This document shows, one piece after another, positions 1 to 64,000 of a DNA stretch of 64,000 nucleotides. The translations under genes were made by a program, and so were the position numbers. The notes beneath the pieces were generated by a model, which saw only the letters and a program-made list of their open reading frames with translations, did no database searches and was not told the DNA's origin. This DNA is from a virus: positions 20,236-84,235 of IMG/VR virus record IMGVR_UViG_3300021197_001521. The stretch is one strand, 5' to 3'. Each line of letters begins with the position of its first letter. The stretch's first letter is position 1.

Positions 1-3000
1 TGGACTGCAAATCAAGTAATATACCCTAAAGAAGATGTTAGTTCTAGTGGGTTCATCAACAAGTCTAAGGAGTCCACAAATCTTTACCAAAGTATTGACG
101 AAGGTGTTTTTGTTGGCAATTCTTATTATAGCAAAGACTATAGTATTGTTGCAGATGATTCCACCTCTTACATAACTGCATCTTCTATAAATACAGAGTT
201 TGAAGCAAACTATAAGTTTAAGTTTACGGATTTACTTGTTAGACCAGCAGAAAACAGACTTAGAATAAAAATGTCTGGTCCGTTGAAAAACTATGAATCA
301 GATTTACCTCCTAAGTTTCACTTTACTGACGTAAAGATGGAAGATCCTTCTGGTGGTCTTATTTGTGAATACGAGGACTTTACTTTTATTGGCGATTCAA
401 ACCAATATATAGACGACGCCAACTTTGTAACATACTCGCTAAAACCATCTCTCAACTATGCAGAGAGGTATCAGTGGCAAGATAACTATCCAAATCTTTA
501 TGTAACCTCTGGTCACACGCTTTCATTCAACGTGACATCAGAAGACATGGGGCATCCATATTCAAAATCTGCGTACACATTTGGTTTTAAAGGCGATAAT
601 GACTTTGTTGCATCTGATCAAGAATACAAAGACTTTTTCAGTGTTAGTGGTATAAATCCAAGTCTAAGAATAACGGCGATAGAACTCTATGCAAGTGGAA
701 GAAAGATCCCTTACAAAGAGAACTTCATGAACACCTATATCTTAGGTCAGACACAAGGAGGAAGAGTAGAAAGAGTAATAAAACCAACAGCGTTCTTGTT
801 GTCAGATTTTGATACTGGTATTCGTCCTGCTGCGTCTTCCATCTGGGAGGGTTCTCATGGTAGAAATAATTCTAGCAAACTAGGCGCTTTAGAACTGCTT
901 TCTAACATAAGGGGTTCTGGATATGACAAATATATAACTACTCACAATGATGCAAGTCAGTCTGGTAAACTTATTCTTCAATTTGGTCATCAGCGTGACG
1001 ATACTTTCTACGAAGTTAAACCAGATTCGTTCCTTCAAAATTCTTTCTCTAATATTTTCTCTAGATGGTTTGATGAAGATCAGGGAGTATTTAATGCTAA
1101 AGACAAGTTAACACCTCATCAAGACGGGTTCTTTAAAGTAGAAGATATTAAACTAAGAGTCTTGGCAAAGAAAAATGTTGGTGCTGCAAATTATGTCTTA
1201 GATGTTGTTGGTTATAGCGATGACTGCATAATTCATGTAACTCCTGCTATGGGAGGATTCTTACAAAATACTCCTAGTCAAGACGTTGTAGACTATTCTG
1301 ATGATAGTATTACAACTTTTTCTCCGCAGGGAACTGTACCAACGGATTCTGGATTTGGAAATGTTGATGATCTAGGTCTTAGTACTGAACCTGTTTCAAA
1401 TAAAGATCAATACTTTGAAGACAACACTAGCAACAATCTCGGTGGCGACCATGATCTGATTTCTACCTATCCTGTTGTGTCAGCAACAGAATTTAAGTGG
1501 TATGAGATACCGTTAAGAATATATAAAGATGATGTTGAACTAGGCAGAATAATAGACTATACTCAAAGCACATACCTAGAAAAACTATTTTTGGATATTT
1601 ATCCTTTACCTAGTGGCGCTTCAATCGGCGCAATAGAGTTGGCGGTTAGGTATAGACCTCAGTCAGCGCTTGAGATGATTGTAGAAGGTGGTGATTATAG
1701 AAAGATACAAGACGGCAGAACAGAAGGGTCGTTCTATCCTGTTGCTAGACAGGTCTCTACAGATCCTATATTTAATGCTGGTTCTGGATTCGCTCCGCTT
1801 TCTAGGATCGAAAATATACCTCATGCGTATGCTTCGCCTGATACAATAAAAACAAACTATGCTAGAAGATGGAGAGGTGTTAACGGTGTTGCTGGACATG
1901 CATTCCAAATAGATCAATTTAGCAGGGCGTTTGACGAGAGACGAATAAACACGCCATTCTTAATGTCTCACGTAGACTTTAGCAACTTGGAAGACGATGC
2001 GCCCACTTCTGTTAAGTTCTCTTCTGAGAAAACCTTTGAAAACGTTCACATGACGTTAACTGAGAACGGAACACCAACAAGCCCAGACATACACCAAAAC
2101 GTTGGAATGAGATTTAGTAGCGGAACAATGTTTGGTTCTCTATTGCCATCCTACTCTGGTAACTATAAAACAGCAGACTGGACATCTTTAATTAATGGTT
2201 CAAATAACTTTACAGACCATGAGCTTTACGGACAAATATTTGATGGTTACGATAGGGTCGTAAGATTTTCAACTAAGACTACCCTAGAGTTAGGAGAAAA
2301 CATTAATCCTTCTAGTGGTGTTTCTGCATTCATTAGGTTTATACCAGATGCTAACGCAAGCGGAATTGGTTACAATTTCTATAACTCTAGTACACTGTTT
2401 AGCACTCAGTTTGCTTCTATTCCTAGTCGATCAGGTTTGGTGGTAGGTTTTAAAGATGGTTATCTTTTTGCTTCCGGTCACACCACCACTTCAAATTTCC
2501 TTATACAAGATACTATAAAGTATAGCGGTTATCAGTATCCATTGTCCGTATTGTTTACTTACGACGAAAATGGCGACAATAGAGCAAGGTTGTATACCGA
2601 CAACGAACTATACCAAGGTGATTTCCAAAACATTAGGGCGTCGAGTGAACCTATCCAGATGGAAAATCTGAGCGATAAGTTTACCTTTGGTTATGCAGGA
2701 TCTTCTGTTTCTGGTATGCCTATGTTGATCAGCGAAGTCGGCGTAACAAACAGTGGAAATATTCTTAACTCTGGCGCCCAACTCCAAGACAATCAAGTAA
2801 GCATAACTGAGTTCTTTGATAATATAAGGGTTAAGTTCTTTAATCCTAACGAAAGCATAAGTAACGATAACTTTAAACTTTGGTCGTATGTTGATGAAAA
2901 TACTTATACAGATTGGTATTTAGGTGCATTTAAATCCTGCGAGTACAATTTTGAGTTTGATTCACTAAATAGCATCAAGGGTAAAAAAGCAGGCAGAGAC

Positions 3001-6000
3001 CTTATAAACTTTAAGTTTGATTCTGATGGATCTGCATACTCTACCTACGCAACCAAGGATATGCCTAACACCGTAAACTCTGGTGTTGCTTATCACAGTC
3101 AATTGGAAAATGACTTCCTTAGATTCTACTTGTCAGACGCTTCTTCCAACTTCTACGCAACTCATAGAAGGGTTGCAAAAAGTCTACCTAGAAACTACGA
3201 CTTTGCAGAAAAAGCATTGGTTGTAGAAAGCATTATTGAGCATAGCTCTAGCGGAAGTATGGTTTGGGATGATGGAAATGTCGGTCCTAAACTGATAGTA
3301 AGTTTGTATACCAAGAACAAAGAACCTTATTACGTAACAGATGATCCTAACTGGGGTCTTATTAATAGACATTATCACTACCTGCAACCATCCAGTTGCT
3401 TTACCAGACTAGATAGCACGTTTACGTATGGTGATTACTGTGACGACACAGAAAAGTGGGCATTGTTCCCAGAGGAGAAAAAACTTTCAGAGTTGACAGA
3501 AAAGTTTTATTCTAAAGATATAGATGATATGTTTGTTCAATATGATATAGCATATCCTTCTGGTTCTTCTCTTCGCTCAAATCTTAATGTTCACACTGTT
3601 CATGTTAGAGCAGAGGATGCTTGGGTTAAACCAACGGCAGATTCTGGTTCACTGAATTTGACGACAAGTGGTAATATTGTTGAATCCGTGAAGATGGACA
3701 TGTATATGTTTGGGGTGTCTGGTTCTTTGAATGACACTCTTGGTCTTTGTATGAGCGGTGTGAAACCCGTAAAGGCATCTGGAGACTTTATACTTTGTGT
3801 TAGTGGCGCTAAAGCAACAAACGATACCCTTGGACTATACACATTAGACTATGGAACAATAAACAACTCTGACGGAAACGTTGTATCTTCATTGCCTCCT
3901 TATCTTGATTTTGTTGTAGGAGACCACGATCCGGGTCAGTTTGGATTCTTCTTGGTTACGTCTGGAGCGCCAGAACCAGTTATAACAACTTTAAACAATC
4001 TGTCTGGAACAAATGGTTCTGGAATGGGCATGTTTATAGAAGGACTAGGATTTACCAGCGGTATCCTGCCTTTATCTGTAGCGAACGATCAGCAAGCTAG
4101 TTCCGATAGCGGTGTACTTAAAATGTCTGTATTTGCTGATTCTGGTGTTCCAAGAATTCAGAGTCAGATGCCAATATTCTTGTTACAAGAACAGTATTTT
4201 GCAGAATCTGATAGTGATTTTGGCGATACGTCAGGCAACTTTAATTTGTCTCTTGTTGGCGCTGCCATAAACAACAATACTATTAGCGAGACCGCAAACT
4301 TGTATCTTGAGGGTCAAGAGTCTCTACAAGTAAGTGGACTCATGAACTTGTTCCTAGACGGACCTCCTGACCCAACTATTCAAAGTGGAATATTAGAGTT
4401 ATTAATTAGAAATAATAATCTAAGATCAGAAAGTAATGTTCCCGGAAATCCTCTTGTTTTCTGGAATGGGGAAAACTATGGAACCTCCATAGATATTCAA
4501 GATAATATTTATGCCACGTTTAGCGCAGACGACGAAATAAGAGGTGTAGATTTATTTGGGTTTGGTTTCTGTGATAGCGACAGTCCAGACAAAGCGTTTG
4601 ATGAAGCGCTCGTTGTTGACGATGTTGTTTATAGAGACAGAGTTTGTAATGATGGCGGGATATTTAGAGCAACTGCAACATACACAAATGAGGCAGCGGG
4701 ATATCAAGACAATTATTACGGAATAAGAAAATTAACTGGACTCAAAAAAGGACGACCATATCTTGTAAACCTAAAAATAACAACCGGAAACACAGATCCT
4801 ATTCCTGTGCCTAATGATTGGGAAGAATGGGAATATGGAATTTGTGACCCAGCATTTGATAGTATGTGTTGCACTAGAGATTGTGACCAAGCACTTGCGT
4901 TTAGTGGTGTTAAACTTATTGGTGATTATCCATATCTTAGTGGTAATTCGAGTCTTATAGATGTAAGCGGAAGGCAAGCGGGCGACAACTACGGAAAGAG
5001 CATGAGGGTCAAGAAAGACTTGCTTGCAGTAGGTGCGCCTAACCACAATGTAAACGATGCTAGTGGTTATTATCTAGAAGACGCTGGCGCTATATTCCTA
5101 TACAGAAGAGATCAAGAAGTAGCAGGCAAAAAAGCAGATTGGCAACTAGAAGAGAAATTACTTCTGCCTCTTGGGGCGAGAAGAGACTTTGTAAGTAGAA
5201 AAACAGGAACTCTAGTAAACTTTGGAAACTTCTCCATAGCGGGTCAACAATGGGAGATTGGTCAAGAGGGTAGAGAATTAGGATTCTCATTAGATGTCTG
5301 TCAAAGCGGAGAAAGAGAAGTTGTTGTTGCTGGTGGACCGGGAGGCAAATGGTCTAGAACATTCCCAACCGTTGTAACTTCTGGTGTCCCAGTATTTATG
5401 ATGCTCTTTACGGACAAGTTTACTTACAACAGAACCAAACTAAAAGAAATAGTTAGAACTGCCAGAAAGTATGACATACTGTATAAGTATTTCTCTGCTC
5501 CTTGGGGTACTTCTCCAGATGAATGGCATCCTGAATTAGATGTAAACCTTCTAATATGCCAGATGTTTACTAGTGATAACATAGACGACCTTCCGTCTGT
5601 TCCAAACACTAGAGAGCCTTGGTTCAATCATATGTACTTGAACGATGTTCTTGATCCAGATATAAACAAAAACGAAGCAATTAATACTGGTGTTAGCGGT
5701 GTTATTTCTAAATTTAAAGAAATATTCCCACATAGAAATGCCCTACACAGTGGTGTACCTCCAATAGTAGGTATTTTTGGTGACAACACATTCTCTACAA
5801 ACTTTACCAACTCGTTTAAACCTATACTAGATCAATTCGTAGACTTCTATAATGACTACTCGCTTGCCAGCGGCGTTTACGATGCGGTAAACTCTAATCC
5901 AAGTAAAGGTTATGTAAATCAGATATTTGACGACGCATTTAATTGGGATCAAGCATCTGTAGAAATATTGAACAAAACACTAGACAGTGGTAATTTGATA

Positions 6001-9000
6001 CTCACAGATAATCTTAAATTTATCACAAGCGGCGTTGGTCAAGAATATGCGAGAGATGATTCTGTTGAATTCCAATCTCCACCTGAGTCTGGCGGAAGGG
6101 TCTATATATTCGAGAAAGAGTATGGAGACTGGAACCTTATCCAAGATATAATATCACCAGAAGAAGAAGCTCTTAACGGAAGTTACGACACAGACGACTT
6201 CATTCCGGGTTATGGCGATCAGAAACCTATGGATAGATTTGGCCATGCCGTTTCTATCAGCGACAACAGTGAAATCATTTCTGTTGGTTCGCCATATATC
6301 AACGAAGCATGTCAGATTTACGAGAGAGACGACTCAGAAAATACCAGAATGTACACAGTTGTTCTAGACTGGTTGACTGAAACTCATGATCCGTTTACCA
6401 AGGATCTTCAGTCTCACATTGATCGTTACAATGAATTATTGGCAGCGTCAGGAGCTACTGTCGCAAGACTGGAAGTTTATAAAGATCTTAGTAAATTAGA
6501 TAAATTCTTGCTTAGAAAAAATAAAGACATTAGACTTTACAGAAAAGTCTTTAACTATGATTATACAGACATTAAGTACACGGGATCGTGGGGTGTTATA
6601 CCTCAAGAGTTTGCTGGTACTTCTAGATTAGGATTTAGCACTGCTATCGACGAAGAAGGTGATGTAGTGGCGTTTGGCGCTCCTACTGACTCCTTTAATG
6701 AGTTTGATGACTACAACGTTTGGTATGGTGGTGTTAGAAGTAGAACAAATTATCCTAAAAACAACACTTGGGCATCTTATACAAATGCCGGTGCTATTAG
6801 AGTCTTTGAGTCAAGAAAATACTTCAAGCACAACAAAGCGGTTGAGTTCTTTAAGTTTGGTAACTTGGATAGAAGTGTTCATCAAGATATTGATAACCTT
6901 AGTTTGTATTATAATAACCTTGGCACGTTCTTTGATGTTGATGGTGTTTCGTTTGAAAGAACGCAGTTTGAAGATATAGAAATACCAACAGATGCTGGTC
7001 TTGCATTTATTATTACGCCGGAACTAGATGCCGCTAGTGATGAGATTGTAGATAATATTAAGTCTTGGTTGGCTTTGGGTGATAGAACGTTAGTGTTAGT
7101 TGGTAATGACCCTCTGTACGAAGAAAATGGACTGTATGAAAAGTCTAACGATATAATTAACAAAATATTGAAAAAACTCGGTTGTAGAATGAGAATTGTT
7201 CCGGCGAGAAACAGAGAAGAATCTCTTGCCGCTGGAGTTACTAATTCTGGTGTGTCTAGTTTGAGATACAATACAGTTCCAGCGAGACTGCCTAGATTCT
7301 TACATGAATCTCATGCGATTAGAGGAAATATCTTTGCTAGTGGTGTTGGTGACATTAAAATAGATCTTTCTGATTTAGGTCAAGAAGATTTTTATATTTA
7401 TCATCCTTGCGACCCAGATACGTTTGATAGATGTGGACTGCCTCTTAAACATATGGGAGACATAAGAGCAGGTTGGGAATCTAAGTGTGATCCAAAAATA
7501 GAATACGAAACAAATTGGGGATTCCATTTTGACACACCTAATCCAGCGCAATCTTGCGAGAGATACCCGCAAATACCTAAACCTCTTCTGGTTGTTCCTA
7601 ATAATGAAATAACACCTGTTATAGCAGCGGCAGAATATAAACCGCAACCTCCAATAATCATAGAGGCAGACAGTGGTACTGAAGAAAGGTGTACTACGAT
7701 ACGGACTGGAACTAGAACGGAAACTATAACCCAAGGAACTACGACCTATAGCTTTGGAACAGAGACGGTTGGCGAACCAGTATTTAATATTCAAGATACA
7801 GCCTCTGGTATTAGCGGTATATACAACTCATTCAATCATGTTAAGTCTGAGTACAAAGAAGGATTCTTCTTCAATCCAGATAAAGAAAATACTAGAGATG
7901 GAATCATTCAGGCGAAGGGTACATCTTTCTATGGAGAACCTGCCTCTTCAAGAAGAAAGGTTAGTGACTTTAGTATTTATGTTGCAGAAGAAATATTTAC
8001 AGATAACGATAGCAACAAGTTGTACATGATCGCCTCCATGCTTCCAGAAAATGGTTGGAGCATGGGAGACTTGTTTGGAGATGAGTTTGATCCAAGGAAT
8101 AATGACCAAAATATAGCATTCTACAACAACTTGGTTATGGAAAATTGCACATCTAGGGCAAACATTTATCAACTAGGCGACTGGACTGGTAGATCATCCC
8201 TAGAAAATGCTTTCTCAGATTCTGTTGTTGAAAAAGTATTGAAGAAAAATGGTCATTTTGTTGTAAATAATGCTACAAATATTCCTAGTGTTTGTAATGT
8301 GCTTTGGATAGCAGATCCGCTAAATGCTCCTACTGACGACAACATGAAAGCAATCAAAGATTGGTTGGCAGAAGGAGATAAAAAGATTGTCGTAACCTAC
8401 GGCAAAACACAGCAATCCGCAGACAATGTTGCCATACTGTGTGATAAACTTGGTATCGGAACTAAACCTTTCTTTGTTGAGGGGGATGACAATAAGTATT
8501 ATGTTCAAGATACAGATATAATCAGAGAGTCTAACTTGACTTCATGTTGCCCAGTGGAAGGAGATGATACCAGTAAATTACAGTTATTAGACGATTCTAA
8601 CATTGCAATATCAGGTTGCGAAACATACACTTGGGCTAATTCTTACGGAGTTAACACGAAGGTTGATAAACTTTCTGCAATACCTAACGGTGCAGATCCA
8701 ATAAACCTTGAGGTTGAATTTGACCCAGAGGGCGATGGGTTTACCGACTACGCATATATTCCTATTAAACTTGGTCCAAGCGGAACCTCTGTAGTCAAGT
8801 TTAGAGATCCTATATACGAAAATTTCACAGAAAATCCAGATTTATTCTGGAAAATAGTAACAAAAGAAAGTAGCATAGAGTTCCCCGTAGTACAAAACTC
8901 AGGTTACAGATTATTTGCGGAATGGGTATCTGAAACAGATGAAGAAAAGTACGACATACTTGCTTGTGTTGATGACTTGACTGTTAAGTTCTCTCCAGAA

Positions 9001-11478
9001 CCCGGAAATGAAAGCACAAACCCCGGAGATTACGCAGACAAGTATCTGGACAAAACTCCAAAATACAGCAAGAAAACTGCAACTTGGGACTTTAGAGTTA
9101 AAGAAGGTTTTGATTCTGTTAAGATCAAGTTTGACACAAAAGAGTGGCATGTTCCTAGAATATCTAGCGAGGGTCAACCAACTCCATTTACACCTAGAGT
9201 GTTGGCAATATCTGGATACCTTATTCCTATCCTCGCTGAGTATAACGAGACAACAACCACTAAGGATTATCCAATATTTGAAACTATATGTAGTGGTATA
9301 GATTGGTACTCGCCAGCAAGGACGATAGAGCAACCAGATATATTCAGACCAATTTCTACTAATCATAGAAAGTATTGTCCTCCAAATGTAGAACTTTGCT
9401 CTGGTTTGAATCCTAATCTGGACGTAGAAGATGGTCCTGTGATCGTTGCAGACGAACTAGAACACTTCACAAACTTTGATCAAGGTCTAAACAGGTCTAG
9501 AATTATTCTTGTTACAGACTCTACAATTATTCAGGGTCAGTCTCCACACTTTAGATCTGATCCAAACTCAGAAAATGGTTTGTTTATTAGAAGTCTATAT
9601 CCTTCAAGTCCAGAAAAAGAACTTGGATATGAGGGCGAGCTAGAGATATCACCTAAAGGAAGAAGATTTGAGTTCAAGCAAAAACTTCGCGCGCCAGAAA
9701 AAGGAAGTCCCGCGAAATACTTTGCTGCCAGCGGAATGCAAAACTTGGTAGACAGATTCGGTTACAACGGAAAAGCGGGACAACTTGAAAATTACACAGA
9801 CCAAGAAGATACTTTCGTCTTAGGTGATGTTCTTAGATTAAAGAGTCCTATAAAACCAATAGAGATAGAGCAGGCAATAGAATTCTTTGGAGAAGAAGTC
9901 ATACCTGATTACGGCGTATTCCCAAGATTTAGTGGTATGTACGGAGAAGCGACCGATACATATGATCCTAAGTACATAGACGCCGGAATTAAGGGTGGTA
10001 TTTCTCGCTATCAAGAAGAAAGAGGTCATGATTACTTAGAGTTTGTTGCTATGAACTCTGGTTATCCGGGAGATTTGTTTGGTTGGTCTATAGACATATA
10101 CAAAAACAAACTGGTTGTTGGAGCTCCATTCAATGGATTCAACAGTGGTGATTTGGTTAGTTGGTCCGGTGTTACTGAGGCATACAATGCTTCCAATGTT
10201 GCTTCTGGTTTGAAACTTGGAAAGAATGGTGGTGGGGGTTCAGCATTCTACTATGAAAGAACGGGTCGCGGAACAAATGCTGTTTCTGAGTTCCTTCCTT
10301 GGGAGTTTAAGCAAAAACTTAAACCTAATGATAGTGTAGGCGTTGGTTCAGATTCTAGCGAGAGCGGAAGTTTCCCAGACAGATTTGGATACTCTGTTGC
10401 TATTAATTCTGATTTTATAGCAGTGGGTTCTCCTTGCCATGATTACGAAATGTTACATCATCATATCTACAGCGGAACCTCTTCGTTTATAAGAAAAGAG
10501 TTTACATCTCAGTTTGCAATACCTGATCACAAGATGTACGATTTAGGAGTTTCTGGTATTCGTGTTGATAGATTTAATAATCTTAGTGGTAACATGATTA
10601 TGAACAATGGTGCTGTTTACACCTTTAGGCACAAGACGCAGAACTTTGAAGATAAACCTAAAACGTGGGAGTTCGTAGAAAAGAAAAATGCTCAAGGATA
10701 CCTAGACAGAACATCTGCCGTTGGAGCAACAAGCGGAACAGACGGAGACTTCTTTGGTTATTCTATTGCGCTTGATAAACCCCTAAGAACTGACGGCGAC
10801 TATATTCTAACGGTAGGTTCTCCAGAGCATTTATTCTCAACTAGCGGTAATCATATTACAGCAGCAATTTCCGGCGCGGGTTCTGCATATACGTTTGACG
10901 CAATGTTAAGAGAACAACCTGCTTCTATACCGAATCCGGGTAGTTACATAAAAGCGACAACTTTTGGTTTAGATGGAGAAACAGACTCTAGATCAGAACT
11001 ATCCCAAACAGTATTCCAAAATGTTGTGGGTGAACCGGTATCTTACACATTAAGCGGAATAGTTTACGCCAACCTAAACGGAGATTTGTTCTTGGAGGTT
11101 TCTGGGGTTGATCCTGCTTCTCAAGGTTTTGTTTCCCATAGACCGTTTGTGGAGTCTATAATAGGTGAAGCTTTAGGCGGAACAGAAATTGACGAAGAAA
11201 TGGGACTAAGAACTATAGGTAAAGTTCCTGAGTCCACGGGTGTCTTACCCGTCAGTATTTTAGGGGCAGATTCAGCAATTGTGTATAATAATATGGACTT
11301 GTACCTATTAAGCACAGAAAGCGAGCAGGCAGGCAGCGGCACAAGTCCACTTAATTTGTTTGTGTCAGGTTTAGATATTTATTCTTCTGGAAATCTTGGG
11401 TTGACTACTAGCGGTATAGGTCTTTTGCAAATAGGTTCTGGAACAAACCCATTTAATCTTAGAATTAGAGGTAAGTAA
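1..11478 (+). CDS. Giant putative virion/tail structural protein (5'-partial, >3,800 aa) with a possible LamG-like region, 7 FG-GAP repeats and GIFT/GATase-like inserts
   Basis: Frame 1 is open from base 1 (WTANQVIYPKEDVSSSGF...) into the tracked ORF at 271, so the true start lies upstream of the window. FG-GAP-type motifs include DRFGHAVSISDNSEIISVGSP and GDLFGWSIDIYKNKLVVGAP. Beta-rich S/G/D/N composition. Confidence 0.75.
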   Translation, partial: WTANQVIYPKEDVSSSGFINKSKESTNLYQSIDEGVFVGNSYYSKDYSIVADDSTSYITASSINTEFEANYKFKFTDLLVRPAENRLRIKMSGPLKNYESDLPPKFHFTDVKMEDPSGGLICEYEDFTFIGDSNQYIDDANFVTYSLKPSLNYAERYQWQDNYPNLYVTSGHTLSFNVTSEDMGHPYSKSAYTFGFKGDNDFVASDQEYKDFFSVSGINPSLRITAIELYASGRKIPYKENFMNTYILGQTQGGRVERVIKPTAFLLSDFDTGIRPAASSIWEGSHGRNNSSKLGALELLSNIRGSGYDKYITTHNDASQSGKLILQFGHQRDDTFYEVKPDSFLQNSFSNIFSRWFDEDQGVFNAKDKLTPHQDGFFKVEDIKLRVLAKKNVGAANYVLDVVGYSDDCIIHVTPAMGGFLQNTPSQDVVDYSDDSITTFSPQGTVPTDSGFGNVDDLGLSTEPVSNKDQYFEDNTSNNLGGDHDLISTYPVVSATEFKWYEIPLRIYKDDVELGRIIDYTQSTYLEKLFLDIYPLPSGASIGAIELAVRYRPQSALEMIVEGGDYRKIQDGRTEGSFYPVARQVSTDPIFNAGSGFAPLSRIENIPHAYASPDTIKTNYARRWRGVNGVAGHAFQIDQFSRAFDERRINTPFLMSHVDFSNLEDDAPTSVKFSSEKTFENVHMTLTENGTPTSPDIHQNVGMRFSSGTMFGSLLPSYSGNYKTADWTSLINGSNNFTDHELYGQIFDGYDRVVRFSTKTTLELGENINPSSGVSAFIRFIPDANASGIGYNFYNSSTLFSTQFASIPSRSGLVVGFKDGYLFASGHTTTSNFLIQDTIKYSGYQYPLSVLFTYDENGDNRARLYTDNELYQGDFQNIRASSEPIQMENLSDKFTFGYAGSSVSGMPMLISEVGVTNSGNILNSGAQLQDNQVSITEFFDNIRVKFFNPNESISNDNFKLWSYVDENTYTDWYLGAFKSCEYNFEFDSLNSIKGKKAGRDLINFKFDSDGSAYSTYATKDMPNTVNSGVAYHSQLENDFLRFYLSDASSNFYATHRRVAKSLPRNYDFAEKALVVESIIEHSSSGSMVWDDGNVGPKLIVSLYTKNKEPYYVTDDPNWGLINRHYHYLQPSSCFTRLDSTFTYGDYCDDTEKWALFPEEKKLSELTEKFYSKDIDDMFVQYDIAYPSGSSLRSNLNVHTVHVRAEDAWVKPTADSGSLNLTTSGNIVESVKMDMYMFGVSGSLNDTLGLCMSGVKPVKASGDFILCVSGAKATNDTLGLYTLDYGTINNSDGNVVSSLPPYLDFVVGDHDPGQFGFFLVTSGAPEPVITTLNNLSGTNGSGMGMFIEGLGFTSGILPLSVANDQQASSDSGVLKMSVFADSGVPRIQSQMPIFLLQEQYFAESDSDFGDTSGNFNLSLVGAAINNNTISETANLYLEGQESLQVSGLMNLFLDGPPDPTIQSGILELLIRNNNLRSESNVPGNPLVFWNGENYGTSIDIQDNIYATFSADDEIRGVDLFGFGFCDSDSPDKAFDEALVVDDVVYRDRVCNDGGIFRATATYTNEAAGYQDNYYGIRKLTGLKKGRPYLVNLKITTGNTDPIPVPNDWEEWEYGICDPAFDSMCCTRDCDQALAFSGVKLIGDYPYLSGNSSLIDVSGRQAGDNYGKSMRVKKDLLAVGAPNHNVNDASGYYLEDAGAIFLYRRDQEVAGKKADWQLEEKLLLPLGARRDFVSRKTGTLVNFGNFSIAGQQWEIGQEGRELGFSLDVCQSGEREVVVAGGPGGKWSRTFPTVVTSGVPVFMMLFTDKFTYNRTKLKEIVRTARKYDILYKYFSAPWGTSPDEWHPELDVNLLICQMFTSDNIDDLPSVPNTREPWFNHMYLNDVLDPDINKNEAINTGVSGVISKFKEIFPHRNALHSGVPPIVGIFGDNTFSTNFTNSFKPILDQFVDFYNDYSLASGVYDAVNSNPSKGYVNQIFDDAFNWDQASVEILNKTLDSGNLILTDNLKFITSGVGQEYARDDSVEFQSPPESGGRVYIFEKEYGDWNLIQDIISPEEEALNGSYDTDDFIPGYGDQKPMDRFGHAVSISDNSEIISVGSPYINEACQIYERDDSENTRMYTVVLDWLTETHDPFTKDLQSHIDRYNELLAASGATVARLEVYKDLSKLDKFLLRKNKDIRLYRKVFNYDYTDIKYTGSWGVIPQEFAGTSRLGFSTAIDEEGDVVAFGAPTDSFNEFDDYNVWYGGVRSRTNYPKNNTWASYTNAGAIRVFESRKYFKHNKAVEFFKFGNLDRSVHQDIDNLSLYYNNLGTFFDVDGVSFERTQFEDIEIPTDAGLAFIITPELDAASDEIVDNIKSWLALGDRTLVLVGNDPLYEENGLYEKSNDIINKILKKLGCRMRIVPARNREESLAAGVTNSGVSSLRYNTVPARLPRFLHESHAIRGNIFASGVGDIKIDLSDLGQEDFYIYHPCDPDTFDRCGLPLKHMGDIRAGWESKCDPKIEYETNWGFHFDTPNPAQSCERYPQIPKPLLVVPNNEITPVIAAAEYKPQPPIIIEADSGTEERCTTIRTGTRTETITQGTTTYSFGTETVGEPVFNIQDTASGISGIYNSFNHVKSEYKEGFFFNPDKENTRDGIIQAKGTSFYGEPASSRRKVSDFSIYVAEEIFTDNDSNKLYMIASMLPENGWSMGDLFGDEFDPRNNDQNIAFYNNLVMENCTSRANIYQLGDWTGRSSLENAFSDSVVEKVLKKNGHFVVNNATNIPSVCNVLWIADPLNAPTDDNMKAIKDWLAEGDKKIVVTYGKTQQSADNVAILCDKLGIGTKPFFVEGDDNKYYVQDTDIIRESNLTSCCPVEGDDTSKLQLLDDSNIAISGCETYTWANSYGVNTKVDKLSAIPNGADPINLEVEFDPEGDGFTDYAYIPIKLGPSGTSVVKFRDPIYENFTENPDLFWKIVTKESSIEFPVVQNSGYRLFAEWVSETDEEKYDILACVDDLTVKFSPEPGNESTNPGDYADKYLDKTPKYSKKTATWDFRVKEGFDSVKIKFDTKEWHVPRISSEGQPTPFTPRVLAISGYLIPILAEYNETTTTKDYPIFETICSGIDWYSPARTIEQPDIFRPISTNHRKYCPPNVELCSGLNPNLDVEDGPVIVADELEHFTNFDQGLNRSRIILVTDSTIIQGQSPHFRSDPNSENGLFIRSLYPSSPEKELGYEGELEISPKGRRFEFKQKLRAPEKGSPAKYFAASGMQNLVDRFGYNGKAGQLENYTDQEDTFVLGDVLRLKSPIKPIEIEQAIEFFGEEVIPDYGVFPRFSGMYGEATDTYDPKYIDAGIKGGISRYQEERGHDYLEFVAMNSGYPGDLFGWSIDIYKNKLVVGAPFNGFNSGDLVSWSGVTEAYNASNVASGLKLGKNGGGGSAFYYERTGRGTNAVSEFLPWEFKQKLKPNDSVGVGSDSSESGSFPDRFGYSVAINSDFIAVGSPCHDYEMLHHHIYSGTSSFIRKEFTSQFAIPDHKMYDLGVSGIRVDRFNNLSGNMIMNNGAVYTFRHKTQNFEDKPKTWEFVEKKNAQGYLDRTSAVGATSGTDGDFFGYSIALDKPLRTDGDYILTVGSPEHLFSTSGNHITAAISGAGSAYTFDAMLREQPASIPNPGSYIKATTFGLDGETDSRSELSQTVFQNVVGEPVSYTLSGIVYANLNGDLFLEVSGVDPASQGFVSHRPFVESIIGEALGGTEIDEEMGLRTIGKVPESTGVLPVSILGADSAIVYNNMDLYLLSTESEQAGSGTSPLNLFVSGLDIYSSGNLGLTTSGIGLLQIGSGTNPFNLRIRGK
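11281..11290 (+). promoter_or_regulatory. Candidate phage late-promoter motif GTGTATAATA inside the 3' end of the giant gene
   Basis: Identical 10-mer to the one in the 23087-23138 intergenic gap; ~190 nt upstream of the 11478 ATG; no -35 consensus at 17 bp. Confidence 0.35.
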
Positions 11479-13265
11479 TGCCGATAAAAGTTAAACACAA
11501 GAACGCAGAGTGGTGTACTATTAGACCAACACCATTGATCTCTATGTCTGCCAACGTTTTGAAAACGGGTGGTTCAGAAGCTTTTGGTGTAACATATCAA
11601 ATAACGCTTACTGGTAAGTTATTAGCGAATCAAGGCAGTCCGTATGCTGCGAATATCTTGGGTACTAGAAATGCATATTCTCTTGGCGTAACCCCTAACT
11701 CTGTTGGCCCATACGGCGCGTTTGATAACAACACTAGTCATTTTCACGATGCTGCACAAAATAGACCCACGCCTCAACTGGTTTCTAACGAAGAGGCATT
11801 ATCTGCCATTCTCTTTAAACAAAAGGCAATCAGGGGATTGTTTGAAAAAGATTTCTATGAAGTAGAAATCACAGACTGGAATGATGACTCTGCTACTGCT
11901 GTCAGATTTTTTCCAAGGGTAATTAGTGTAGATTTTGCTGAAGGTATTTATGTAGACACATGCGATTACACAATTGTTCTTGAGGCAGACACTCTTCTTG
12001 ATGCTAACAATAAAGTGGACACAGAAGCTTCTGTAGCAGCATTGCAGGGAGGTGGGATACACAAGACCGAGAAAGAAATACTAGAAGATTTTGATGGCGC
12101 GTTTATAAACTCCTTTAGTGAAGACTGGTCTATTGAGATAGACGAATCACTTGGAGAGACAAAAAACTCAGACTTAAATATCTACATGCCACAGGCATAT
12201 AGAATCACAAGAAATCTATCCTGTACAGGTAAGAGTCACTACGAACCTCAAGAGACAAAAACTTATGAAGCATGGGAGATGGCGCGTAAGTTTGTAACAG
12301 ATAAACTAAAAAAAGAAGAAACTGAGTACGCTACCGACCCTCATAGTTACTATCCTAATGCTGGACATACAGCATTGATGGTTCCCTTGAGAAATCTTGC
12401 CAGCGGAACAATGGACCTGATAGAAAACTACAGAGGGTACAATCACGCAAGAACAGAGCAAGTCGGAAAATCTGAGGGTAATTTTTCTATAACGGAATCT
12501 TGGTTGCTCGCAACCGGCAATACGTATGAGAACTATCAAATGTCTCTTACAAATTCGCTGGACAATCCGTTTATTGATATTTCTATTAATGGTACTATAA
12601 AAGGATTAACGTCTAAGAAACAGAAAGATTATTCAGGTCAACTTCCTTCTGGTCACGTTCTATCTGATGAAGGTAGATTTAAACGAGCAATAGGAAAATA
12701 TTACCAGATTTCTAACAGTGGATTATTTGGAGTTGGTTGCGATGTATATAAAAGAGCAAATAATTCTGTTGCAGTAGAATTAAACTCTCAACCAAAGTCT
12801 GTAACCCTTGGGACTAATGAATTTACTGGCGAAATAACTTACAGTTTATCGTTTGACAATAGACCTACCAATATAATCTCTGGAGTTCTTGCTGAACAAA
12901 TTTCCGTGAACGACACTTATCCCGGAGATGTTATAGCAGTCATACCAGTACTAGGAAGAAAGACAGGACCGGTCTTACAATACATGGGTGGAAGAACAGA
13001 ATACACAAGGGATGTTAGTATAAATTTAGTTATGGATTACACAAAACTCGCTTATGGTAAAACTAGAGATCCTTTGCTTCTAAAAAAACCAAGCATTGTT
13101 AACCCCACAGCAACTCAAATTCAAAACTTGCTTTTGGAACTTAGTCCGTCTAACGAACCGGGAATAAGAAAGTACTTTTTAGCTACCCCTCCATCGGAAA
13201 GTTGGAGTCCAAAGGATGGTAATTACAGTATTAATTTATCTTGGGTTTATGAACTAGATAAGTAG
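11478..13265 (+). CDS. Putative virion structural protein (595 aa)
   Basis: TAATG overlap with the giant gene; beta-strand-rich; structural-arm context. No family recognised. Confidence 0.6.
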   Translation: MPIKVKHKNAEWCTIRPTPLISMSANVLKTGGSEAFGVTYQITLTGKLLANQGSPYAANILGTRNAYSLGVTPNSVGPYGAFDNNTSHFHDAAQNRPTPQLVSNEEALSAILFKQKAIRGLFEKDFYEVEITDWNDDSATAVRFFPRVISVDFAEGIYVDTCDYTIVLEADTLLDANNKVDTEASVAALQGGGIHKTEKEILEDFDGAFINSFSEDWSIEIDESLGETKNSDLNIYMPQAYRITRNLSCTGKSHYEPQETKTYEAWEMARKFVTDKLKKEETEYATDPHSYYPNAGHTALMVPLRNLASGTMDLIENYRGYNHARTEQVGKSEGNFSITESWLLATGNTYENYQMSLTNSLDNPFIDISINGTIKGLTSKKQKDYSGQLPSGHVLSDEGRFKRAIGKYYQISNSGLFGVGCDVYKRANNSVAVELNSQPKSVTLGTNEFTGEITYSLSFDNRPTNIISGVLAEQISVNDTYPGDVIAVIPVLGRKTGPVLQYMGGRTEYTRDVSINLVMDYTKLAYGKTRDPLLLKKPSIVNPTATQIQNLLLELSPSNEPGIRKYFLATPPSESWSPKDGNYSINLSWVYELDK

Positions 13266-13272
13266 GATTATC

Positions 13273-13740
13273 GTGAAAGAATACAAATTAAATTCATCGG
13301 ATGAAAATTACGACATACCAGACAGTGGAGACAAAAAGATAGTTTCTCCCCAGTTGATACCTTCTGGAGAAAGTCTATTTTTTGATACCGCTCAATCTTC
13401 AGGTTATCCTAATTATCCTAGTCCTAGTCCTAGCGGTACTTATGGCGAGTTAATAGTAACGCAGGAAGTAGAAATTAGCGGAGTTGAACAACCTCCGGTT
13501 TTTAATTTTAACGAACTTACAAGTACATTCTCAAAGACAGAATTATTAGAAGACCCAATAACTTTTAATAATCCTTATGTACATTACGTACCTAGAGTTT
13601 ATAAAAATAGTCAAGGAAAAAGAAAGAAGCAGGCTGTTTATATAAATTATTTAGCAGATTATAAGATTACTACAATTGTACCTAACCCTTATGCTGCTGC
13701 AATACAGAGTATTTTAGACAAGATTAATAATCAGGAATAA
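13273..13740 (+). CDS. Hypothetical protein (155 aa, Ser-Gly/Pro-rich N-terminus)
   Basis: GTG start with AGGA upstream; fills the gap between structural genes; five SG dipeptides in the first ~70 aa. Confidence 0.6.
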   Translation: MKEYKLNSSDENYDIPDSGDKKIVSPQLIPSGESLFFDTAQSSGYPNYPSPSPSGTYGELIVTQEVEISGVEQPPVFNFNELTSTFSKTELLEDPITFNNPYVHYVPRVYKNSQGKRKKQAVYINYLADYKITTIVPNPYAAAIQSILDKINNQE

Positions 13741-13743
13741 AAA

Positions 13744-16700
13744 ATGGAAGAACATTACGGCATAGTTCCGCCTACCGGCGTATACGGAAAAGATTGGCCA
13801 TCTGGAATAACGCCTACTTTACCGCAAGGTATTCATGGAGAATTATCCAAAGGCGGTTGGTCTAAGGACAACGAGGGGTTTGTTCAACAAACTTTCCTTG
13901 GTGCTAGTATATCAAACTTTAATATAAGCGCTGGTTTTGGTTCTTCTAGCACTACTCTTAGCGTCTCTCTGGTTAATGATGAACACAATAAGTCAGATGA
14001 AACAGGTTTAGGTCAAGGTGATGATGTATACCATAACGGTAGAGAAGATTCTTTCATACCGCCCGTGGTGGGGTCTCCTGTGTACTTTAAGTTTGGCAAG
14101 AATCACGCAACTCTAGATCAAGCATACAGAAGAACTTATAACCTTGTTTACGGAACCGACAAACCAACTTCTATAACTTTAGAAGAAGAAACAATTAAGG
14201 GACCAATAAATTCAATCCCAGAAAATTATTTCCTTAAAGAAGAAAGACCCATATCGCAAGACGAAGAAGAAGAAACAGTATGGGAAGATCAAACGCCAAT
14301 TAAAGATCCGTCTTATGATTTCAGAGGGTACAACCATTTTGTTTTTGGTGGAATTTTAGCAAACTATACAAAGGACGAAGGTTCTTCTAGAACTTTCTCC
14401 GCTTCCATTGCAGACCCCAGAGAAATACTGTCAAACGTTCAGGTTATATTAAATGATTACCAAGGCACTGTATTTAACAATAAAAATATATTAAATGTAT
14501 ATGGATTTTTAGAGTATGACAGATCTAAAGCATTAGAAAATCAAATGGATGCCAATGCTTTCTCTAAAAATCTAATCACTAGAGATGCGAACGGGTTTTT
14601 GATTGGAGGACTTCCAAACCCATTAACCGGAGAACCTACGGCAGATTGCTATCTTTTCAATCCTTCGCCACTCAGAGAACTTGTTGCTAATGACCCAATA
14701 TTAAGAGAAATAGTAAACACAGATGCGTTGATAAAAAATCCATGTATCACGGGTGACGACTTCTCTATGATACACAACATATTTCCCGTTACCGGTCAGG
14801 GCATGTCAAGGAGGTGTGATCAGGGTATACCTTGGTATAGAGTTTATCAAGCACTTAAATCTATGATGTATTGGACTGGGTATGATCTTGGTTTTGCTCC
14901 ATGTGAATATACATCTGCTGGTTTTGGAGGCGTTGTAGATTTTAGGGGATTCAACTACGTTGTTGACCTGAGCGGTCTACCATTAGATAAAATTCCGCAA
15001 ATGTATTTTTTGGACACAGATCAAACAGATCTTCTTTCATTAATTCAAGATGTTTGTCAGGCAATTAGTCATGATTACGTTGTTTCACTACTACCTGTTC
15101 TAGACTCTCCTAGAACAAGAATGTTGTATCAATACAATAGATCTTGCGTAGAGGAAGAAAGGTTTGGAGATATTGTTACAGGTATAATTCGTGTTGATGC
15201 GATAGACAAAACGGTTCAACCTCAATACGGAACCGTAACCAAGTATATAGAAAATCTAGAGGAAAATGGAGCATTAGTAGAAACTAAAAACATTGGTTTT
15301 GAAACAACAAATGTCACGACTGACAGGTTTATTGCGGGTCATCAAGAAGTTAGCATGTACACGTTCTCTTCTCACAAAGACTCTGAATTTGCTAACTACT
15401 GGGACGATCCAGCTTGTTGGACTTTAAATGATTCTCTTTCTGACCAAATCGTTCCGTTCTATGGGTTTATAGATCAAAATGAGGAGGTTGTGTCAGTACC
15501 TAAAGGTAACGGACCTTGGAAGCAAATAGTTTTAAATGCTCAAGGATTAGATGCCTTTGGGGTTGGTAATTACTATGTAACCACAGAGTTGGAACTTAGA
15601 GCAGCAAAAATTAGTTTTGAAAACTGGTCAAAATTTTTGGCTCATTATTGCTTCAAGTATGGTGAGTTAGTAAAAAAAGGTAGCGCAGATGACTGCATTA
15701 AAAATGTTTTTGATGATCGTAATGTTTATGGAATAACATATGACAAACTATTTGATTATCTCGTACCAGATCACCTCAAGAGCGCCGATGCCAACGACCT
15801 ATTAAAAAGAACGACTTCTGTAATAACTACTCCAAGGTGCGTTTGGCCTTCCGACAGAAACTATATATTTGAATTTTCAGATCCCGCTTCGCCGTGTAGT
15901 CCTCCGTATGGTTATCCTCTTTATTGGTTGAGGGCATTGAATATAGGACTAAATAACGCCGTGGCACTATCGGTTTTAGGAGATTTTGACGCTGCTATTA
16001 AAGCAGTTGCAGAGGCAAATATTACTATAGGAGGGGAACTCGATGCAAAAACAAGTATTGATACAGTTAATTTTGACTTTTTGTTGAAGGGGGGATATCT
16101 TAATGACGGAAAATTGACTAACAATGAGGTATTGAGTTACCTTGTAGACCTTTTTGAAAAACGTTTTGGTAACAGAAATTATCAAAATTTGATAAAAGAC
16201 AAAGACCCCGACACAGGGAGAGCAAAAAAAGGAGCAGGTATTGATGCTGCCTACAGAAGAAAGGTTAATATTGCTATAGATATTGATAATTTTGCAGAGA
16301 AGATTAGAGCGGGTGCTTTAAAGCCAAATGATCAATTTTTGACAGGTGGTAAACTAAAAGTTTTAGATAACCATTTACGATTCTTAAAAGCGAATGGGAA
16401 TATTATAAACAAAATCCAGTGGTTGACAGAAAGGAACGAGCAAAATGCTCTAAAAATATATGAATTTGTAAAAGGTGTGGCAGATAAACATTTAGGTAAA
16501 ACCTACTTAGTGAAAATGCCTAAAAGTTCTAATTTGAATTATTTAGGAAACAAAATAGTAACAGAAACAAATAAAAGATACGAAGGTTTAGGCGGGTTTC
16601 TTGACGATGGACCATATGGATTTCCTCCTATGCCTATAGAGGGTAGACCTTATCCGTTTGCTAATCAGTACCGTAAAACGCCAAAACAAATATATTTAGA

Positions 16701-18702
16701 TGAAGATTATAATAACTCCGCATTCAGTTGGGACAATGGAGCTCTCAGAGTTAGTTTTAATCCTATAAATAAAGAGTGGGAATACAACTACAAACCAGAA
16801 TCTGCTGGTGGTTATTTTGACGTTAATTTGTGGTCTGGTAATGCCAAGGCGCTTGGAATTTATCCCGTTGATTCGCAACCGTTTGAAGAAAAGGGTAGAA
16901 TTTCTGCCTATGTTAGATTCCCGTATAGCGAATTCTTAGATTTTTCTAATATAGAACAAGATAGTATCTCTTTTGTTGCTAGAGATAGTATTGCTGCTTC
17001 TGGTTTTAACTCGCACTATTATGATCCTGCTTTAAAAGTCAGGAATAAAAAAATAGTAAGAGGTGTAGGAGGCGTAAAAGTTAAATTAGACACAGCATTT
17101 GATGACTTATCAGATTCCTATGTTTTTGTAAAATGTGAAATTGCTGAAAGATTTTATCACACACCTAGAGTTGTTAAAAGAAGAGTAAAGGTTTTTGGCG
17201 ATAGTGTTTACTCTCCAACGCTGGAGATGCTTAAAAAACGCCCCCTCGCCAACGAATTAAACGGCATACCTTTAGGTCCGGGAGACCCAGATCTTGAATA
17301 TTTTGAGCATAGGAGAAGAAATATTCACATAACAAGAGGGGATATCGCGGGTGGTCATATAGGCAGAGAAGTTGTAATAGACGATTTTCAAAGAAGTTTT
17401 AATGGGTCAGAACCGTTTAAGCAAGAGTTTCTTGACGAAGATGGTAATAAAAAAACACAAAACGCGCTTGGTCCTGCGGAGAAGTTTTTAGTAAGAAGAG
17501 AGTTTTTAAGCACAAATCACGTTTACAGTCTCATAACACTTCCCGGAGAAGTCACAAGAAAAGAAATAGTCGGCAAGTCTAGACAAAAAAGACTCGGTGG
17601 ATCATTCATTTCTTACTCTGAATGCGCAGTGCCAAGAGAGGTGTCTGGGTTAGGTGTACATGAAGACAAAAGCATAGTGGGTGGTAAAGAAGTACTGAGT
17701 TTAGAGATAGATAAAGACACCGGAGTGCCAATTAAGTCTTTCTCAAATCCAGAGGTAAGAATTAACTTTAACTCAAAACCTCCCGTTATTCCTGATATTG
17801 CGGTTTTACCTTTAATGTCTAACGAAAGATGCTATGGACCTTGGGTATCTGCTTCTAAGATAGATAGTAGTCCAAGTAGATATTCTGACATTGGAGGAAA
17901 AGTAGAATATATAAAAGATGAAAACTTGTCACCTTGGAGTTATGGCGGATATGGCGAACTTCAACAGGCAGGCATTTTAAAAGCTCAATTTTCAAACAGT
18001 TTACTTTTATTCGCAGAGAAAGGTTCGTTCACATTCCCCGGTGCGCCAGCAGGACTTACAATAGCAACACCTCTTATGAATGCAAGAGGACCACTTGTTA
18101 CTTCTATAAATGTTAACGTAGGTGACTCCGTAAAAACTACCGTTTCTATGGATTCTTTTTCTCCTAATTTTGGAAAACTAAAAAAACAACAAGAAGAATT
18201 CATTGCAGATCTTGCAAAAGAACGAAGAAGATTGATTGACGAAAGAAATAAAAGAATAAGAAATTTGGAGAACGATACTTCAGCTAAAACTAGAGCTAGA
18301 GTCCTAAGAAAAGGAGACAAAATAAAAGTAGATGTTGGACGCAATAAACTTGAAAAACAAAGTACTGCTCAAACAATTTTGTCTGCTACTTCTGTAAAGA
18401 CCAGCGGGAATACCAATGCTTTAACAGACGACATAACTACGATTACAGATAGCACTATAGGAAATGAGGAAGACTTAACTGTTAATTATTTCAACACTGC
18501 TTCGTTGACAGACAATCAACAATTTTTAAACTACAGTGCAGGACTACATGAAAACGCCAACGAGTACAATAAAATTATTAAAAATACCGCAGTAGAAAAT
18601 TTAAATAATTTCATAGTGCCATTTGATCATCAACCAGATAATCCAAACATGGCAAATTTTGATTATATAAGTAAATATTCTATAGACAGGAGGACCAACT
18701 AG
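13744..18702 (+). CDS. Large putative tail/baseplate hub-like structural protein (1652 aa)
   Basis: Long ORF in the structural operon. The C-terminal pattern PLVTSINVNVG..VKTTVSMDSF followed by a coiled coil resembles the ends of phage tail hub proteins (inference). Confidence 0.55.
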   Translation: MEEHYGIVPPTGVYGKDWPSGITPTLPQGIHGELSKGGWSKDNEGFVQQTFLGASISNFNISAGFGSSSTTLSVSLVNDEHNKSDETGLGQGDDVYHNGREDSFIPPVVGSPVYFKFGKNHATLDQAYRRTYNLVYGTDKPTSITLEEETIKGPINSIPENYFLKEERPISQDEEEETVWEDQTPIKDPSYDFRGYNHFVFGGILANYTKDEGSSRTFSASIADPREILSNVQVILNDYQGTVFNNKNILNVYGFLEYDRSKALENQMDANAFSKNLITRDANGFLIGGLPNPLTGEPTADCYLFNPSPLRELVANDPILREIVNTDALIKNPCITGDDFSMIHNIFPVTGQGMSRRCDQGIPWYRVYQALKSMMYWTGYDLGFAPCEYTSAGFGGVVDFRGFNYVVDLSGLPLDKIPQMYFLDTDQTDLLSLIQDVCQAISHDYVVSLLPVLDSPRTRMLYQYNRSCVEEERFGDIVTGIIRVDAIDKTVQPQYGTVTKYIENLEENGALVETKNIGFETTNVTTDRFIAGHQEVSMYTFSSHKDSEFANYWDDPACWTLNDSLSDQIVPFYGFIDQNEEVVSVPKGNGPWKQIVLNAQGLDAFGVGNYYVTTELELRAAKISFENWSKFLAHYCFKYGELVKKGSADDCIKNVFDDRNVYGITYDKLFDYLVPDHLKSADANDLLKRTTSVITTPRCVWPSDRNYIFEFSDPASPCSPPYGYPLYWLRALNIGLNNAVALSVLGDFDAAIKAVAEANITIGGELDAKTSIDTVNFDFLLKGGYLNDGKLTNNEVLSYLVDLFEKRFGNRNYQNLIKDKDPDTGRAKKGAGIDAAYRRKVNIAIDIDNFAEKIRAGALKPNDQFLTGGKLKVLDNHLRFLKANGNIINKIQWLTERNEQNALKIYEFVKGVADKHLGKTYLVKMPKSSNLNYLGNKIVTETNKRYEGLGGFLDDGPYGFPPMPIEGRPYPFANQYRKTPKQIYLDEDYNNSAFSWDNGALRVSFNPINKEWEYNYKPESAGGYFDVNLWSGNAKALGIYPVDSQPFEEKGRISAYVRFPYSEFLDFSNIEQDSISFVARDSIAASGFNSHYYDPALKVRNKKIVRGVGGVKVKLDTAFDDLSDSYVFVKCEIAERFYHTPRVVKRRVKVFGDSVYSPTLEMLKKRPLANELNGIPLGPGDPDLEYFEHRRRNIHITRGDIAGGHIGREVVIDDFQRSFNGSEPFKQEFLDEDGNKKTQNALGPAEKFLVRREFLSTNHVYSLITLPGEVTRKEIVGKSRQKRLGGSFISYSECAVPREVSGLGVHEDKSIVGGKEVLSLEIDKDTGVPIKSFSNPEVRINFNSKPPVIPDIAVLPLMSNERCYGPWVSASKIDSSPSRYSDIGGKVEYIKDENLSPWSYGGYGELQQAGILKAQFSNSLLLFAEKGSFTFPGAPAGLTIATPLMNARGPLVTSINVNVGDSVKTTVSMDSFSPNFGKLKKQQEEFIADLAKERRRLIDERNKRIRNLENDTSAKTRARVLRKGDKIKVDVGRNKLEKQSTAQTILSATSVKTSGNTNALTDDITTITDSTIGNEEDLTVNYFNTASLTDNQQFLNYSAGLHENANEYNKIIKNTAVENLNNFIVPFDHQPDNPNMANFDYISKYSIDRRTN

Positions 18703-18703
18703 G

Positions 18704-21700
18704 ATGTCAGGATTTAACACAGAACCAGTACTTAAAGGTATACAAGGCACTAGACCTATAACGCCTGCGCATATATTTACTTCTGAATCTCCACTGATGG
18801 AAAGTTGGGGATTATGTTCGTTTACTAAAGATAATCTTGATTTTATCAGTAACTACGGTAATTTTCAGAAAATTTTTAATAAGGGGACAGTAGGAGATGT
18901 GCAAACAAATGTTACCTATAACTCTATCATTGATGACAACAAAGAAGAATACATAAATATTACCGTATGGAGAAACAAGGGTAGGAACGGCGAGTATATA
19001 AAATATGACAAACTAAGCGATTGGCAGTTTGAAGATACAGAGGGTGTTATTGGAGCAAAAGGCGCAATATACAAAGAGAAAGATCTAGAACTGGATGATT
19101 TTATAACAGAAGATGAAGAAGATGGAAGTACTCCAGCTATCAGGTCTAAAATATTTGCCCATATACTCATTGCATTAAACGCGCATATAAACACTCTTGA
19201 CGAAACCGAAGAGTTAGAAACTAAAGACAAGGTTAGAATTGAGTTTTTAACAGACATTATGTCCAGCAAAGAACGCTGTGTCAGTTGGAACCAAACAATT
19301 ATCTATTACGATGGAGTTGTTGTTTCCGCAGATCAACCTCCTAATCAAGACGGTTCAACTTCTAGCGGCGAGGATGAGCTGTCAGAGGGTGATTCTGAAG
19401 ATGGAAACGCCGATGAACTTGAAGACGGCGTTGGTCCCGACCAAGCGACTTCCGTGAGGGTCGAGTACACAAAAGAGCAAACTCACGAATGTGAAATAAA
19501 ACTTTATTTGTATTGCAGTAAAGATGGGGAAATTAAAGATAATAGATCAGTATGCTTAAAGAATTTAAATTTTACAAATCCCAGAAGCACATACGATTTT
19601 GGAGAGTTTCTAAAAAAAGAAGACGGCAAACTTTCTGATCTTCTTGACTCTGACAATCCTAACAATGACGTTGCTGCGCCTCTAGATTTACAGTATGTAG
19701 AATATCTTGGTAGGTGGGAGTCTGGTTCTGCTCAGATGATTGCTATGATATCAGAAGGTATCCCACCGGCAGAAACGATAGACATAGATTACATAGAGAA
19801 AAATCCTACAGAAAAACTACTAGATCATGAAACCGGTCAGCAAATTGTTTACGGTTCTGCAATTCCTATCCATATGCAAAACGGAAATCCTAAGCAGTGG
19901 TGTGCCACGTATGATAAAGTAGAAAGTATTAGGGAAACTGATGATTTTCAAAAATCTGCAATTAGAGTTCATAACTTATCTGACAAGGGGTTTGCAAGAG
20001 GTGAACTCGTAGTACTCAACCGGATAGAAGGTTTGTGGTTTCCAATTACGTCTGTTTCTTCCAGTGGTCTTGGTGGTCTTAAAAAGTTAGAACCAGCAGA
20101 TCCGCAATGGGAATTTATGTACTTGATGACTAGTGCAGACTTTCATTTCCAAACTGAGGAACACGAAAAATTAACACCGTTTGATTATGAAAAAGGGTTT
20201 TATAGAAATTATTATAAAGCTTTTAGTGACGCTAATTCAGCTATAGAAACTCAAAACCAGAACGTAAATCTTAATAGACACGCAGAATCGTTCGCAAAAT
20301 TCGCAAAGGTAAAAAATGAGTATTTCCAAATATCTTCATTTGATTTCGTTAATCCGAATTTAGGTGGACTTAGAAGTTCTACGCTAATTCAAAAAGATAC
20401 TACTCCAGTTTTAGACGAAGGTCACGCAATATCTAACACTATCTACGGAGAAGATCTAGACGGAACGACTTACGGAAATGGTGAAAAGTTAAAAACATAT
20501 CCTTTCTTTGGTTGCGTTTTTCCTGAAGGTCATTCGGCAGGTGCTTTTATAGATAAAATTCTTAATGCTGATACAAATCCAGCAGATTATGCTGATGTTA
20601 AAAACTATGGAAAACCTTATAGTGGATTTAACGCATACTCGCTAATGACAGAGGTGTATTACGGTGGCAATAAAGATCAGCTATCAGTTAATAATGATGT
20701 TAAAGCAGTCCAAGCTGGCGAAACCAAGCAGACATTAGGTCTGCTTTCCAATCTAGCAGATTCAAACTTTAAGCATGTGCCTGCCGATATTGCTACGAAT
20801 GCGGGTCCAAATGGTAGGTGGGGAAGACCTATAGAATGGGTAGGATATTTTGATTTATTGGATGGTGATATTTATCAGACCCCTAAAGAACACACTAGTT
20901 GCGACACCTTTCTTTCTAAGATACAGACTGATGACGGCAAAAGTACAGTTCCGTTAAGAGGTAGTTTTTTATATGTAAAAGGTCAAGCAGAAGATACTCC
21001 TGCAAGTGGCTATGATAATTACTGGTATGATATACAACCTCTAAATCATTATAGCATTCAGTTTAGACCGCTTTCCAGAGAACTTTATTCGTCTTTTGAG
21101 GGGTATGATGATAATGGCGATGGCGGTTACAACTGGACTGCAAAAGGATTGAAAAATGATGGTGTAGGAAGAGGTGACGTTTCTTACAGAATATATCAAG
21201 CTATAGAAGGTTTTATAGGTCCACTGTCTAAAACTTCTTGGCACAGAAATCTTGCTCACTTGCAAAATAACTTTATTTCAAAAAGTACACCTGATGGTCT
21301 TATAGGAAATTACGGTCTTAAATATTCTTCAGACTTGGTTTATAATACGCCATTTGGATCAGATAATAGATTATTTAATCTTCCTGCAAACGTTGACGGC
21401 ACTGACGATGGTTATCCGTTTAAGCACTGGGATTCCGACTGGATGAAAAAAGACGGAGTAACAATGAGACCGGGAGGCGCAATTGGTATCATTGGCGCAG
21501 TAAAAACTGTACGATCAAGAGACACTATAGCATTTTCTACAGATAATACAATAGGTTTGGGCGACCATTTAGTTGTTACGACACCACTAGAGTATGGTTC
21601 TACAATGAAAAATGGCGATATCGACGATCAACTAACAACGGCTTTGTATGCTAGGGTTTACCAACACCATCCTAGACATCTTACTTGGTACGACCCAAGA

Positions 21701-23086
21701 TTTATGGTTGTTCATCACTTTAATCCGGGCGACGGAAGGACTAGTAGTACTAGAAAACACGTTAAATTTAGACTAGAGCAAGAAAATGCCAGCACATTGT
21801 TTGAAGATGGTATAGATAGGTTTAAAACACAAGAAAACGGTATGTTTAAGTATTATGCAACACATGAAAGTGGGGTTATTTTTGAAGATGAACACCCAAC
21901 TTTAACGAGTCTTACGCAAGACTACGATCCTATAGCAAGCGGATATTTTTTAGTAGATAAAATTGAATACGGGGTTGATTTTAGAATTCCTACTGATTGG
22001 ACCAAAAATAACATTCCTGTGGGCAACAAGAGGGTATTTAGTGATTCTACTACAAATTTAACCACTAAACTAAGTTCAGTAGTTGGTACTACTGTTGAAC
22101 AAATGAGAGAGGTTGATCATTGGAACGTAAACAATAACAGGCGATCTAAACTTTTGCCTTATAGTTATAGGTTTAAGACTATAGGAATAAGTAAATCAAA
22201 AGGTGTTCAATTTAGTCAAAATGACGGAAAAGTAAATCTTTCTGCTAATAACACTGCGGTTGTTAATAAAGGGTCGGGTTACAAAGTAGGAGATAAATTT
22301 GAAGTCATTGGAGGGGTTGGTTTCGCTACAGTGTTTACTGTAACAAGCGTTGGGACGGAAGAGGTTGACGGGCAAACTCTTGAGGATGTAATCACTGGTA
22401 TTTCCATAGCAGAAGATGACGAAACGGGCATGAGATACGAACCACAAGACTTCGTTGCTGTTTTAAAAGAACAAGATGGCGCTTTTGTGGAAAACGAAAT
22501 ATTATGGGATGACGATAACACACCGTCTAGTAGTCTTAGTCTTCAACCGCTTCCTGACGCTGGTGTTACGGGAACCGGTTTTGAAGCATATGTATTTTAC
22601 GGAGAAGTGGTTTTAACAACAGAATTGACAGATATAAAACCGCTAGAGGCTCTTGATAGCACTGGTCCTATTAAATTAACACCAAACATCCCCAGAAACG
22701 ACCCAAATAGAAATCAGGATCAAATCATTACACCGGTAGGAAACAGTTATCAAATATTGAATACGCATTTTGATCATAAATATGACATATTCTTGAGATA
22801 TCATAATGATATATCTCACGTTGCTATGAATGACGTAAATCCACCAAATGCTTCAGAACAGCAAGTAACCCTAACGGTTGGTGTAAATCTTGGTCAAGCT
22901 CCTACTTCAAGTGCTTCTGACCAACTTGGTATGTCGTTTGACTCAAGTGATAATGCTGCTGGAGGTCTACTGGGAGATATGGGTAACGACCCATTCTCCG
23001 ATTTTGACGGAGACTCAGCGGCAGACGGCGCTGGATCATTCCTCGGATTTGGCGGTGGAGTTGGAGGTAACTCCGCTTTTAGATAA
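18704..23086 (+). CDS. Large putative tail/baseplate structural protein (1460 aa)
   Basis: Contains NKGSGYKVGD...TVTSV...ITGISI, a GSGY-type beta repeat common in large-phage tail/baseplate proteins; acidic linker; G/D/F-rich C-terminal tail. Confidence 0.55.
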   Translation: MSGFNTEPVLKGIQGTRPITPAHIFTSESPLMESWGLCSFTKDNLDFISNYGNFQKIFNKGTVGDVQTNVTYNSIIDDNKEEYINITVWRNKGRNGEYIKYDKLSDWQFEDTEGVIGAKGAIYKEKDLELDDFITEDEEDGSTPAIRSKIFAHILIALNAHINTLDETEELETKDKVRIEFLTDIMSSKERCVSWNQTIIYYDGVVVSADQPPNQDGSTSSGEDELSEGDSEDGNADELEDGVGPDQATSVRVEYTKEQTHECEIKLYLYCSKDGEIKDNRSVCLKNLNFTNPRSTYDFGEFLKKEDGKLSDLLDSDNPNNDVAAPLDLQYVEYLGRWESGSAQMIAMISEGIPPAETIDIDYIEKNPTEKLLDHETGQQIVYGSAIPIHMQNGNPKQWCATYDKVESIRETDDFQKSAIRVHNLSDKGFARGELVVLNRIEGLWFPITSVSSSGLGGLKKLEPADPQWEFMYLMTSADFHFQTEEHEKLTPFDYEKGFYRNYYKAFSDANSAIETQNQNVNLNRHAESFAKFAKVKNEYFQISSFDFVNPNLGGLRSSTLIQKDTTPVLDEGHAISNTIYGEDLDGTTYGNGEKLKTYPFFGCVFPEGHSAGAFIDKILNADTNPADYADVKNYGKPYSGFNAYSLMTEVYYGGNKDQLSVNNDVKAVQAGETKQTLGLLSNLADSNFKHVPADIATNAGPNGRWGRPIEWVGYFDLLDGDIYQTPKEHTSCDTFLSKIQTDDGKSTVPLRGSFLYVKGQAEDTPASGYDNYWYDIQPLNHYSIQFRPLSRELYSSFEGYDDNGDGGYNWTAKGLKNDGVGRGDVSYRIYQAIEGFIGPLSKTSWHRNLAHLQNNFISKSTPDGLIGNYGLKYSSDLVYNTPFGSDNRLFNLPANVDGTDDGYPFKHWDSDWMKKDGVTMRPGGAIGIIGAVKTVRSRDTIAFSTDNTIGLGDHLVVTTPLEYGSTMKNGDIDDQLTTALYARVYQHHPRHLTWYDPRFMVVHHFNPGDGRTSSTRKHVKFRLEQENASTLFEDGIDRFKTQENGMFKYYATHESGVIFEDEHPTLTSLTQDYDPIASGYFLVDKIEYGVDFRIPTDWTKNNIPVGNKRVFSDSTTNLTTKLSSVVGTTVEQMREVDHWNVNNNRRSKLLPYSYRFKTIGISKSKGVQFSQNDGKVNLSANNTAVVNKGSGYKVGDKFEVIGGVGFATVFTVTSVGTEEVDGQTLEDVITGISIAEDDETGMRYEPQDFVAVLKEQDGAFVENEILWDDDNTPSSSLSLQPLPDAGVTGTGFEAYVFYGEVVLTTELTDIKPLEALDSTGPIKLTPNIPRNDPNRNQDQIITPVGNSYQILNTHFDHKYDIFLRYHNDISHVAMNDVNPPNASEQQVTLTVGVNLGQAPTSSASDQLGMSFDSSDNAAGGLLGDMGNDPFSDFDGDSAADGAGSFLGFGGGVGGNSAFR

Positions 23087-23098
23087 AATAACTTTTTC

Positions 23099-23108
23099 GT
23101 GTATAATA
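23099..23108 (+). promoter_or_regulatory. Candidate phage late promoter GTGTATAATA
   Basis: Lies in the intergenic gap 30 nt before the 23139 ATG, followed by RBS CAGGAG; contains TATAAT, with only a weak -35 (TTAGAT). Confidence 0.55.
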
Positions 23109-23138
23109 TAACAGATATTCTTCACAGGAGATAAAACA

Positions 23139-23873
23139 ATGGCGACTATAACATTTCATTCTAATAATTTTGCAGGAAACGCATTAGATCTAATTGACCA
23201 TAATGCCGGTTCAGGTATTGGGTTTTTTGGGGATAGTATCGGTCTTTCTGTGCCAATTACTACGTATCAAAACAGTACATATGTCACTAATTCCAACGGA
23301 ACTAGTACAGATGGTCAAAAATTGAGCAACACAAAGTACGCCAGCACTAGTGGTGCATTCCACAATAACAGTGCTACAGAATCAGATCTTAGAGCAATGC
23401 CTAACTATTGGGCTCCTCTTAATGTGAGATTTACTCATACTGATGCCGTTGCTACTCAGAATGCTCAAATGAGAATATTTAACAGGTCCGACATTGATGT
23501 TCATGCTACAGATGTTGTGACCAAGGTTTACGAGGTTCGTCACCCAAATCCAGACGATGGTCATGATACAGCAGGTTCTACCTATGCGCTAGACCATAGA
23601 GGAGTCGATTTTGGTGCTAGTGCGCATACTTGGAAGGAATTTGACCCCGCAGATTCAATGTCTGCTCTGGTTTGCACTTCAAGTCCCGGTCCTAGTGGAA
23701 ATAATGGCAACAGTACAGATGCCGGTAGAACCAAAGGCAACAACTGGACAAGCACCTCTGGAACAGCACTTAGAAGTATGCAGCACGATTGGTATCTAGC
23801 ACTTAGTGCTAGTCCTGTGACAATTGGAAGTAAAACAGACTTTGGTCTTTATTTTACTCTAGAATATCTATAA
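23139..23873 (+). CDS. Putative virion protein (244 aa)
   Basis: Strong RBS (AGGAG); own promoter candidate; S/T/G/N-rich beta composition; last gene of the + arm. Confidence 0.6.
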   Translation: MATITFHSNNFAGNALDLIDHNAGSGIGFFGDSIGLSVPITTYQNSTYVTNSNGTSTDGQKLSNTKYASTSGAFHNNSATESDLRAMPNYWAPLNVRFTHTDAVATQNAQMRIFNRSDIDVHATDVVTKVYEVRHPNPDDGHDTAGSTYALDHRGVDFGASAHTWKEFDPADSMSALVCTSSPGPSGNNGNSTDAGRTKGNNWTSTSGTALRSMQHDWYLALSASPVTIGSKTDFGLYFTLEYL

Positions 23874-23900
23874 AAAAGAGTCGCCTTTCGACGACTCTCT
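23872..23900 (-). terminator. Rho-independent terminator for the - strand arm
   Basis: On the - strand: AGAGTCGTC-GAAA-GGCGACTCT followed by TTTTT (9-bp stem with one G-U pair, GNRA loop, U tract). Confidence 0.85.
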
Positions 23901-23904
23901 AACT

Positions 23905-23936
23905 AGGTCAGTAGTGGTGTGCTACTGGCCTTTATT
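23905..23936 (+). terminator. Probable terminator hairpin for the + strand arm
   Basis: AGGTCAGTAGT-GGTGT-GCTACTGGCCT followed by TTATT. The two non-Watson-Crick pairs are G-U only on the + strand. Confidence 0.6.
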
Positions 23937-24267
23937 CATTTTGACCTGTCTTGGCATTCCACTTGACCCAACCACGGTCAGGCAACCAGTTGCCGTCTGC
24001 GTCCTTGCGTTTCGGAAATAGGGTTCCACCCTTCTTGTTTACTCCAAACGCCAGACGAGCGCCACAGTCTGCGCATCTAAGTTCGTAATATTCGTTTTCG
24101 TCTACGGTTCTTACCACAAACTTAACATTATCACTTCCGCATTTACCGCAAACCGTTTCCTCAAAAACTTCCTGAAACTTTGCGATTTCTGCAAAGATTG
24201 ACTTTTGATCATCCCCAGTAAGCTCTACGTTAAGACGACCATTTCTTGTTTGATATACTACCTTCAT
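23932..24267 (-). CDS. Zinc-ribbon protein
   Basis: CGKC...CADC. Start moved to MKVVYQ, which gives an ATGA overlap with the upstream stop. Confidence 0.65.
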   Translation of the reverse strand: MKVVYQTRNGRLNVELTGDDQKSIFAEIAKFQEVFEETVCGKCGSDNVKFVVRTVDENEYYELRCADCGARLAFGVNKKGGTLFPKRKDADGNWLPDRGWVKWNAKTGQNE

Positions 24268-25028
24268 GCGCTTCTCCAATCTTGTTGATAACCAGTAATT
24301 GAACTAGGGATTGCCCCTTTGTTTTGTTGATATTCATTGAGTTTCTCAATAGCATCACTTGCTTGCTTTTTATCAATCTTCTTTGACACAGAGAGATTGA
24401 ATACTTCCTTAAACAATTTTGCTGGATTGATATCCAGTTGTTTAGATTTACCGTCTACGAACCGTTCTTGGTTCTCTGTCATTCTACCTGCTGATTGATA
24501 TTCTCCTTGTGTGCTTTGTATCGCGTTAGTTTGACTAATACTCTTGACAATCTCTGCCGTGTTCTTTTTAGTAATCTCTTCTGCTGCAACAACTCGCAAT
24601 CTAAGCGACTTTCTGAGAGCGCGACCTTCCGCCCTAGTTGCTGCTGTAGCAGTGTTAAAAGCGCAAAATGTGTCGTCTGTGTTGCCTTCCCAGCAATCAG
24701 CAACGTCACTAAAAGTAGAACCGTTCTCGAATACAATTTCCCAGATAACTGTAGCTCTACCTACACCATTATCATCTTGAGGTGGAAACACTTTTACAGG
24801 GCGACTTACCATAATGTTACCAAATAACAACTCTGCAACACGACGAAGACCGTGACAAAGTGGGCGACCGTCATACATCTCTGACTTATCAAACAGACTT
24901 AGAACATAATCGTTCCATTCTGGATCAGTAGTTTTTGGTCTATCTTCTTGAATAACATCTACAACGCCAGTGTCGGTATTGGAAGGCGTAGCGAGTTCAA
25001 CATTTTCAAACAAATCATTATTACTCAT
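24264..25028 (-). CDS. Putative Rad52/Sak-like single-strand annealing protein
   Basis: GLRRVAELLFG...ATVIWEIVF...ATAATRAEGRALRKSL, plus a C-terminal MTENQ..F...ASDAIEKL helical module, as in phage SSAPs. Confidence 0.45.
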   Translation of the reverse strand: MSNNDLFENVELATPSNTDTGVVDVIQEDRPKTTDPEWNDYVLSLFDKSEMYDGRPLCHGLRRVAELLFGNIMVSRPVKVFPPQDDNGVGRATVIWEIVFENGSTFSDVADCWEGNTDDTFCAFNTATAATRAEGRALRKSLRLRVVAAEEITKKNTAEIVKSISQTNAIQSTQGEYQSAGRMTENQERFVDGKSKQLDINPAKLFKEVFNLSVSKKIDKKQASDAIEKLNEYQQNKGAIPSSITGYQQDWRSA

Positions 25029-25804
25029 AATTCAACCTCTATAAATCTTTTAGTCTTTGGTGGAAATTCTACCTTAATTCTGCTTAAAATGGATATAATA
25101 TCAGATGCTAGTTTCTCCTTCTTGTTTAAATTAAGTGAATTCATTGCCTTCACTCTTATTATAGCATACCCTCTACTTAAAATCAACCCACTTTTATGTA
25201 AATCTGCTTTTATTTGTTTTTGAAGTTTCTCTTCACCCCAAATAGGTAAAAAGTGCGAAGGTCCGTCTACCTCAATAATAGTTTTTAATTCTGGCAAGTA
25301 TATGTCGATCTCTAGTTTCTCTGTAGGAATTAGGGTTTTATTATGGAAATCTACCTTGTGACCCTCTTCCCTCAATTTTTCTACTACAAACTTTTCTAGT
25401 TTTGATCCTTCTTTTCCTGCTTTTCTAATTGCTTCTATTGCAAGTTTTGACATTCTGTCTTTTTGCTCTAGATCCATTTCTTGCCATCGCTTTTTTGCCT
25501 GATCTATTCTATGCTCTCGCTGCTCTTTAGACATATCTCCCCAGTGAGTAACCATACCCTTGCTTATATTTAATTTCTCTTGGTCAGACCTTTTTTTACC
25601 CGCAGTGGGATGATAGCTTCTGCCGTTTTTGAGTGCGTTCTTTTGTGCTTCACTTTTGGTTTTTAATTCAAACCCATGCTTAATCAAAGTTCTACGAACC
25701 TTGTTTGGATATGTGTCTAGATGTTTTGCAATCTCATATGTACTCTTATCTTCTTCAGTGTACATCTCGATTACTTTTTGGTCAAACTGCTTGGTTTTGT
25801 TCAT
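25025..25804 (-). CDS. Homing-endonuclease-like protein: HTH + NUMOD3-like helices + Vsr/DUF559-type nuclease
   Basis: STYEIAKHLDTYPNKVRRTL (HTH); GKKRSDQEKLNISKG (NUMOD3-like); SKLE...EIDIYLPELKTIIEVDGPSH. Confidence 0.7.
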   Translation of the reverse strand: MNKTKQFDQKVIEMYTEEDKSTYEIAKHLDTYPNKVRRTLIKHGFELKTKSEAQKNALKNGRSYHPTAGKKRSDQEKLNISKGMVTHWGDMSKEQREHRIDQAKKRWQEMDLEQKDRMSKLAIEAIRKAGKEGSKLEKFVVEKLREEGHKVDFHNKTLIPTEKLEIDIYLPELKTIIEVDGPSHFLPIWGEEKLQKQIKADLHKSGLILSRGYAIIRVKAMNSLNLNKKEKLASDIISILSRIKVEFPPKTKRFIEVEL

Positions 25805-26234
25805 TTGATATCTCTTTAATTTTATCTATTGTAAACTCTTCTAATAAATAAGGTTTGTTGCCGCAAACTCTATATATGTAGTCAAAGTCTTCTTTGTTTG
25901 TAACAATAAAATCCATATTTTTAAATACATCAATCAATCTTAAAAGATTCTGTTTGTCTCCATCGTAAACATAACAGCATTGAAATTTGTTTATAATTTT
26001 TTTTATCGCATTTGCTTGCTTTAATCCAGAGACTAAAAGGAACCCTGTAAAGTACCAAACGTCAGTAGAATTAAATGCTCCTGATTTCATGGGCATTGGG
26101 TTAAAGTCTATGTCGTCGTAAAAAATACTAGAACTATCAACTTCGTTGTTTTCTACCGCCCTGTTGAGAAACTCAAAAACTTTTCCGTTAATTTCTGTTA
26201 GACCTAGACTTCTAGTGTAATATCCTATGTTCAT
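25782..26234 (-). CDS. Hypothetical protein, possibly a single GT-B-like Rossmann domain
   Basis: MNIGYY N-terminal strand and alpha/beta pattern; at the end of the glycan operon. Confidence 0.45.
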   Translation of the reverse strand: MNIGYYTRSLGLTEINGKVFEFLNRAVENNEVDSSSIFYDDIDFNPMPMKSGAFNSTDVWYFTGFLLVSGLKQANAIKKIINKFQCCYVYDGDKQNLLRLIDVFKNMDFIVTNKEDFDYIYRVCGNKPYLLEEFTIDKIKEISNEQNQAV

Positions 26235-26242
26235 TTTTCTTC

Positions 26243-26932
26243 CTAGTTAGTGGATGCGGCGATGATTGATTTTTGCCAGTTTATATGTTTAGAGTCGTTT
26301 GTAGACAAAGAGTTTTGTTGACCGTCTCTATATACCAACACAGTGTCTTTAAGGTTTTCAATCTTGCAACCTGCTTGCAGACATTTAGACCACAACATAA
26401 AGTCTTCTGAAATATGATCTGGAGATTCGTTGTAACCGCCTACTCCTAGTATCTTTTCTTTTTTAAACATTACTGTTGGATGATTTAGAAAATGGTCTCT
26501 ATAGTAGAAGATGTTTGGCGGAATTTTTTCTGGCATTATTCTTGACACGACACCTGTAGACATTTGTGAGCATTGACCACCAAGTATATCCACATCACCT
26601 TCTTGCATTTTGCGCAATTGTTTTTCTAGTCTATCTGGTGTCATAATATCGTCCGAATCAAGTCTTGCCACCAAATCATACTTACAGACTTTTAAACCTG
26701 CATTGAGTGCTACCGACAAATTCTTTTTACCTTCTTGTCTTTCGCACTTTAGTACGGTTATCTTTTCATGGTCATTTAATTCATTCAGAAGCTCTATAAG
26801 CTCTGGTACGTCTGATTGATTGTCTATGATAACTATTTCAAAGTTTTGTTCTGTTTGATCTAGAACGCTATCAATACATTGTCTCAAATGATTACGTGGC
26901 GTGTTATAAACTGGAATTAATACTGAGATCAT
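26243..26932 (-). CDS. Glycosyltransferase family 2
   Basis: ISVLIPVYN, IIDNQS, ARLDSDD, HPTVMF, GGY, SEDF. Confidence 0.92.
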   Translation of the reverse strand: MISVLIPVYNTPRNHLRQCIDSVLDQTEQNFEIVIIDNQSDVPELIELLNELNDHEKITVLKCERQEGKKNLSVALNAGLKVCKYDLVARLDSDDIMTPDRLEKQLRKMQEGDVDILGGQCSQMSTGVVSRIMPEKIPPNIFYYRDHFLNHPTVMFKKEKILGVGGYNESPDHISEDFMLWSKCLQAGCKIENLKDTVLVYRDGQQNSLSTNDSKHINWQKSIIAASTN

Positions 26933-27867
26933 GATTGCTCCTTAAAGTTTTCGTCTTTTAGAAACCATTCTATAGTTTCTTTTAGTCCTGTTTGTAAATC
27001 TGTTTCTGCTTTAAAACCTAGTCTTTCTTCTGCAAGTTTTGTATTTAGGCATCTTCTAGGTTGACCGTCTGGTTTGGAAGTGTCGTATTTAATTGTTCCG
27101 GTGTATCCCATCTGACTGGATATTTCTTCTACCAGATCTCTAATTGATATCTCTTGACCTGTCCCAATATTGATTGGTTCTAATGGTACATTTTTTTCTA
27201 TTGCACAGGCAACTGCTTTTGCGCAATCTGGTGCGTACAAAAACTCTCTAGTTGCTTTGCCAGATCCCCATATAGTAACTTCTGATTCTCCGTTCTTCAT
27301 AGCATTATAAAACTTTAGAATCAATGCTGGTATAACGTGACTACTAGTTAAATTAAAATGATCGTGAGGTCCATACATGTTTACTAAAAGTAAATTTGCG
27401 CCTCTCATGCCATACTGCTGCCCGTATAGCTCTAGCAATTTTCCTACCGCCTTTTTTGACACACCGTATCCAGCGTTCGTTTCTTCTGGATAACCATTCC
27501 ATAGGTCGTTCTCATTAAACGGAACCGGAGAGTGCTTTGGATAAGAACACACCGTTCCTAGAAAAATAAACTTTGGAACCATTTGTCTTCTCGCCGCTTC
27601 AACCATGTTAATTCCCATCATCAAGTTCTCGTACATGAACCTTCCGGGATTTTCTTTATTTGCTGCAATACCACCAACAGAACCAGCGGCATGTACAATC
27701 ACGTCTGGATTGTAATACTCTACTGCTTTTATACATGCTCTATCTGATCTAAGGTCATAAACTTTTGATCCTATACCAGCAAAAGTATGATCTTTCAGAT
27801 TTCGTGGCAGGTGTTTCATTAGGTTTTTTCCTAAGAAACCGCTTGCTCCAGTAACTAGAACTCTCAT
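26929..27867 (-). CDS. fcl: GDP-L-fucose synthase / GDP-L-colitose synthase (Fcl/ColC family epimerase-reductase)
   Basis: VTGASGFLG, AAGSVGGI.AN, GTVCSYP, YGVSK, SHVIPAL, WGSGKATREFLY, KPDGQPR. Confidence 0.92.
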   Translation of the reverse strand: MRVLVTGASGFLGKNLMKHLPRNLKDHTFAGIGSKVYDLRSDRACIKAVEYYNPDVIVHAAGSVGGIAANKENPGRFMYENLMMGINMVEAARRQMVPKFIFLGTVCSYPKHSPVPFNENDLWNGYPEETNAGYGVSKKAVGKLLELYGQQYGMRGANLLLVNMYGPHDHFNLTSSHVIPALILKFYNAMKNGESEVTIWGSGKATREFLYAPDCAKAVACAIEKNVPLEPINIGTGQEISIRDLVEEISSQMGYTGTIKYDTSKPDGQPRRCLNTKLAEERLGFKAETDLQTGLKETIEWFLKDENFKEQS

Positions 27868-27868
27868 A

Positions 27869-29014
27869 TTATTCCTTATTTATAATGTCGCAAATTTTTT
27901 GAAGATCTTCTCTTGTTAGATCTTGATTATTGGGAACATAAAAACCAAACTTATCTACTAACTCAGAGTTTGGCATATTGTCAGATCTTCCTTTCCAAAA
28001 CGGTTTGTTTGCCATAGAACCTGCTATTAGCGGTCTTGTCTCTACGCCATTGCTTATCAAATTTTGAACAACTTCGTCTCTGTTTTTTGTTACAACTGGA
28101 TATGCAAAATTAGATACAAAACTTGTTATGGGGTTATCTAGACTCAACATGGTGTTTTTAATATTCTCCCAATAATACTGGAAGTTTTCTTCGCGCTTCG
28201 TAGCAAACAGGTCCAATTTATCTATTTGTGTAAGTCCTATATATGCTTGCAGGTCTGTTGCTCTAAGATTAAAACCGGGATAAAAGAAACTGTACAAGAA
28301 ATCAAAATCAGATATTTGGTGTTTGTTTTTATATTCTGCCTGCTTTTGCTTAGACCAATCTCTACCCCAACCGTGTGATCTCATAGAGTATATTAGATCA
28401 CTAATCTCTTCGTCGCTAGTGCAAATAAGACCACCTTCAATAGTGGAAAGGTGATGGCCGTAAAACAACGAAAACACAGAAACGTCACCAAATGTTCCAA
28501 GGTATTGGTCTTGATATTTAGAGCCCATAGACTCACAAACATCTTCTAGTATAATTATGTTATTGTCTTTGCATATTTCAACAATTTTTTCCATCTGAGG
28601 AACTAACCCAAGTACAGACACTAGTATTAATACAGAAGGGTTTTGCTCTCTGACTATTTTCTTAAAGTGATTTAGGTCTATAGAAAGATCGTGTAGATTG
28701 CAATCGCATAACTCTACATCCATTCCCAGCAACATGGGCGAACTTACGTCCGTTGCCCAACTTAAAGCGGGAGCAACTACTTTGTTGTTTCTAAGTCTCC
28801 CGCTCTCTTTTAGTGCTGCGAGCGCCAGAAGTATAGCAGAAGAACCAGAATTAACATAACATGTATTATTAACGCCTATCTTGTCGCTCCACTTGTCCTC
28901 AAATTCTAACGTAACCTTATTTTTTGTTAGAATAGGGGTATCTTCTTGTGATAACCAAGCAACAAGTCTTTTAATGTCATCTTTATTGATAGTATCAGAA
29001 ACAAGTTTTATCAT
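27869..29014 (-). CDS. colD: PLP-dependent GDP-4-keto-6-deoxymannose 3-dehydratase (ColD-like; DegT/DnrJ superfamily)
   Basis: VNSGSSAILLAL, EDVCESMG, SLFYGHHLSTIEGG (His where aminotransferases have the Schiff-base Lys), RSHGW, PGFNLR, ETRPLIAG. Start MIKL gives an ATGA overlap. Confidence 0.8.
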   Translation of the reverse strand: MIKLVSDTINKDDIKRLVAWLSQEDTPILTKNKVTLEFEDKWSDKIGVNNTCYVNSGSSAILLALAALKESGRLRNNKVVAPALSWATDVSSPMLLGMDVELCDCNLHDLSIDLNHFKKIVREQNPSVLILVSVLGLVPQMEKIVEICKDNNIIILEDVCESMGSKYQDQYLGTFGDVSVFSLFYGHHLSTIEGGLICTSDEEISDLIYSMRSHGWGRDWSKQKQAEYKNKHQISDFDFLYSFFYPGFNLRATDLQAYIGLTQIDKLDLFATKREENFQYYWENIKNTMLSLDNPITSFVSNFAYPVVTKNRDEVVQNLISNGVETRPLIAGSMANKPFWKGRSDNMPNSELVDKFGFYVPNNQDLTREDLQKICDIINKE

Positions 29015-29763
29015 ATCGTTGTCCAACTTTCAGGTACAATGTCTCCAGAGTATGTTCCATTCGCAAACCAGTTTTTAGGCGCAATAACCTTTTTATCAAC
29101 ATTATTGTTTAACCAAGCACCCCACCAACTAAATGATGAGTTTGCAATTATATTATGACTACAAAGAGACATAGAATATAGATCTATCGTGTTTGTTTGG
29201 TTTTCAGAAAAATACATATTGTTATATTTAAAGTTTTCTTTACACCATTTAATATCATCAGAAAAAACTAGTATATTTGTATCACTTTTTGTAATCAGAT
29301 CAACTGCCTTGTTGTAATAATCTAAAGTTTGAGACGGATGAACGTGACTTGCTTTAAGATAATCGCCTCTCCTTACATGCAAAGACACCGTTTCGTCTTT
29401 AAGGAAAGGATAGGTGTTCATTATATGATACTTTGTTTTATCGTTAATTTCAAGTTCTTTTCTTAAAGTATCTTTATTTTTTTCAAAGTATTTTTCAGAT
29501 TGCCAATATCCATTTAGGTAGCTATCATTAGGAATAGGTTGGTAGTGAAAATCGTCTTGAATTTCTTCAAAAACAAACAGGTGTTGCTCTAGGATTTTTG
29601 GTTTTAAATCAAAATCATACAGGGCAAACTTCCAACTACCTTTGTTCAGGAAGTAGGACGCTACATAGTAGCATTCGGTGTTGTGAATCTTAGCTGCTGC
29701 CTGAGATGCTGCCCACTGAAATAATTGATTACCCATGCCTCCCATCAAGTTGCATGTTATCAT
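29011..29763 (-). CDS. Glycosyltransferase family 11 (alpha-1,2-fucosyl/colitosyltransferase)
   Basis: GGMGNQLFQ, GYWQSEKYF, SLHVRRGDY, FSDDIKWC, IIANSSFSWWGAWL. Confidence 0.95.
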   Translation of the reverse strand: MITCNLMGGMGNQLFQWAASQAAAKIHNTECYYVASYFLNKGSWKFALYDFDLKPKILEQHLFVFEEIQDDFHYQPIPNDSYLNGYWQSEKYFEKNKDTLRKELEINDKTKYHIMNTYPFLKDETVSLHVRRGDYLKASHVHPSQTLDYYNKAVDLITKSDTNILVFSDDIKWCKENFKYNNMYFSENQTNTIDLYSMSLCSHNIIANSSFSWWGAWLNNNVDKKVIAPKNWFANGTYSGDIVPESWTTI

Positions 29764-30641
29764 ATCGCCTCCTTAGTTTTTCTTAAAACATCAAGTCTAC
29801 TTGCGCCCGAAAACGCTTCTTCAAAAGTTATAAGATTTTCTACATTTATTTCTTCGTTGTGAAATATGTTCATGTAGGCAGAGTATCTATGAAGCGCCCA
29901 ACCAGCATAGAATCTAGCAACATTTTCGTGTCCGTTTTCATGAAAATTCATACCTGACCCTACGCCAGCAAAATGTAGGAATTTTTTACCGAAGTCATAC
30001 CAAGTGTTCAGCAGTAAAAATCCATTATCATAACTTTCATTTTCATTAGAGCTTCCATAATCTTCTGTGTCTAGATAAAATATTTTTCCGTTGTTCATAA
30101 GAATATGAAAACTTACTGGATCAAAAAAATCTATAATTGGGATTCTATCTACAGGTTGACCTTGGCACATATTCTTTAGTGTGTCAAAATTAATTTCATC
30201 AGAAATTAAAGATTTATTCACCCCAATGAAGCATGTTCCTACAACGTCTGGCATAGGTCTGTGTATAGAATAACTTCTACGTGGACCAACTAGATCGTAA
30301 CCATCTTCTAGTTTATTCGTTATATCACTGAGGCATTCATCAATAAAAACAACATCGCTGTCAATTTGAACTATGTAGTCGTAACCTTCTGAATACTCTC
30401 TTATGACTTTTGCCCAAACATAAGCAGTTCCGCTATGACCAGACTTATAGAGATGTTTTATATTTTCATCAGTTTCAATATTAATAAATTTATTGTTCTC
30501 ATTACTTGGAATATCCAAGAAGTCTTCAGGTGTACCTATAATGTGAATCTTAACATCGTGAAATTTATGATAAGTTTCTATGCACTTGTTTGCTATCTTA
30601 CCACAATTATATGCTATTACGAATACAAAAGTATCATCCAT
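29760..30641 (-). CDS. Putative GT-A fold glycosyltransferase
   Basis: VFVIAYN N-terminal strand, QIDSDVV (DxD), late HFAG motif. Confidence 0.6.
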   Translation of the reverse strand: MDDTFVFVIAYNCGKIANKCIETYHKFHDVKIHIIGTPEDFLDIPSNENNKFINIETDENIKHLYKSGHSGTAYVWAKVIREYSEGYDYIVQIDSDVVFIDECLSDITNKLEDGYDLVGPRRSYSIHRPMPDVVGTCFIGVNKSLISDEINFDTLKNMCQGQPVDRIPIIDFFDPVSFHILMNNGKIFYLDTEDYGSSNENESYDNGFLLLNTWYDFGKKFLHFAGVGSGMNFHENGHENVARFYAGWALHRYSAYMNIFHNEEINVENLITFEEAFSGASRLDVLRKTKEAI

Positions 30642-31446
30642 TTATAGCCCTTTCAATAGTTTCCTTTAGCATTGGTTTTATATCATAATATTTTTTTGAT
30701 CTTTCGTAATTATCTTCTATGGCTGTAATCATTTTTGAGTACGAGGACTCATCTAGCGAGTTGCATTTATTTACAATATCTTTCGCTGAGTTTACAATAA
30801 TAAATCCGTCTGTATTAAAAAAATCAGAGATGTTACTAGCGCCATAGAAAATTGGAACCGTCTTTGTTACTAAGCAGTCAATTAATTTCTCTGTAAAAAA
30901 ATTATTTTGTCTTGTGTTTTCTATGCAAACCGAAAATTGAGAATCGAATAATGGTTCTTTTTTCTCTCCTATTTCTGGGTTATTGAATGGATTATTTGTT
31001 GCTCGTCCTCTGTTGCTAATGTAAAATGATTTTGGTATAGTAATTTTGTCTTGATTAAAATTTAACTCATGCCTCATAGCGTGACCCTCTAGCATCAACT
31101 TGAATCCTGTTAAGTGAGATACGCTAAAGTTTTTAGGAGGATGTTGATAGTCTTTAACCCACGATGTACCAAATGGAAACAAGTGTGCATTTGGAAGTTT
31201 TAGAAGTTTCTCGTCATAAGTCAATATTGCGTCGAACATATTTGCTCTAGGTAAAACGAACTGCACTATGTTTAATAGAACGGAAGGTTCTCTGGTTAGC
31301 AATATATTGGTACAGTCTTCTTCATTTTTATAACCATTAAGATCTTTATCAATAAAAAGCTTTATGGGTTTGTCGTGTTCAATAAGTAGATTTGGCCATT
31401 CGGGGTACATGCTTGAATTGACTGTTTGTAGCATTTTATTCTCCAA
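30634..31446 (-). CDS. GT10-like (alpha-1,3/1,4-fucosyltransferase-type) glycosyltransferase
   Basis: FSVCIENTRQNNFFTEKLIDCLVTKTVPIFYG matches the GT10 F...EN....Y.TEK......VP.Y.G donor-binding motif; also REP. Confidence 0.8.
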   Translation of the reverse strand: MENKMLQTVNSSMYPEWPNLLIEHDKPIKLFIDKDLNGYKNEEDCTNILLTREPSVLLNIVQFVLPRANMFDAILTYDEKLLKLPNAHLFPFGTSWVKDYQHPPKNFSVSHLTGFKLMLEGHAMRHELNFNQDKITIPKSFYISNRGRATNNPFNNPEIGEKKEPLFDSQFSVCIENTRQNNFFTEKLIDCLVTKTVPIFYGASNISDFFNTDGFIIVNSAKDIVNKCNSLDESSYSKMITAIEDNYERSKKYYDIKPMLKETIERAING

Positions 31447-32527
31447 GATAATTTCTCTTTGCTTTTAAAAATAATTTCTTTTCTATTTCAGACATGTAAT
31501 TAAACGTATCTAACAGCGAGTGCATTTCCCACAGTTTGGGATTTTTGTGAATCATAACCTCATGATGCAAGTGAAAAAGATCAACATCTATAGAGGGAAA
31601 CTCCACAGGTTGAATTGCTTCAATTTTATCCCAAAAGAATTTATCTTCCGGTGAATAACCATAAAAGAATTCTGGATCATAACCACCAACTTCTATAAAC
31701 AAGTCTTTACTAATAATAATAGAACCACCCGGAGCGCCAGTCTGAGGTATTTCTATACCATAAGAATCTTGGTGGAGTTGATCGACATCTGATTTTTTTA
31801 GTTTTATAATAGCTTCTGTTAGTTCTTTTGATAAATTTAAAACCCTTCTATTTGAAAAAGTTTGCAATGCACCAACACTATACTCTTTCAGATTCAAGAT
31901 AGTTTTTTCAAAGAAAGAGGTTTGAACTAAAATGTCTATGTCATGGAATAAATAATATTTAGCTTTGTTTGAATATTTGAACCCACAGTTATGAGCTAAA
32001 GATTTATTCATTAGTTTATTTTCAGACGGGATATGAATATAGTTTACTAGACCGCTTGCCTTTTCCTTGTGATTTGGTTTGTCGTTTTCTTCACACAGGG
32101 TGATGCAAATTTTTGCTCCAGAATTCTCTGCTGATTTTTTTAGATGTTCAATACACGGAATAACAAATTCATCTCTACCTCTAACTGGTAGTATCACGTT
32201 TATATCATATTCCTCTTGGTCTATCAAATCTATATAGCAGGTTTCTTTTATTTTTTCATAATCTAACCTACCGCTAACATGTAACTGAGAAAATAACATT
32301 TTATTTGATGACCTTTGTAAATAATCTTCTTTGTTTTTTAATGATTTGATTGTTTTTGATATCGAGATTAACTTGGTATCGGAGTCAATTATATTTATTA
32401 ATTCTCTATAGTATTTTTTTTCTGAATGACCTTTTGAGTTTCCTATTGCGTTTTGGCAGATTTCTTTTATTTGATTTCTGATTACAATGTCTTCTTTTTT
32501 ATCACTTTCTTTAAAATATAAAAACAT
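31436..32527 (-). CDS. Glycosyltransferase GT2/GT7C (galactosyltransferase-like)
   Basis: ILPVRGR, NKSLAHNCG, FHDIDI, GG...F..VGGYDPEFFYGYSPED, HLHH. Confidence 0.85.
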   Translation of the reverse strand: MFLYFKESDKKEDIVIRNQIKEICQNAIGNSKGHSEKKYYRELINIIDSDTKLISISKTIKSLKNKEDYLQRSSNKMLFSQLHVSGRLDYEKIKETCYIDLIDQEEYDINVILPVRGRDEFVIPCIEHLKKSAENSGAKICITLCEENDKPNHKEKASGLVNYIHIPSENKLMNKSLAHNCGFKYSNKAKYYLFHDIDILVQTSFFEKTILNLKEYSVGALQTFSNRRVLNLSKELTEAIIKLKKSDVDQLHQDSYGIEIPQTGAPGGSIIISKDLFIEVGGYDPEFFYGYSPEDKFFWDKIEAIQPVEFPSIDVDLFHLHHEVMIHKNPKLWEMHSLLDTFNYMSEIEKKLFLKAKRNYLGE

Positions 32528-33279
32528 TAAAATTCCACCTCTTTAAAAGAAGGTCTGCTGCAACATATTCTATGAACTTTTTCTTGTTCTGCCCCTTCAG
32601 TTCTGAACTCACAGGTTGGATTTAAATTGTTGTAAATATAAAGAACTTTATCGTTGTATTTGACTTTATCCCAACCAGCGATGTCCATAAGAGAAAATAC
32701 CTGAGCGCAGTCGTAAGCCATTGTAAACCATCTTCCATCATCGTACTTCATTGAGCTTAGTTCTGGATCTTGGTTCTTAATTTCGTGGAATAGTTTTGCT
32801 TTAAAACTTCTAAGGTGAGATACCCACAATGGCATTTGTCTTTTCAGCTCAAAGTGGTACTTACTAGGAAACGGTTTAGCATTACCTTCTTTTCCGTCTA
32901 CATATCTTGCTTGACCGTACATCATCAAGCAATTTTCTCTATTGTAAAAACTATTAATATATGACAGAACAAATTCGTCTACAAACCAATCATCTCCATC
33001 TAGTTGAACAACGATGTCTTCTGGGTCACAATCTTCGTTGATAGCTTTTTGATGATTATAAGTGGCGTATTTTCGTTCATCTGTTTTAGTGTAAATAATT
33101 TTATCTGGATATTTTTCTATATACTCTTGGCAGATGTCATCTGAATCATCAGAAGAATCATCGTTTACTAATAACACTTTAAAATTTTTATGAGTTTGAC
33201 CAAAAATGCTGTCTAAACTCTTTCGTAGATATTCTCCAGCATTTCTAAAACTTACTAATATCTTAAAATTATTTTCCAT
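32527..33279 (-). CDS. Glycosyltransferase family 2
   Basis: VSFRNAGEYL, VNDDSSDDS, QLDGDDW. Start MENNF has a GGAG RBS. Confidence 0.88.
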   Translation of the reverse strand: MENNFKILVSFRNAGEYLRKSLDSIFGQTHKNFKVLLVNDDSSDDSDDICQEYIEKYPDKIIYTKTDERKYATYNHQKAINEDCDPEDIVVQLDGDDWFVDEFVLSYINSFYNRENCLMMYGQARYVDGKEGNAKPFPSKYHFELKRQMPLWVSHLRSFKAKLFHEIKNQDPELSSMKYDDGRWFTMAYDCAQVFSLMDIAGWDKVKYNDKVLYIYNNLNPTCEFRTEGAEQEKVHRICCSRPSFKEVEF

Positions 33280-34156
33280 TAGATTCTCCAAATCTTTTTA
33301 TTATGTCTTGCGCCTTGTCTTGATATCCCGCATCTATCATTAATTGACAAACTCTATGTATGCATGTATGGTTAGACTCAATCTCTTGTTTAATTTTTTC
33401 AATAGAGACTTCTTGTTGATCCTCAGAGAATAGAGCTTTTAAAACTTTTATAAAGTCTTCATTTTGATCTTCGCGAGGTTTGACGGAAACTTTTTCGCAT
33501 CTCAGCATACAGTCAAAGAAAATCTGAGAGCAAACAAATTGAATATCTCCGACTAGCGTAACTTCTCTGTAATTTCTCGCGAGAGATGCTAGATTGTTTA
33601 TATTGCACTCTAGATCGAATTGGGAGTGTAAGTCTACACCAAAAATCATCCTATGATACTTCTCATTATTACTGCATATCTTTTCAAATTCTTCGCTGGT
33701 TTCAGTTGAAATAATGCAATTATCTATTTTGTAGTCTAGCATGGGTGGTGGATTTAGAAATACATCAATTCCGGGCATAATACAAGAGAATTTTATGTCC
33801 TTGCTCTTGTTGTTTACTAGAAAACCATATCCTTCTGAAAAGAACAGTGAGCAATTTACACCCAACTCTTTGATCTGACCCTCCAAGTAGTCTATTATTG
33901 TTTGATTGCATCTGCTGCAATTAACTACTAGGTTTATGTTTTTATTCTCTGATAGATATTTTAACAAAACAGGGTCTAGAATTTTAGCGTTTGCTATTAC
34001 TAGGTCCGGTTTAAATCCGTCTAAACAGTCGTATACACTTTCTTGATTTACATTCCATAACTTTACTTCTACGGAATCTACCATAGACAAGCACTGGTGA
34101 ACGTAGAAGTTTTGGGTTGACAAAATATCGTTGTAGTTTTGTATAAGTACTCTCAT
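33269..34156 (-). CDS. Hypothetical protein, degenerate GT-B-like
   Basis: MRVLI N-terminus, FKPDLVI, and C-terminal NHTCIHRVCQL resembling the HT...R end of GT-B/CgeB-like enzymes. Confidence 0.45.
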   Translation of the reverse strand: MRVLIQNYNDILSTQNFYVHQCLSMVDSVEVKLWNVNQESVYDCLDGFKPDLVIANAKILDPVLLKYLSENKNINLVVNCSRCNQTIIDYLEGQIKELGVNCSLFFSEGYGFLVNNKSKDIKFSCIMPGIDVFLNPPPMLDYKIDNCIISTETSEEFEKICSNNEKYHRMIFGVDLHSQFDLECNINNLASLARNYREVTLVGDIQFVCSQIFFDCMLRCEKVSVKPREDQNEDFIKVLKALFSEDQQEVSIEKIKQEIESNHTCIHRVCQLMIDAGYQDKAQDIIKRFGESNGK

Positions 34157-34896
34157 TTTTCTATCTCTTTCAGTGATTTTAAGTTATTTATTTTAAGTAG
34201 TGGTATTCCAGAATTTTTCATAACAGATATTTCTTTTGTTTTATTTAATTCATTTATTGCTTCAAATAGAAATTTATTTTTAAAATCAGGATTCGATATG
34301 ATGTCATAGAATTTTTCTATGGTTTCTCCACCTTTTAAAAACACCGATTCCGTCCAAAAATTATTTTTCTCTCCTAAACACAAAGATGTTAACTTTTGTT
34401 TTTCTGAAATACCTGAAACTTCAAAGTTCATTGTTGGATTCTTGTCCTGAACAACTATTGAAGATTTGCTGTAGTCAACTGTAGATAAAAATTCAGGTGT
34501 TAGCAAAAGATTACCAGAAACAAACAGAATTCTATTATTCATAGTGTTTCCAACGCACAGTCTGGCGCTTTCGCAGCAGTTTGAATTAAAATGAACTTGA
34601 TTTTCTATAACTCTAATGTTCTCATAATTAAGATTTTTTTTGACATACTCTGTTATTTTTTTAGACTCAAAACCTGCACACACGATAATCTCATAATTAA
34701 GCAGTGTTGCCTGTATTGTTTCAATTTGCCTTTCAATTAAAGTTTTATCCTTAATTTTTATAAGAGGTATAGAACCATAAGATTTCATTCTATACCCGTG
34801 ATTCTCAGACAAGATAACAACCGTTACGAAGTCTTTTAATCTTTTCTCCTCCCTATTCCAAGGTTTGGGAGATGCTATATGTCTTTTTTTTCTCAT
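34153..34896 (-). CDS. Nucleotidyltransferase-like protein (LicC/NTP_transf fold), degenerate motif
   Basis: VVILSENHGYRMKSYGSIPLIKIKDKTLIERQI vs canonical ILAAG.G.R....PK.L; IIVCAGF; FVSGNL in place of GD. Confidence 0.65.
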   Translation of the reverse strand: MRKKRHIASPKPWNREEKRLKDFVTVVILSENHGYRMKSYGSIPLIKIKDKTLIERQIETIQATLLNYEIIVCAGFESKKITEYVKKNLNYENIRVIENQVHFNSNCCESARLCVGNTMNNRILFVSGNLLLTPEFLSTVDYSKSSIVVQDKNPTMNFEVSGISEKQKLTSLCLGEKNNFWTESVFLKGGETIEKFYDIISNPDFKNKFLFEAINELNKTKEISVMKNSGIPLLKINNLKSLKEIEK

Positions 34897-34897
34897 A

Positions 34898-35635
34898 TTA
34901 TTTTACTTTAACGAAATAATAAAGATTGCGGTTTTTTGACTCAACGATTAACTGTTTTGTCATCTTGTCATAATCATTATACTCAGGATATGAACTATTT
35001 ACAACTCTTTTCATTATTATAGAACCATTTTTTGGCAATTCAAAAATCGCAGCGTTCTTCATTTGATTGTTTGTGAGGTCATCTATCATCAAAAAGACAT
35101 CGGAAGGAATTTGTGCATCATGTTCTAGTTTTACAAAATAACTTGCTTTTATCAATTTTTTAAATGCTTCAAACTCTTCTTCTTTCTTATCTTTTTTAAA
35201 ATGAAAATCTACATAGCAATGCCGAAACTTTTGCTTGAGATCATATAGTGCTGAGACGATTTCTTCTGCTTTGCCTTGGTTTTTACTAGATATAACAATT
35301 TTTATTTTGTCTTTGGGATAATCTATTTCTTTTAATTTTTTAATTGTTTCTAGTATTTTGGTATCATCATCTTCGGAATCAAATACAGCGATTCCAAAAA
35401 GAGGCATAACGTGATTTCTCGCAATATCCAAAGCGTCTTCTTCTTTAGAGAACTGCCAACTTTCTAATCTTTTTAGGTTACATATCCCATGAATTTTATG
35501 AGGATTGTCGGTTATAATTTTATCAGAAAACGCATCAAGTCTTCCTGCGCTGCATTTATTAGAATTAGTGTAGAAAATACAATCTTTGCAAGAAGTAGTA
35601 GTGGCAGGTTTATTTTCTTCTTGCTGTGATTTCAT
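34898..35635 (-). CDS. Hypothetical protein: Cys4 N-terminus plus GT2-like remnant
   Basis: CKDC-x8-C...C; ETIKKLKEIDYPKDKIKIVI resembles the GT2 N-terminus. Confidence 0.5.
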   Translation of the reverse strand: MKSQQEENKPATTTSCKDCIFYTNSNKCSAGRLDAFSDKIITDNPHKIHGICNLKRLESWQFSKEEDALDIARNHVMPLFGIAVFDSEDDDTKILETIKKLKEIDYPKDKIKIVISSKNQGKAEEIVSALYDLKQKFRHCYVDFHFKKDKKEEEFEAFKKLIKASYFVKLEHDAQIPSDVFLMIDDLTNNQMKNAAIFELPKNGSIIMKRVVNSSYPEYNDYDKMTKQLIVESKNRNLYYFVKVK

Positions 35636-36026
35636 AGTTAAGTCCAGACATGGTTGATCGTTCTATTTGTAGTCCATTTTTTTGAAAGAATTGCTTGACT
35701 AAATCTACATCTAGCATACACTTGGACTGTAAAATTAAAGTATTCATTGTAGGTTGAGGTATCAAACCATTAAGAACACCCTTACAAAAGAGTCTTGGGT
35801 CTATACCACTAACTGTGAGTGTTCCGTTTAGTCTAAGTTTATTAATTAGCAGTCCAAGAAAATCGAATACGTTTTCCTGACTAAAAAGACTTATTGTGTC
35901 TGACGCTAATATTTCTTCGCATTGATTATCTGTTACCTCTTCTGACAAAATATTTAGGTCGCTAAGGAGGAATGTTTCATAACCCTTTATGGCAGTCCTA
36001 TCGTCAGTTACTATTTGTAGTTTCAT
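35610..36026 (-). CDS. SAM-methyltransferase-like fragment/protein
   Basis: DNQCEEILASDTISLF...LINKLRLNGTLTVSG resembles class I MTase motifs, but the GxG motif I is absent. Confidence 0.45.
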   Translation of the reverse strand: MKLQIVTDDRTAIKGYETFLLSDLNILSEEVTDNQCEEILASDTISLFSQENVFDFLGLLINKLRLNGTLTVSGIDPRLFCKGVLNGLIPQPTMNTLILQSKCMLDVDLVKQFFQKNGLQIERSTMSGLNYEITARRK

Positions 36027-36998
36027 TTATATCCCCTTGTAAGCTCTATCAAAAACGTTATTCCATTTAGTTATAAATTCTTGCTCTGAGAATTTTTCTT
36101 CTATAGTTTTTCTTGCCTCCGCACCCATTTTAGCAGCAAGCGGTTTGTCTTCAAGTAATTGCTCGCAGTAAGATCTAAGATCTTCTTCGTCGTTAGAAAT
36201 AAATCCATTAACGCCATGTTCGATAAAGTCAGGTATTGCACAAGTCTCTGTTGTGACAATAGCACAACCGCAAGACATTGCTTCTAACATAGACGTAGGA
36301 ACTGGACTCAAAACGCTTGGGTTTATATAAACTAGAGCATTTTGGTATGCTTTGATTAAATGTTCCACAGATTCACTTTGACTAGAAAGACCTTCTGTTT
36401 CCCCTACAACTACCCTGTCTAAACCTTTTGTAATTCTTTCCCAACCTTGATAGTTCAGCGCATAGTCTCTTTTTATGAAATCATGAGCAACCGTCAGGAT
36501 CTTACTCCTATCTGCACCATCGTCCGGTTTAAAGATGTTGGTATCTACGGAATGCTCAATTACATCGCCGTCCATACCCCATTTTCCTTTAGAGTAATTT
36601 GTTATAAAAATATTATAATCACCCCTCATTGATAGAAACTGATTTAGGGTTTCTTGAGGCCACTGTGGTATAGGAAGCGTATGCTCCAAGGATATCAAAG
36701 GTATCTGTAATGTGTCATTTATTTTTTGTGCAACTTGATATTGACCGAATTTACTATGCGAAAGTATCATGTCAAAGACTATATTTGGAACATTATTTTT
36801 ACCTAGTTGGTAGCAGTTTTCCGGCATTTTTCCATGACCTTCATACCAATCTTTTCCTTCTTCATGGTTAAATGAATAGAAGTTATGACCCGTTTTTGCC
36901 AGTTGAGTTTGGTATCTTTCATGGGCATTGAAGGTTAGTATGTTGTACTTTGTTTTATTTCTGTTTGCTTTGTCTATAATGCTGATTTGCCTACGCAT
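36027..36998 (-). CDS. Glycosyltransferase family 4 (GT-B)
   Basis: HSVDTNIF, VYINPS...PTSMLEAMSCGCAIVTT, HGVNGF, MGAEARKTIEEKFS. Confidence 0.9.
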   Translation of the reverse strand: MRRQISIIDKANRNKTKYNILTFNAHERYQTQLAKTGHNFYSFNHEEGKDWYEGHGKMPENCYQLGKNNVPNIVFDMILSHSKFGQYQVAQKINDTLQIPLISLEHTLPIPQWPQETLNQFLSMRGDYNIFITNYSKGKWGMDGDVIEHSVDTNIFKPDDGADRSKILTVAHDFIKRDYALNYQGWERITKGLDRVVVGETEGLSSQSESVEHLIKAYQNALVYINPSVLSPVPTSMLEAMSCGCAIVTTETCAIPDFIEHGVNGFISNDEEDLRSYCEQLLEDKPLAAKMGAEARKTIEEKFSEQEFITKWNNVFDRAYKGI

Positions 36999-38082
36999 TT
37001 AACACCTCCTTTACAGTGTTTCCAAAGGACTCTTGAGAAAATTTTTCTGCTTTTTCTAGTCCCTGTTTTCTTCTTTCAATATGAATCATAGGATCTTTCA
37101 ACCAGTCGTCATACAATTGTCTCATCGTTTGTCTCATTCCCATCTCGCAAGGATTGAAAACGAAATTCTTTGCGTTATATACGTCTTTCCACATTGAGTC
37201 TGATCTTTCTATTGTCTTGTATACAGATTTGACTACCGCCTCATCTGCATACTCTGCCGCATCTGTTCCTTCTAGCACTACAGGAACGCTTCCTAAGCAC
37301 AATGCGTCGAATACACTTGAAGGGAGGCATCTTTGATTAGAAGGCGTTACGAAGCAATCTCCGTATTGATGAAGTTGATAAATTGATTCAGGGTTTTGAC
37401 CTCTTTGTACAACCATGTCTAGCAAGCAATCGCTTAGGTCTTCTTGATTACTAATTTTTTTCTTCAGTTCATGTTTTTTTATGTCTAATGATTGCTGCGT
37501 TTCCCCGCCTACTAACTGTAGTATTAGTGCAGTGTTATCGCCCTTGTCGAATTCTGAATGAAAACATCTGAGAATAGTTTCTGTTTGATCGTCATAGGCA
37601 TCTACCACGGTATAAAACTTAAATTTACCCGTAAGCTCTGGCACTTGAATTTCTTTATAATTTTTTGTATAAAGACTTTTATCAAAGCAGTGCGGCACTA
37701 CAACAGTTTTATCTTTTATTTTTTTAGGCATCGAATCTTTCGCTATTTCGCTGGCAACCCAAATCTGATCTAATTGATTTAGTTGTTCTGCCCAACTAGA
37801 ATGATCTAATGTTACAAATTCATTTCCAAATATTGCAATATTTTTTTCAAATTTATCTGTTCCTACTAGATGTTCTGGAAACACATGTTGAATACAGACA
37901 TCACAATCGTCCAAGGATTTATCTTCTAGGTGACTTATTTCTTTGGGTGTCTGATTGCCAGAAAACGAAATTGCCCTACATACAACATCAAAACCTGCTT
38001 TATCAAGCGCTAAAATATTATTGGTGGCATATCTACCCCAATCGCTCGCTTCTCTGTAATATCCAATATACAATACCTTCAT
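36991..38082 (-). CDS. Glycosyltransferase family 4-like (GT-B), divergent
   Basis: MKVLYIG, DQIWVASE, VVPH, DCFVTPS...FDALCLGSVPV; the canonical E-x7-E motif is altered. Confidence 0.75.
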   Translation of the reverse strand: MKVLYIGYYREASDWGRYATNNILALDKAGFDVVCRAISFSGNQTPKEISHLEDKSLDDCDVCIQHVFPEHLVGTDKFEKNIAIFGNEFVTLDHSSWAEQLNQLDQIWVASEIAKDSMPKKIKDKTVVVPHCFDKSLYTKNYKEIQVPELTGKFKFYTVVDAYDDQTETILRCFHSEFDKGDNTALILQLVGGETQQSLDIKKHELKKKISNQEDLSDCLLDMVVQRGQNPESIYQLHQYGDCFVTPSNQRCLPSSVFDALCLGSVPVVLEGTDAAEYADEAVVKSVYKTIERSDSMWKDVYNAKNFVFNPCEMGMRQTMRQLYDDWLKDPMIHIERRKQGLEKAEKFSQESFGNTVKEVLNA

Positions 38083-38096
38083 TAGGCTCTCCCGAC

Positions 38097-38972
38097 TTAT
38101 AAATGAATAATTTTATTTGTGTCAAAAAAATGGTTCAATACATCTGGTTTTTTCTGGTTTAAAATCCAGTCAATATCTTCTCTGTCTATCTCTTCTTTTC
38201 TATTGTCTCTTGAGTAAGTGTTTACGGAATTATTTTTCATTCTATAAGATAGAATTGTTTCTCCATTGTATAAACAGGTCGCAGGACATCCAATCCAAGT
38301 TTCGTGATTATTTACAATAAAAAAGTTAGCAGAACATTTTAAATGAGTAGAAACCCCACCAGCGTTTCCTAAACAAACAACACAGTTTGAAAGCATAAAA
38401 TACGAAAGCATTTCACTGTATGTGGTAGTCGATACTTCTTCGTAATTATCACTAAAACTAAGGTTGGGTTTTTCTATCGTCAAATTAATAACATATGCAT
38501 CGTTCTGTAAAATTTTTGCTATATAATCTTCAAGCAAATTATTTCTAAATCCCGTTATAGGATTGTTGATATTTCTAGCGCTTATAACTACTATAGGTTT
38601 ATCTATTTTTTCTAGTTTGTTCTTTATTAAAGTATAGTCGTGTTCTAAAGGTTTATTTGTTCCAAACCCCTTCTCTTGAATCGTTTTATTTATATATGTA
38701 AAATTTCTTTTGTAAACATGTGTCTTGTCTTCATCAAAGTCTGCTCTATATGTAACGTTATTATTATCATACCAACTTCGTAAATGATTACAAGATGAAT
38801 TGTTCTTGCCGTCTATTAAGATTTTATCAAACGACTCAAATAAAACTAAAAAGTTATATCCTGCATAAGTATAATACTCTTCGTCTATTTTTCTGTTGTG
38901 TGATAAAAAATTATTGCTTATGTCGCAGTAATTAAACTCGTCATATGAATACGGAAGCGAAATCTTATTCAT
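38097..38972 (-). CDS. Hypothetical protein, possible GT9-like/GT-B C-terminal domain
   Basis: SNCVVCLGNAGGVSTHL resembles GT9 'DSG..HLA'; visibly AT-rich; inside the glycan operon. Confidence 0.4.
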   Translation of the reverse strand: MNKISLPYSYDEFNYCDISNNFLSHNRKIDEEYYTYAGYNFLVLFESFDKILIDGKNNSSCNHLRSWYDNNNVTYRADFDEDKTHVYKRNFTYINKTIQEKGFGTNKPLEHDYTLIKNKLEKIDKPIVVISARNINNPITGFRNNLLEDYIAKILQNDAYVINLTIEKPNLSFSDNYEEVSTTTYSEMLSYFMLSNCVVCLGNAGGVSTHLKCSANFFIVNNHETWIGCPATCLYNGETILSYRMKNNSVNTYSRDNRKEEIDREDIDWILNQKKPDVLNHFFDTNKIIHL

Positions 38973-39732
38973 TTTTTAATGGATAGTTTAAAATAAAACT
39001 CATCCCCCCTGAATTAAACTCTCCATGAAAACCGAAAGACTCATAACTTATTAGCATGTTTCTTGCAAAATATCTATACGGCGTTGGGTGTTCTACAGAA
39101 AACTGTGCTGCTAACTCAGGCGGGGCAAATCTTATACCTGCTTGTGTCATTCTGTCATAGTTAAATACGCATATGTTTAAGTCTTCATTCTTATGTTCCC
39201 ACCCAAGTTTGGCAGACTCTTCTACAAATTTTCTAGTTCGCAAAGAGAATCCACCATTACCCACAACATTTGGAATATTATCTATTCTTCCAGCAACCAT
39301 GTCCGTTGCTTGGATTATATGCATGGGCCAAGGCGCGCCTATGTAGTCGTAGTCTAAATACTGGTCTGTCCACTTATTACTATCTATAATAGTAGAATCA
39401 TGCTGAACATTCAAGCAAAAATCATCTGTAATGTATTTATTTGTTTGTTGAACAAAAGATTCACAGAAACCTATTCTGTTTTCATCATCGTTTTGTAGGT
39501 TGTCATTAAGGTCTACTTTCATGTCGTAGACTTCTATGTTATTCTTGTTGATGATTTTTTCAAACAAAGACAACTGAGTTTTACTACTATCTGTAATTAA
39601 GACACTACGCTTAAAATCTACCTGATCCATAGCAATCAACATAGATCTAAGAGATTTTTCTACATGTTCTGTACCCCAGCAAAATGTAAATACTGTTACG
39701 TCTGGTAGTTGTAACTTATTTCCAATAGTCAT
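38965..39732 (-). CDS. DUF5672-family protein (GT-A-like)
   Basis: VQHDSTI...W...YLDYDYIGAPWP...VGNGGFSLRT...NED...A..FSVE...FGFH. Confidence 0.85.
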   Translation of the reverse strand: MTIGNKLQLPDVTVFTFCWGTEHVEKSLRSMLIAMDQVDFKRSVLITDSSKTQLSLFEKIINKNNIEVYDMKVDLNDNLQNDDENRIGFCESFVQQTNKYITDDFCLNVQHDSTIIDSNKWTDQYLDYDYIGAPWPMHIIQATDMVAGRIDNIPNVVGNGGFSLRTRKFVEESAKLGWEHKNEDLNICVFNYDRMTQAGIRFAPPELAAQFSVEHPTPYRYFARNMLISYESFGFHGEFNSGGMSFILNYPLKNE

Positions 39733-40735
39733 AAATACCCTTCGTTGTTTCGTAATCCATTACCTTTTGTTCGCGTTTAGGTTGGGTCATCGCCCACCTG
39801 AACATCTCATCAATTGTTTCCTCTAGGTTGGTGTCGTCGCTAAAGCCTAACATTTCTTTTGCTTTTGCGTGATCGCAATGCGCATGTTTAACTTCGTGCC
39901 GACCTTCTACATGTTTTTTATCTGCTTGAAAACCATTTTTTAAAGCTACACGCTGCACTGTATCTGCCAGTTGGTTTATTGAGTATGCTTTGTCTGCTCC
40001 AATGTTAAAAATTTCTTTATCGTGACTATCAATCAGTTTTTCAAAAGGTTCCATGTAGTATTTGATATCAGAGAACGCGCGAGTCTGCTCTCCGTCTCCG
40101 TAGATTAACATAGGTTCGCCAGCAAGTATACGTCTAATAAAAATACCTACAACGTTACGATATTTATCCCAAATGTTTTGGTATATACCTACGACATTGT
40201 GTGGACGAACAATATTATAACGAAGACCGTGTTGATCGTGTGCAACCTTTAGGTCCATCTCTACGGTATATTTTGCAATACCATATGGATCAATTGGCAC
40301 TGGTCCCATCGTTTCTGTAAATGGAGGATGATGATTACCGTAAACTGCCATAGAACTGGTAAAGATCATTTTTACGTCATGATTGATACACGCATTGATT
40401 AGGTTAACACTTGCTAAAACATTATTTGTATAATTATAATGTCTGATAAATGGCGACAACCCTTCTGCTGCATAAGCAGCAAAATGATAACACGCTACAA
40501 TGTCACGGTTAGGGTCAGCAAAAATATGCTCTAATGCCCTTGGAGTCCCTTCGCTTTTACTGAGGTGTAGCGGCCAAAACTCAAACTGCTCTAACGTGGT
40601 TTCTTTGGGAAGATAATCTTCATAACTGCCGCTAAGATCATCAATACCTATAACCTTGTAACCCTTTTTGATTAGGTGACGAGTTAGGTGCGAACCAAGC
40701 AGTCCTGCGCATCCAGTTATCACAACTTCTTTCAT
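39716..40735 (-). CDS. NAD-dependent nucleotide-sugar epimerase/dehydratase (extended SDR)
   Basis: ITGCAGLLG, HFAA, SSMAVYG, YGIAK, IYGDGEQTRAF. Confidence 0.92.
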   Translation of the reverse strand: MKEVVITGCAGLLGSHLTRHLIKKGYKVIGIDDLSGSYEDYLPKETTLEQFEFWPLHLSKSEGTPRALEHIFADPNRDIVACYHFAAYAAEGLSPFIRHYNYTNNVLASVNLINACINHDVKMIFTSSMAVYGNHHPPFTETMGPVPIDPYGIAKYTVEMDLKVAHDQHGLRYNIVRPHNVVGIYQNIWDKYRNVVGIFIRRILAGEPMLIYGDGEQTRAFSDIKYYMEPFEKLIDSHDKEIFNIGADKAYSINQLADTVQRVALKNGFQADKKHVEGRHEVKHAHCDHAKAKEMLGFSDDTNLEETIDEMFRWAMTQPKREQKVMDYETTKGIYDYWK

Positions 40736-42417
40736 TTAGACATCCCCTGCACCTGTTGCATTCTTTGTATTCTAGCTCTTTCCCATTGATTTCTTCTTTC
40801 GCATAGCATCTTCATCTGATCGTATGCTACATCAAAATTAAAAGGTTGCCTAGAATGAACGCCATCAAATGCAGCAGAAGATTCGTTAAAGTACATACCG
40901 CCCGTTGAGGACGTTGCTTGTTTGTAGGTCAAGTCCCTTGTTAACCTAGACTCCATAAAAGTGCCTAGTTTATCAGGTTCTCTTAAAACATTTGTTATCA
41001 ACCATCTTGACAGGTCGCTAGGTTTAATGTTATTGTTAGAAACATCCAACTTTTGATCTGATTCAATTACCCTTGGACCTGACCCCCAACTTTGTTCAAG
41101 TGGAATTGGATCTGTTTGATCAAAGTAGTTCTCCCATACAGAACCACTTAAATGCCACTGATAATATTTTTCAAAGTTTTCTCTGGTTTGCTTGCCTTCT
41201 GCTTCTCTTTCTTCGTCTGATTTGCTGAAAAAATCCAAGAAATAGTTAGCAGCTTCTTGATTGTCTGGAACCGCACGTAAACATCCAGTTTCTAATTCTT
41301 TGTACAAAGCCGCTGGCTTAATGGGGTATCCGCCTAACTTCCTTAAAACACTTTCCATAGCAGAATAATCTGTTCCGCAGACGGGAACCCCACAAGCCGC
41401 AGCTTCTACTTGAGGTAGTCCAAACCCTTCACAGTTTGCATACTGGGCGTACAGGTCAAACAAGTTCACCACGTTAGACAAATCTTCGTAACTTAGTCCA
41501 TTTTTAACATTTGAAAGAGTTGCTCCCCACCTTCCTGTGTACGGAGATTGACATATCGCCCCTTTGAATGTAGAGGGAAATGGTTTTTTTGTTTCTGGAC
41601 ATATGTAAGTAAATAAAACGTTTGAAGACAGTTTATATTCTTGTATTAGTTCTGGAATCTCCCAACCTAAATCTGGATAGGAGGTATGGCAGTACAGATA
41701 ATACTTTTTGTTTTCTGACATATCCAAGAATTTACGGAAAGCTTCAAACAAATCTGGATACAACTTGCGTCTTTGGTTACGCATTACTGTTCCAATAATT
41801 TTGTACTCTGGATCTAAACCAAAGTTGAGTTTGTGCATACGCTTGTCTTCTACTGGACTGTAGGCAGGGTGCGCAGACGGAGGCGCGCTTCCAAGGTAAT
41901 TTATTTTACCTCCAGATTGATTTTCTAATACGCCGCCCGCCCAGTCTGAATAAGTAAGACAGGCATCTGCTCCTGCGTAAGTAGCAATCCACTGTCTTGC
42001 TTGAGGTCTTGCGTCTACCGTTGGCATTACCACCCATTTAAAAAACGGTCTAAACGGAGATCTTTCTGCAAAGTCTAGCATCCAGAAATCTCGAATGTCA
42101 CACACAAAGTCTGGCAAAAAATCTAAGCAGACATGCTCAAACGCCCATTCTCCAAACTGATTTGTGGGTCTAGAGTTGTATGCTTCCAGTTCTTCTGGGG
42201 ATGCTTTTGGTTCACAGTTTTGGTTAGGCATTACTCCGTAAAACTTCCAAGGAATGTTCGCTGCCCTTGGATCATTCTTTTCTCCGTATGCTGCCATCTC
42301 AGCAATTTCATACTTGCCAGTGCTGTGCAAATAGTTTAAAATCTCTCTAGTATAAGTTGCATACCCTGTGTTTAGAAAGGTAGCTTCACTGCAAAACAGA
42401 ATTCTTTTCTTTCTCAT
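40732..42417 (-). CDS. Glycosyltransferase family 4 (GT-B), 561 aa
   Basis: TGYA, RNQRRK.YPDL, CEGFGLPQVEAAACGVP. Confidence 0.9.
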   Translation of the reverse strand: MRKKRILFCSEATFLNTGYATYTREILNYLHSTGKYEIAEMAAYGEKNDPRAANIPWKFYGVMPNQNCEPKASPEELEAYNSRPTNQFGEWAFEHVCLDFLPDFVCDIRDFWMLDFAERSPFRPFFKWVVMPTVDARPQARQWIATYAGADACLTYSDWAGGVLENQSGGKINYLGSAPPSAHPAYSPVEDKRMHKLNFGLDPEYKIIGTVMRNQRRKLYPDLFEAFRKFLDMSENKKYYLYCHTSYPDLGWEIPELIQEYKLSSNVLFTYICPETKKPFPSTFKGAICQSPYTGRWGATLSNVKNGLSYEDLSNVVNLFDLYAQYANCEGFGLPQVEAAACGVPVCGTDYSAMESVLRKLGGYPIKPAALYKELETGCLRAVPDNQEAANYFLDFFSKSDEEREAEGKQTRENFEKYYQWHLSGSVWENYFDQTDPIPLEQSWGSGPRVIESDQKLDVSNNNIKPSDLSRWLITNVLREPDKLGTFMESRLTRDLTYKQATSSTGGMYFNESSAAFDGVHSRQPFNFDVAYDQMKMLCERRNQWERARIQRMQQVQGMSK

Positions 42418-42418
42418 C

Positions 42419-42739
42419 TTATTCCTTATCTAAACAACCAAAATCAAATTCGTTAATTCTAAATGTAATATCGTCTGTGGCGTCTGTTTTCATTACGCCG
42501 TTTCTCGCGGAGGCATAAACAGTCATCTTAGTTCCTTTCTTTCCAAGTTTAGCAATCGTCTCTGCGCCACTTGCCCACGCTTGCAGCGTGATAGTTGTTG
42601 AAACTTTCTTCTTTTCTCCACGTTTATTTTTACGATATTCGTAAGTTATCATTTTTACAGTGCAGCAGGCTGGTCCGTCATCACCACCCTCTACCTGTGG
42701 GTCATGTAAAAGATACCCAGTAAAAGTGCAATTATTCAT
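42419..42739 (-). CDS. ssb: Single-stranded DNA-binding protein (OB fold)
   Basis: MNNCTFTGYLLHDP...QAW...AETIAKLGKKGTKMTV. Start moved to the ATG at 42739, which has a GGAG RBS; the longer tracked ORF overlaps the promoter. Confidence 0.75.
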   Translation of the reverse strand: MNNCTFTGYLLHDPQVEGGDDGPACCTVKMITYEYRKNKRGEKKKVSTTITLQAWASGAETIAKLGKKGTKMTVYASARNGVMKTDATDDITFRINEFDFGCLDKE

Positions 42740-42770
42740 CAATTTCTCCAATAAGACTGTCTTACTTAAT

Positions 42771-42799
42771 ATTATAGTATATAACTTAAAAAAAGTCAA
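42771..42799 (-). promoter_or_regulatory. Sigma70-type promoter upstream of ssb and the glycan operon
   Basis: TTGACT (42799-42794), 17 bp spacer, TATAAT (42776-42771) on the - strand. Confidence 0.85.
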
Positions 42800-44371
42800 T
42801 TATATTTCGTGTATTTTATTAATAATAAACGAACCGTCTTTTTCTACCTCTCCGCAGAATAATAAGTTAAGACCTTCATCTAGTATATATTTAGTCTTCT
42901 CTGTAGTCTCTGGAAAGACCACCACATTATCAATAGAGCAAGTTTCATCTTCCAGTGTCAGGAAACACATATCTTTACCTTTGCTCTTGCCTTTTTTGCA
43001 TTTATATTTCTGCAATCTACTAACATTTGCTACTATACAGATATCTTTACCGTGTTTTCCATTTAGTATTTCTTTACACGAAGTATTTGAGTGCGATGTG
43101 TCAGACGCTTCTACTTTAGACAGCGAGACAGGGCATCCCAAGAATTTCTTTTCTTGTTCCACAATCCATTCTGGATCATCCGATAGGTCATAGGGAGGGT
43201 TCTCTATAAAGAACATTTCGTTCTCAATGATTTGCTTCCTATCGACCTTACTAGTTCCACCGCCTTCCTTTTTTGTGGGCGCTAGATCTTTAAACGCATC
43301 ATAAAGATTGTCCCATTTGCGTACAGGATAATTTATTGTTAACCATTTAAGTTCTGCTTTTGTTAAGTTTTTAAATATCAAATATTCATAAAGAGCTTTA
43401 TTCCTAGTAACTCCAATAGACTTGGTGGAAAAGAATCCGACAGAACATAGTGCTTTAAATGCAGTTGCATTAATTTTAGGAGATAAGTATACAAGAACAT
43501 CCATCCAGTTAAATTCTTTTGGTTTCTTGTTTATGTCTTTACAGGTTTCTGATACTGCCTTTATGACTTTATCGCCATTAACACCCGTTAGCGACTTAAT
43601 GTCTTTAAGACCGAAGTACAAGTTGTTCTTATAAACTCCAAAAGTCTTGTTAAATAAAGTCAAATTAGGAATTTTTACTTCTATGTCAAATAACTTTGCT
43701 TCAGATACAAGTTCGTAAACTTCTTGATGTGGGTCTTGCTTTTCATTCGCATAGGTTAGGTATGACAAAAAGAACTCTTTAGTGTGATTCGCTTTGTACC
43801 AAGCGCTCCTATACGAGTTTTCTGCGTAGCATATAGCGTGGGATTTATTAAACGAATAGCGTGATGACTTTTCAATCCAACCAAAGATTTCTTCGGCAGT
43901 CTCTACGTCTACAATACCCTGCTCTGTGCATCCCTGCAAGAAGTCTTCCCTGACTTTAGCCATAAGGTCTGCTTTCTTCTTACCAATCGCCTTACGAAGC
44001 ACATCTGCTTCTTGTAAGTTGAAACCAGCAAGTTCTTGAGCGATACGCATAGACTGTTCTTGGTAAATCAATACACCTTTAGTGGATTGCAAAACATCTG
44101 TTAGCGATTCATGCAGATACTTAATTACATCCAGACCGCTTTTCCTGTCAACGTAATGTTGAGTCATAGACTTTCCATCCGTTATCGCTTTTAGCGATCC
44201 CGGTCTAATCAAAGCAATTAACGCCGCAAGTTCTTCAAGATTGGTGGGATGTAGTCTTTTAGACCAAGCGCGCCCAAGATTACTCTCTAACTGAAAGACA
44301 CCTTTTGTTCTGCCGTCCTTAAAAAGATCCCATGTTTTTCCGTCTTCGTAACTAAACGTAAGTGTTGCCAT
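42800..44371 (-). CDS. dnaE: DNA polymerase III alpha, C-terminal half (fingers, HhH, OB)
   Basis: TKGVFQLES, ALIRPG, GVLIYQEQ, ADVLRKAIGKKK, YSFNKSHA, EKKFLG, MCFLTLED. Start taken at MATL. Confidence 0.92.
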   Translation of the reverse strand: MATLTFSYEDGKTWDLFKDGRTKGVFQLESNLGRAWSKRLHPTNLEELAALIALIRPGSLKAITDGKSMTQHYVDRKSGLDVIKYLHESLTDVLQSTKGVLIYQEQSMRIAQELAGFNLQEADVLRKAIGKKKADLMAKVREDFLQGCTEQGIVDVETAEEIFGWIEKSSRYSFNKSHAICYAENSYRSAWYKANHTKEFFLSYLTYANEKQDPHQEVYELVSEAKLFDIEVKIPNLTLFNKTFGVYKNNLYFGLKDIKSLTGVNGDKVIKAVSETCKDINKKPKEFNWMDVLVYLSPKINATAFKALCSVGFFSTKSIGVTRNKALYEYLIFKNLTKAELKWLTINYPVRKWDNLYDAFKDLAPTKKEGGGTSKVDRKQIIENEMFFIENPPYDLSDDPEWIVEQEKKFLGCPVSLSKVEASDTSHSNTSCKEILNGKHGKDICIVANVSRLQKYKCKKGKSKGKDMCFLTLEDETCSIDNVVVFPETTEKTKYILDEGLNLLFCGEVEKDGSFIINKIHEI

Positions 44372-45029
44372 TTGCAAATGCCTTTTCAAGTTTCAAGTTT
44401 CTGTAGACGGCACGATGCGTCTTCATAAATTTAATCATCAAGTTTGCGGTATCTTTGACATCTTGCAGAGCGTCATGGGCATTCTCGGTATCCATACCCA
44501 TCCTGTCTCTAATAGCGTCCATACTCCTAGATTTTACACTAGGATCTCCCTCTGTCCACATATAATAGTTGTCCATCATGTCGATTTTATGGATTTGATG
44601 AAACAACTTCTGTCTCTGTCTTTGGTCGTCCCAAGGTCCGTATTCTTTACAAAGTCTATCTACAATAATCATATCGTATCCTAAAATATTATACCCAGCA
44701 GCAATCGGAGCGAAGAACGAAGTTCCTTTCCAGTTATACTTATCTACAAAAGCGCAGAACTTTTTCCAGACTGCTTTCGGTTTAGGTGCTTTTGCTATCT
44801 CTTCTCTTGTTTTACCTGTTACTTTTAAAGCACCGTCTTCAATTGGACCAAGACCTTTCTTTGTCGCTTTTTCGTCATTGGTTTCTGCCCATATTTCGCT
44901 ATTGAACTCACCTTTTAGTCTAAAGTTTCTGCCGTCCAAGGCTATTGCTGCCAACTGAGTGGGTTGACATGTTACTGGATTTCTACCACCTGTCTCAAAG
45001 TCAAAAACAATTATATCACGGTTCGACAT
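44352..45029 (-). CDS. dnaQ: DEDDh 3'-5' exonuclease (DnaQ/epsilon-like)
   Basis: VFDFETGG (Exo I), GYNILGYD (Exo II), AHDALQDV (Exo III). Confidence 0.88.
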   Translation of the reverse strand: MSNRDIIVFDFETGGRNPVTCQPTQLAAIALDGRNFRLKGEFNSEIWAETNDEKATKKGLGPIEDGALKVTGKTREEIAKAPKPKAVWKKFCAFVDKYNWKGTSFFAPIAAGYNILGYDMIIVDRLCKEYGPWDDQRQRQKLFHQIHKIDMMDNYYMWTEGDPSVKSRSMDAIRDRMGMDTENAHDALQDVKDTANLMIKFMKTHRAVYRNLKLEKAFANGNTYV

Positions 45030-46683
45030 TATTTTCCTTCATTTTTACGGAATCTGGATTGGCTACTATGTAGTCAATATACATAAGTTTATCAAGCAGG
45101 TTAATTGCCAGAACGTCAAACTTAACGTGACCAAGTGCCTCTAAGTCTGCCATCTCTAGTCCTGCTATCTTTTCATCACTACTTTTTGAGTTTACCATAG
45201 GGCAAACTTCTGATAGTTTGTTTGCTGATATAACAACACCCGCAGCATGTTTGCCTTGAGTTTTCAGCGTACCCTCTATCTTGATCGCTTGTTCAAAATA
45301 TTCTGCATAGTCACCTTCTAAGTAACCCTTCTCATTTATGTGACAATAATCATACAAGTCTTGTTCGTTGTTTTGCAACGCCCACCTAATAATAGATCTG
45401 TCTTCCTCGTCCATCTGTGATAGTTGATCAGAGATAGCCGCTTCGTCTGGAATATATTTTGTAATCTCGTTCATCACGCTAAACCCACACGCTTCGTTTA
45501 CACGTAGGATTTCTTTGATTGCGCTACGCCCCTGTAGTCTACCGAACGTCACCATCTGACTAACATTGCCGTGTCCGTATTTATCTTTGATATACGATAT
45601 GATTTCGTCTCTTTTCTTTCCGGGAATATCTATGTCGATATCTGGAAGTGACACATTATCTTTAGTGTTTCTACCACTATTATAGAATCGTTCAAACAAT
45701 AAGTCAAATTCAATCGGGTCAATCTGAGTGATTCCTATCAAATAAGATATCAAACACCCAGCAGCAGAACCGCGACCCGGACCTACCATCCAGCCTTGAT
45801 CTATCGCATACTTAATAATATCACGAACAATAAGAAAGTAACCAAACAAATCTGCTTCTTCAATAACTTCAAATTCTTTCCTGAATCTGTCGCCATACTT
45901 TTGTCTACCTTCTTCATCTGTGATTTTTTCTGCGAGTAGATCTTTCCACCCTTTTCTAGCAAGTGTCCTTAAATAATCTTTCTCTGATTCTCCGTTGGGA
46001 GTGTCAAACTTAGGAAGAACAGGTTTGCTTAGAATGTTATAATCTTCGCACTGATCATATATCTCATCAAGACTCTGTGTTCCTGCTGGATCTTCAAGCA
46101 TAGCTTCTGTTGCTCCAGTTTTATCTGGAACAAAAAAGTGAGAAAAGTCAAAAAACTTTTTATTAGGAAAGTCTTCTTTGTTTTTGAACTTCTTTCTAAG
46201 TTTAGGAAGAGTAGTCTTCATTTCAGAGCAAAGCAAAATCCTGTGTAGATGAGCGTCTTCTGACTCTGTGTAGTGCAAGTCTTGAAAACATCTACTTTTC
46301 TCGTACCAACCTTTTTTAATTGGCGAATTCGCAGCAGAGTCTGCTAGAACAATCAAGTTTCCTTTGTTGCAAATTTCAGACAGGTCGCTTGCATTGTAAT
46401 CTCCGTTTTCATCCAACAGAGAAACAATCTTGATTAGGTCAAACCAACCTTTTTCGTTTTTCGCAAATAGCGTGAAGCTATCGAACGAACAACCTATAAT
46501 TGGTTTTATGTCGTTAGCAACACATGCCTGATAGAAAGCCACAGCGCCAGAGATTGTTTTGTAGTCAGCGATGCCGCAAGCGCGGAATCCGTTGTCTTTA
46601 CATTTCTTGGCGAGTTCTTTGGGTTTAGAGAACCCTTTTAGTAGCGAGTAGTGTGTGTAATTACAGAGTGGGAACCAAGTCAT
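45016..46683 (-). CDS. dnaE: DNA polymerase III alpha, N-terminal half (PHP, palm, thumb)
   Basis: YSLLKG, GPGRGSAAG, LLFERF, PDIDID, GKHAAGVVI, VKFDVL; RBS AGGAG. Confidence 0.93.
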   Translation of the reverse strand: MTWFPLCNYTHYSLLKGFSKPKELAKKCKDNGFRACGIADYKTISGAVAFYQACVANDIKPIIGCSFDSFTLFAKNEKGWFDLIKIVSLLDENGDYNASDLSEICNKGNLIVLADSAANSPIKKGWYEKSRCFQDLHYTESEDAHLHRILLCSEMKTTLPKLRKKFKNKEDFPNKKFFDFSHFFVPDKTGATEAMLEDPAGTQSLDEIYDQCEDYNILSKPVLPKFDTPNGESEKDYLRTLARKGWKDLLAEKITDEEGRQKYGDRFRKEFEVIEEADLFGYFLIVRDIIKYAIDQGWMVGPGRGSAAGCLISYLIGITQIDPIEFDLLFERFYNSGRNTKDNVSLPDIDIDIPGKKRDEIISYIKDKYGHGNVSQMVTFGRLQGRSAIKEILRVNEACGFSVMNEITKYIPDEAAISDQLSQMDEEDRSIIRWALQNNEQDLYDYCHINEKGYLEGDYAEYFEQAIKIEGTLKTQGKHAAGVVISANKLSEVCPMVNSKSSDEKIAGLEMADLEALGHVKFDVLAINLLDKLMYIDYIVANPDSVKMKENNVEP

Positions 46684-46713
46684 CAATATCTCCTTTCAAT
46701 ATGGTTTCAATGT

Positions 46714-46742
46714 ATTATAGCGCAAGATGCTTAGTTTTTCAA
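46714..46742 (-). promoter_or_regulatory. Sigma70-type promoter upstream of dnaE-N
   Basis: TTGAAA (46742-46737), 17 bp spacer, TATAAT (46719-46714) on the - strand. Confidence 0.85.
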
Positions 46743-46754
46743 GTTAAAACTTTT

Positions 46755-47798
46755 TTATAACACAATTTCTTGATTAGGAAGAATAATAGTTTTTCCTGAA
46801 AAGTACTTGATGTACTTTGCTTCTTCTTCAGAACTTTCTACAAAAAAATCGCAATTAAATTTTTTAAATACCTCCGACTTGTACCTGCCTACCACTTCGT
46901 GATGATTTTTATCTCTTTGATTTTCCTGTTCCGTGGGAAACATTATCAAGTGTTCATAATTAAATCCATGCTTTTTCAACCAAAATTCTGTTTCTTCTCT
47001 AAATTTTTCCAGTCTTCCGGTGACTAGCGCCTTTGCTTTAAAAAGTTTTGGTATTCTTTTTTGGTATGGTTCTATCTTTTTTATGTATTTTACGTAGAGT
47101 TTCTCATTCTTACACACATCTAAGGGTACATCATTACAGAAAATACCGTCGATATCAAAACATGTGGTCCCACAGTAACCAGAGTTGAACAAGTTCCACT
47201 CCAATATGTGAGGTAGTTCTAATTGTTTAGAATGATAGTCAATCAAACTAGAAGCAACTTCTGTTGAGAATATAGAAGCAAACTTAATATTTTTGCCAAA
47301 TGTTTTCCTCATAGCTTTAACTGTCGTTCCACTACAACTTGTGTCGTCTACAAACAGTAGTTTTTTTAATTTATCGGAACTGCTATATTTTTTATAGTAT
47401 TTCATCCTGCTCCCTCCGTAGTCTGAGGCATAGGTTAAAATAACTATTTCTTTTTCATGTATAGAAAATAAAGGTTTATTTATATGGGTTGCGATTATTG
47501 ACGCAGGAACCATTCCAGATCTAGGTACACCAACTATGCCGTCAAACTTGCTGGCGATTTCACAAAGATCAAGACTTGTATCAATTAAATTTTTGTTTGT
47601 TATATACTTTATAGATGAGTTTTCTTGAATTTTTAGCACTTCTTTTTGTTCTACAAAATTCTTATTGTTAAGTTTTCTGTAATTTTCTCTTTTTTGTTGT
47701 GTTGATTCTTTACACCACTTTATTCCAGCAGCGTCCATCTGCCTGTGATATATTTCACAAAATCCAGCGCCTTCGCAATGACACTTATCAAGTCTCAT
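46755..47798 (-). CDS. Type I phosphoribosyltransferase + HAD-like phosphatase fusion with a Cys4 N-terminal tag
   Basis: IVGVPRSG and LLFVDDTSCSGTT (PRPP loop); FDIDG and VTGR...ETEFWLKKHG (HAD motifs I and II). Confidence 0.8.
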   Translation of the reverse strand: MRLDKCHCEGAGFCEIYHRQMDAAGIKWCKESTQQKRENYRKLNNKNFVEQKEVLKIQENSSIKYITNKNLIDTSLDLCEIASKFDGIVGVPRSGMVPASIIATHINKPLFSIHEKEIVILTYASDYGGSRMKYYKKYSSSDKLKKLLFVDDTSCSGTTVKAMRKTFGKNIKFASIFSTEVASSLIDYHSKQLELPHILEWNLFNSGYCGTTCFDIDGIFCNDVPLDVCKNEKLYVKYIKKIEPYQKRIPKLFKAKALVTGRLEKFREETEFWLKKHGFNYEHLIMFPTEQENQRDKNHHEVVGRYKSEVFKKFNCDFFVESSEEEAKYIKYFSGKTIILPNQEIVL

Positions 47799-48328
47799 TT
47801 TTCATATTCTCCATTCTTAAAATCTTCATAGTGAAGATAGTATATCTGCTCTTTTTGAATTTCCGTAAATTCTACACCCGTCTCTATGCTTTTGTTGAAT
47901 TGTGGCAAGAAATCTATTTTTATATCTAAACTTTCAAAATCTTCTACTAAATTTTCTACTTTTACTAAGTGGTCATATTGATATAATCTCGTTACGGGAA
48001 AACAACAAGCACATTTGGAGTTCTCAAAGAACCATTCGTCAAAGTTTATTTCGTGGAAGTACTTTGAATGCTTCCACATGCTATTAACTCTATTGTAAGG
48101 GTTTCTTACTGGCAGTATTACTTCGTATCCTTCATCTTTAAAATGATCGCTAACTAAGTTGTTGTGCTTGTGTTCAAAAGATCTACACTCTGTGCTATCT
48201 CCTGTAATTGTAGGGTGCGCTCCATAGAATTTGTCCCACCCCATTTCAGAAAATATATTTTCTAGCGTTGTACTGTAATTTTTAAATGGTGTGGAAATTA
48301 TTAATTTTCTTTTTTTGTTTACCAGCAT
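47795..48328 (-). CDS. Sulfotransferase family 2-like protein
   Basis: PFKNYSTTL (PAPS 5'-loop-like), VRNPYNRVNSMW, VKVENLVEDF. Confidence 0.65.
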   Translation of the reverse strand: MLVNKKRKLIISTPFKNYSTTLENIFSEMGWDKFYGAHPTITGDSTECRSFEHKHNNLVSDHFKDEGYEVILPVRNPYNRVNSMWKHSKYFHEINFDEWFFENSKCACCFPVTRLYQYDHLVKVENLVEDFESLDIKIDFLPQFNKSIETGVEFTEIQKEQIYYLHYEDFKNGEYEK

Positions 48329-49215
48329 AATTCTAAATCCCTTTCCATGTTTTCTTCTCTGTTCTTGTCTCCAGCGTAATGTATAAAGAAAGCATCTTTT
48401 TTCATCGTGTCAAAATCTTTCATCCAAGATTGACAGTTAAACTCTGTTGGCAAGTCCTCTGTTTTGTATTGATAATAGAGACAGTTAGACTCAATCTGAA
48501 ATTGTTCGTCCCAGTGTGTTTGCCTGTAGTCGTAATTGATTGGTTCCCATAAATTTTCATGACACTTTGAACTTAGGACAACTCCTGTGTTATAAACTTT
48601 CTTTGTATTTGCCAGTCTATCTATTGTCTTCTCGTCATCAAATCTACACGATAACAGTTTCTTCTTGTCTTTTATCCCCCATCGCGGAGTCAAAAAGTCT
48701 CTATCATTGTGCATTGAAACGCAGTCTTCATCTATAATATCAAAAAGATTAGGACTGTTTCTTTTTACTAGAATGTCTATATCTAAGAATAAAATTCTTT
48801 CATACGCAGATGAATACTTTCTAATTCTAAACTTTTCGTTTCCCCAGTATTTCTGAGTTTGACCTTTTAACAGAATAAAGTCTGCTCCGACCTTTTGAGA
48901 ATAGTCCTGCATTAACGGACCAGAGAATTTATAAAGCGACCCAATCGGTCCAGCGCCAACCGTTATTATAAGATTTTTACTTCTTGGGTTAGGTTCTGGG
49001 TCAGACTTTACTTCTTCAAAGAAATATTGAGAATAGTTTTTACGCTCAACACTTTTGCTTGCAACGCTAACAGGGTTGCTTTTTAGATAGTAACCTTTTC
49101 TTTTCTGTTCCGTAGTTCCTTGACACCACTTCCAGTTTGGTGGCGAGTGTCCCATAACCTTGCCAAAGACGGGGCAGAACCCCGCCTCATGGCAAGTGCA
49201 TCTCGATAGATCCAT
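48319..49215 (-). CDS. GT-A glycosyltransferase (GT8/GT34-like) with a Cys4 N-terminal tag
   Basis: ILFLDIDILV, YNTGVV, DEQ, LPTEFN, FIHYAG. Confidence 0.8.
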   Translation of the reverse strand: MDLSRCTCHEAGFCPVFGKVMGHSPPNWKWCQGTTEQKRKGYYLKSNPVSVASKSVERKNYSQYFFEEVKSDPEPNPRSKNLIITVGAGPIGSLYKFSGPLMQDYSQKVGADFILLKGQTQKYWGNEKFRIRKYSSAYERILFLDIDILVKRNSPNLFDIIDEDCVSMHNDRDFLTPRWGIKDKKKLLSCRFDDEKTIDRLANTKKVYNTGVVLSSKCHENLWEPINYDYRQTHWDEQFQIESNCLYYQYKTEDLPTEFNCQSWMKDFDTMKKDAFFIHYAGDKNREENMERDLELCW

Positions 49216-49216
49216 T

Positions 49217-49480
49217 TTATAATCCTAAAAACCAACCAGTCAAAATTCCTACGACAAGGGAGACAATAGTGGATACAACAAACACTTCTGTACAATCTAA
49301 AATTTTTAATCTGTACTTTGGTACTTTGTGTGAATACCTTGATCCCCTTATTCTACCTTTTAGTATTTCTGAATTAGAAAAAACTAAGTTGTGTAACTCC
49401 CCTTCACTGTCCTCGATAACGACAAGATTGTAATTGTCGCTAATTCCATACAACTTTGTTGGAGATACGTTTTTGATCAT
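49217..49480 (-). CDS. Small hypothetical protein with a C-terminal transmembrane helix
   Basis: VFVVSTIVSLVVGILTGWFLGL C-terminus. Confidence 0.55.
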   Translation of the reverse strand: MIKNVSPTKLYGISDNYNLVVIEDSEGELHNLVFSNSEILKGRIRGSRYSHKVPKYRLKILDCTEVFVVSTIVSLVVGILTGWFLGL

Positions 49481-49484
49481 GGCA

Positions 49485-50156
49485 TCACCACGCTCTACAT
49501 GACCAGTACCTTGCTTTCCATCTAGGTCCGGGATTATCGCAATTATGTCTTGCTCTAAAGTTCTTACGACGACCCGGAATATTCTTTTTAATTTTCATAT
49601 TTGGATCGCCAAATCTTACGATTACCACTTTCCCTGACCCATTCTTTACATACACCGCGCTTTTCTTTGGACCTCCGGGAGTCTTGAAGGGTTTGCCAAG
49701 CTTTACTTTTCGACCCTGATACTCTGCTGACTCTGTGTAATCAAGCTCTGCTTTAGCAGGAATAAGTGTTCTTCCTTCTTTTTTATAGATACCTTTTTGT
49801 TCATACTCATAAACCTGACCCGTTTTAGGATCTTTGTATTTATATTTAGACTGTGATTTCTTTAGTTGCTCTTGGGTGGGTCTACCCTCTTTTACAGTCT
49901 TGGCGGGTTTATAATTTTTACCTTCTCGCTCTTTTTTTCTGCGAATATTTTCCCAGAGACCGGGACGATCCGCCGCCCAGTTCCACTCTTCTGATTCTTC
50001 TCCTAAATCTTCATATTCTGCTTCCGTTGGGACATAGAAATTTTCTTCTGTAATTTCTTCTGTCCATCCATGTTCATCCATGTCAAAACCTAAGTTTTTG
50101 TTGTAATGAAAGGATTGATCCATGTCAAAAACGTAATTTTTTCTTTGATCAGACAT
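49485..50156 (-). CDS. Modular basic phage protein (C-terminal RRKNFRARHNC...ARYWSC module)
   Basis: AEYQGRKVKLGKPF...VRFGDPNM...RRKNFRARHNCD...ARYWSCRAW, recalled from large marine phage hypothetical proteins. Confidence 0.6.
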   Translation of the reverse strand: MSDQRKNYVFDMDQSFHYNKNLGFDMDEHGWTEEITEENFYVPTEAEYEDLGEESEEWNWAADRPGLWENIRRKKEREGKNYKPAKTVKEGRPTQEQLKKSQSKYKYKDPKTGQVYEYEQKGIYKKEGRTLIPAKAELDYTESAEYQGRKVKLGKPFKTPGGPKKSAVYVKNGSGKVVIVRFGDPNMKIKKNIPGRRKNFRARHNCDNPGPRWKARYWSCRAW

Positions 50157-50836
50157 TATCTGCTCCTATAAGGTTGTAAATTTGGAAATAATTTATATCT
50201 AACGTCTTGCCAAATAGCGCCACTGATTACCATAGACGCTTCATTGTCAGATGGATAATGAACACCCTGTAAACATCTTGCTAGTCCAGAAAGACCTATC
50301 GTCTTGAAAAATTCAGACGAGCGATGGGGGTACATATCTGCAAAAAGATATGCTGCCATTGCCGCATACACAGTATGACCAGACGGATAAGCTGGCGTTT
50401 TATGTGATTTTGTTTCTATTACATTTATTCTATAATCTAATAAATCTCCTAATTGTTTAGGTCTAGGTCTATTAAATTTATTTTTAAGATTCGTAATAAT
50501 TGGATCTACTACTTTGTAGAGTTTTTTAAAATCTTTTTCAGGCATGGGTTGATTCATGCTATTAAAAATTGGTTTGTATAAATCTAGCGGTTCTTTATCA
50601 ACTAAGTGTACTAAATTTTTTTCTTCATAACTTAAATTAGCTGTGAGCGACTGCAAATACTCTAATTCTTTCTTGGTTTCTTCTGATGTATTTTTGGGAG
50701 GTTCTGGTAAAACGCCCTCCCAGTCTATTGTTATTATACTAGAAACCTTTTTATCTTTCAAGTTCTTTTTGTAAACAACAGAATCTAAATTAGAAGATAA
50801 TGACTTATTAAGTTCTGCTATATATTTAATATCCAT
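50156..50836 (-). CDS. PAP2-superfamily phosphatase / haloperoxidase-like protein
   Basis: K-x6-RP (KNKFNRPRP), YPSGH, R-x5-H-x3-D (RCLQGVHYPSD). Confidence 0.88.
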   Translation of the reverse strand: MDIKYIAELNKSLSSNLDSVVYKKNLKDKKVSSIITIDWEGVLPEPPKNTSEETKKELEYLQSLTANLSYEEKNLVHLVDKEPLDLYKPIFNSMNQPMPEKDFKKLYKVVDPIITNLKNKFNRPRPKQLGDLLDYRINVIETKSHKTPAYPSGHTVYAAMAAYLFADMYPHRSSEFFKTIGLSGLARCLQGVHYPSDNEASMVISGAIWQDVRYKLFPNLQPYRSR

Positions 50837-52068
50837 TATACCAAACCTTCTATTATCTTGCCGCCATTAGCAATTTTCATTGGTCGTCCATTTTTTGCTG
50901 TATAATTTTTTTCTGTACTGATACCAAGCGATTTACAAATAGTAATCATTAAGTCTTCTGACGAGTAAATTAAATCGCTGGTTATTTCTTTTCCATCGCT
51001 GCTTGTCGAACCGATTGCTTGACCGCCTTTAATCAATCCTCCAGAAACAAATGCAGACCAGCACCTTGCCCAGTGGTCGCGACCAGCATTTTGATTAATT
51101 TTTGGAGTTCTGCCAAACTCTCCCATCATAACGATAGCAGTGTTGTCCCACATATCAAGACGTTTTAAGTCCAGCATAAGAGTAGAAACTACTTTGTCTA
51201 GTTCTGGAAGTTTGGTTGATAGCGTTTCGTGTGTGTTTTGATGTAAATCCCAACCACCAAAACCAAGTTCTACAAAAGGCACACCTGTTTGCAGTAGTCT
51301 TCTTGCCATTAAAGCGCCTTTCCCAAATCCCGTTTCTCCATAGGCATCAACTACATCCTTGGGTTCTCCTATTGGTTTTAGCGCTTTCATCTGTGGACTT
51401 GTGTTAAGTCTAAATGTTTGCTGCAACATTTTCATGTGACTTTTTGCCATATCGCTATTGCTTCTTTTTACAAAACCTGTTTCTATAGCAGCAAGTGCTT
51501 GCATCCTTTCGTTATCTACAGAATCGCCAAGGTTTCTAACTTGACCATTTGAACTTACAACAAAGGGATTCCAAGCAGAACCCAGAAACCCGCCACCAAT
51601 ACTTCCTGTACTAATTGAAAAAAATGGCGGTATTTCTAGGTAGTCCCTGTCTTGAGACAGTTCGTAAGATATAACAGAACCCATTGATGGGTGTTTCATG
51701 TTTGGGTTTGGTTTGAAACCCGTATGCATGTAGTAACGACCTCGCATATGGTCTGCTTCTCTTGTTGCCATACTTCTAACAATAGAAAAATCTTTTCCTT
51801 GTTTTGCAAGTTCTGGCATAAGCTCGTTGATTTGGAAGTCACCAGTTGTGCTAATTGGTCTTGATGGACCGCCAGTAGGAGCGCCAAACTTTACGTCCCA
51901 CATGTCAATAGTTGGAGGGCCACCATTAAGCCAAATAAGAATTGCACCCTTTTCATTCTTTGCCAAATCTTTACGACTGTCAATGATTTTTTGACCAAAC
52001 GCAGTTGACGCTACGGAGACAGAGGCTAACCCCCCAGCGTGTTGCAAAAAGTGTCGTCTGTTAATCAT
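50836..52068 (-). CDS. DUF1501 family protein with Tat signal
   Basis: NRRHFL; WLNGGPPTIDMWDVK; HPSMGS; FGKGALMARRL; GWDLH; GEFGRTPKINQNAGRDHW. Confidence 0.92.
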   Translation of the reverse strand: MINRRHFLQHAGGLASVSVASTAFGQKIIDSRKDLAKNEKGAILIWLNGGPPTIDMWDVKFGAPTGGPSRPISTTGDFQINELMPELAKQGKDFSIVRSMATREADHMRGRYYMHTGFKPNPNMKHPSMGSVISYELSQDRDYLEIPPFFSISTGSIGGGFLGSAWNPFVVSSNGQVRNLGDSVDNERMQALAAIETGFVKRSNSDMAKSHMKMLQQTFRLNTSPQMKALKPIGEPKDVVDAYGETGFGKGALMARRLLQTGVPFVELGFGGWDLHQNTHETLSTKLPELDKVVSTLMLDLKRLDMWDNTAIVMMGEFGRTPKINQNAGRDHWARCWSAFVSGGLIKGGQAIGSTSSDGKEITSDLIYSSEDLMITICKSLGISTEKNYTAKNGRPMKIANGGKIIEGLV

Positions 52069-53339
52069 GCTATAATCTCCTGAATTACTTCTCCAAAGTC
52101 CACTATTTCAATAGGTCTATCACCGGGAGCCATTAATTCTTTGTCGGCATTAATTCCCATTTGATGATAAATAGTTGTCGCCCAATGTGGAATAGAAACT
52201 GGGTTATCTTCTGGTTCTGTGCCAGTCGCATCAGTTCTTCCATAAGTCATACCACCTTTAATTCCACCACCAGCAAGAATAGAACTAAACACCTTCGGGT
52301 AATGGTCACGTCCAGCATCTTTATTTATTTTAGGAGTTCTTCCAAACTCTGACACTACACAAACCAAGGTAGATTCCAAAAGTCCTCTTTCGGTCAAGTC
52401 TTGGATTAGTGCAGCAAACGCTTGGTCAAACGGTGGGACTTGCGAATCTATACCGCCAAAGATATTTTGGTGCATGTCCCAACTGCCGTAGGTCATAGAT
52501 ACAAATCTAGCACCCGCCTCAACCAATCTTCTGGACATAAGCATCCTTGCGCCAGCAGTATTGCGTCCATACCTATCGCGTACTTCTGGTTTTTCTTTTT
52601 CTATGTCAAAAGCGTCTTGTGCTTTTTGATCTCCAACAAGATCATATGCTTTTTCATAAAAAGTATTCATAGCTTTTACAGCATCAGAGTTTACCTTTTC
52701 TGTCATATTTTTATTTACAATTTCCAACAGTTTTTTACGTTTTGCAAACTGTTCGTCGGTAACATTGAAAGACAGGTCTCTAACTTTGAATTTATCAGAA
52801 GCAGGATCAGAACCCAAAGAAAACGGAGCGTATGCGTTGCTTAAATATCCGGTTCCTGCAAACTCGTTGGGTTTTTCCGGCACACAAATATAAGCAGGAA
52901 GATTATCCCTAGAACCGAACTCATGAGACACAACAGAACCCATAGAAGGATACTGGAGTGCAGGACTAGGTTTGTAACCTGTGAAAATACTATTTGTTCC
53001 TCGTTCGTGTGCAGCCTCTCCATGAGTCATGCTCCTGATAATTGTTAATTTATCCATGATCTGCGCGGTTTTTGTAAACCTTTCATTGATCTGGATTCCG
53101 TCAACATTGGTGTTTATCGCTTTCATAGAACCGCGATACTCTAGAGGAGCTACAGTTTTTGGGTCGAGCGTCTCCTGAGCAGCCATTCCACCCGGAAGAT
53201 ATATAAAAATCATGCTTTTTGCTTGACCTTCAACGCTTTCGTAGTGTTTTTGTTCACCAAAAGCGTACTGCGTTCCGGCAGCGGCAAAAAGACTTGTTTG
53301 CAAGAATGCCCTACGACCAATATGAATATGATTAAACAT
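52065..53339 (-). CDS. DUF1501 family protein with Tat signal
   Basis: GRRAFL; YLPGGMAAQETLDPK; YPSMGS; RRLVEAGARFV; WDMH; SEFGRTPKINKDAGRDHY. Confidence 0.92.
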   Translation of the reverse strand: MFNHIHIGRRAFLQTSLFAAAGTQYAFGEQKHYESVEGQAKSMIFIYLPGGMAAQETLDPKTVAPLEYRGSMKAINTNVDGIQINERFTKTAQIMDKLTIIRSMTHGEAAHERGTNSIFTGYKPSPALQYPSMGSVVSHEFGSRDNLPAYICVPEKPNEFAGTGYLSNAYAPFSLGSDPASDKFKVRDLSFNVTDEQFAKRKKLLEIVNKNMTEKVNSDAVKAMNTFYEKAYDLVGDQKAQDAFDIEKEKPEVRDRYGRNTAGARMLMSRRLVEAGARFVSMTYGSWDMHQNIFGGIDSQVPPFDQAFAALIQDLTERGLLESTLVCVVSEFGRTPKINKDAGRDHYPKVFSSILAGGGIKGGMTYGRTDATGTEPEDNPVSIPHWATTIYHQMGINADKELMAPGDRPIEIVDFGEVIQEIIA

Positions 53340-53345
53340 TTTTCC

Positions 53346-54368
53346 TCACCCCGGTGCTTCGTAATAACCTATTGAAAACCCTTCATTAGTACAATCTTTG
53401 ACAGTCTTTTCTAGACCGTCAGTTTTTAATCTCTCCCCTATATGTATACACATTGGAGTGTCTGTTTCCGGCCAATTATTCTTATAAAAGTGACAGAGCT
53501 TTGTACATTTCCAATGACTCCTGTCCTCTCGCAACGGTTTAGGAGAGACATTTGCCTTTATATCTTCAAATCTATTTTTCAACATGCCAAGAAATTTATC
53601 TTGATCTTCTTTATCAAAACACATACTAAACGGACCACCATCCTTAACAAAAAAGATAGTCATAATTGCCTGTTTGTAATCTGGGTAAAGTTTAGATATC
53701 GCATAATTATATAGCAATAGTTGAGCATCTGTCGTAAGTTTTTTGTAGTCTTTTTCTTGTCCTGTTGCCCAATCCAGTCTACGTCCCGTCTTCCAGTCGA
53801 TGACTTCTATTGTGTCATCGTCTATTTTGGTCACAAGGTCAATCGTGCCTTTAATCGCTAATCTACCCTCAATAACTTCGCCGTTTGGCATTTTGTACTC
53901 ATACTTTGCCCAATCTTCTTCAATCGGAATGTCGAAGTGGGGTTCTGGATCAACTACGTCTCTTAACCTTGGATCAAATTGACCTTCGTTATAGTTTAGT
54001 GTATCCCAACTCAGTTTAGAAACTTGTTTTCTATCTGCTGGCATCCACTTGTGCTTAGAATCTTTCTCGTAGCATTTAATACTAAGATCTACTAATTCAT
54101 TAACAAGTTCATCTGTTAAAAGTCTATCCTTATGTATCCTGACTTTTCCAGCAGCATCATCTTCTACAACTAAATATTTTTTTCTAGGGTTATCCTGTTG
54201 AAACTTTTTCAATCCAGCAAATATTTCCATGACCTTATGGACCATAGTTCCAAGTTCTGCTTTTTTTCCACTGTCTGACCTGTGACCAAGTACATAGGTC
54301 AAAAAGTACTGCATTTGGCAGTAATCGTAACCATTATAACTTGATGACCTTATGTATGTCACTATCAT
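53346..54368 (-). CDS. PD-(D/E)XK exonuclease, Cas4/AddB/RecB-like with Fe-S cysteines
   Basis: N-terminal YC; GTMVH; GTIDLV...IDWKTG; QLLLY; C-terminal CTKLC...C. Confidence 0.85.
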   Translation of the reverse strand: MIVTYIRSSSYNGYDYCQMQYFLTYVLGHRSDSGKKAELGTMVHKVMEIFAGLKKFQQDNPRKKYLVVEDDAAGKVRIHKDRLLTDELVNELVDLSIKCYEKDSKHKWMPADRKQVSKLSWDTLNYNEGQFDPRLRDVVDPEPHFDIPIEEDWAKYEYKMPNGEVIEGRLAIKGTIDLVTKIDDDTIEVIDWKTGRRLDWATGQEKDYKKLTTDAQLLLYNYAISKLYPDYKQAIMTIFFVKDGGPFSMCFDKEDQDKFLGMLKNRFEDIKANVSPKPLREDRSHWKCTKLCHFYKNNWPETDTPMCIHIGERLKTDGLEKTVKDCTNEGFSIGYYEAPG

Positions 54369-55153
54369 TAAATTTTCTCCAATAAAGATTTTATCCTAGT
54401 TATAGTTTCCCCAATGTCAATTTTTCTATTATCAAGAACTTTCCAAAATTTAGAGTGGTCGTAGTTTTTTGAGTCTAGAGCAACTTCGCTGTCGTGATTG
54501 TCATCATGAACATTTCTTTCTAATCTTAAAACTTTTCCGCCCGCTTTGTTGATAGCTTCAACTTCGTTTGGAAATCTAACATCCGCAACAACGGCGAGAT
54601 CACTTCCCTCTTTATTAATTTTATTTATACATGCGTTTGCCCAAACATTTGGATGAATCTTTCGCATAATATCAGTTCCAAAAAACTGCATGAATTCGCG
54701 CGCTGTCATTTCTCCTTCACGCCACTTCCAACTTTTCTTTGCGTCTATCGGCATCTTTTTCATCAACTTCATGTTCTGAAACCGTGGCATATCCTCCCAA
54801 CGAATATCTGGAAGGATCTGATTCTTTTGCTCGTCTGTTCCGTATGCCTGTTCATATGTGAATCCGAACAGATTAATGCACATATCTTTTACTGGGTCTG
54901 CAAAGTTGTAAAGTTTTACGTGTGGCCACATGTTGTAGTGGGCGTACTCTACAAACTCTTCATCTTTGCGCTCTATGTCAAACTCACCCCAACCTTCTTG
55001 GGCGCTAGAGTTGCTTGTTTTAATAAGAAGTTTCCCTTCTTCACTAATATTATAGTCCTTAATCATGTTATTTTTAAGTAAAATTTCGCCATGAATAATA
55101 TTAGCAATTGTGGTTTTTCCTGCTTGCTTTTTTCCAGATATACCTATAATCAT
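54368..55153 (-). CDS. Deoxynucleoside monophosphate kinase
   Basis: GISGKKQAGKTT, FADPVK, REFMQFFGTD, DVRFPNE, HDSE. Confidence 0.88.
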   Translation of the reverse strand: MIIGISGKKQAGKTTIANIIHGEILLKNNMIKDYNISEEGKLLIKTSNSSAQEGWGEFDIERKDEEFVEYAHYNMWPHVKLYNFADPVKDMCINLFGFTYEQAYGTDEQKNQILPDIRWEDMPRFQNMKLMKKMPIDAKKSWKWREGEMTAREFMQFFGTDIMRKIHPNVWANACINKINKEGSDLAVVADVRFPNEVEAINKAGGKVLRLERNVHDDNHDSEVALDSKNYDHSKFWKVLDNRKIDIGETITRIKSLLEKI

Positions 55154-56166
55154 TAGTAAAGTCCTTCCACTTGGGATAAAATATGTTTTTGTATCTTCTT
55201 AACGGATGTGTCTCCTACGTCCTTCTTGGGCATAGGAGGGTAAACTAAATTGAACATTCTGTTTAACTCTCTTTGTATTTTCATTCTACCTTCTCTGCCT
55301 GCTTGGTCGTTGTCCGTTAGTACCACCAAGTCAGTAACGCCTGATTTTATAAGTAGAGATTTTTGAGTCTCTGATATATCTTTTCCAAAAAGTCCCACGC
55401 AATTTTTTACACCCGCTTCATACATTCTCCAAACATCTCCCTGTCCCTCTACAAGAAAAAGCGCATGTTTTTCTTTAGCAACATCTATTGCATTATCGTA
55501 GTTATAGAGATACTCTGTTTTCTTAAACCCCTTAGAAAACAAATACTTAGGTTGTATAAAATTCTTAGCTGCTCTTGCTATGTATGCTACCTCTTCGCGT
55601 TTAAAGGTAACTGGAATTATAGCACGATTCCACATCTTAGAATTTTTATCTATACAATCTTGTACTCCAAAATGCTCCAATGTGTCAGGTAAAAATCCTC
55701 TTTTCTCAAAATAAAATGAGTTATTCAAGGTTTCTACGTCTCTTACATATTCTGACTTCATATTCTTTTTCTTTTTACTAAATATATTAACTATTTCGTC
55801 AAACTCACTCTTCTTCTTTTTTGGTTCTACAGAAGTAGACTTATACTCGTTTCCGATGCTGTAGAGTTTACATACATATCTCAGTGTGTCAGAAAATGTC
55901 GGGTCTTCTCTACAACCCCTAACAAATCCGAAAATATCAGTTCCAAAATCTTCATGGCAACCGCGAGTCCAGCATCTCCAGTTCTTTTGCGTTAAAGATA
56001 TAGAGACACCTTTATCGTTATCTCCACCATGAATCGGGCATTTCATAAATATGTTATCAGACATACACTCATAGTCTATGTCTAGATCTTCTAAAAGAAC
56101 TTCAATATTATCTACTATAAGATCTTTTACTTTATTTAAGTCAAGCTTTTGTTTTGTTCCATTCAT
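55153..56166 (-). CDS. dnaG: DNA primase (CHC2 zinc finger + TOPRIM)
   Basis: CPIH...CWTRGC; PKYL; LVEGQGDV; DNDQAG. Start moved to MNGTK. Confidence 0.9.
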   Translation of the reverse strand: MNGTKQKLDLNKVKDLIVDNIEVLLEDLDIDYECMSDNIFMKCPIHGGDNDKGVSISLTQKNWRCWTRGCHEDFGTDIFGFVRGCREDPTFSDTLRYVCKLYSIGNEYKSTSVEPKKKKSEFDEIVNIFSKKKKNMKSEYVRDVETLNNSFYFEKRGFLPDTLEHFGVQDCIDKNSKMWNRAIIPVTFKREEVAYIARAAKNFIQPKYLFSKGFKKTEYLYNYDNAIDVAKEKHALFLVEGQGDVWRMYEAGVKNCVGLFGKDISETQKSLLIKSGVTDLVVLTDNDQAGREGRMKIQRELNRMFNLVYPPMPKKDVGDTSVKKIQKHILSQVEGLY

Positions 56167-56299
56167 ACCAAAGTAGTCCACAGTTAGCGAGAGTGTAGGC
56201 AAACCAAACTAGCGCGTGAGGATAGTCCTTTTGCTTCAAGTTTGACATACAAGTTAGTACATAGCAAAGCGTTGCTATAAATAATGGTATTATATTCAT
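56141..56299 (-). CDS. Small two-helix membrane protein (52 aa), absent from the ORF track
   Basis: Manual translation MNIIPLFIATLCYVLTCMSNLKQKDYPHALVWFAYTLANCGLLWYEWNKTKA*; ATGA overlap with the upstream stop; fills the gap before primase. Confidence 0.7.
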   Translation of the reverse strand: MNIIPLFIATLCYVLTCMSNLKQKDYPHALVWFAYTLANCGLLWYEWNKTKA

Positions 56300-56520
56300 C
56301 TAGGATCTCTATCAAGATGGTTTACATATTTTACAAATACTTCTTCTTGAAGGTCGTAGTGTAGCTTTTGTCCTTCTTCTCTGACTAACCAGTATGAAGA
56401 TTCTGTCATTAGTCCACTGTCGTACACTTTAGTAACTTTGTATATAGACTGCACTTTTGGAAGCGGGATTATATCTCCATGAGAAGGTCCACCGTTAAAT
56501 TCTGCTTCGTATTTACTCAT
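56296..56520 (-). CDS. Small hypothetical protein
   Basis: MSKYEAEFNGGPSHG...; overlaps the DnaB stop. Confidence 0.6.
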   Translation of the reverse strand: MSKYEAEFNGGPSHGDIIPLPKVQSIYKVTKVYDSGLMTESSYWLVREEGQKLHYDLQEEVFVKYVNHLDRDPR

Positions 56521-57958
56521 TGGGTTCCTCTTCAAAAGGTAGTTCTGCGCCCTCTATGGCATCATCAGTTCCAGATTTTATAAACTCATCCCTCGTTCTC
56601 AGCTCAGATAGTTTAGCGTAATCACCATCCATTTTTAGATTTATATAATTCCCATCATGCATTCCGGGTCCATGTCTAGAGACAATGGGTACAAGTTTTC
56701 TATTGCCTGCCTTTGGACCGTCCTCTGCGAGTTCCTCTGCTGACTTTTCTTTGAAGATAGAGAATGATGTACACAACCAAATAAGTCTGTCAGAACCGCT
56801 TACAGCGTCCGTAGATTCTTTTGTGATACCATCTCTGTTCAACTGAACGAACGCAAGACAAGCAAAGTCATACTTGACTGCAAGATTATGAAGGTTTGTA
56901 ATCTGAAATCCTAACGCTTGATACTCCTGAATGTTTCCAGATATACCGGCAGATGACATTAGTTTTAGATAATCATAAACAACTACGCACTCGTTTGTTC
57001 TTCCATTCTCGTCTGTTCCGACTTCTTGAATTACCCATCGTTTGATATGGTTTAAGATATTCTCAAATGGCGCTCCTGCTACACTCACATATGTATATGG
57101 TATGTCTTTTATTTCTTCCATTGCTGATTTGACGGCGATAAACTTTTCTTCATCTTGTGCAAATTTTCCCGTAGATATTTCACTAATAGGAACTCCACTC
57201 ATGCTAGATAAGATTCTGTTTAGGTGATCTTCTTTGCTCATCTCTGTATCTAGCATCAGAACGGGTACGCCCTTTCTTGCTACAGATACGGCAACATTAT
57301 CACCGAATACAGACTTGCCAACTTTAGGTCTAGCGGAAACTAGGTCTACACATTTGCGTCTAAGACCACCACCAATGGCGGCATCGTACCTATCAAACCC
57401 GCTAGGCACACCGATCTGGTCACACTTGTTTTCGATAAGAAAGTCAACATATTCTTCTAGTCCTTCACCTATCTTTTCAGGTTTATCTCTTGTGTCGTCA
57501 TCTTGAAGAAACTCTGTAATAGGATTTTCTACAATACCGATGATGTCATCAATATCCTCGTCACCTTTTATTTCTTCTATGTCTCTACCAATTTTACTGG
57601 CAAGACTCCTAATCTTTCTAGCAAACTCAAACTTTTTTATCTGTGCGGCAAAATGAATTACATTGTCCTTCTTTACTGGAAACTCCATCAAAGAATTTAT
57701 GTATTCAAGCTCTTGTTTAGTTTGTATGGTTTCAGAAAAACCCAACTGATCCGCAGCAGAAAGCAATGCTGGTAGGTCAACTTGAGTTTCTTTTAATAGT
57801 ATTTTCTCAATACATTTATATATCAACTGATTATTCTGATGACAAAAACTATTGTAGTCAATCAGATCGCTTATCTCAACGTATGACTCTAGACCGTAAG
57901 TAAAGAGACCAGCAAGAACCGCTCTCTCTGCGCCTAAGTCCAACAACTTAGATTCCAT
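56513..57958 (-). CDS. dnaB: Replicative DNA helicase DnaB
   Basis: AERAVL, ARPKVGKS, TEMS, YDYLKL, QLNR. Start at MESKL gives a TAATG overlap. Confidence 0.92.
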   Translation of the reverse strand: MESKLLDLGAERAVLAGLFTYGLESYVEISDLIDYNSFCHQNNQLIYKCIEKILLKETQVDLPALLSAADQLGFSETIQTKQELEYINSLMEFPVKKDNVIHFAAQIKKFEFARKIRSLASKIGRDIEEIKGDEDIDDIIGIVENPITEFLQDDDTRDKPEKIGEGLEEYVDFLIENKCDQIGVPSGFDRYDAAIGGGLRRKCVDLVSARPKVGKSVFGDNVAVSVARKGVPVLMLDTEMSKEDHLNRILSSMSGVPISEISTGKFAQDEEKFIAVKSAMEEIKDIPYTYVSVAGAPFENILNHIKRWVIQEVGTDENGRTNECVVVYDYLKLMSSAGISGNIQEYQALGFQITNLHNLAVKYDFACLAFVQLNRDGITKESTDAVSGSDRLIWLCTSFSIFKEKSAEELAEDGPKAGNRKLVPIVSRHGPGMHDGNYINLKMDGDYAKLSELRTRDEFIKSGTDDAIEGAELPFEEEPNE

Positions 57959-58356
57959 TATTTGCCCCCGCACCGATTACATCGGTGGTATTCTCCATAT
58001 ACCAAATTTGGATTCTCGTAATAAACTTTACCACACACGGAGCATTCTAGTTTTACCTTCTTTGCTTTGCTTCTATTCCTTGTGGCTTTCTTTCTGCTTC
58101 CTTCCCATTCTTCTTCGCCTTCTGGTAGTTGCCATTCTCCAGTATCTTCCCAGCGATTATTTCTCGCTCTCACGGGTGTTCTCCCTCTTTCTAAATCGGG
58201 TTTAGTTTTAGTAACACGAAAATCTTCGTCTACATCAGAAGAGACCATCTCTTCTTGTTCTTCTGGTTTTTTAGTATTAACCAAAGATTTTACCAGTTCT
58301 GCTTTTTGTTCATCTGTCAAAGACTCTAAAAGAGTTTTTACAATATCATCACTCAT
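57958..58356 (-). CDS. Hypothetical protein with a C-terminal zinc ribbon
   Basis: CSVCG...CNRC. Confidence 0.6.
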   Translation of the reverse strand: MSDDIVKTLLESLTDEQKAELVKSLVNTKKPEEQEEMVSSDVDEDFRVTKTKPDLERGRTPVRARNNRWEDTGEWQLPEGEEEWEGSRKKATRNRSKAKKVKLECSVCGKVYYENPNLVYGEYHRCNRCGGK

Positions 58357-58817
58357 TTTCTTTTACCTTTTTCAAAAAGAATGTCAGCCTTCCTTCTTAT
58401 ATTATACTCTCTTGACTTCAAATTTTCAAGCCTTCCTTGAGCAGTTAGTTTCCATTCGTTGATTTTTTTTGCTAAGTCATCATTTCTTAGTATTGTAGCA
58501 ACTTTTGTTTCATGTTTAGCATATGTGTCCCACACGCCGCTACTTATTAATTCAGATATAATACTTTGAAGAGAGTTCTCACACCATCGTATTACGTTTT
58601 CGCATTGGGCGCGCTCTGAACCTACATGATCTACATACTGCATTAGTTGATAAGCATGACCAAAACATTCTTCTTGATTTAATCTTTGCATGTCATCTAA
58701 AGAAAGTGTTTCTGCTATAGCAAATTCTGGGTTAAACTTTGTTGGCGTTATATTCTTGGCCGTTATATAATTATCAATACCGTCAAGAAATTCTTTCAAT
58801 CTTTCAGCGGCTGTCAA
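58353..58817 (-). CDS. Hypothetical helical protein (possible recombination mediator)
   Basis: All-helical/coiled-coil; two genes downstream of recA. Function is inferred from context only. Confidence 0.45.
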   Translation of the reverse strand: MTAAERLKEFLDGIDNYITAKNITPTKFNPEFAIAETLSLDDMQRLNQEECFGHAYQLMQYVDHVGSERAQCENVIRWCENSLQSIISELISSGVWDTYAKHETKVATILRNDDLAKKINEWKLTAQGRLENLKSREYNIRRKADILFEKGKRK

Positions 58818-59226
58818 TTTGATTTCTCCAATCTTCTATACTGTCTGAATACTTTAATACAATTAAATCTATTTTGTTTAAGTTACACCAATCTCCTTTT
58901 ACACTATCTCTTTTCAAACAGGTTAAGAATCCGGCTTTAGTTTTATGAAAAAACTTACAAAATTCGTAGTGCTGTTGCCCATGAACCTCTATCCCTAATG
59001 ACAAGTTGGGTATGAAAAAATCCAAGAACAATACAGATTTTTTACTAGGACACCTAGAACCCGGAAGTTTTACCTCTTCTAATATAGAATAACCAGAAAA
59101 CATTTCATGTAACAGATCTCTTGCTACCATATGATAGCGAGATTTCTTTGTTTTGTCATCTTTTTTTATAATATATTTTTTTAGATTTAAGTTATATTCT
59201 CTTCCGTTAAGACCTGAGACTTTCAT
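58804..59226 (-). CDS. PD-(D/E)XK / DUF559-like endonuclease
   Basis: EE...LDFFIPNLSLGIEVHGQQHY...RD..K..WC. Confidence 0.75.
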   Translation of the reverse strand: MKVSGLNGREYNLNLKKYIIKKDDKTKKSRYHMVARDLLHEMFSGYSILEEVKLPGSRCPSKKSVLFLDFFIPNLSLGIEVHGQQHYEFCKFFHKTKAGFLTCLKRDSVKGDWCNLNKIDLIVLKYSDSIEDWRNQIDSR

Positions 59227-60326
59227 AGTACACTCTTTATTTCATCGTATAGAAAATCTTGTATTTCTTTATTGTCTTCAATAAACTTACTTAGTCTTGA
59301 CATGCCTTGAAATTTAAAGAACTTCTCTTTCGCTTCTGCGTCTTCTGCTACTTCATGTTTCTTTAATAGTTTTAGTATCCTCTTATCTTCAGATCCTAGT
59401 GCGCTTATGATTGTATACCAAGCGCCTGTTTGCTTGATAAACGTAAGTTCATTGGCGATCTCGCAAAGTTCTCTAACTTCATCAATTCCCGTTCCGTATC
59501 TAATATATGATACAGCGTTCGTATTTGGTTTACCTCCAGCAGCAGACGTTTTAACAATCCAGTTTGCCACTTGTCCAACGTCATTGCCTTGTTCGTCGCT
59601 TTCTTCCCACTTTCCTCTGTGGGTTATAACCATATTTGTGCCAGCTTGATACTGTAGCATGTTTCCTGCGTCTGACATTTTTGCTGGAGACCACCTAGAA
59701 CCACCCGTGTTTGCGATATTATGCGTAATAAAAATTAGTATCGCTTTAGTTCTTGCTACATCATTGCTAATGCGTTTAAAAAACATAGACAAGAGTCTTG
59801 GAAGTTGCGCTCTAACGCCACTTCTCACCTCTCCATCTAGTTCGTCTTGTGGAACCATGTTGGAAGTAGAGTCAATGATCGCCACAAATTCAGGGGTGTT
59901 TTTAACATATGTCTCAATAGCATTTAAAAAAGTTTCGGCAGATACTACTGGTTGATTTTCCGTTGCTTGAACAACCTTAATCTTGCTGGGATCTAGTCCT
60001 TTTATACCTGTGAAATTTTCTTTTGTTAGTCTACCTTCTGTATTGAAGTAAAAAACATTTTTGCCTGCCGCCTGCGCCTTCGCAGCAAAGTATAAAGATG
60101 TAGTAGTCTTGCCGGTTTTAGGATCTCCCGTCATCACAACAACACTACCTTCTCTTAGTCCTCCACCTAAAGCTAAGTCTAGTGCTGGAGATATACCTAT
60201 AGTTTCAAAGTTTTGTAGATCCGCTAGAACCTTTGTCCCCTGCTCTACAATATCTCCGTACTTGCTGATAATTTGATTGCTTACAATGTCGTCTTCAAAT
60301 TTATTCTTCGCTTTCTTCTTTGCCAT
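59223..60326 (-). CDS. recA: RecA/UvsX-family recombinase
   Basis: SPALDLALGGG, GDPKTGKTT, NTEGR, IIDS, GAWY. Confidence 0.88.
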   Translation of the reverse strand: MAKKKAKNKFEDDIVSNQIISKYGDIVEQGTKVLADLQNFETIGISPALDLALGGGLREGSVVVMTGDPKTGKTTTSLYFAAKAQAAGKNVFYFNTEGRLTKENFTGIKGLDPSKIKVVQATENQPVVSAETFLNAIETYVKNTPEFVAIIDSTSNMVPQDELDGEVRSGVRAQLPRLLSMFFKRISNDVARTKAILIFITHNIANTGGSRWSPAKMSDAGNMLQYQAGTNMVITHRGKWEESDEQGNDVGQVANWIVKTSAAGGKPNTNAVSYIRYGTGIDEVRELCEIANELTFIKQTGAWYTIISALGSEDKRILKLLKKHEVAEDAEAKEKFFKFQGMSRLSKFIEDNKEIQDFLYDEIKSVL

Positions 60327-60756
60327 TGTCTAGTCCTCTAAGTTTGTTTAGTCCAGATTTCTTTCCGTATGACTTCTTTCTAGTCTTTGGTTCTTTCTTT
60401 ACATCTAACTCTTGAGTGGGTTTTGTTTCCTCTTGCTCAATTAACTTAATTTGTTTGTTTATTTCTGATATCAAACGTTTATTCTTTAGAGAGAATATAG
60501 ATGTCTGGTTTATCGCCGCTCTTACTACAGCTTTCTCTCCGTACTTTTTTATAAGGTTGTTTGCAGTAAACATTTGCTGCTTAAACGTCCAGTCCCAAGG
60601 TTTCTTGTTCCAAAATTTGTACGTAAGATTACCTTCGTTTTTATATTCTGCCAAACGAAGACACATCATTTCTGCTAAATACGCAGCGCAAGTGCAATGA
60701 TCACCAGTTGTCTGATGTTTGTATTTACTTTTATCCGTTCTCTTTCGTTTTGTCAT
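60301..60756 (-). CDS. Hypothetical basic protein
   Basis: Tightly packed ORF; start moved to MTKRK. Confidence 0.55.
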   Translation of the reverse strand: MTKRKRTDKSKYKHQTTGDHCTCAAYLAEMMCLRLAEYKNEGNLTYKFWNKKPWDWTFKQQMFTANNLIKKYGEKAVVRAAINQTSIFSLKNKRLISEINKQIKLIEQEETKPTQELDVKKEPKTRKKSYGKKSGLNKLRGLDNGKEESEE

Positions 60757-61153
60757 AGATGATTGCTTCTTCAAAACAGTTTTCAATTTCATCTTCATAC
60801 TCAAGGTCCACCATAAGTTCTGGGATTAACCACATTTGTTTTTGTACTTTTTTATTTTTAATGACGCCAACGGTGTAAGATTGTTGATTTTCTCCACCCA
60901 TCTTACCTTTTACTGATCTTATTAGATACAATCCCGTGGCATCGTTCAAGTCGATAGGTTCCATATGAGACCTGTATTGTAGCACCATCTTGTTAATAAA
61001 CAAGTTATCTTTTTCGCATTTCTTTTTTAAATCTAACCACTCATCAAACTCATGAAAGTTTATCTTTTCGTTGTTAGAAAGTTGACACCTTATCCATGTT
61101 GCCTCTTTGTTTGTTCTATATTTTGGCAACCAGTCTTTGTCCTTTAAGTCCAT
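60731..61153 (-). CDS. Hypothetical protein
   Basis: Tightly packed ORF; start moved to MDLKDK (AGGTG RBS). Confidence 0.55.
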   Translation of the reverse strand: MDLKDKDWLPKYRTNKEATWIRCQLSNNEKINFHEFDEWLDLKKKCEKDNLFINKMVLQYRSHMEPIDLNDATGLYLIRSVKGKMGGENQQSYTVGVIKNKKVQKQMWLIPELMVDLEYEDEIENCFEEAIIYDKTKENG

Positions 61154-61157
61154 TTTT

Positions 61158-61460
61158 TCACCTGATATTTGTAGTACAATTTGCTCTTTTTTTGTCAATA
61201 ACTTTGCTTCCAAAATCATCTCCAAGCATAGAACCCGTTTCTGTCATTACTGTAGAACCTTTTTTGTTACTAAAAATATTTTCAGATATTTTAGTGGGTT
61301 CTTTTTGTACTTGATGTTCAACTGGTTCACATTTTTTTGCGTATGCTTTTACAACGCTTTTCGCTCTGTCTAACTCGGAAGAAAGTTTATCTACTCCTAG
61401 TTCTAAATTTTGTTCAATGTAAAACTTTTCAATCTTACTCAGTGGTCCTCGCTTACTCAT
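61158..61460 (-). CDS. Hypothetical protein, possible HTH
   Basis: LSKIEKFYI...VDKLSSELDRAKSVV; AGGAG RBS. Confidence 0.55.
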   Translation of the reverse strand: MSKRGPLSKIEKFYIEQNLELGVDKLSSELDRAKSVVKAYAKKCEPVEHQVQKEPTKISENIFSNKKGSTVMTETGSMLGDDFGSKVIDKKRANCTTNIR

Positions 61461-61776
61461 TTATAAATCTCCTGTTTGCTCTTGTTAGGTAAATAGAATT
61501 GTTAGTCTGTAAGTATATTAAATAAAAATCAAATGTATCTTTTGATACTCTTCTTAATTTTGTTTGTATAAATCTTTCTCTATTGGAGTTTAAACCCATA
61601 GGATCATATATTTCATTGTTATAGGTTTTTATAAGGTAGTGATTATTTTTTTCTGACTCAACAATCTTCGCGAATACTTTTTCTTTAGTAGACGATACTT
61701 GTGTGCCGTTCTTATTAAAGTCTACTTCGTTGTTTACTTTAATTTCTTCAGTTTGATCTTTTTTTAAATACTTCAT
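61453..61776 (-). CDS. Hypothetical protein
   Basis: Overlaps both neighbours. Confidence 0.55.
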   Translation of the reverse strand: MKYLKKDQTEEIKVNNEVDFNKNGTQVSSTKEKVFAKIVESEKNNHYLIKTYNNEIYDPMGLNSNRERFIQTKLRRVSKDTFDFYLIYLQTNNSIYLTRANRRFINE

Positions 61777-62126
61777 CTTCCCTCCATTATGTATTTTGTT
61801 TTTTGATCGTTAGACATCTTATTAATATCTTTCATGGATTTTGTTGTATGTTCATGATGCCACGGTTTTTCGACTTTTGGTTGTGACTCGCGCTTCATAA
61901 CTTCCATTTCATTGATTTTGTTTTTATTTTTCTTACTGTTTCTGTCTGCAACGCTACCTATAGTATCGCTTCCTGCCATAAAACTGTGAAGACCACCAGT
62001 GACTACCCTGTAAAGAGAATCCTTACCACAGACATCGCACCTCTTTAACTCTGGGTCTGTAACCTTTTGGAACACGTCACTAACTTCTGCTCCACAATCT
62101 CTACATTCATAATCGTATATTGGCAT
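61773..62126 (-). CDS. FmdB-like zinc-ribbon protein
   Basis: MPIYDYECRDCG...CDVCG...L.RV. Confidence 0.85.
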   Translation of the reverse strand: MPIYDYECRDCGAEVSDVFQKVTDPELKRCDVCGKDSLYRVVTGGLHSFMAGSDTIGSVADRNSKKNKNKINEMEVMKRESQPKVEKPWHHEHTTKSMKDINKMSNDQKTKYIMEGR

Positions 62127-62791
62127 TAGTTCTCCAACCTGTTTAATATTTGTCCTAGTATTCCATTTCTTTGAATGTCACTGTAACCCAATCTACATAT
62201 ACCTACACCTTCAAGGTCTTGTAGTTTTTCGATAATTTCTTCAAGTCCACTTTTTCTTTGTAGGTCAGTTTGTCTGATGTCACCATTGATAATTACTTTA
62301 CTTCCCTGTCCCATGCGCGTTATAAACATTTTAATCTGTTCCCAAGTGCAGTTCTGCGCTTCGTCCAATATCATATATGTATTGTGAAATGTAGAACCTC
62401 TCATAACTTCTAATGGTTGATATTTTATCCTACCTTCGTTGTAGTACATACCATAGTATGCACGACCCAGAAAGTGTCTAAAATTTTCTTGCATTGGAAG
62501 AAGGTAGGGTGCAATCTTTTCTAGTAAGTCTCCGGGTAAACTGCCAAGATCCTTACCTGTACAAACCAGTGGTCTTGTTATAAGCACTTGATCTATTTCT
62601 TCACGGTGTAGATGCTCAGAAGCAATTCCAGATGCTATAAATGATTTACCACAACCCGAAGGACCAGTGCAAAATATAACATCGTTTTCTATAATCGCTC
62701 TAATGTAATCTTTTTGGTTAGAAGTTTTTGCCTCTACCACTTTTACTTTTTGCGGGGATACGTTTTCTTTTCTGGTTTTTCTCTTAGTCAT
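62126..62791 (-). CDS. phoH: PhoH-family ATPase
   Basis: GPSGCGKS, ITRP, LG.LPG, MRGSTF, ILDEAQN, TRMG, GD..QTD. Confidence 0.93.
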   Translation of the reverse strand: MTKRKTRKENVSPQKVKVVEAKTSNQKDYIRAIIENDVIFCTGPSGCGKSFIASGIASEHLHREEIDQVLITRPLVCTGKDLGSLPGDLLEKIAPYLLPMQENFRHFLGRAYYGMYYNEGRIKYQPLEVMRGSTFHNTYMILDEAQNCTWEQIKMFITRMGQGSKVIINGDIRQTDLQRKSGLEEIIEKLQDLEGVGICRLGYSDIQRNGILGQILNRLEN

Positions 62792-62811
62792 TAAAATACC
62801 TTATGTTAGTG

Positions 62812-63324
62812 TTATGTACCAGAACTACCAAACCCTCCTGTTCCTCTTGTGCTATCGTCTAAATTATCTACCACATGTAAATCAAAGTCTTCTATTTTTT
62901 GAAATATTATTTGCGCTATCCTATCGCCTTTTTCTACGTTGTAATTACTGTATTGAGAGTTGTAAAGTATAACTCCAATGTCACCTCTGTAGGTTGAATC
63001 TATTACACCAGCAAACACATCTATGCCATGCTTGTACGCCAATCCAGATCTAGGCCAGATAAGTCCAACGTAACCGTCTGGTATTTGCATAGATATGCCG
63101 GTTTTTATAAGTTTATGACAGTGCTTGTCTATTATAGTTCCCTCTAGAGCATAGAGATCGTATCCAGCGTCCGATCTGTTTACCTTAGTTGGGACAGTGG
63201 CGTTCTCATTAAGTTTTTTAACATTTAAAACAGGACCATTCCAAGTTGGGAAAGGCGCTCTGTGTTTATTCTGTGACTCTTTTAGCATCTGTTCTCTAGC
63301 CTTTTCGTCTGGGTGGGTACTCAT
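62812..63324 (-). CDS. dut: Trimeric dUTPase
   Basis: AGYDL, PRSGLA, GVIDSTYRG, GDRIAQ, RGTGGFGSSG. Confidence 0.96.
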   Translation of the reverse strand: MSTHPDEKAREQMLKESQNKHRAPFPTWNGPVLNVKKLNENATVPTKVNRSDAGYDLYALEGTIIDKHCHKLIKTGISMQIPDGYVGLIWPRSGLAYKHGIDVFAGVIDSTYRGDIGVILYNSQYSNYNVEKGDRIAQIIFQKIEDFDLHVVDNLDDSTRGTGGFGSSGT

Positions 63325-64000
63325 ATTTCGCATTTTCCTCCTGCGCAGGCGATCTCCTGCTCTGGTACTACGTTGTTAGTTTCCTCGATAACATTTGTAA
63401 AGTCAACATCTTTGTATTCACGATTCATGTCAACCCACTCTTTCCAATTGTATACATCTTTCATACAATAGGTCAACTGCCTTAAATCTCCATTGAAATA
63501 TTTACCCGCAAACTTTTCACAACGGTCTTTCCACTTTTTCTTTCCGTTACCTTTGATCTTTTCACCTACACCAAGCAAACTATCACATGCGGTCCATAGG
63601 TTATCTTCCCAAAGTGTAAGCGCAACTTCAATCAGACCGCTAACAAACAGCGATGCGTCACCGTAGTGTGCAACTTGTTCGCTTGGCAGGTATACTGTAG
63701 TGAATGGCGCTTGAGGATAATCCTTGTCTCCAGAAATAGGTAGCAAAGAAATACCGCAGAAATACTTTCTATTCTTATAGATATACTTTTCTACTTCTTG
63801 CCATTCGTCTGGCTTAACATTGATAGTATTACTTACATTATGAACAAGCCAAGGTTGTGTACATAGTTCTTTATTAGTACCGTTAATTACCCAGTTTTGC
63901 TGTGTAGACTTTACATAGTCCAGCAACTGAATAGCATCTACACCATTCTTAGTTTTACTTCCGTCTGGAACCTCTACGCAAAAACCAACAACATCATCGC
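63321..64000 (-). CDS. nrdJ: Ribonucleotide reductase, probably class II (B12-dependent), C-terminal part (5'-partial)
   Basis: Frame is open to the window end; HNVSNTI, GISLLP, YPQAPF, C-terminal redox tail ACAGGKCEI. Confidence 0.8.
   Translation of the reverse strand, partial: DDVVGFCVEVPDGSKTKNGVDAIQLLDYVKSTQQNWVINGTNKELCTQPWLVHNVSNTINVKPDEWQEVEKYIYKNRKYFCGISLLPISGDKDYPQAPFTTVYLPSEQVAHYGDASLFVSGLIEVALTLWEDNLWTACDSLLGVGEKIKGNGKKKWKDRCEKFAGKYFNGDLRQLTYCMKDVYNWKEWVDMNREYKDVDFTNVIEETNNVVPEQEIACAGGKCEI

Follow-up and report, generated by a model that had tools for sequence, protein, structure and literature searches.

A membrane-free glycosyltransferase operon in an uncultured marine phage family and its possible virion-fibre acceptor

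The question raised by the locus

What does a tailed phage build with a large operon of glycosyltransferases (GTs), and on which acceptor? The window analysed here (the whole stretch of 64,000 nucleotides, positions 20,236 to 84,235 of IMG/VR record IMGVR_UViG_3300021197_001521) belongs to an uncultured ocean phage. Genomes of its family are about 165 kb long, and the present contig represents only about half of the genome.

Organization of the glycosyltransferase operon

The sequence-only reading had counted about 10 GT-like genes at 25782-42417. Pfam together with profile and fold searches showed that this minus-strand operon is real and larger than claimed, containing no fewer than 13 genes of GT fold together with an epimerase gene and a ColD/Fcl module for deoxy sugars, and that neighbouring genes abut or overlap. 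The operon adjoins the SSB and split DnaE genes on the same strand, with a gap of 2 nt between SSB and the gene for a 561-aa GT. The features of this arm are as follows.

23932-26234, minus strand: four small genes at the operon end, one for a Zn-ribbon protein (115 aa) and three for products of 254, 259 and 150 aa without assigned function
26243-26932, minus strand: GT2 gene (Pfam)
26929-27867, minus strand: Fcl-like SDR gene (Pfam)
27869-29026, minus strand: DegT-family gene (Pfam)
29011-29763, minus strand: GT11 gene (Pfam)
29760-30641, minus strand: GT2 gene, weak match (Pfam)
30634-31446, minus strand: GT10 gene (Pfam)
31436-32527, minus strand: GT2_2/GT7C gene, weak match (Pfam)
32527-33291, minus strand: GT2 gene (Pfam)
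33269-34156, minus strand: GT-B gene, CgeB-like, 295 aa (profile and fold searches)
34898-35635, minus strand: weak GT-A-like protein with a Cys4 N-terminus, 245 aa (profile and fold searches)
36027-36998, minus strand: GT4 gene, 323 aa (Pfam)
36991-38082, minus strand: GT-B gene, 363 aa (profile and fold searches)
38097-38972, minus strand: GT-like protein, 291 aa (Atlas features only)
38965-39732, minus strand: DUF5672 gene (Pfam)
39716-40735, minus strand: SDR epimerase gene, GalE-like epimerase/dehydratase (Pfam and NCBIfam)
40732-42417, minus strand: GT4 gene, 561 aa (Pfam)
42419-46686, minus strand: replication genes for SSB, the DnaE C-terminal part, a DEDDh exonuclease and the DnaE N-terminal part (Pfam)
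46755-49215, minus strand: mini-cluster encoding PRTase plus HAD-like, sulfotransferase-like and GT8-like proteins (Pfam, all below gathering scores)

The small genes at the operon end gave weak Zn-ribbon matches only, and their orthologues occupy the same end position in relatives. The arm that carries the operon also encodes a dNMP kinase and a dUTPase. A promoter-like site (11/12) is found at 46742-46714 as a consensus match only, and sigma-70 promoter counts were no higher than in shuffled sequence. The clustering of GTs with dedicated nucleotide-sugar enzymes is as seen in O-antigen and capsule loci.

A conserved core between variable blocks

Comparison with 80 related loci of this uncultured marine phage family divides the operon into a seven-gene core, conserved in 44-72 of the 80 loci (in 19-57 for the genes of its first part), and flanking variable blocks.

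33269-38082, minus strand: conserved core part 1, six genes, in 19-57 of 80 related loci with the order kept
in core part 1, minus strand: 247-aa NTP-transferase-like protein whose Gly loop is degenerate
in core part 1, minus strand: truncated methyltransferase-like protein, 138 aa
40732-42417, minus strand: conserved core part 2, the 561-aa GT4 of retaining type, extended at its C-terminus by a conserved helical part, first gene after SSB
26243-33291, minus strand: block of eight variable accessory genes (GT2, Fcl/ColC-like, ColD-like, GT11, GT2-like, GT10, GT2_2/GT7C-like and GT2)
38097-40735, minus strand: second variable block (291-aa GT-like, DUF5672 and GalE-like SDR), common to only 3-18 of 80 loci

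The 561-aa GT4, which is present in 72 of the 80 loci, is a candidate priming transferase. Its AlphaFold2 model has a pLDDT of 85, and its best PDB fold match is B736L of chlorovirus NY-2A, a similarity that is generic for GT4, followed by BshA and MshA. The top PDB sequence match of the core GT profile was Gtf1/GtfA, covering 40 residues only of a generic GT4 motif. In the 247-aa core protein, the Gly loop reads SENHG here compared with AAGxG in distant relatives.

The genes of the 26243-33291 block have at most one weak homologue each in the 80 loci, except for the Fcl-like gene with homologues in 16 loci. The variable genes differ even between the source phage and its nearest complete relative, G008. 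Relatives carry a different accessory set, in which FkbM methyltransferases (14 of 89 proteins) and GT2 enzymes (12 of 89) are joined by RgpF, WavE, GMD and a 2-epimerase. Because neither the 561-aa core GT nor an SG-rich 1320-aa protein of G008 had a useful match among GenBank phages, there is no cultured comparator. Cellulophaga phage phiST was considered as a GT-less relative and rejected, being too distant and sharing only the DnaE type.

Predicted sugars and the mini-cluster

The predicted role of the 26243-33291 block is the provision and transfer of 6-deoxy or 3,6-dideoxy sugars of the fucose or colitose type. The best PDB matches of the ColD-like protein (DegT family) were ColD structures 2gms and 3gr9 (E 4e-54), and the diagnostic His that replaces the catalytic Lys is present, aligning with the active-site His of ColD in the HH..T.EGG motif. 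The Fcl/ColC-like protein matched the Fcl model with an E-value of 3e-82 and 276 bits, which is below the cut-off of 500. The only other SDR in the operon is the GalE-like protein (gmd match at E 6e-8), and no GMD was found in the present contig, about half of the genome; GMD may derive from the host or from the missing half. Homologues of the ColD gene, 65-68% identical, occur on contigs of 587-656 kb, which is a cellular size. A limited literature search found no report of phage-encoded colitose.

The mini-cluster at 46755-49215 had been read as a second set of glycan genes. Its three genes are there, and all three Pfam matches (PRTase, sulfotransferase and GT8) fall below the gathering scores. 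The PRTase domain scored 24.8 bits against a cut-off of 26.3, and its PDB matches are purine PRTases at an E-value of 3e-3. A DxDG motif lies downstream of the PRTase domain, and PRTase plus HAD is the layout of PRPP-dependent glycan ribofuranosyltransferases (PMC11231755); this protein is a candidate enzyme of that type. A Cys4 tag at the N-terminus is common to the PRTase-like and GT8-like proteins, in which it is 38% identical over 56 aa (E 5e-9). The 245-aa core protein also starts with a Cys-rich segment, which was compared with this tag and rejected as an instance of it.

Absence of membrane components and the host envelope as a possible acceptor

It had been claimed that the operon encodes no multi-pass membrane protein. 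A Kyte-Doolittle hydropathy scan, which is not a trained predictor, found no polytopic membrane protein among the operon products, and the same held for Wzx/Wzy/WecA-like polytopic proteins in the present contig and five complete relatives. The only multi-TM proteins of these six genomes are tape measure proteins and small proteins with 2-5 TM segments. Pfam searches of the operon proteins detected none of the initiating phosphoglycosyl transferase, flippase, polymerase or ABC exporter families. The PAP2 protein at 50156-50836 was rejected as a lipid-carrier phosphatase, having no TM segment and lying outside the operon. Thus, with a large soluble GT operon and no membrane export parts, the glycan is probably built inside the cell and is probably strain-specific.

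Soluble enzymes could also work from the cytoplasmic side of the host membrane and modify the host's undecaprenyl-linked intermediates of O-antigen, capsule or glycoprotein glycans, relying on its initiating transferase and exporter; such remodelling would block superinfection or keep progeny off cell debris. Most bacterial O-antigen-locus GTs are soluble or peripheral, so the missing membrane genes are compatible with envelope remodelling. Functions typical of O-antigen or capsule loci are seen in colitose, GT10/GT11, FkbM, RgpF, WavE and PRPP-dependent ribofuranosyl transfer, which counts against a virion acceptor, and the ColD homologues on cellular-sized contigs point the same way. The phage also has two Tat-signal DUF1501 genes, with planctomycetal nearest named homologues that hint at Planctomycetota as hosts, and these genes show an investment in the host periplasm; a phage that exports such proteins acts on the host envelope, again counting against virions. 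On the other hand, the core is kept across polymerase identities of 47-91%, which points to a single acceptor that is itself conserved, and the glycans of host surfaces vary greatly. GtrA/B/C, Wzx, Wzy, WaaL and an ABC transporter were not found in the six genomes, and the window shows no lysogeny genes, so lasting seroconversion is improbable. On balance, we consider it unlikely that the host envelope is the acceptor.

The known membrane systems differ accordingly. GtrABC conversion requires the flippase GtrA, the bactoprenol-phosphate GT GtrB and the polytopic GtrC, and these parts are not found here. O-antigen and capsule loci resemble the operon in the ColD-like protein with its diagnostic His and in GT10/GT11, and they may share with it the Fcl/ColC-like reductase and the PRTase plus HAD layout (PMC11231755). 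Unlike those loci, the operon has no initiating phosphoglycosyl transferase, flippase, polymerase, ligase or ABC exporter, and its Fcl-like and PRTase matches are below curated cut-offs.

Phage DNA as a possible acceptor

The operon is joined to the replication module, with dNMP kinase and dUTPase genes near, and GT genes beside replication and nucleotide-metabolism genes are a trait of DNA-glycosylation systems, such as those of T4 (alpha/beta-GT) and the 5hmC/5hoC clusters, which likewise use GT-B enzymes. GT-B enzymes encoded behind SSB/DnaE might glycosylate replicated phage DNA, as in T4, RB69 and metavirome 5hmC clusters, with the variable GTs serving to vary the sugars on the DNA as a defence against restriction. 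An Atlas feature match at rank 30, a lead only, ties the 295-aa GT-B to a cluster that is partly the T4 glucosyltransferase family.

Hypermodification of this kind needs a hydroxylated base, made either by a ThyA homologue (for 5hmC, 5hmU or 5hoC) or by a C5-methyltransferase together with a TET-like dioxygenase. In five relatives (94-100% complete), PF00303, PF00145, PF12851, PF13640 and PF13532 gave no hit in any genome, the PF12851 search being one without a positive control; accordingly, no ThyA homologue, C5-methyltransferase, TET/JBP or other 2OG-Fe(II) oxygenase was found. The TET/JBP negative is weak on its own, as that model matched no control genome. Phage DNA can carry glycans of as many as three sugars (bioRxiv 10.1101/2023.12.21.572611; PMC13326640). 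At least 13 GTs with deoxy-sugar synthesis and O-methyltransferases go far beyond any known DNA glycan, and far beyond the GT number of T4-type systems. We therefore hold DNA glycosylation to be highly improbable.

The structural arm and its Ser-Gly excess

The operon had been described as converging on the structural arm, and this holds. The plus-strand genes and the hairpin between the arms are as follows.

1-11478, plus strand: giant protein, the C-terminal 3825 aa of a 5387-aa gene directly after the tape measure gene
11478-23873, plus strand: five more structural genes, of 595, 155, 1652, 1460 and 244 aa, with collinear orthologues in G008
23905-23931: hairpin between the convergent structural and minus-strand arms, with a 12-bp stem and then a T-rich tail

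The giant-protein ORF (contig 15550-31713), with a tape measure protein (PF10145) upstream, contains FG-GAP repeats and is presumed to be a tail-tip or fibre protein. Pfam gave no match to the 595-, 155-, 1652-, 1460- and 244-aa proteins, and PHROGs returned nothing for any of the window's six structural proteins.

The structural proteins had been called Ser-Gly (SG)-rich, which is true of the giant protein and a few others. The giant protein is the main carrier of the excess, with 83 SG dipeptides against about 29 expected in the window part and 99 against 41 expected in the whole protein. Among the five later genes, SG exceeds expectation only in the 155-aa protein (13273-13740; 5 against 0.7 expected) and the 244-aa protein; it is at or below expectation in the 1652-, 1460- and 595-aa proteins, and the major capsid protein has no SG excess. 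Other small SG-rich proteins are a pair of about 320 aa encoded upstream of the window and, in relatives, a Gp80-like head-fibre protein. That two of the largest structural proteins lack an excess counts against glycosylation of virion fibres. For the pooled structural arm, the observed/expected ratio (O/E) of SG is 1.81 and that of GS 0.94, and T4 structural proteins used as a control gave an SG O/E of 1.11. SG is the most over-represented dipeptide of this arm and of the structural arms of all six genomes, at an O/E of 1.39-1.84 compared with 1.08-1.33 elsewhere. Because all six genomes carry both the operon and the SG excess, the co-occurrence test proposed earlier is uninformative: the traits are found together in every case and cannot be separated. 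Operon length and SG O/E showed a loose rank agreement (Spearman about 0.7, hand-calculated, n=6, genomes not independent).

The proposed analogy to the animal proteoglycan sequon, which calls for acidic residues close to SG or SGxG and for an initiating enzyme of xylosyltransferase type, did not survive. The SG context is [A/V]-S-G-[V/I/L]-L, hydrophobic and in regular repeats; only 42 of 526 sites are SGxG, and the operon Pfam matches include no xylosyltransferase-type family. Between the giant protein and its G008 orthologue, 46% of SG dipeptides are conserved compared with 21% of all dipeptides; AG dipeptides are conserved almost as well as SG. Ser in the [A/V]-S-G-[V/I/L] repeats of the head and tail fibres could be a phage-autonomous cytoplasmic O-glycosylation sequon at which the 561-aa GT4 primes and the hypervariable accessory enzymes extend. 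Such an attachment site is speculative and, in our judgement, quite doubtful; the hydrophobic repeat context fits a structural turn motif of fibrous folds equally well. If it were true, an abundant family of ocean phages would be clad in glycans that differ from strain to strain and contain many deoxy and methylated sugars.

The repeat-like, hydrophobic context also suits a different acceptor altogether, for which the SG excess would be an unrelated structural motif of fibre folds. The enzymes could make an oligo- or polysaccharide that stays free in the cytoplasm, or they could glycosylate a lipid, a small molecule, or a protein of phage or host that is no part of the virion. The glycoside synthases BshA, MshA and sucrose-phosphate synthase are among the closest solved folds of the 561-aa GT, and the apparently non-catalytic core subunits suggest an unusual complex. 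Hypervariable accessory GTs are hard to explain for an internal metabolite, since they are typical of glycans exposed to surfaces or immunity, and we rate such an acceptor as rather unlikely.

A possible cytoplasmic assembly line for virion fibres

Taken together, we tentatively favour a phage-autonomous, membrane-independent glycan assembly line that acts most likely on exposed fibrous virion proteins, a reading we hold with less than even confidence. Core conservation, the different accessory sets, SG as the top dipeptide and the conservation of SG sites at about twice the average support it. The structural strand of G008 carries a GT2 gene in the midst of its head- and tail-fibre genes, with fibre-like structural genes on either side (a GT2 gene inside the structural arm is seen in this one relative only), and paralogues of the mini-cluster trio are found on the same strand at 38430-40806. 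Thus, the earlier proposal that soluble enzymes build a glycan on virion proteins gains from these G008 genes, from the absence of lipid-carrier, flippase and polymerase parts and from the absence of DNA-glycosylation routes in five relatives, while SG richness extends to some structural proteins only. Against a virion acceptor, the operon is on the replication strand behind SSB/DnaE, outside the late arm.

In the proposed assembly line, the conserved core would be transcribed together with the replication genes. It would comprise the 561-aa retaining GT4, three further GT-B enzymes, the Cys4/GT-A-like protein and two degenerate subunits, one nucleotidyltransferase-like and one methyltransferase-like. 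Priming is probably the task of the 561-aa GT, on a conserved acceptor that the phage itself encodes, and the variable accessory enzymes may then lengthen the glycan into a strain-specific structure. In the source phage, the putative extenders are the GT2, GT10, GT11, DUF5672, ColD/Fcl and epimerase proteins and, upstream, the candidate ribofuranosyltransferase and the GT8-like and sulfotransferase-like proteins, so that deoxy sugars of the fucose or colitose type are expected in the product. We infer that the likeliest acceptors are the giant protein encoded after the tape measure gene and, in relatives, the head fibres, which would be modified in the cytoplasm before or during assembly.

Cytoplasmic O-glycosylation of repeat adhesins is known from GtfA/GtfB acting on serine-rich repeat proteins and from BAHT heptosylation of autotransporter repeats. 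The likeness would be soluble GTs acting on Ser of surface proteins with fibrous or beta-helical repeats, before these proteins are exported or assembled; unlike in those systems, no GtfB-like partner or BAHT homologue was identified here.

Virion glycosylation by viral GTs has precedents in mycobacteriophages (cited in PMC12619734) and giant viruses (PMC4691112). Che8-type mycobacteriophages (Freeman et al. 2023, via PMC12619734) have, as here, soluble phage GTs without membrane export parts, which presumably modify virion proteins within the cytoplasm; their GT genes are few, and the C-termini of their capsid and tail-tube subunits have been shown to bear glycans. The source phage differs in having at least 13 GT-fold genes and sugar-nucleotide enzymes. 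Chloroviruses and mimiviruses (PMC4691112) likewise encode soluble GTs and fucose-pathway GDP-sugar enzymes and have methylated or rare sugars, but they are eukaryotic viruses with N-linked capsid or fibril glycans whereas the source is a tailed phage.

If the glycan is on virions, marine tailed phages would build complex, rapidly diversifying sugar coats, which have so far been shown only in a few mycobacteriophages and giant viruses, and which would bear on adsorption, on stickiness and decay in seawater, and on recognition of phages by hosts or grazers. Even with another acceptor, the family has a membrane-free glycan pathway wired to its replisome genes. Metagenomes contain this family in great abundance, with matches to the 561-aa GT4 in more than 3600 protein clusters, the top 120 being at least 72% identical.

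The glycosyltransferase operon and its conserved core

From 42417 down to 25782, each gene of the minus-strand glycosyltransferase (GT) operon abuts or overlaps the next. Nine proteins matched Pfam GT families, seven of them above the gathering cut-off, and two SDR enzymes and one DegT-family protein were also recognized. This bears out the large GT operon with sugar-nucleotide enzymes of the sequence-only reading, and profile and fold work extended it. The operon includes, on the minus strand:

26243-33291 and 38097-40735: variable blocks
26929-27867: Fcl-like SDR
27869-29026: DegT-family, ColD-like protein
33269-34156: 295-aa protein
34153-34896: 247-aa protein
34898-35635: 245-aa protein
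35610-36026: 138-aa protein
36027-36998: 323-aa GT4
36991-38082: 363-aa protein
39716-40735: GalE-like SDR
40732-42417: 561-aa GT4 (core GT)

An IMG/VR scan with the C-terminal part of DnaE found 284 relatives, from which 80 loci were kept. The 561-aa GT4 follows SSB in 72 of the 80 loci, the 363-aa GT-B is present in 57, the 323-aa GT4 in 51, an NTP-transferase-like gene in 44, and the 138-aa, 295-aa and 245-aa genes in 19-29 (tblastn), with a constant core gene order across related loci. For the variable blocks, homologues of the Fcl-like and GalE-like SDRs were found in 16 and 18 loci, and of every other gene in at most three. The non-homologous genes at the same positions in relatives also encode glycan enzymes, among them FkbM methyltransferases (14 of 89 proteins), GT2 (12 of 89), Glyco_trans_1_2, RgpF, WavE, GMD, UDP-GlcNAc 2-epimerase and cytidylyltransferase. 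The operon is thus made up of a conserved core and hypervariable sets of tailoring genes. The core GT matched more than 3600 metagenome protein clusters (the best 120 at least 72% identical) and had no match in GenBank phages.

One metagenome protein, P0108, is a 937-aa homologue of the core GT4 with an intein (PF14890 and a LAGLIDADG domain); in phages, inteins usually interrupt genes that are essential and highly conserved. All five complete relatives have another conserved GT4, of about 360 aa, well away from the operon (135521-136603 in G008, the nearest, and matching places in G006, G007, G009 and G010), past the end of the window phage's contig. The lowest G+C of the window (31-33% vs about 37-40% elsewhere) is at 30001-36000, covering part of a variable block and part of the core.

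Enzymes of the operon and the mini-cluster

The best solved fold match of the core GT was the chlorovirus NY-2A B736L GT, with BshA, MshA and sucrose-phosphate synthase next, which makes it a generic retaining GT4. The 363-aa protein was assigned to GT-B by profile and fold work, the 295-aa protein is a compact CgeB-type GT-B (AlphaFold2 pLDDT 90), and in the 245-aa protein a weak GT-A match comes after four invariant Cys. Two members of the core seem to be non-catalytic in the window phage: the Gly loop of the nucleotidyltransferase-like 247-aa protein reads SENHG vs the AAGxG kept in distant relatives, and the similarity of the 138-aa protein to class I methyltransferases is confined to their C-terminal half, the N-terminal SAM-binding half being absent. 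The DegT-family protein had ColD as its best PDB matches (E 4e-54), with the ColD active-site His aligned to its HH..T.EGG motif. Its neighbour is Fcl/ColC-like, yet under the equivalog cut-off; no GMD was found in the window phage's contig, and the second SDR is GalE-like.

The mini-cluster reported earlier (46755-49215) is present, but its three Pfam matches are all sub-threshold. The first protein has a PRTase-like domain and a C-terminal part with DxDG. A PRTase plus phosphatase-type architecture is that of PRPP-dependent ribofuranosyltransferases of O-antigen and capsule synthesis (PMC11231755), and we tentatively regard the protein as a candidate of this kind. An N-terminal Cys4 tag of about 45 aa occurs at 46755-47798 and 48319-49215, in the related loci L007, L008 and L017, and at 38430 and 111371 of G008. 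It is common to unrelated enzyme bodies (PRTase-HAD, GT8-like, and relatives' proteins of 373 and about 640 aa) and may be a docking or targeting module.

Ser-Gly excess in the structural arm

CheckV-style estimates from relatives put the full genome at ~165 kb, so about half is absent from the 84,235-bp contig, of which the window covers 20236-84235. The region upstream of the window contains the gene of a 1991-aa tape measure protein (PF10145, PHROG tape-measure families) as well as small structural genes. A 5387-aa ORF (giant protein) begins directly after the tape measure gene, and its end opens the window. From its position, the plus-strand arm is thus a tail and fibre arm; its six window proteins all lacked PHROG matches, and FG-GAP repeats were the sole Pfam recognition. 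The minus-strand replication arm encodes PhoH, dUTPase, RecA, DnaB, primase, dNMP kinase, PD-(D/E)XK nuclease, split DnaE and SSB. DnaE is encoded by two genes, between which lies that of a DEDDh exonuclease (42800-46686), an arrangement kept in 79 of 80 related loci.

The Ser-Gly (SG) richness previously ascribed to the structural proteins holds for the window part of the giant protein (83 SG; 2.17 per 100 residues vs 0.76 expected) and a 155-aa protein (5 SG), and not for the 1652-aa, 1460-aa and 595-aa proteins, which show no excess. With the structural arms of the window phage's contig and G008 pooled, SG was the top over-represented dipeptide (527 vs 291 expected; observed/expected, O/E, 1.81), vs about 0.95 for GS and 1.15 for SG in the other arm. 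SG O/E was 1.39-1.84 in structural arms vs 1.08-1.33 elsewhere in all six genomes, and 1.11 in T4 structural proteins. Between giant orthologues (47% identity), 46% of SG dipeptides are conserved vs 21% of all dipeptides and 42% for AG. The SG excess is therefore genuine, extends through the family and is under selection.

The consensus context is [A/V]-S-G-[V/I/L]-L, with SGxG at only 42 of 526 sites; the proposed analogy to animal proteoglycan Ser-Gly sites finds no resemblance here. Such a context is as compatible with a structural turn in fibrous folds as with a sequon, and SG is unlikely to be the glycan attachment site. A 1320-aa protein of G008 (2547-6509), adjoining a Gp80-type head-fibre gene, has 72 SG vs 18.6 expected in regular [A/V]SG[V/L/I] repeats. 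Its matches to Synechococcus myophage virion structural proteins are confined to the N-terminal 130 aa.

Possible acceptors of the glycan

A Kyte-Doolittle scan of the operon proteins gave no convincing TM helix, confirming that the operon lacks a multi-pass membrane component. No large polytopic protein was found in the window phage's contig or five complete relatives, where the only proteins with several TM segments are tape measure proteins and small ones with 2-5 such segments. Modification of DNA is unlikely: to our knowledge, every known route to glycosylated phage DNA begins with a thymidylate-synthase-type enzyme, C5-methyltransferase, TET/JBP or other 2OG-Fe(II) oxygenase, and no homologue of these was found in the five relatives (94-100% complete; the TET/JBP search was without positive control). 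As the enzymes are soluble, neither carrier nor export machinery nor a pathway to a DNA acceptor was found, and a conserved priming enzyme is combined with hypervariable extension, we propose that the glycan would be assembled in the cytoplasm, primed by the conserved enzyme and extended by the hypervariable ones, and that its acceptor would be conserved, encoded by the phage and exposed to selection.

Virion fibres are, tentatively, the best-fitting acceptor. G008 has a GT2 gene between the genes of an RCC1/dockerin protein and a 1411-aa fibre-like protein, not seen in the four other complete genomes, and its structural strand carries paralogues of the PRTase, GT8 and sulfotransferase-like trio (38430-40806). 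Remodelling of the host envelope via host carrier and export systems is a serious rival, to which we give a rather low probability. In its favour, the accessory enzymes resemble those of O-antigen synthesis, and Tat-signal DUF1501 proteins are also exported by the phage. The remaining probability, a modest share, falls to some other, unforeseen acceptor. Glycosylation of phage virions and large GT clusters in phages are already known in kind; within partial literature coverage, no account was found of abundant marine phages with a soluble glycan operon that is core-plus-variable across the family, is tied to SSB/DnaE and includes ColD and candidate ribofuranosyl transfer.

The two tandem DUF1501 genes (50836-53339) carry the twin-arginine signals RRHFL and RRAFL. 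Their nearest named homologues are in Planctomycetota MAGs and Gimesia (63-67% identity, contigs up to 1.2 Mb), a possible hint at the host. A PAP2-family phosphatase (50156-50836), with neither TM segment nor signal peptide, is conserved in 19 related loci.
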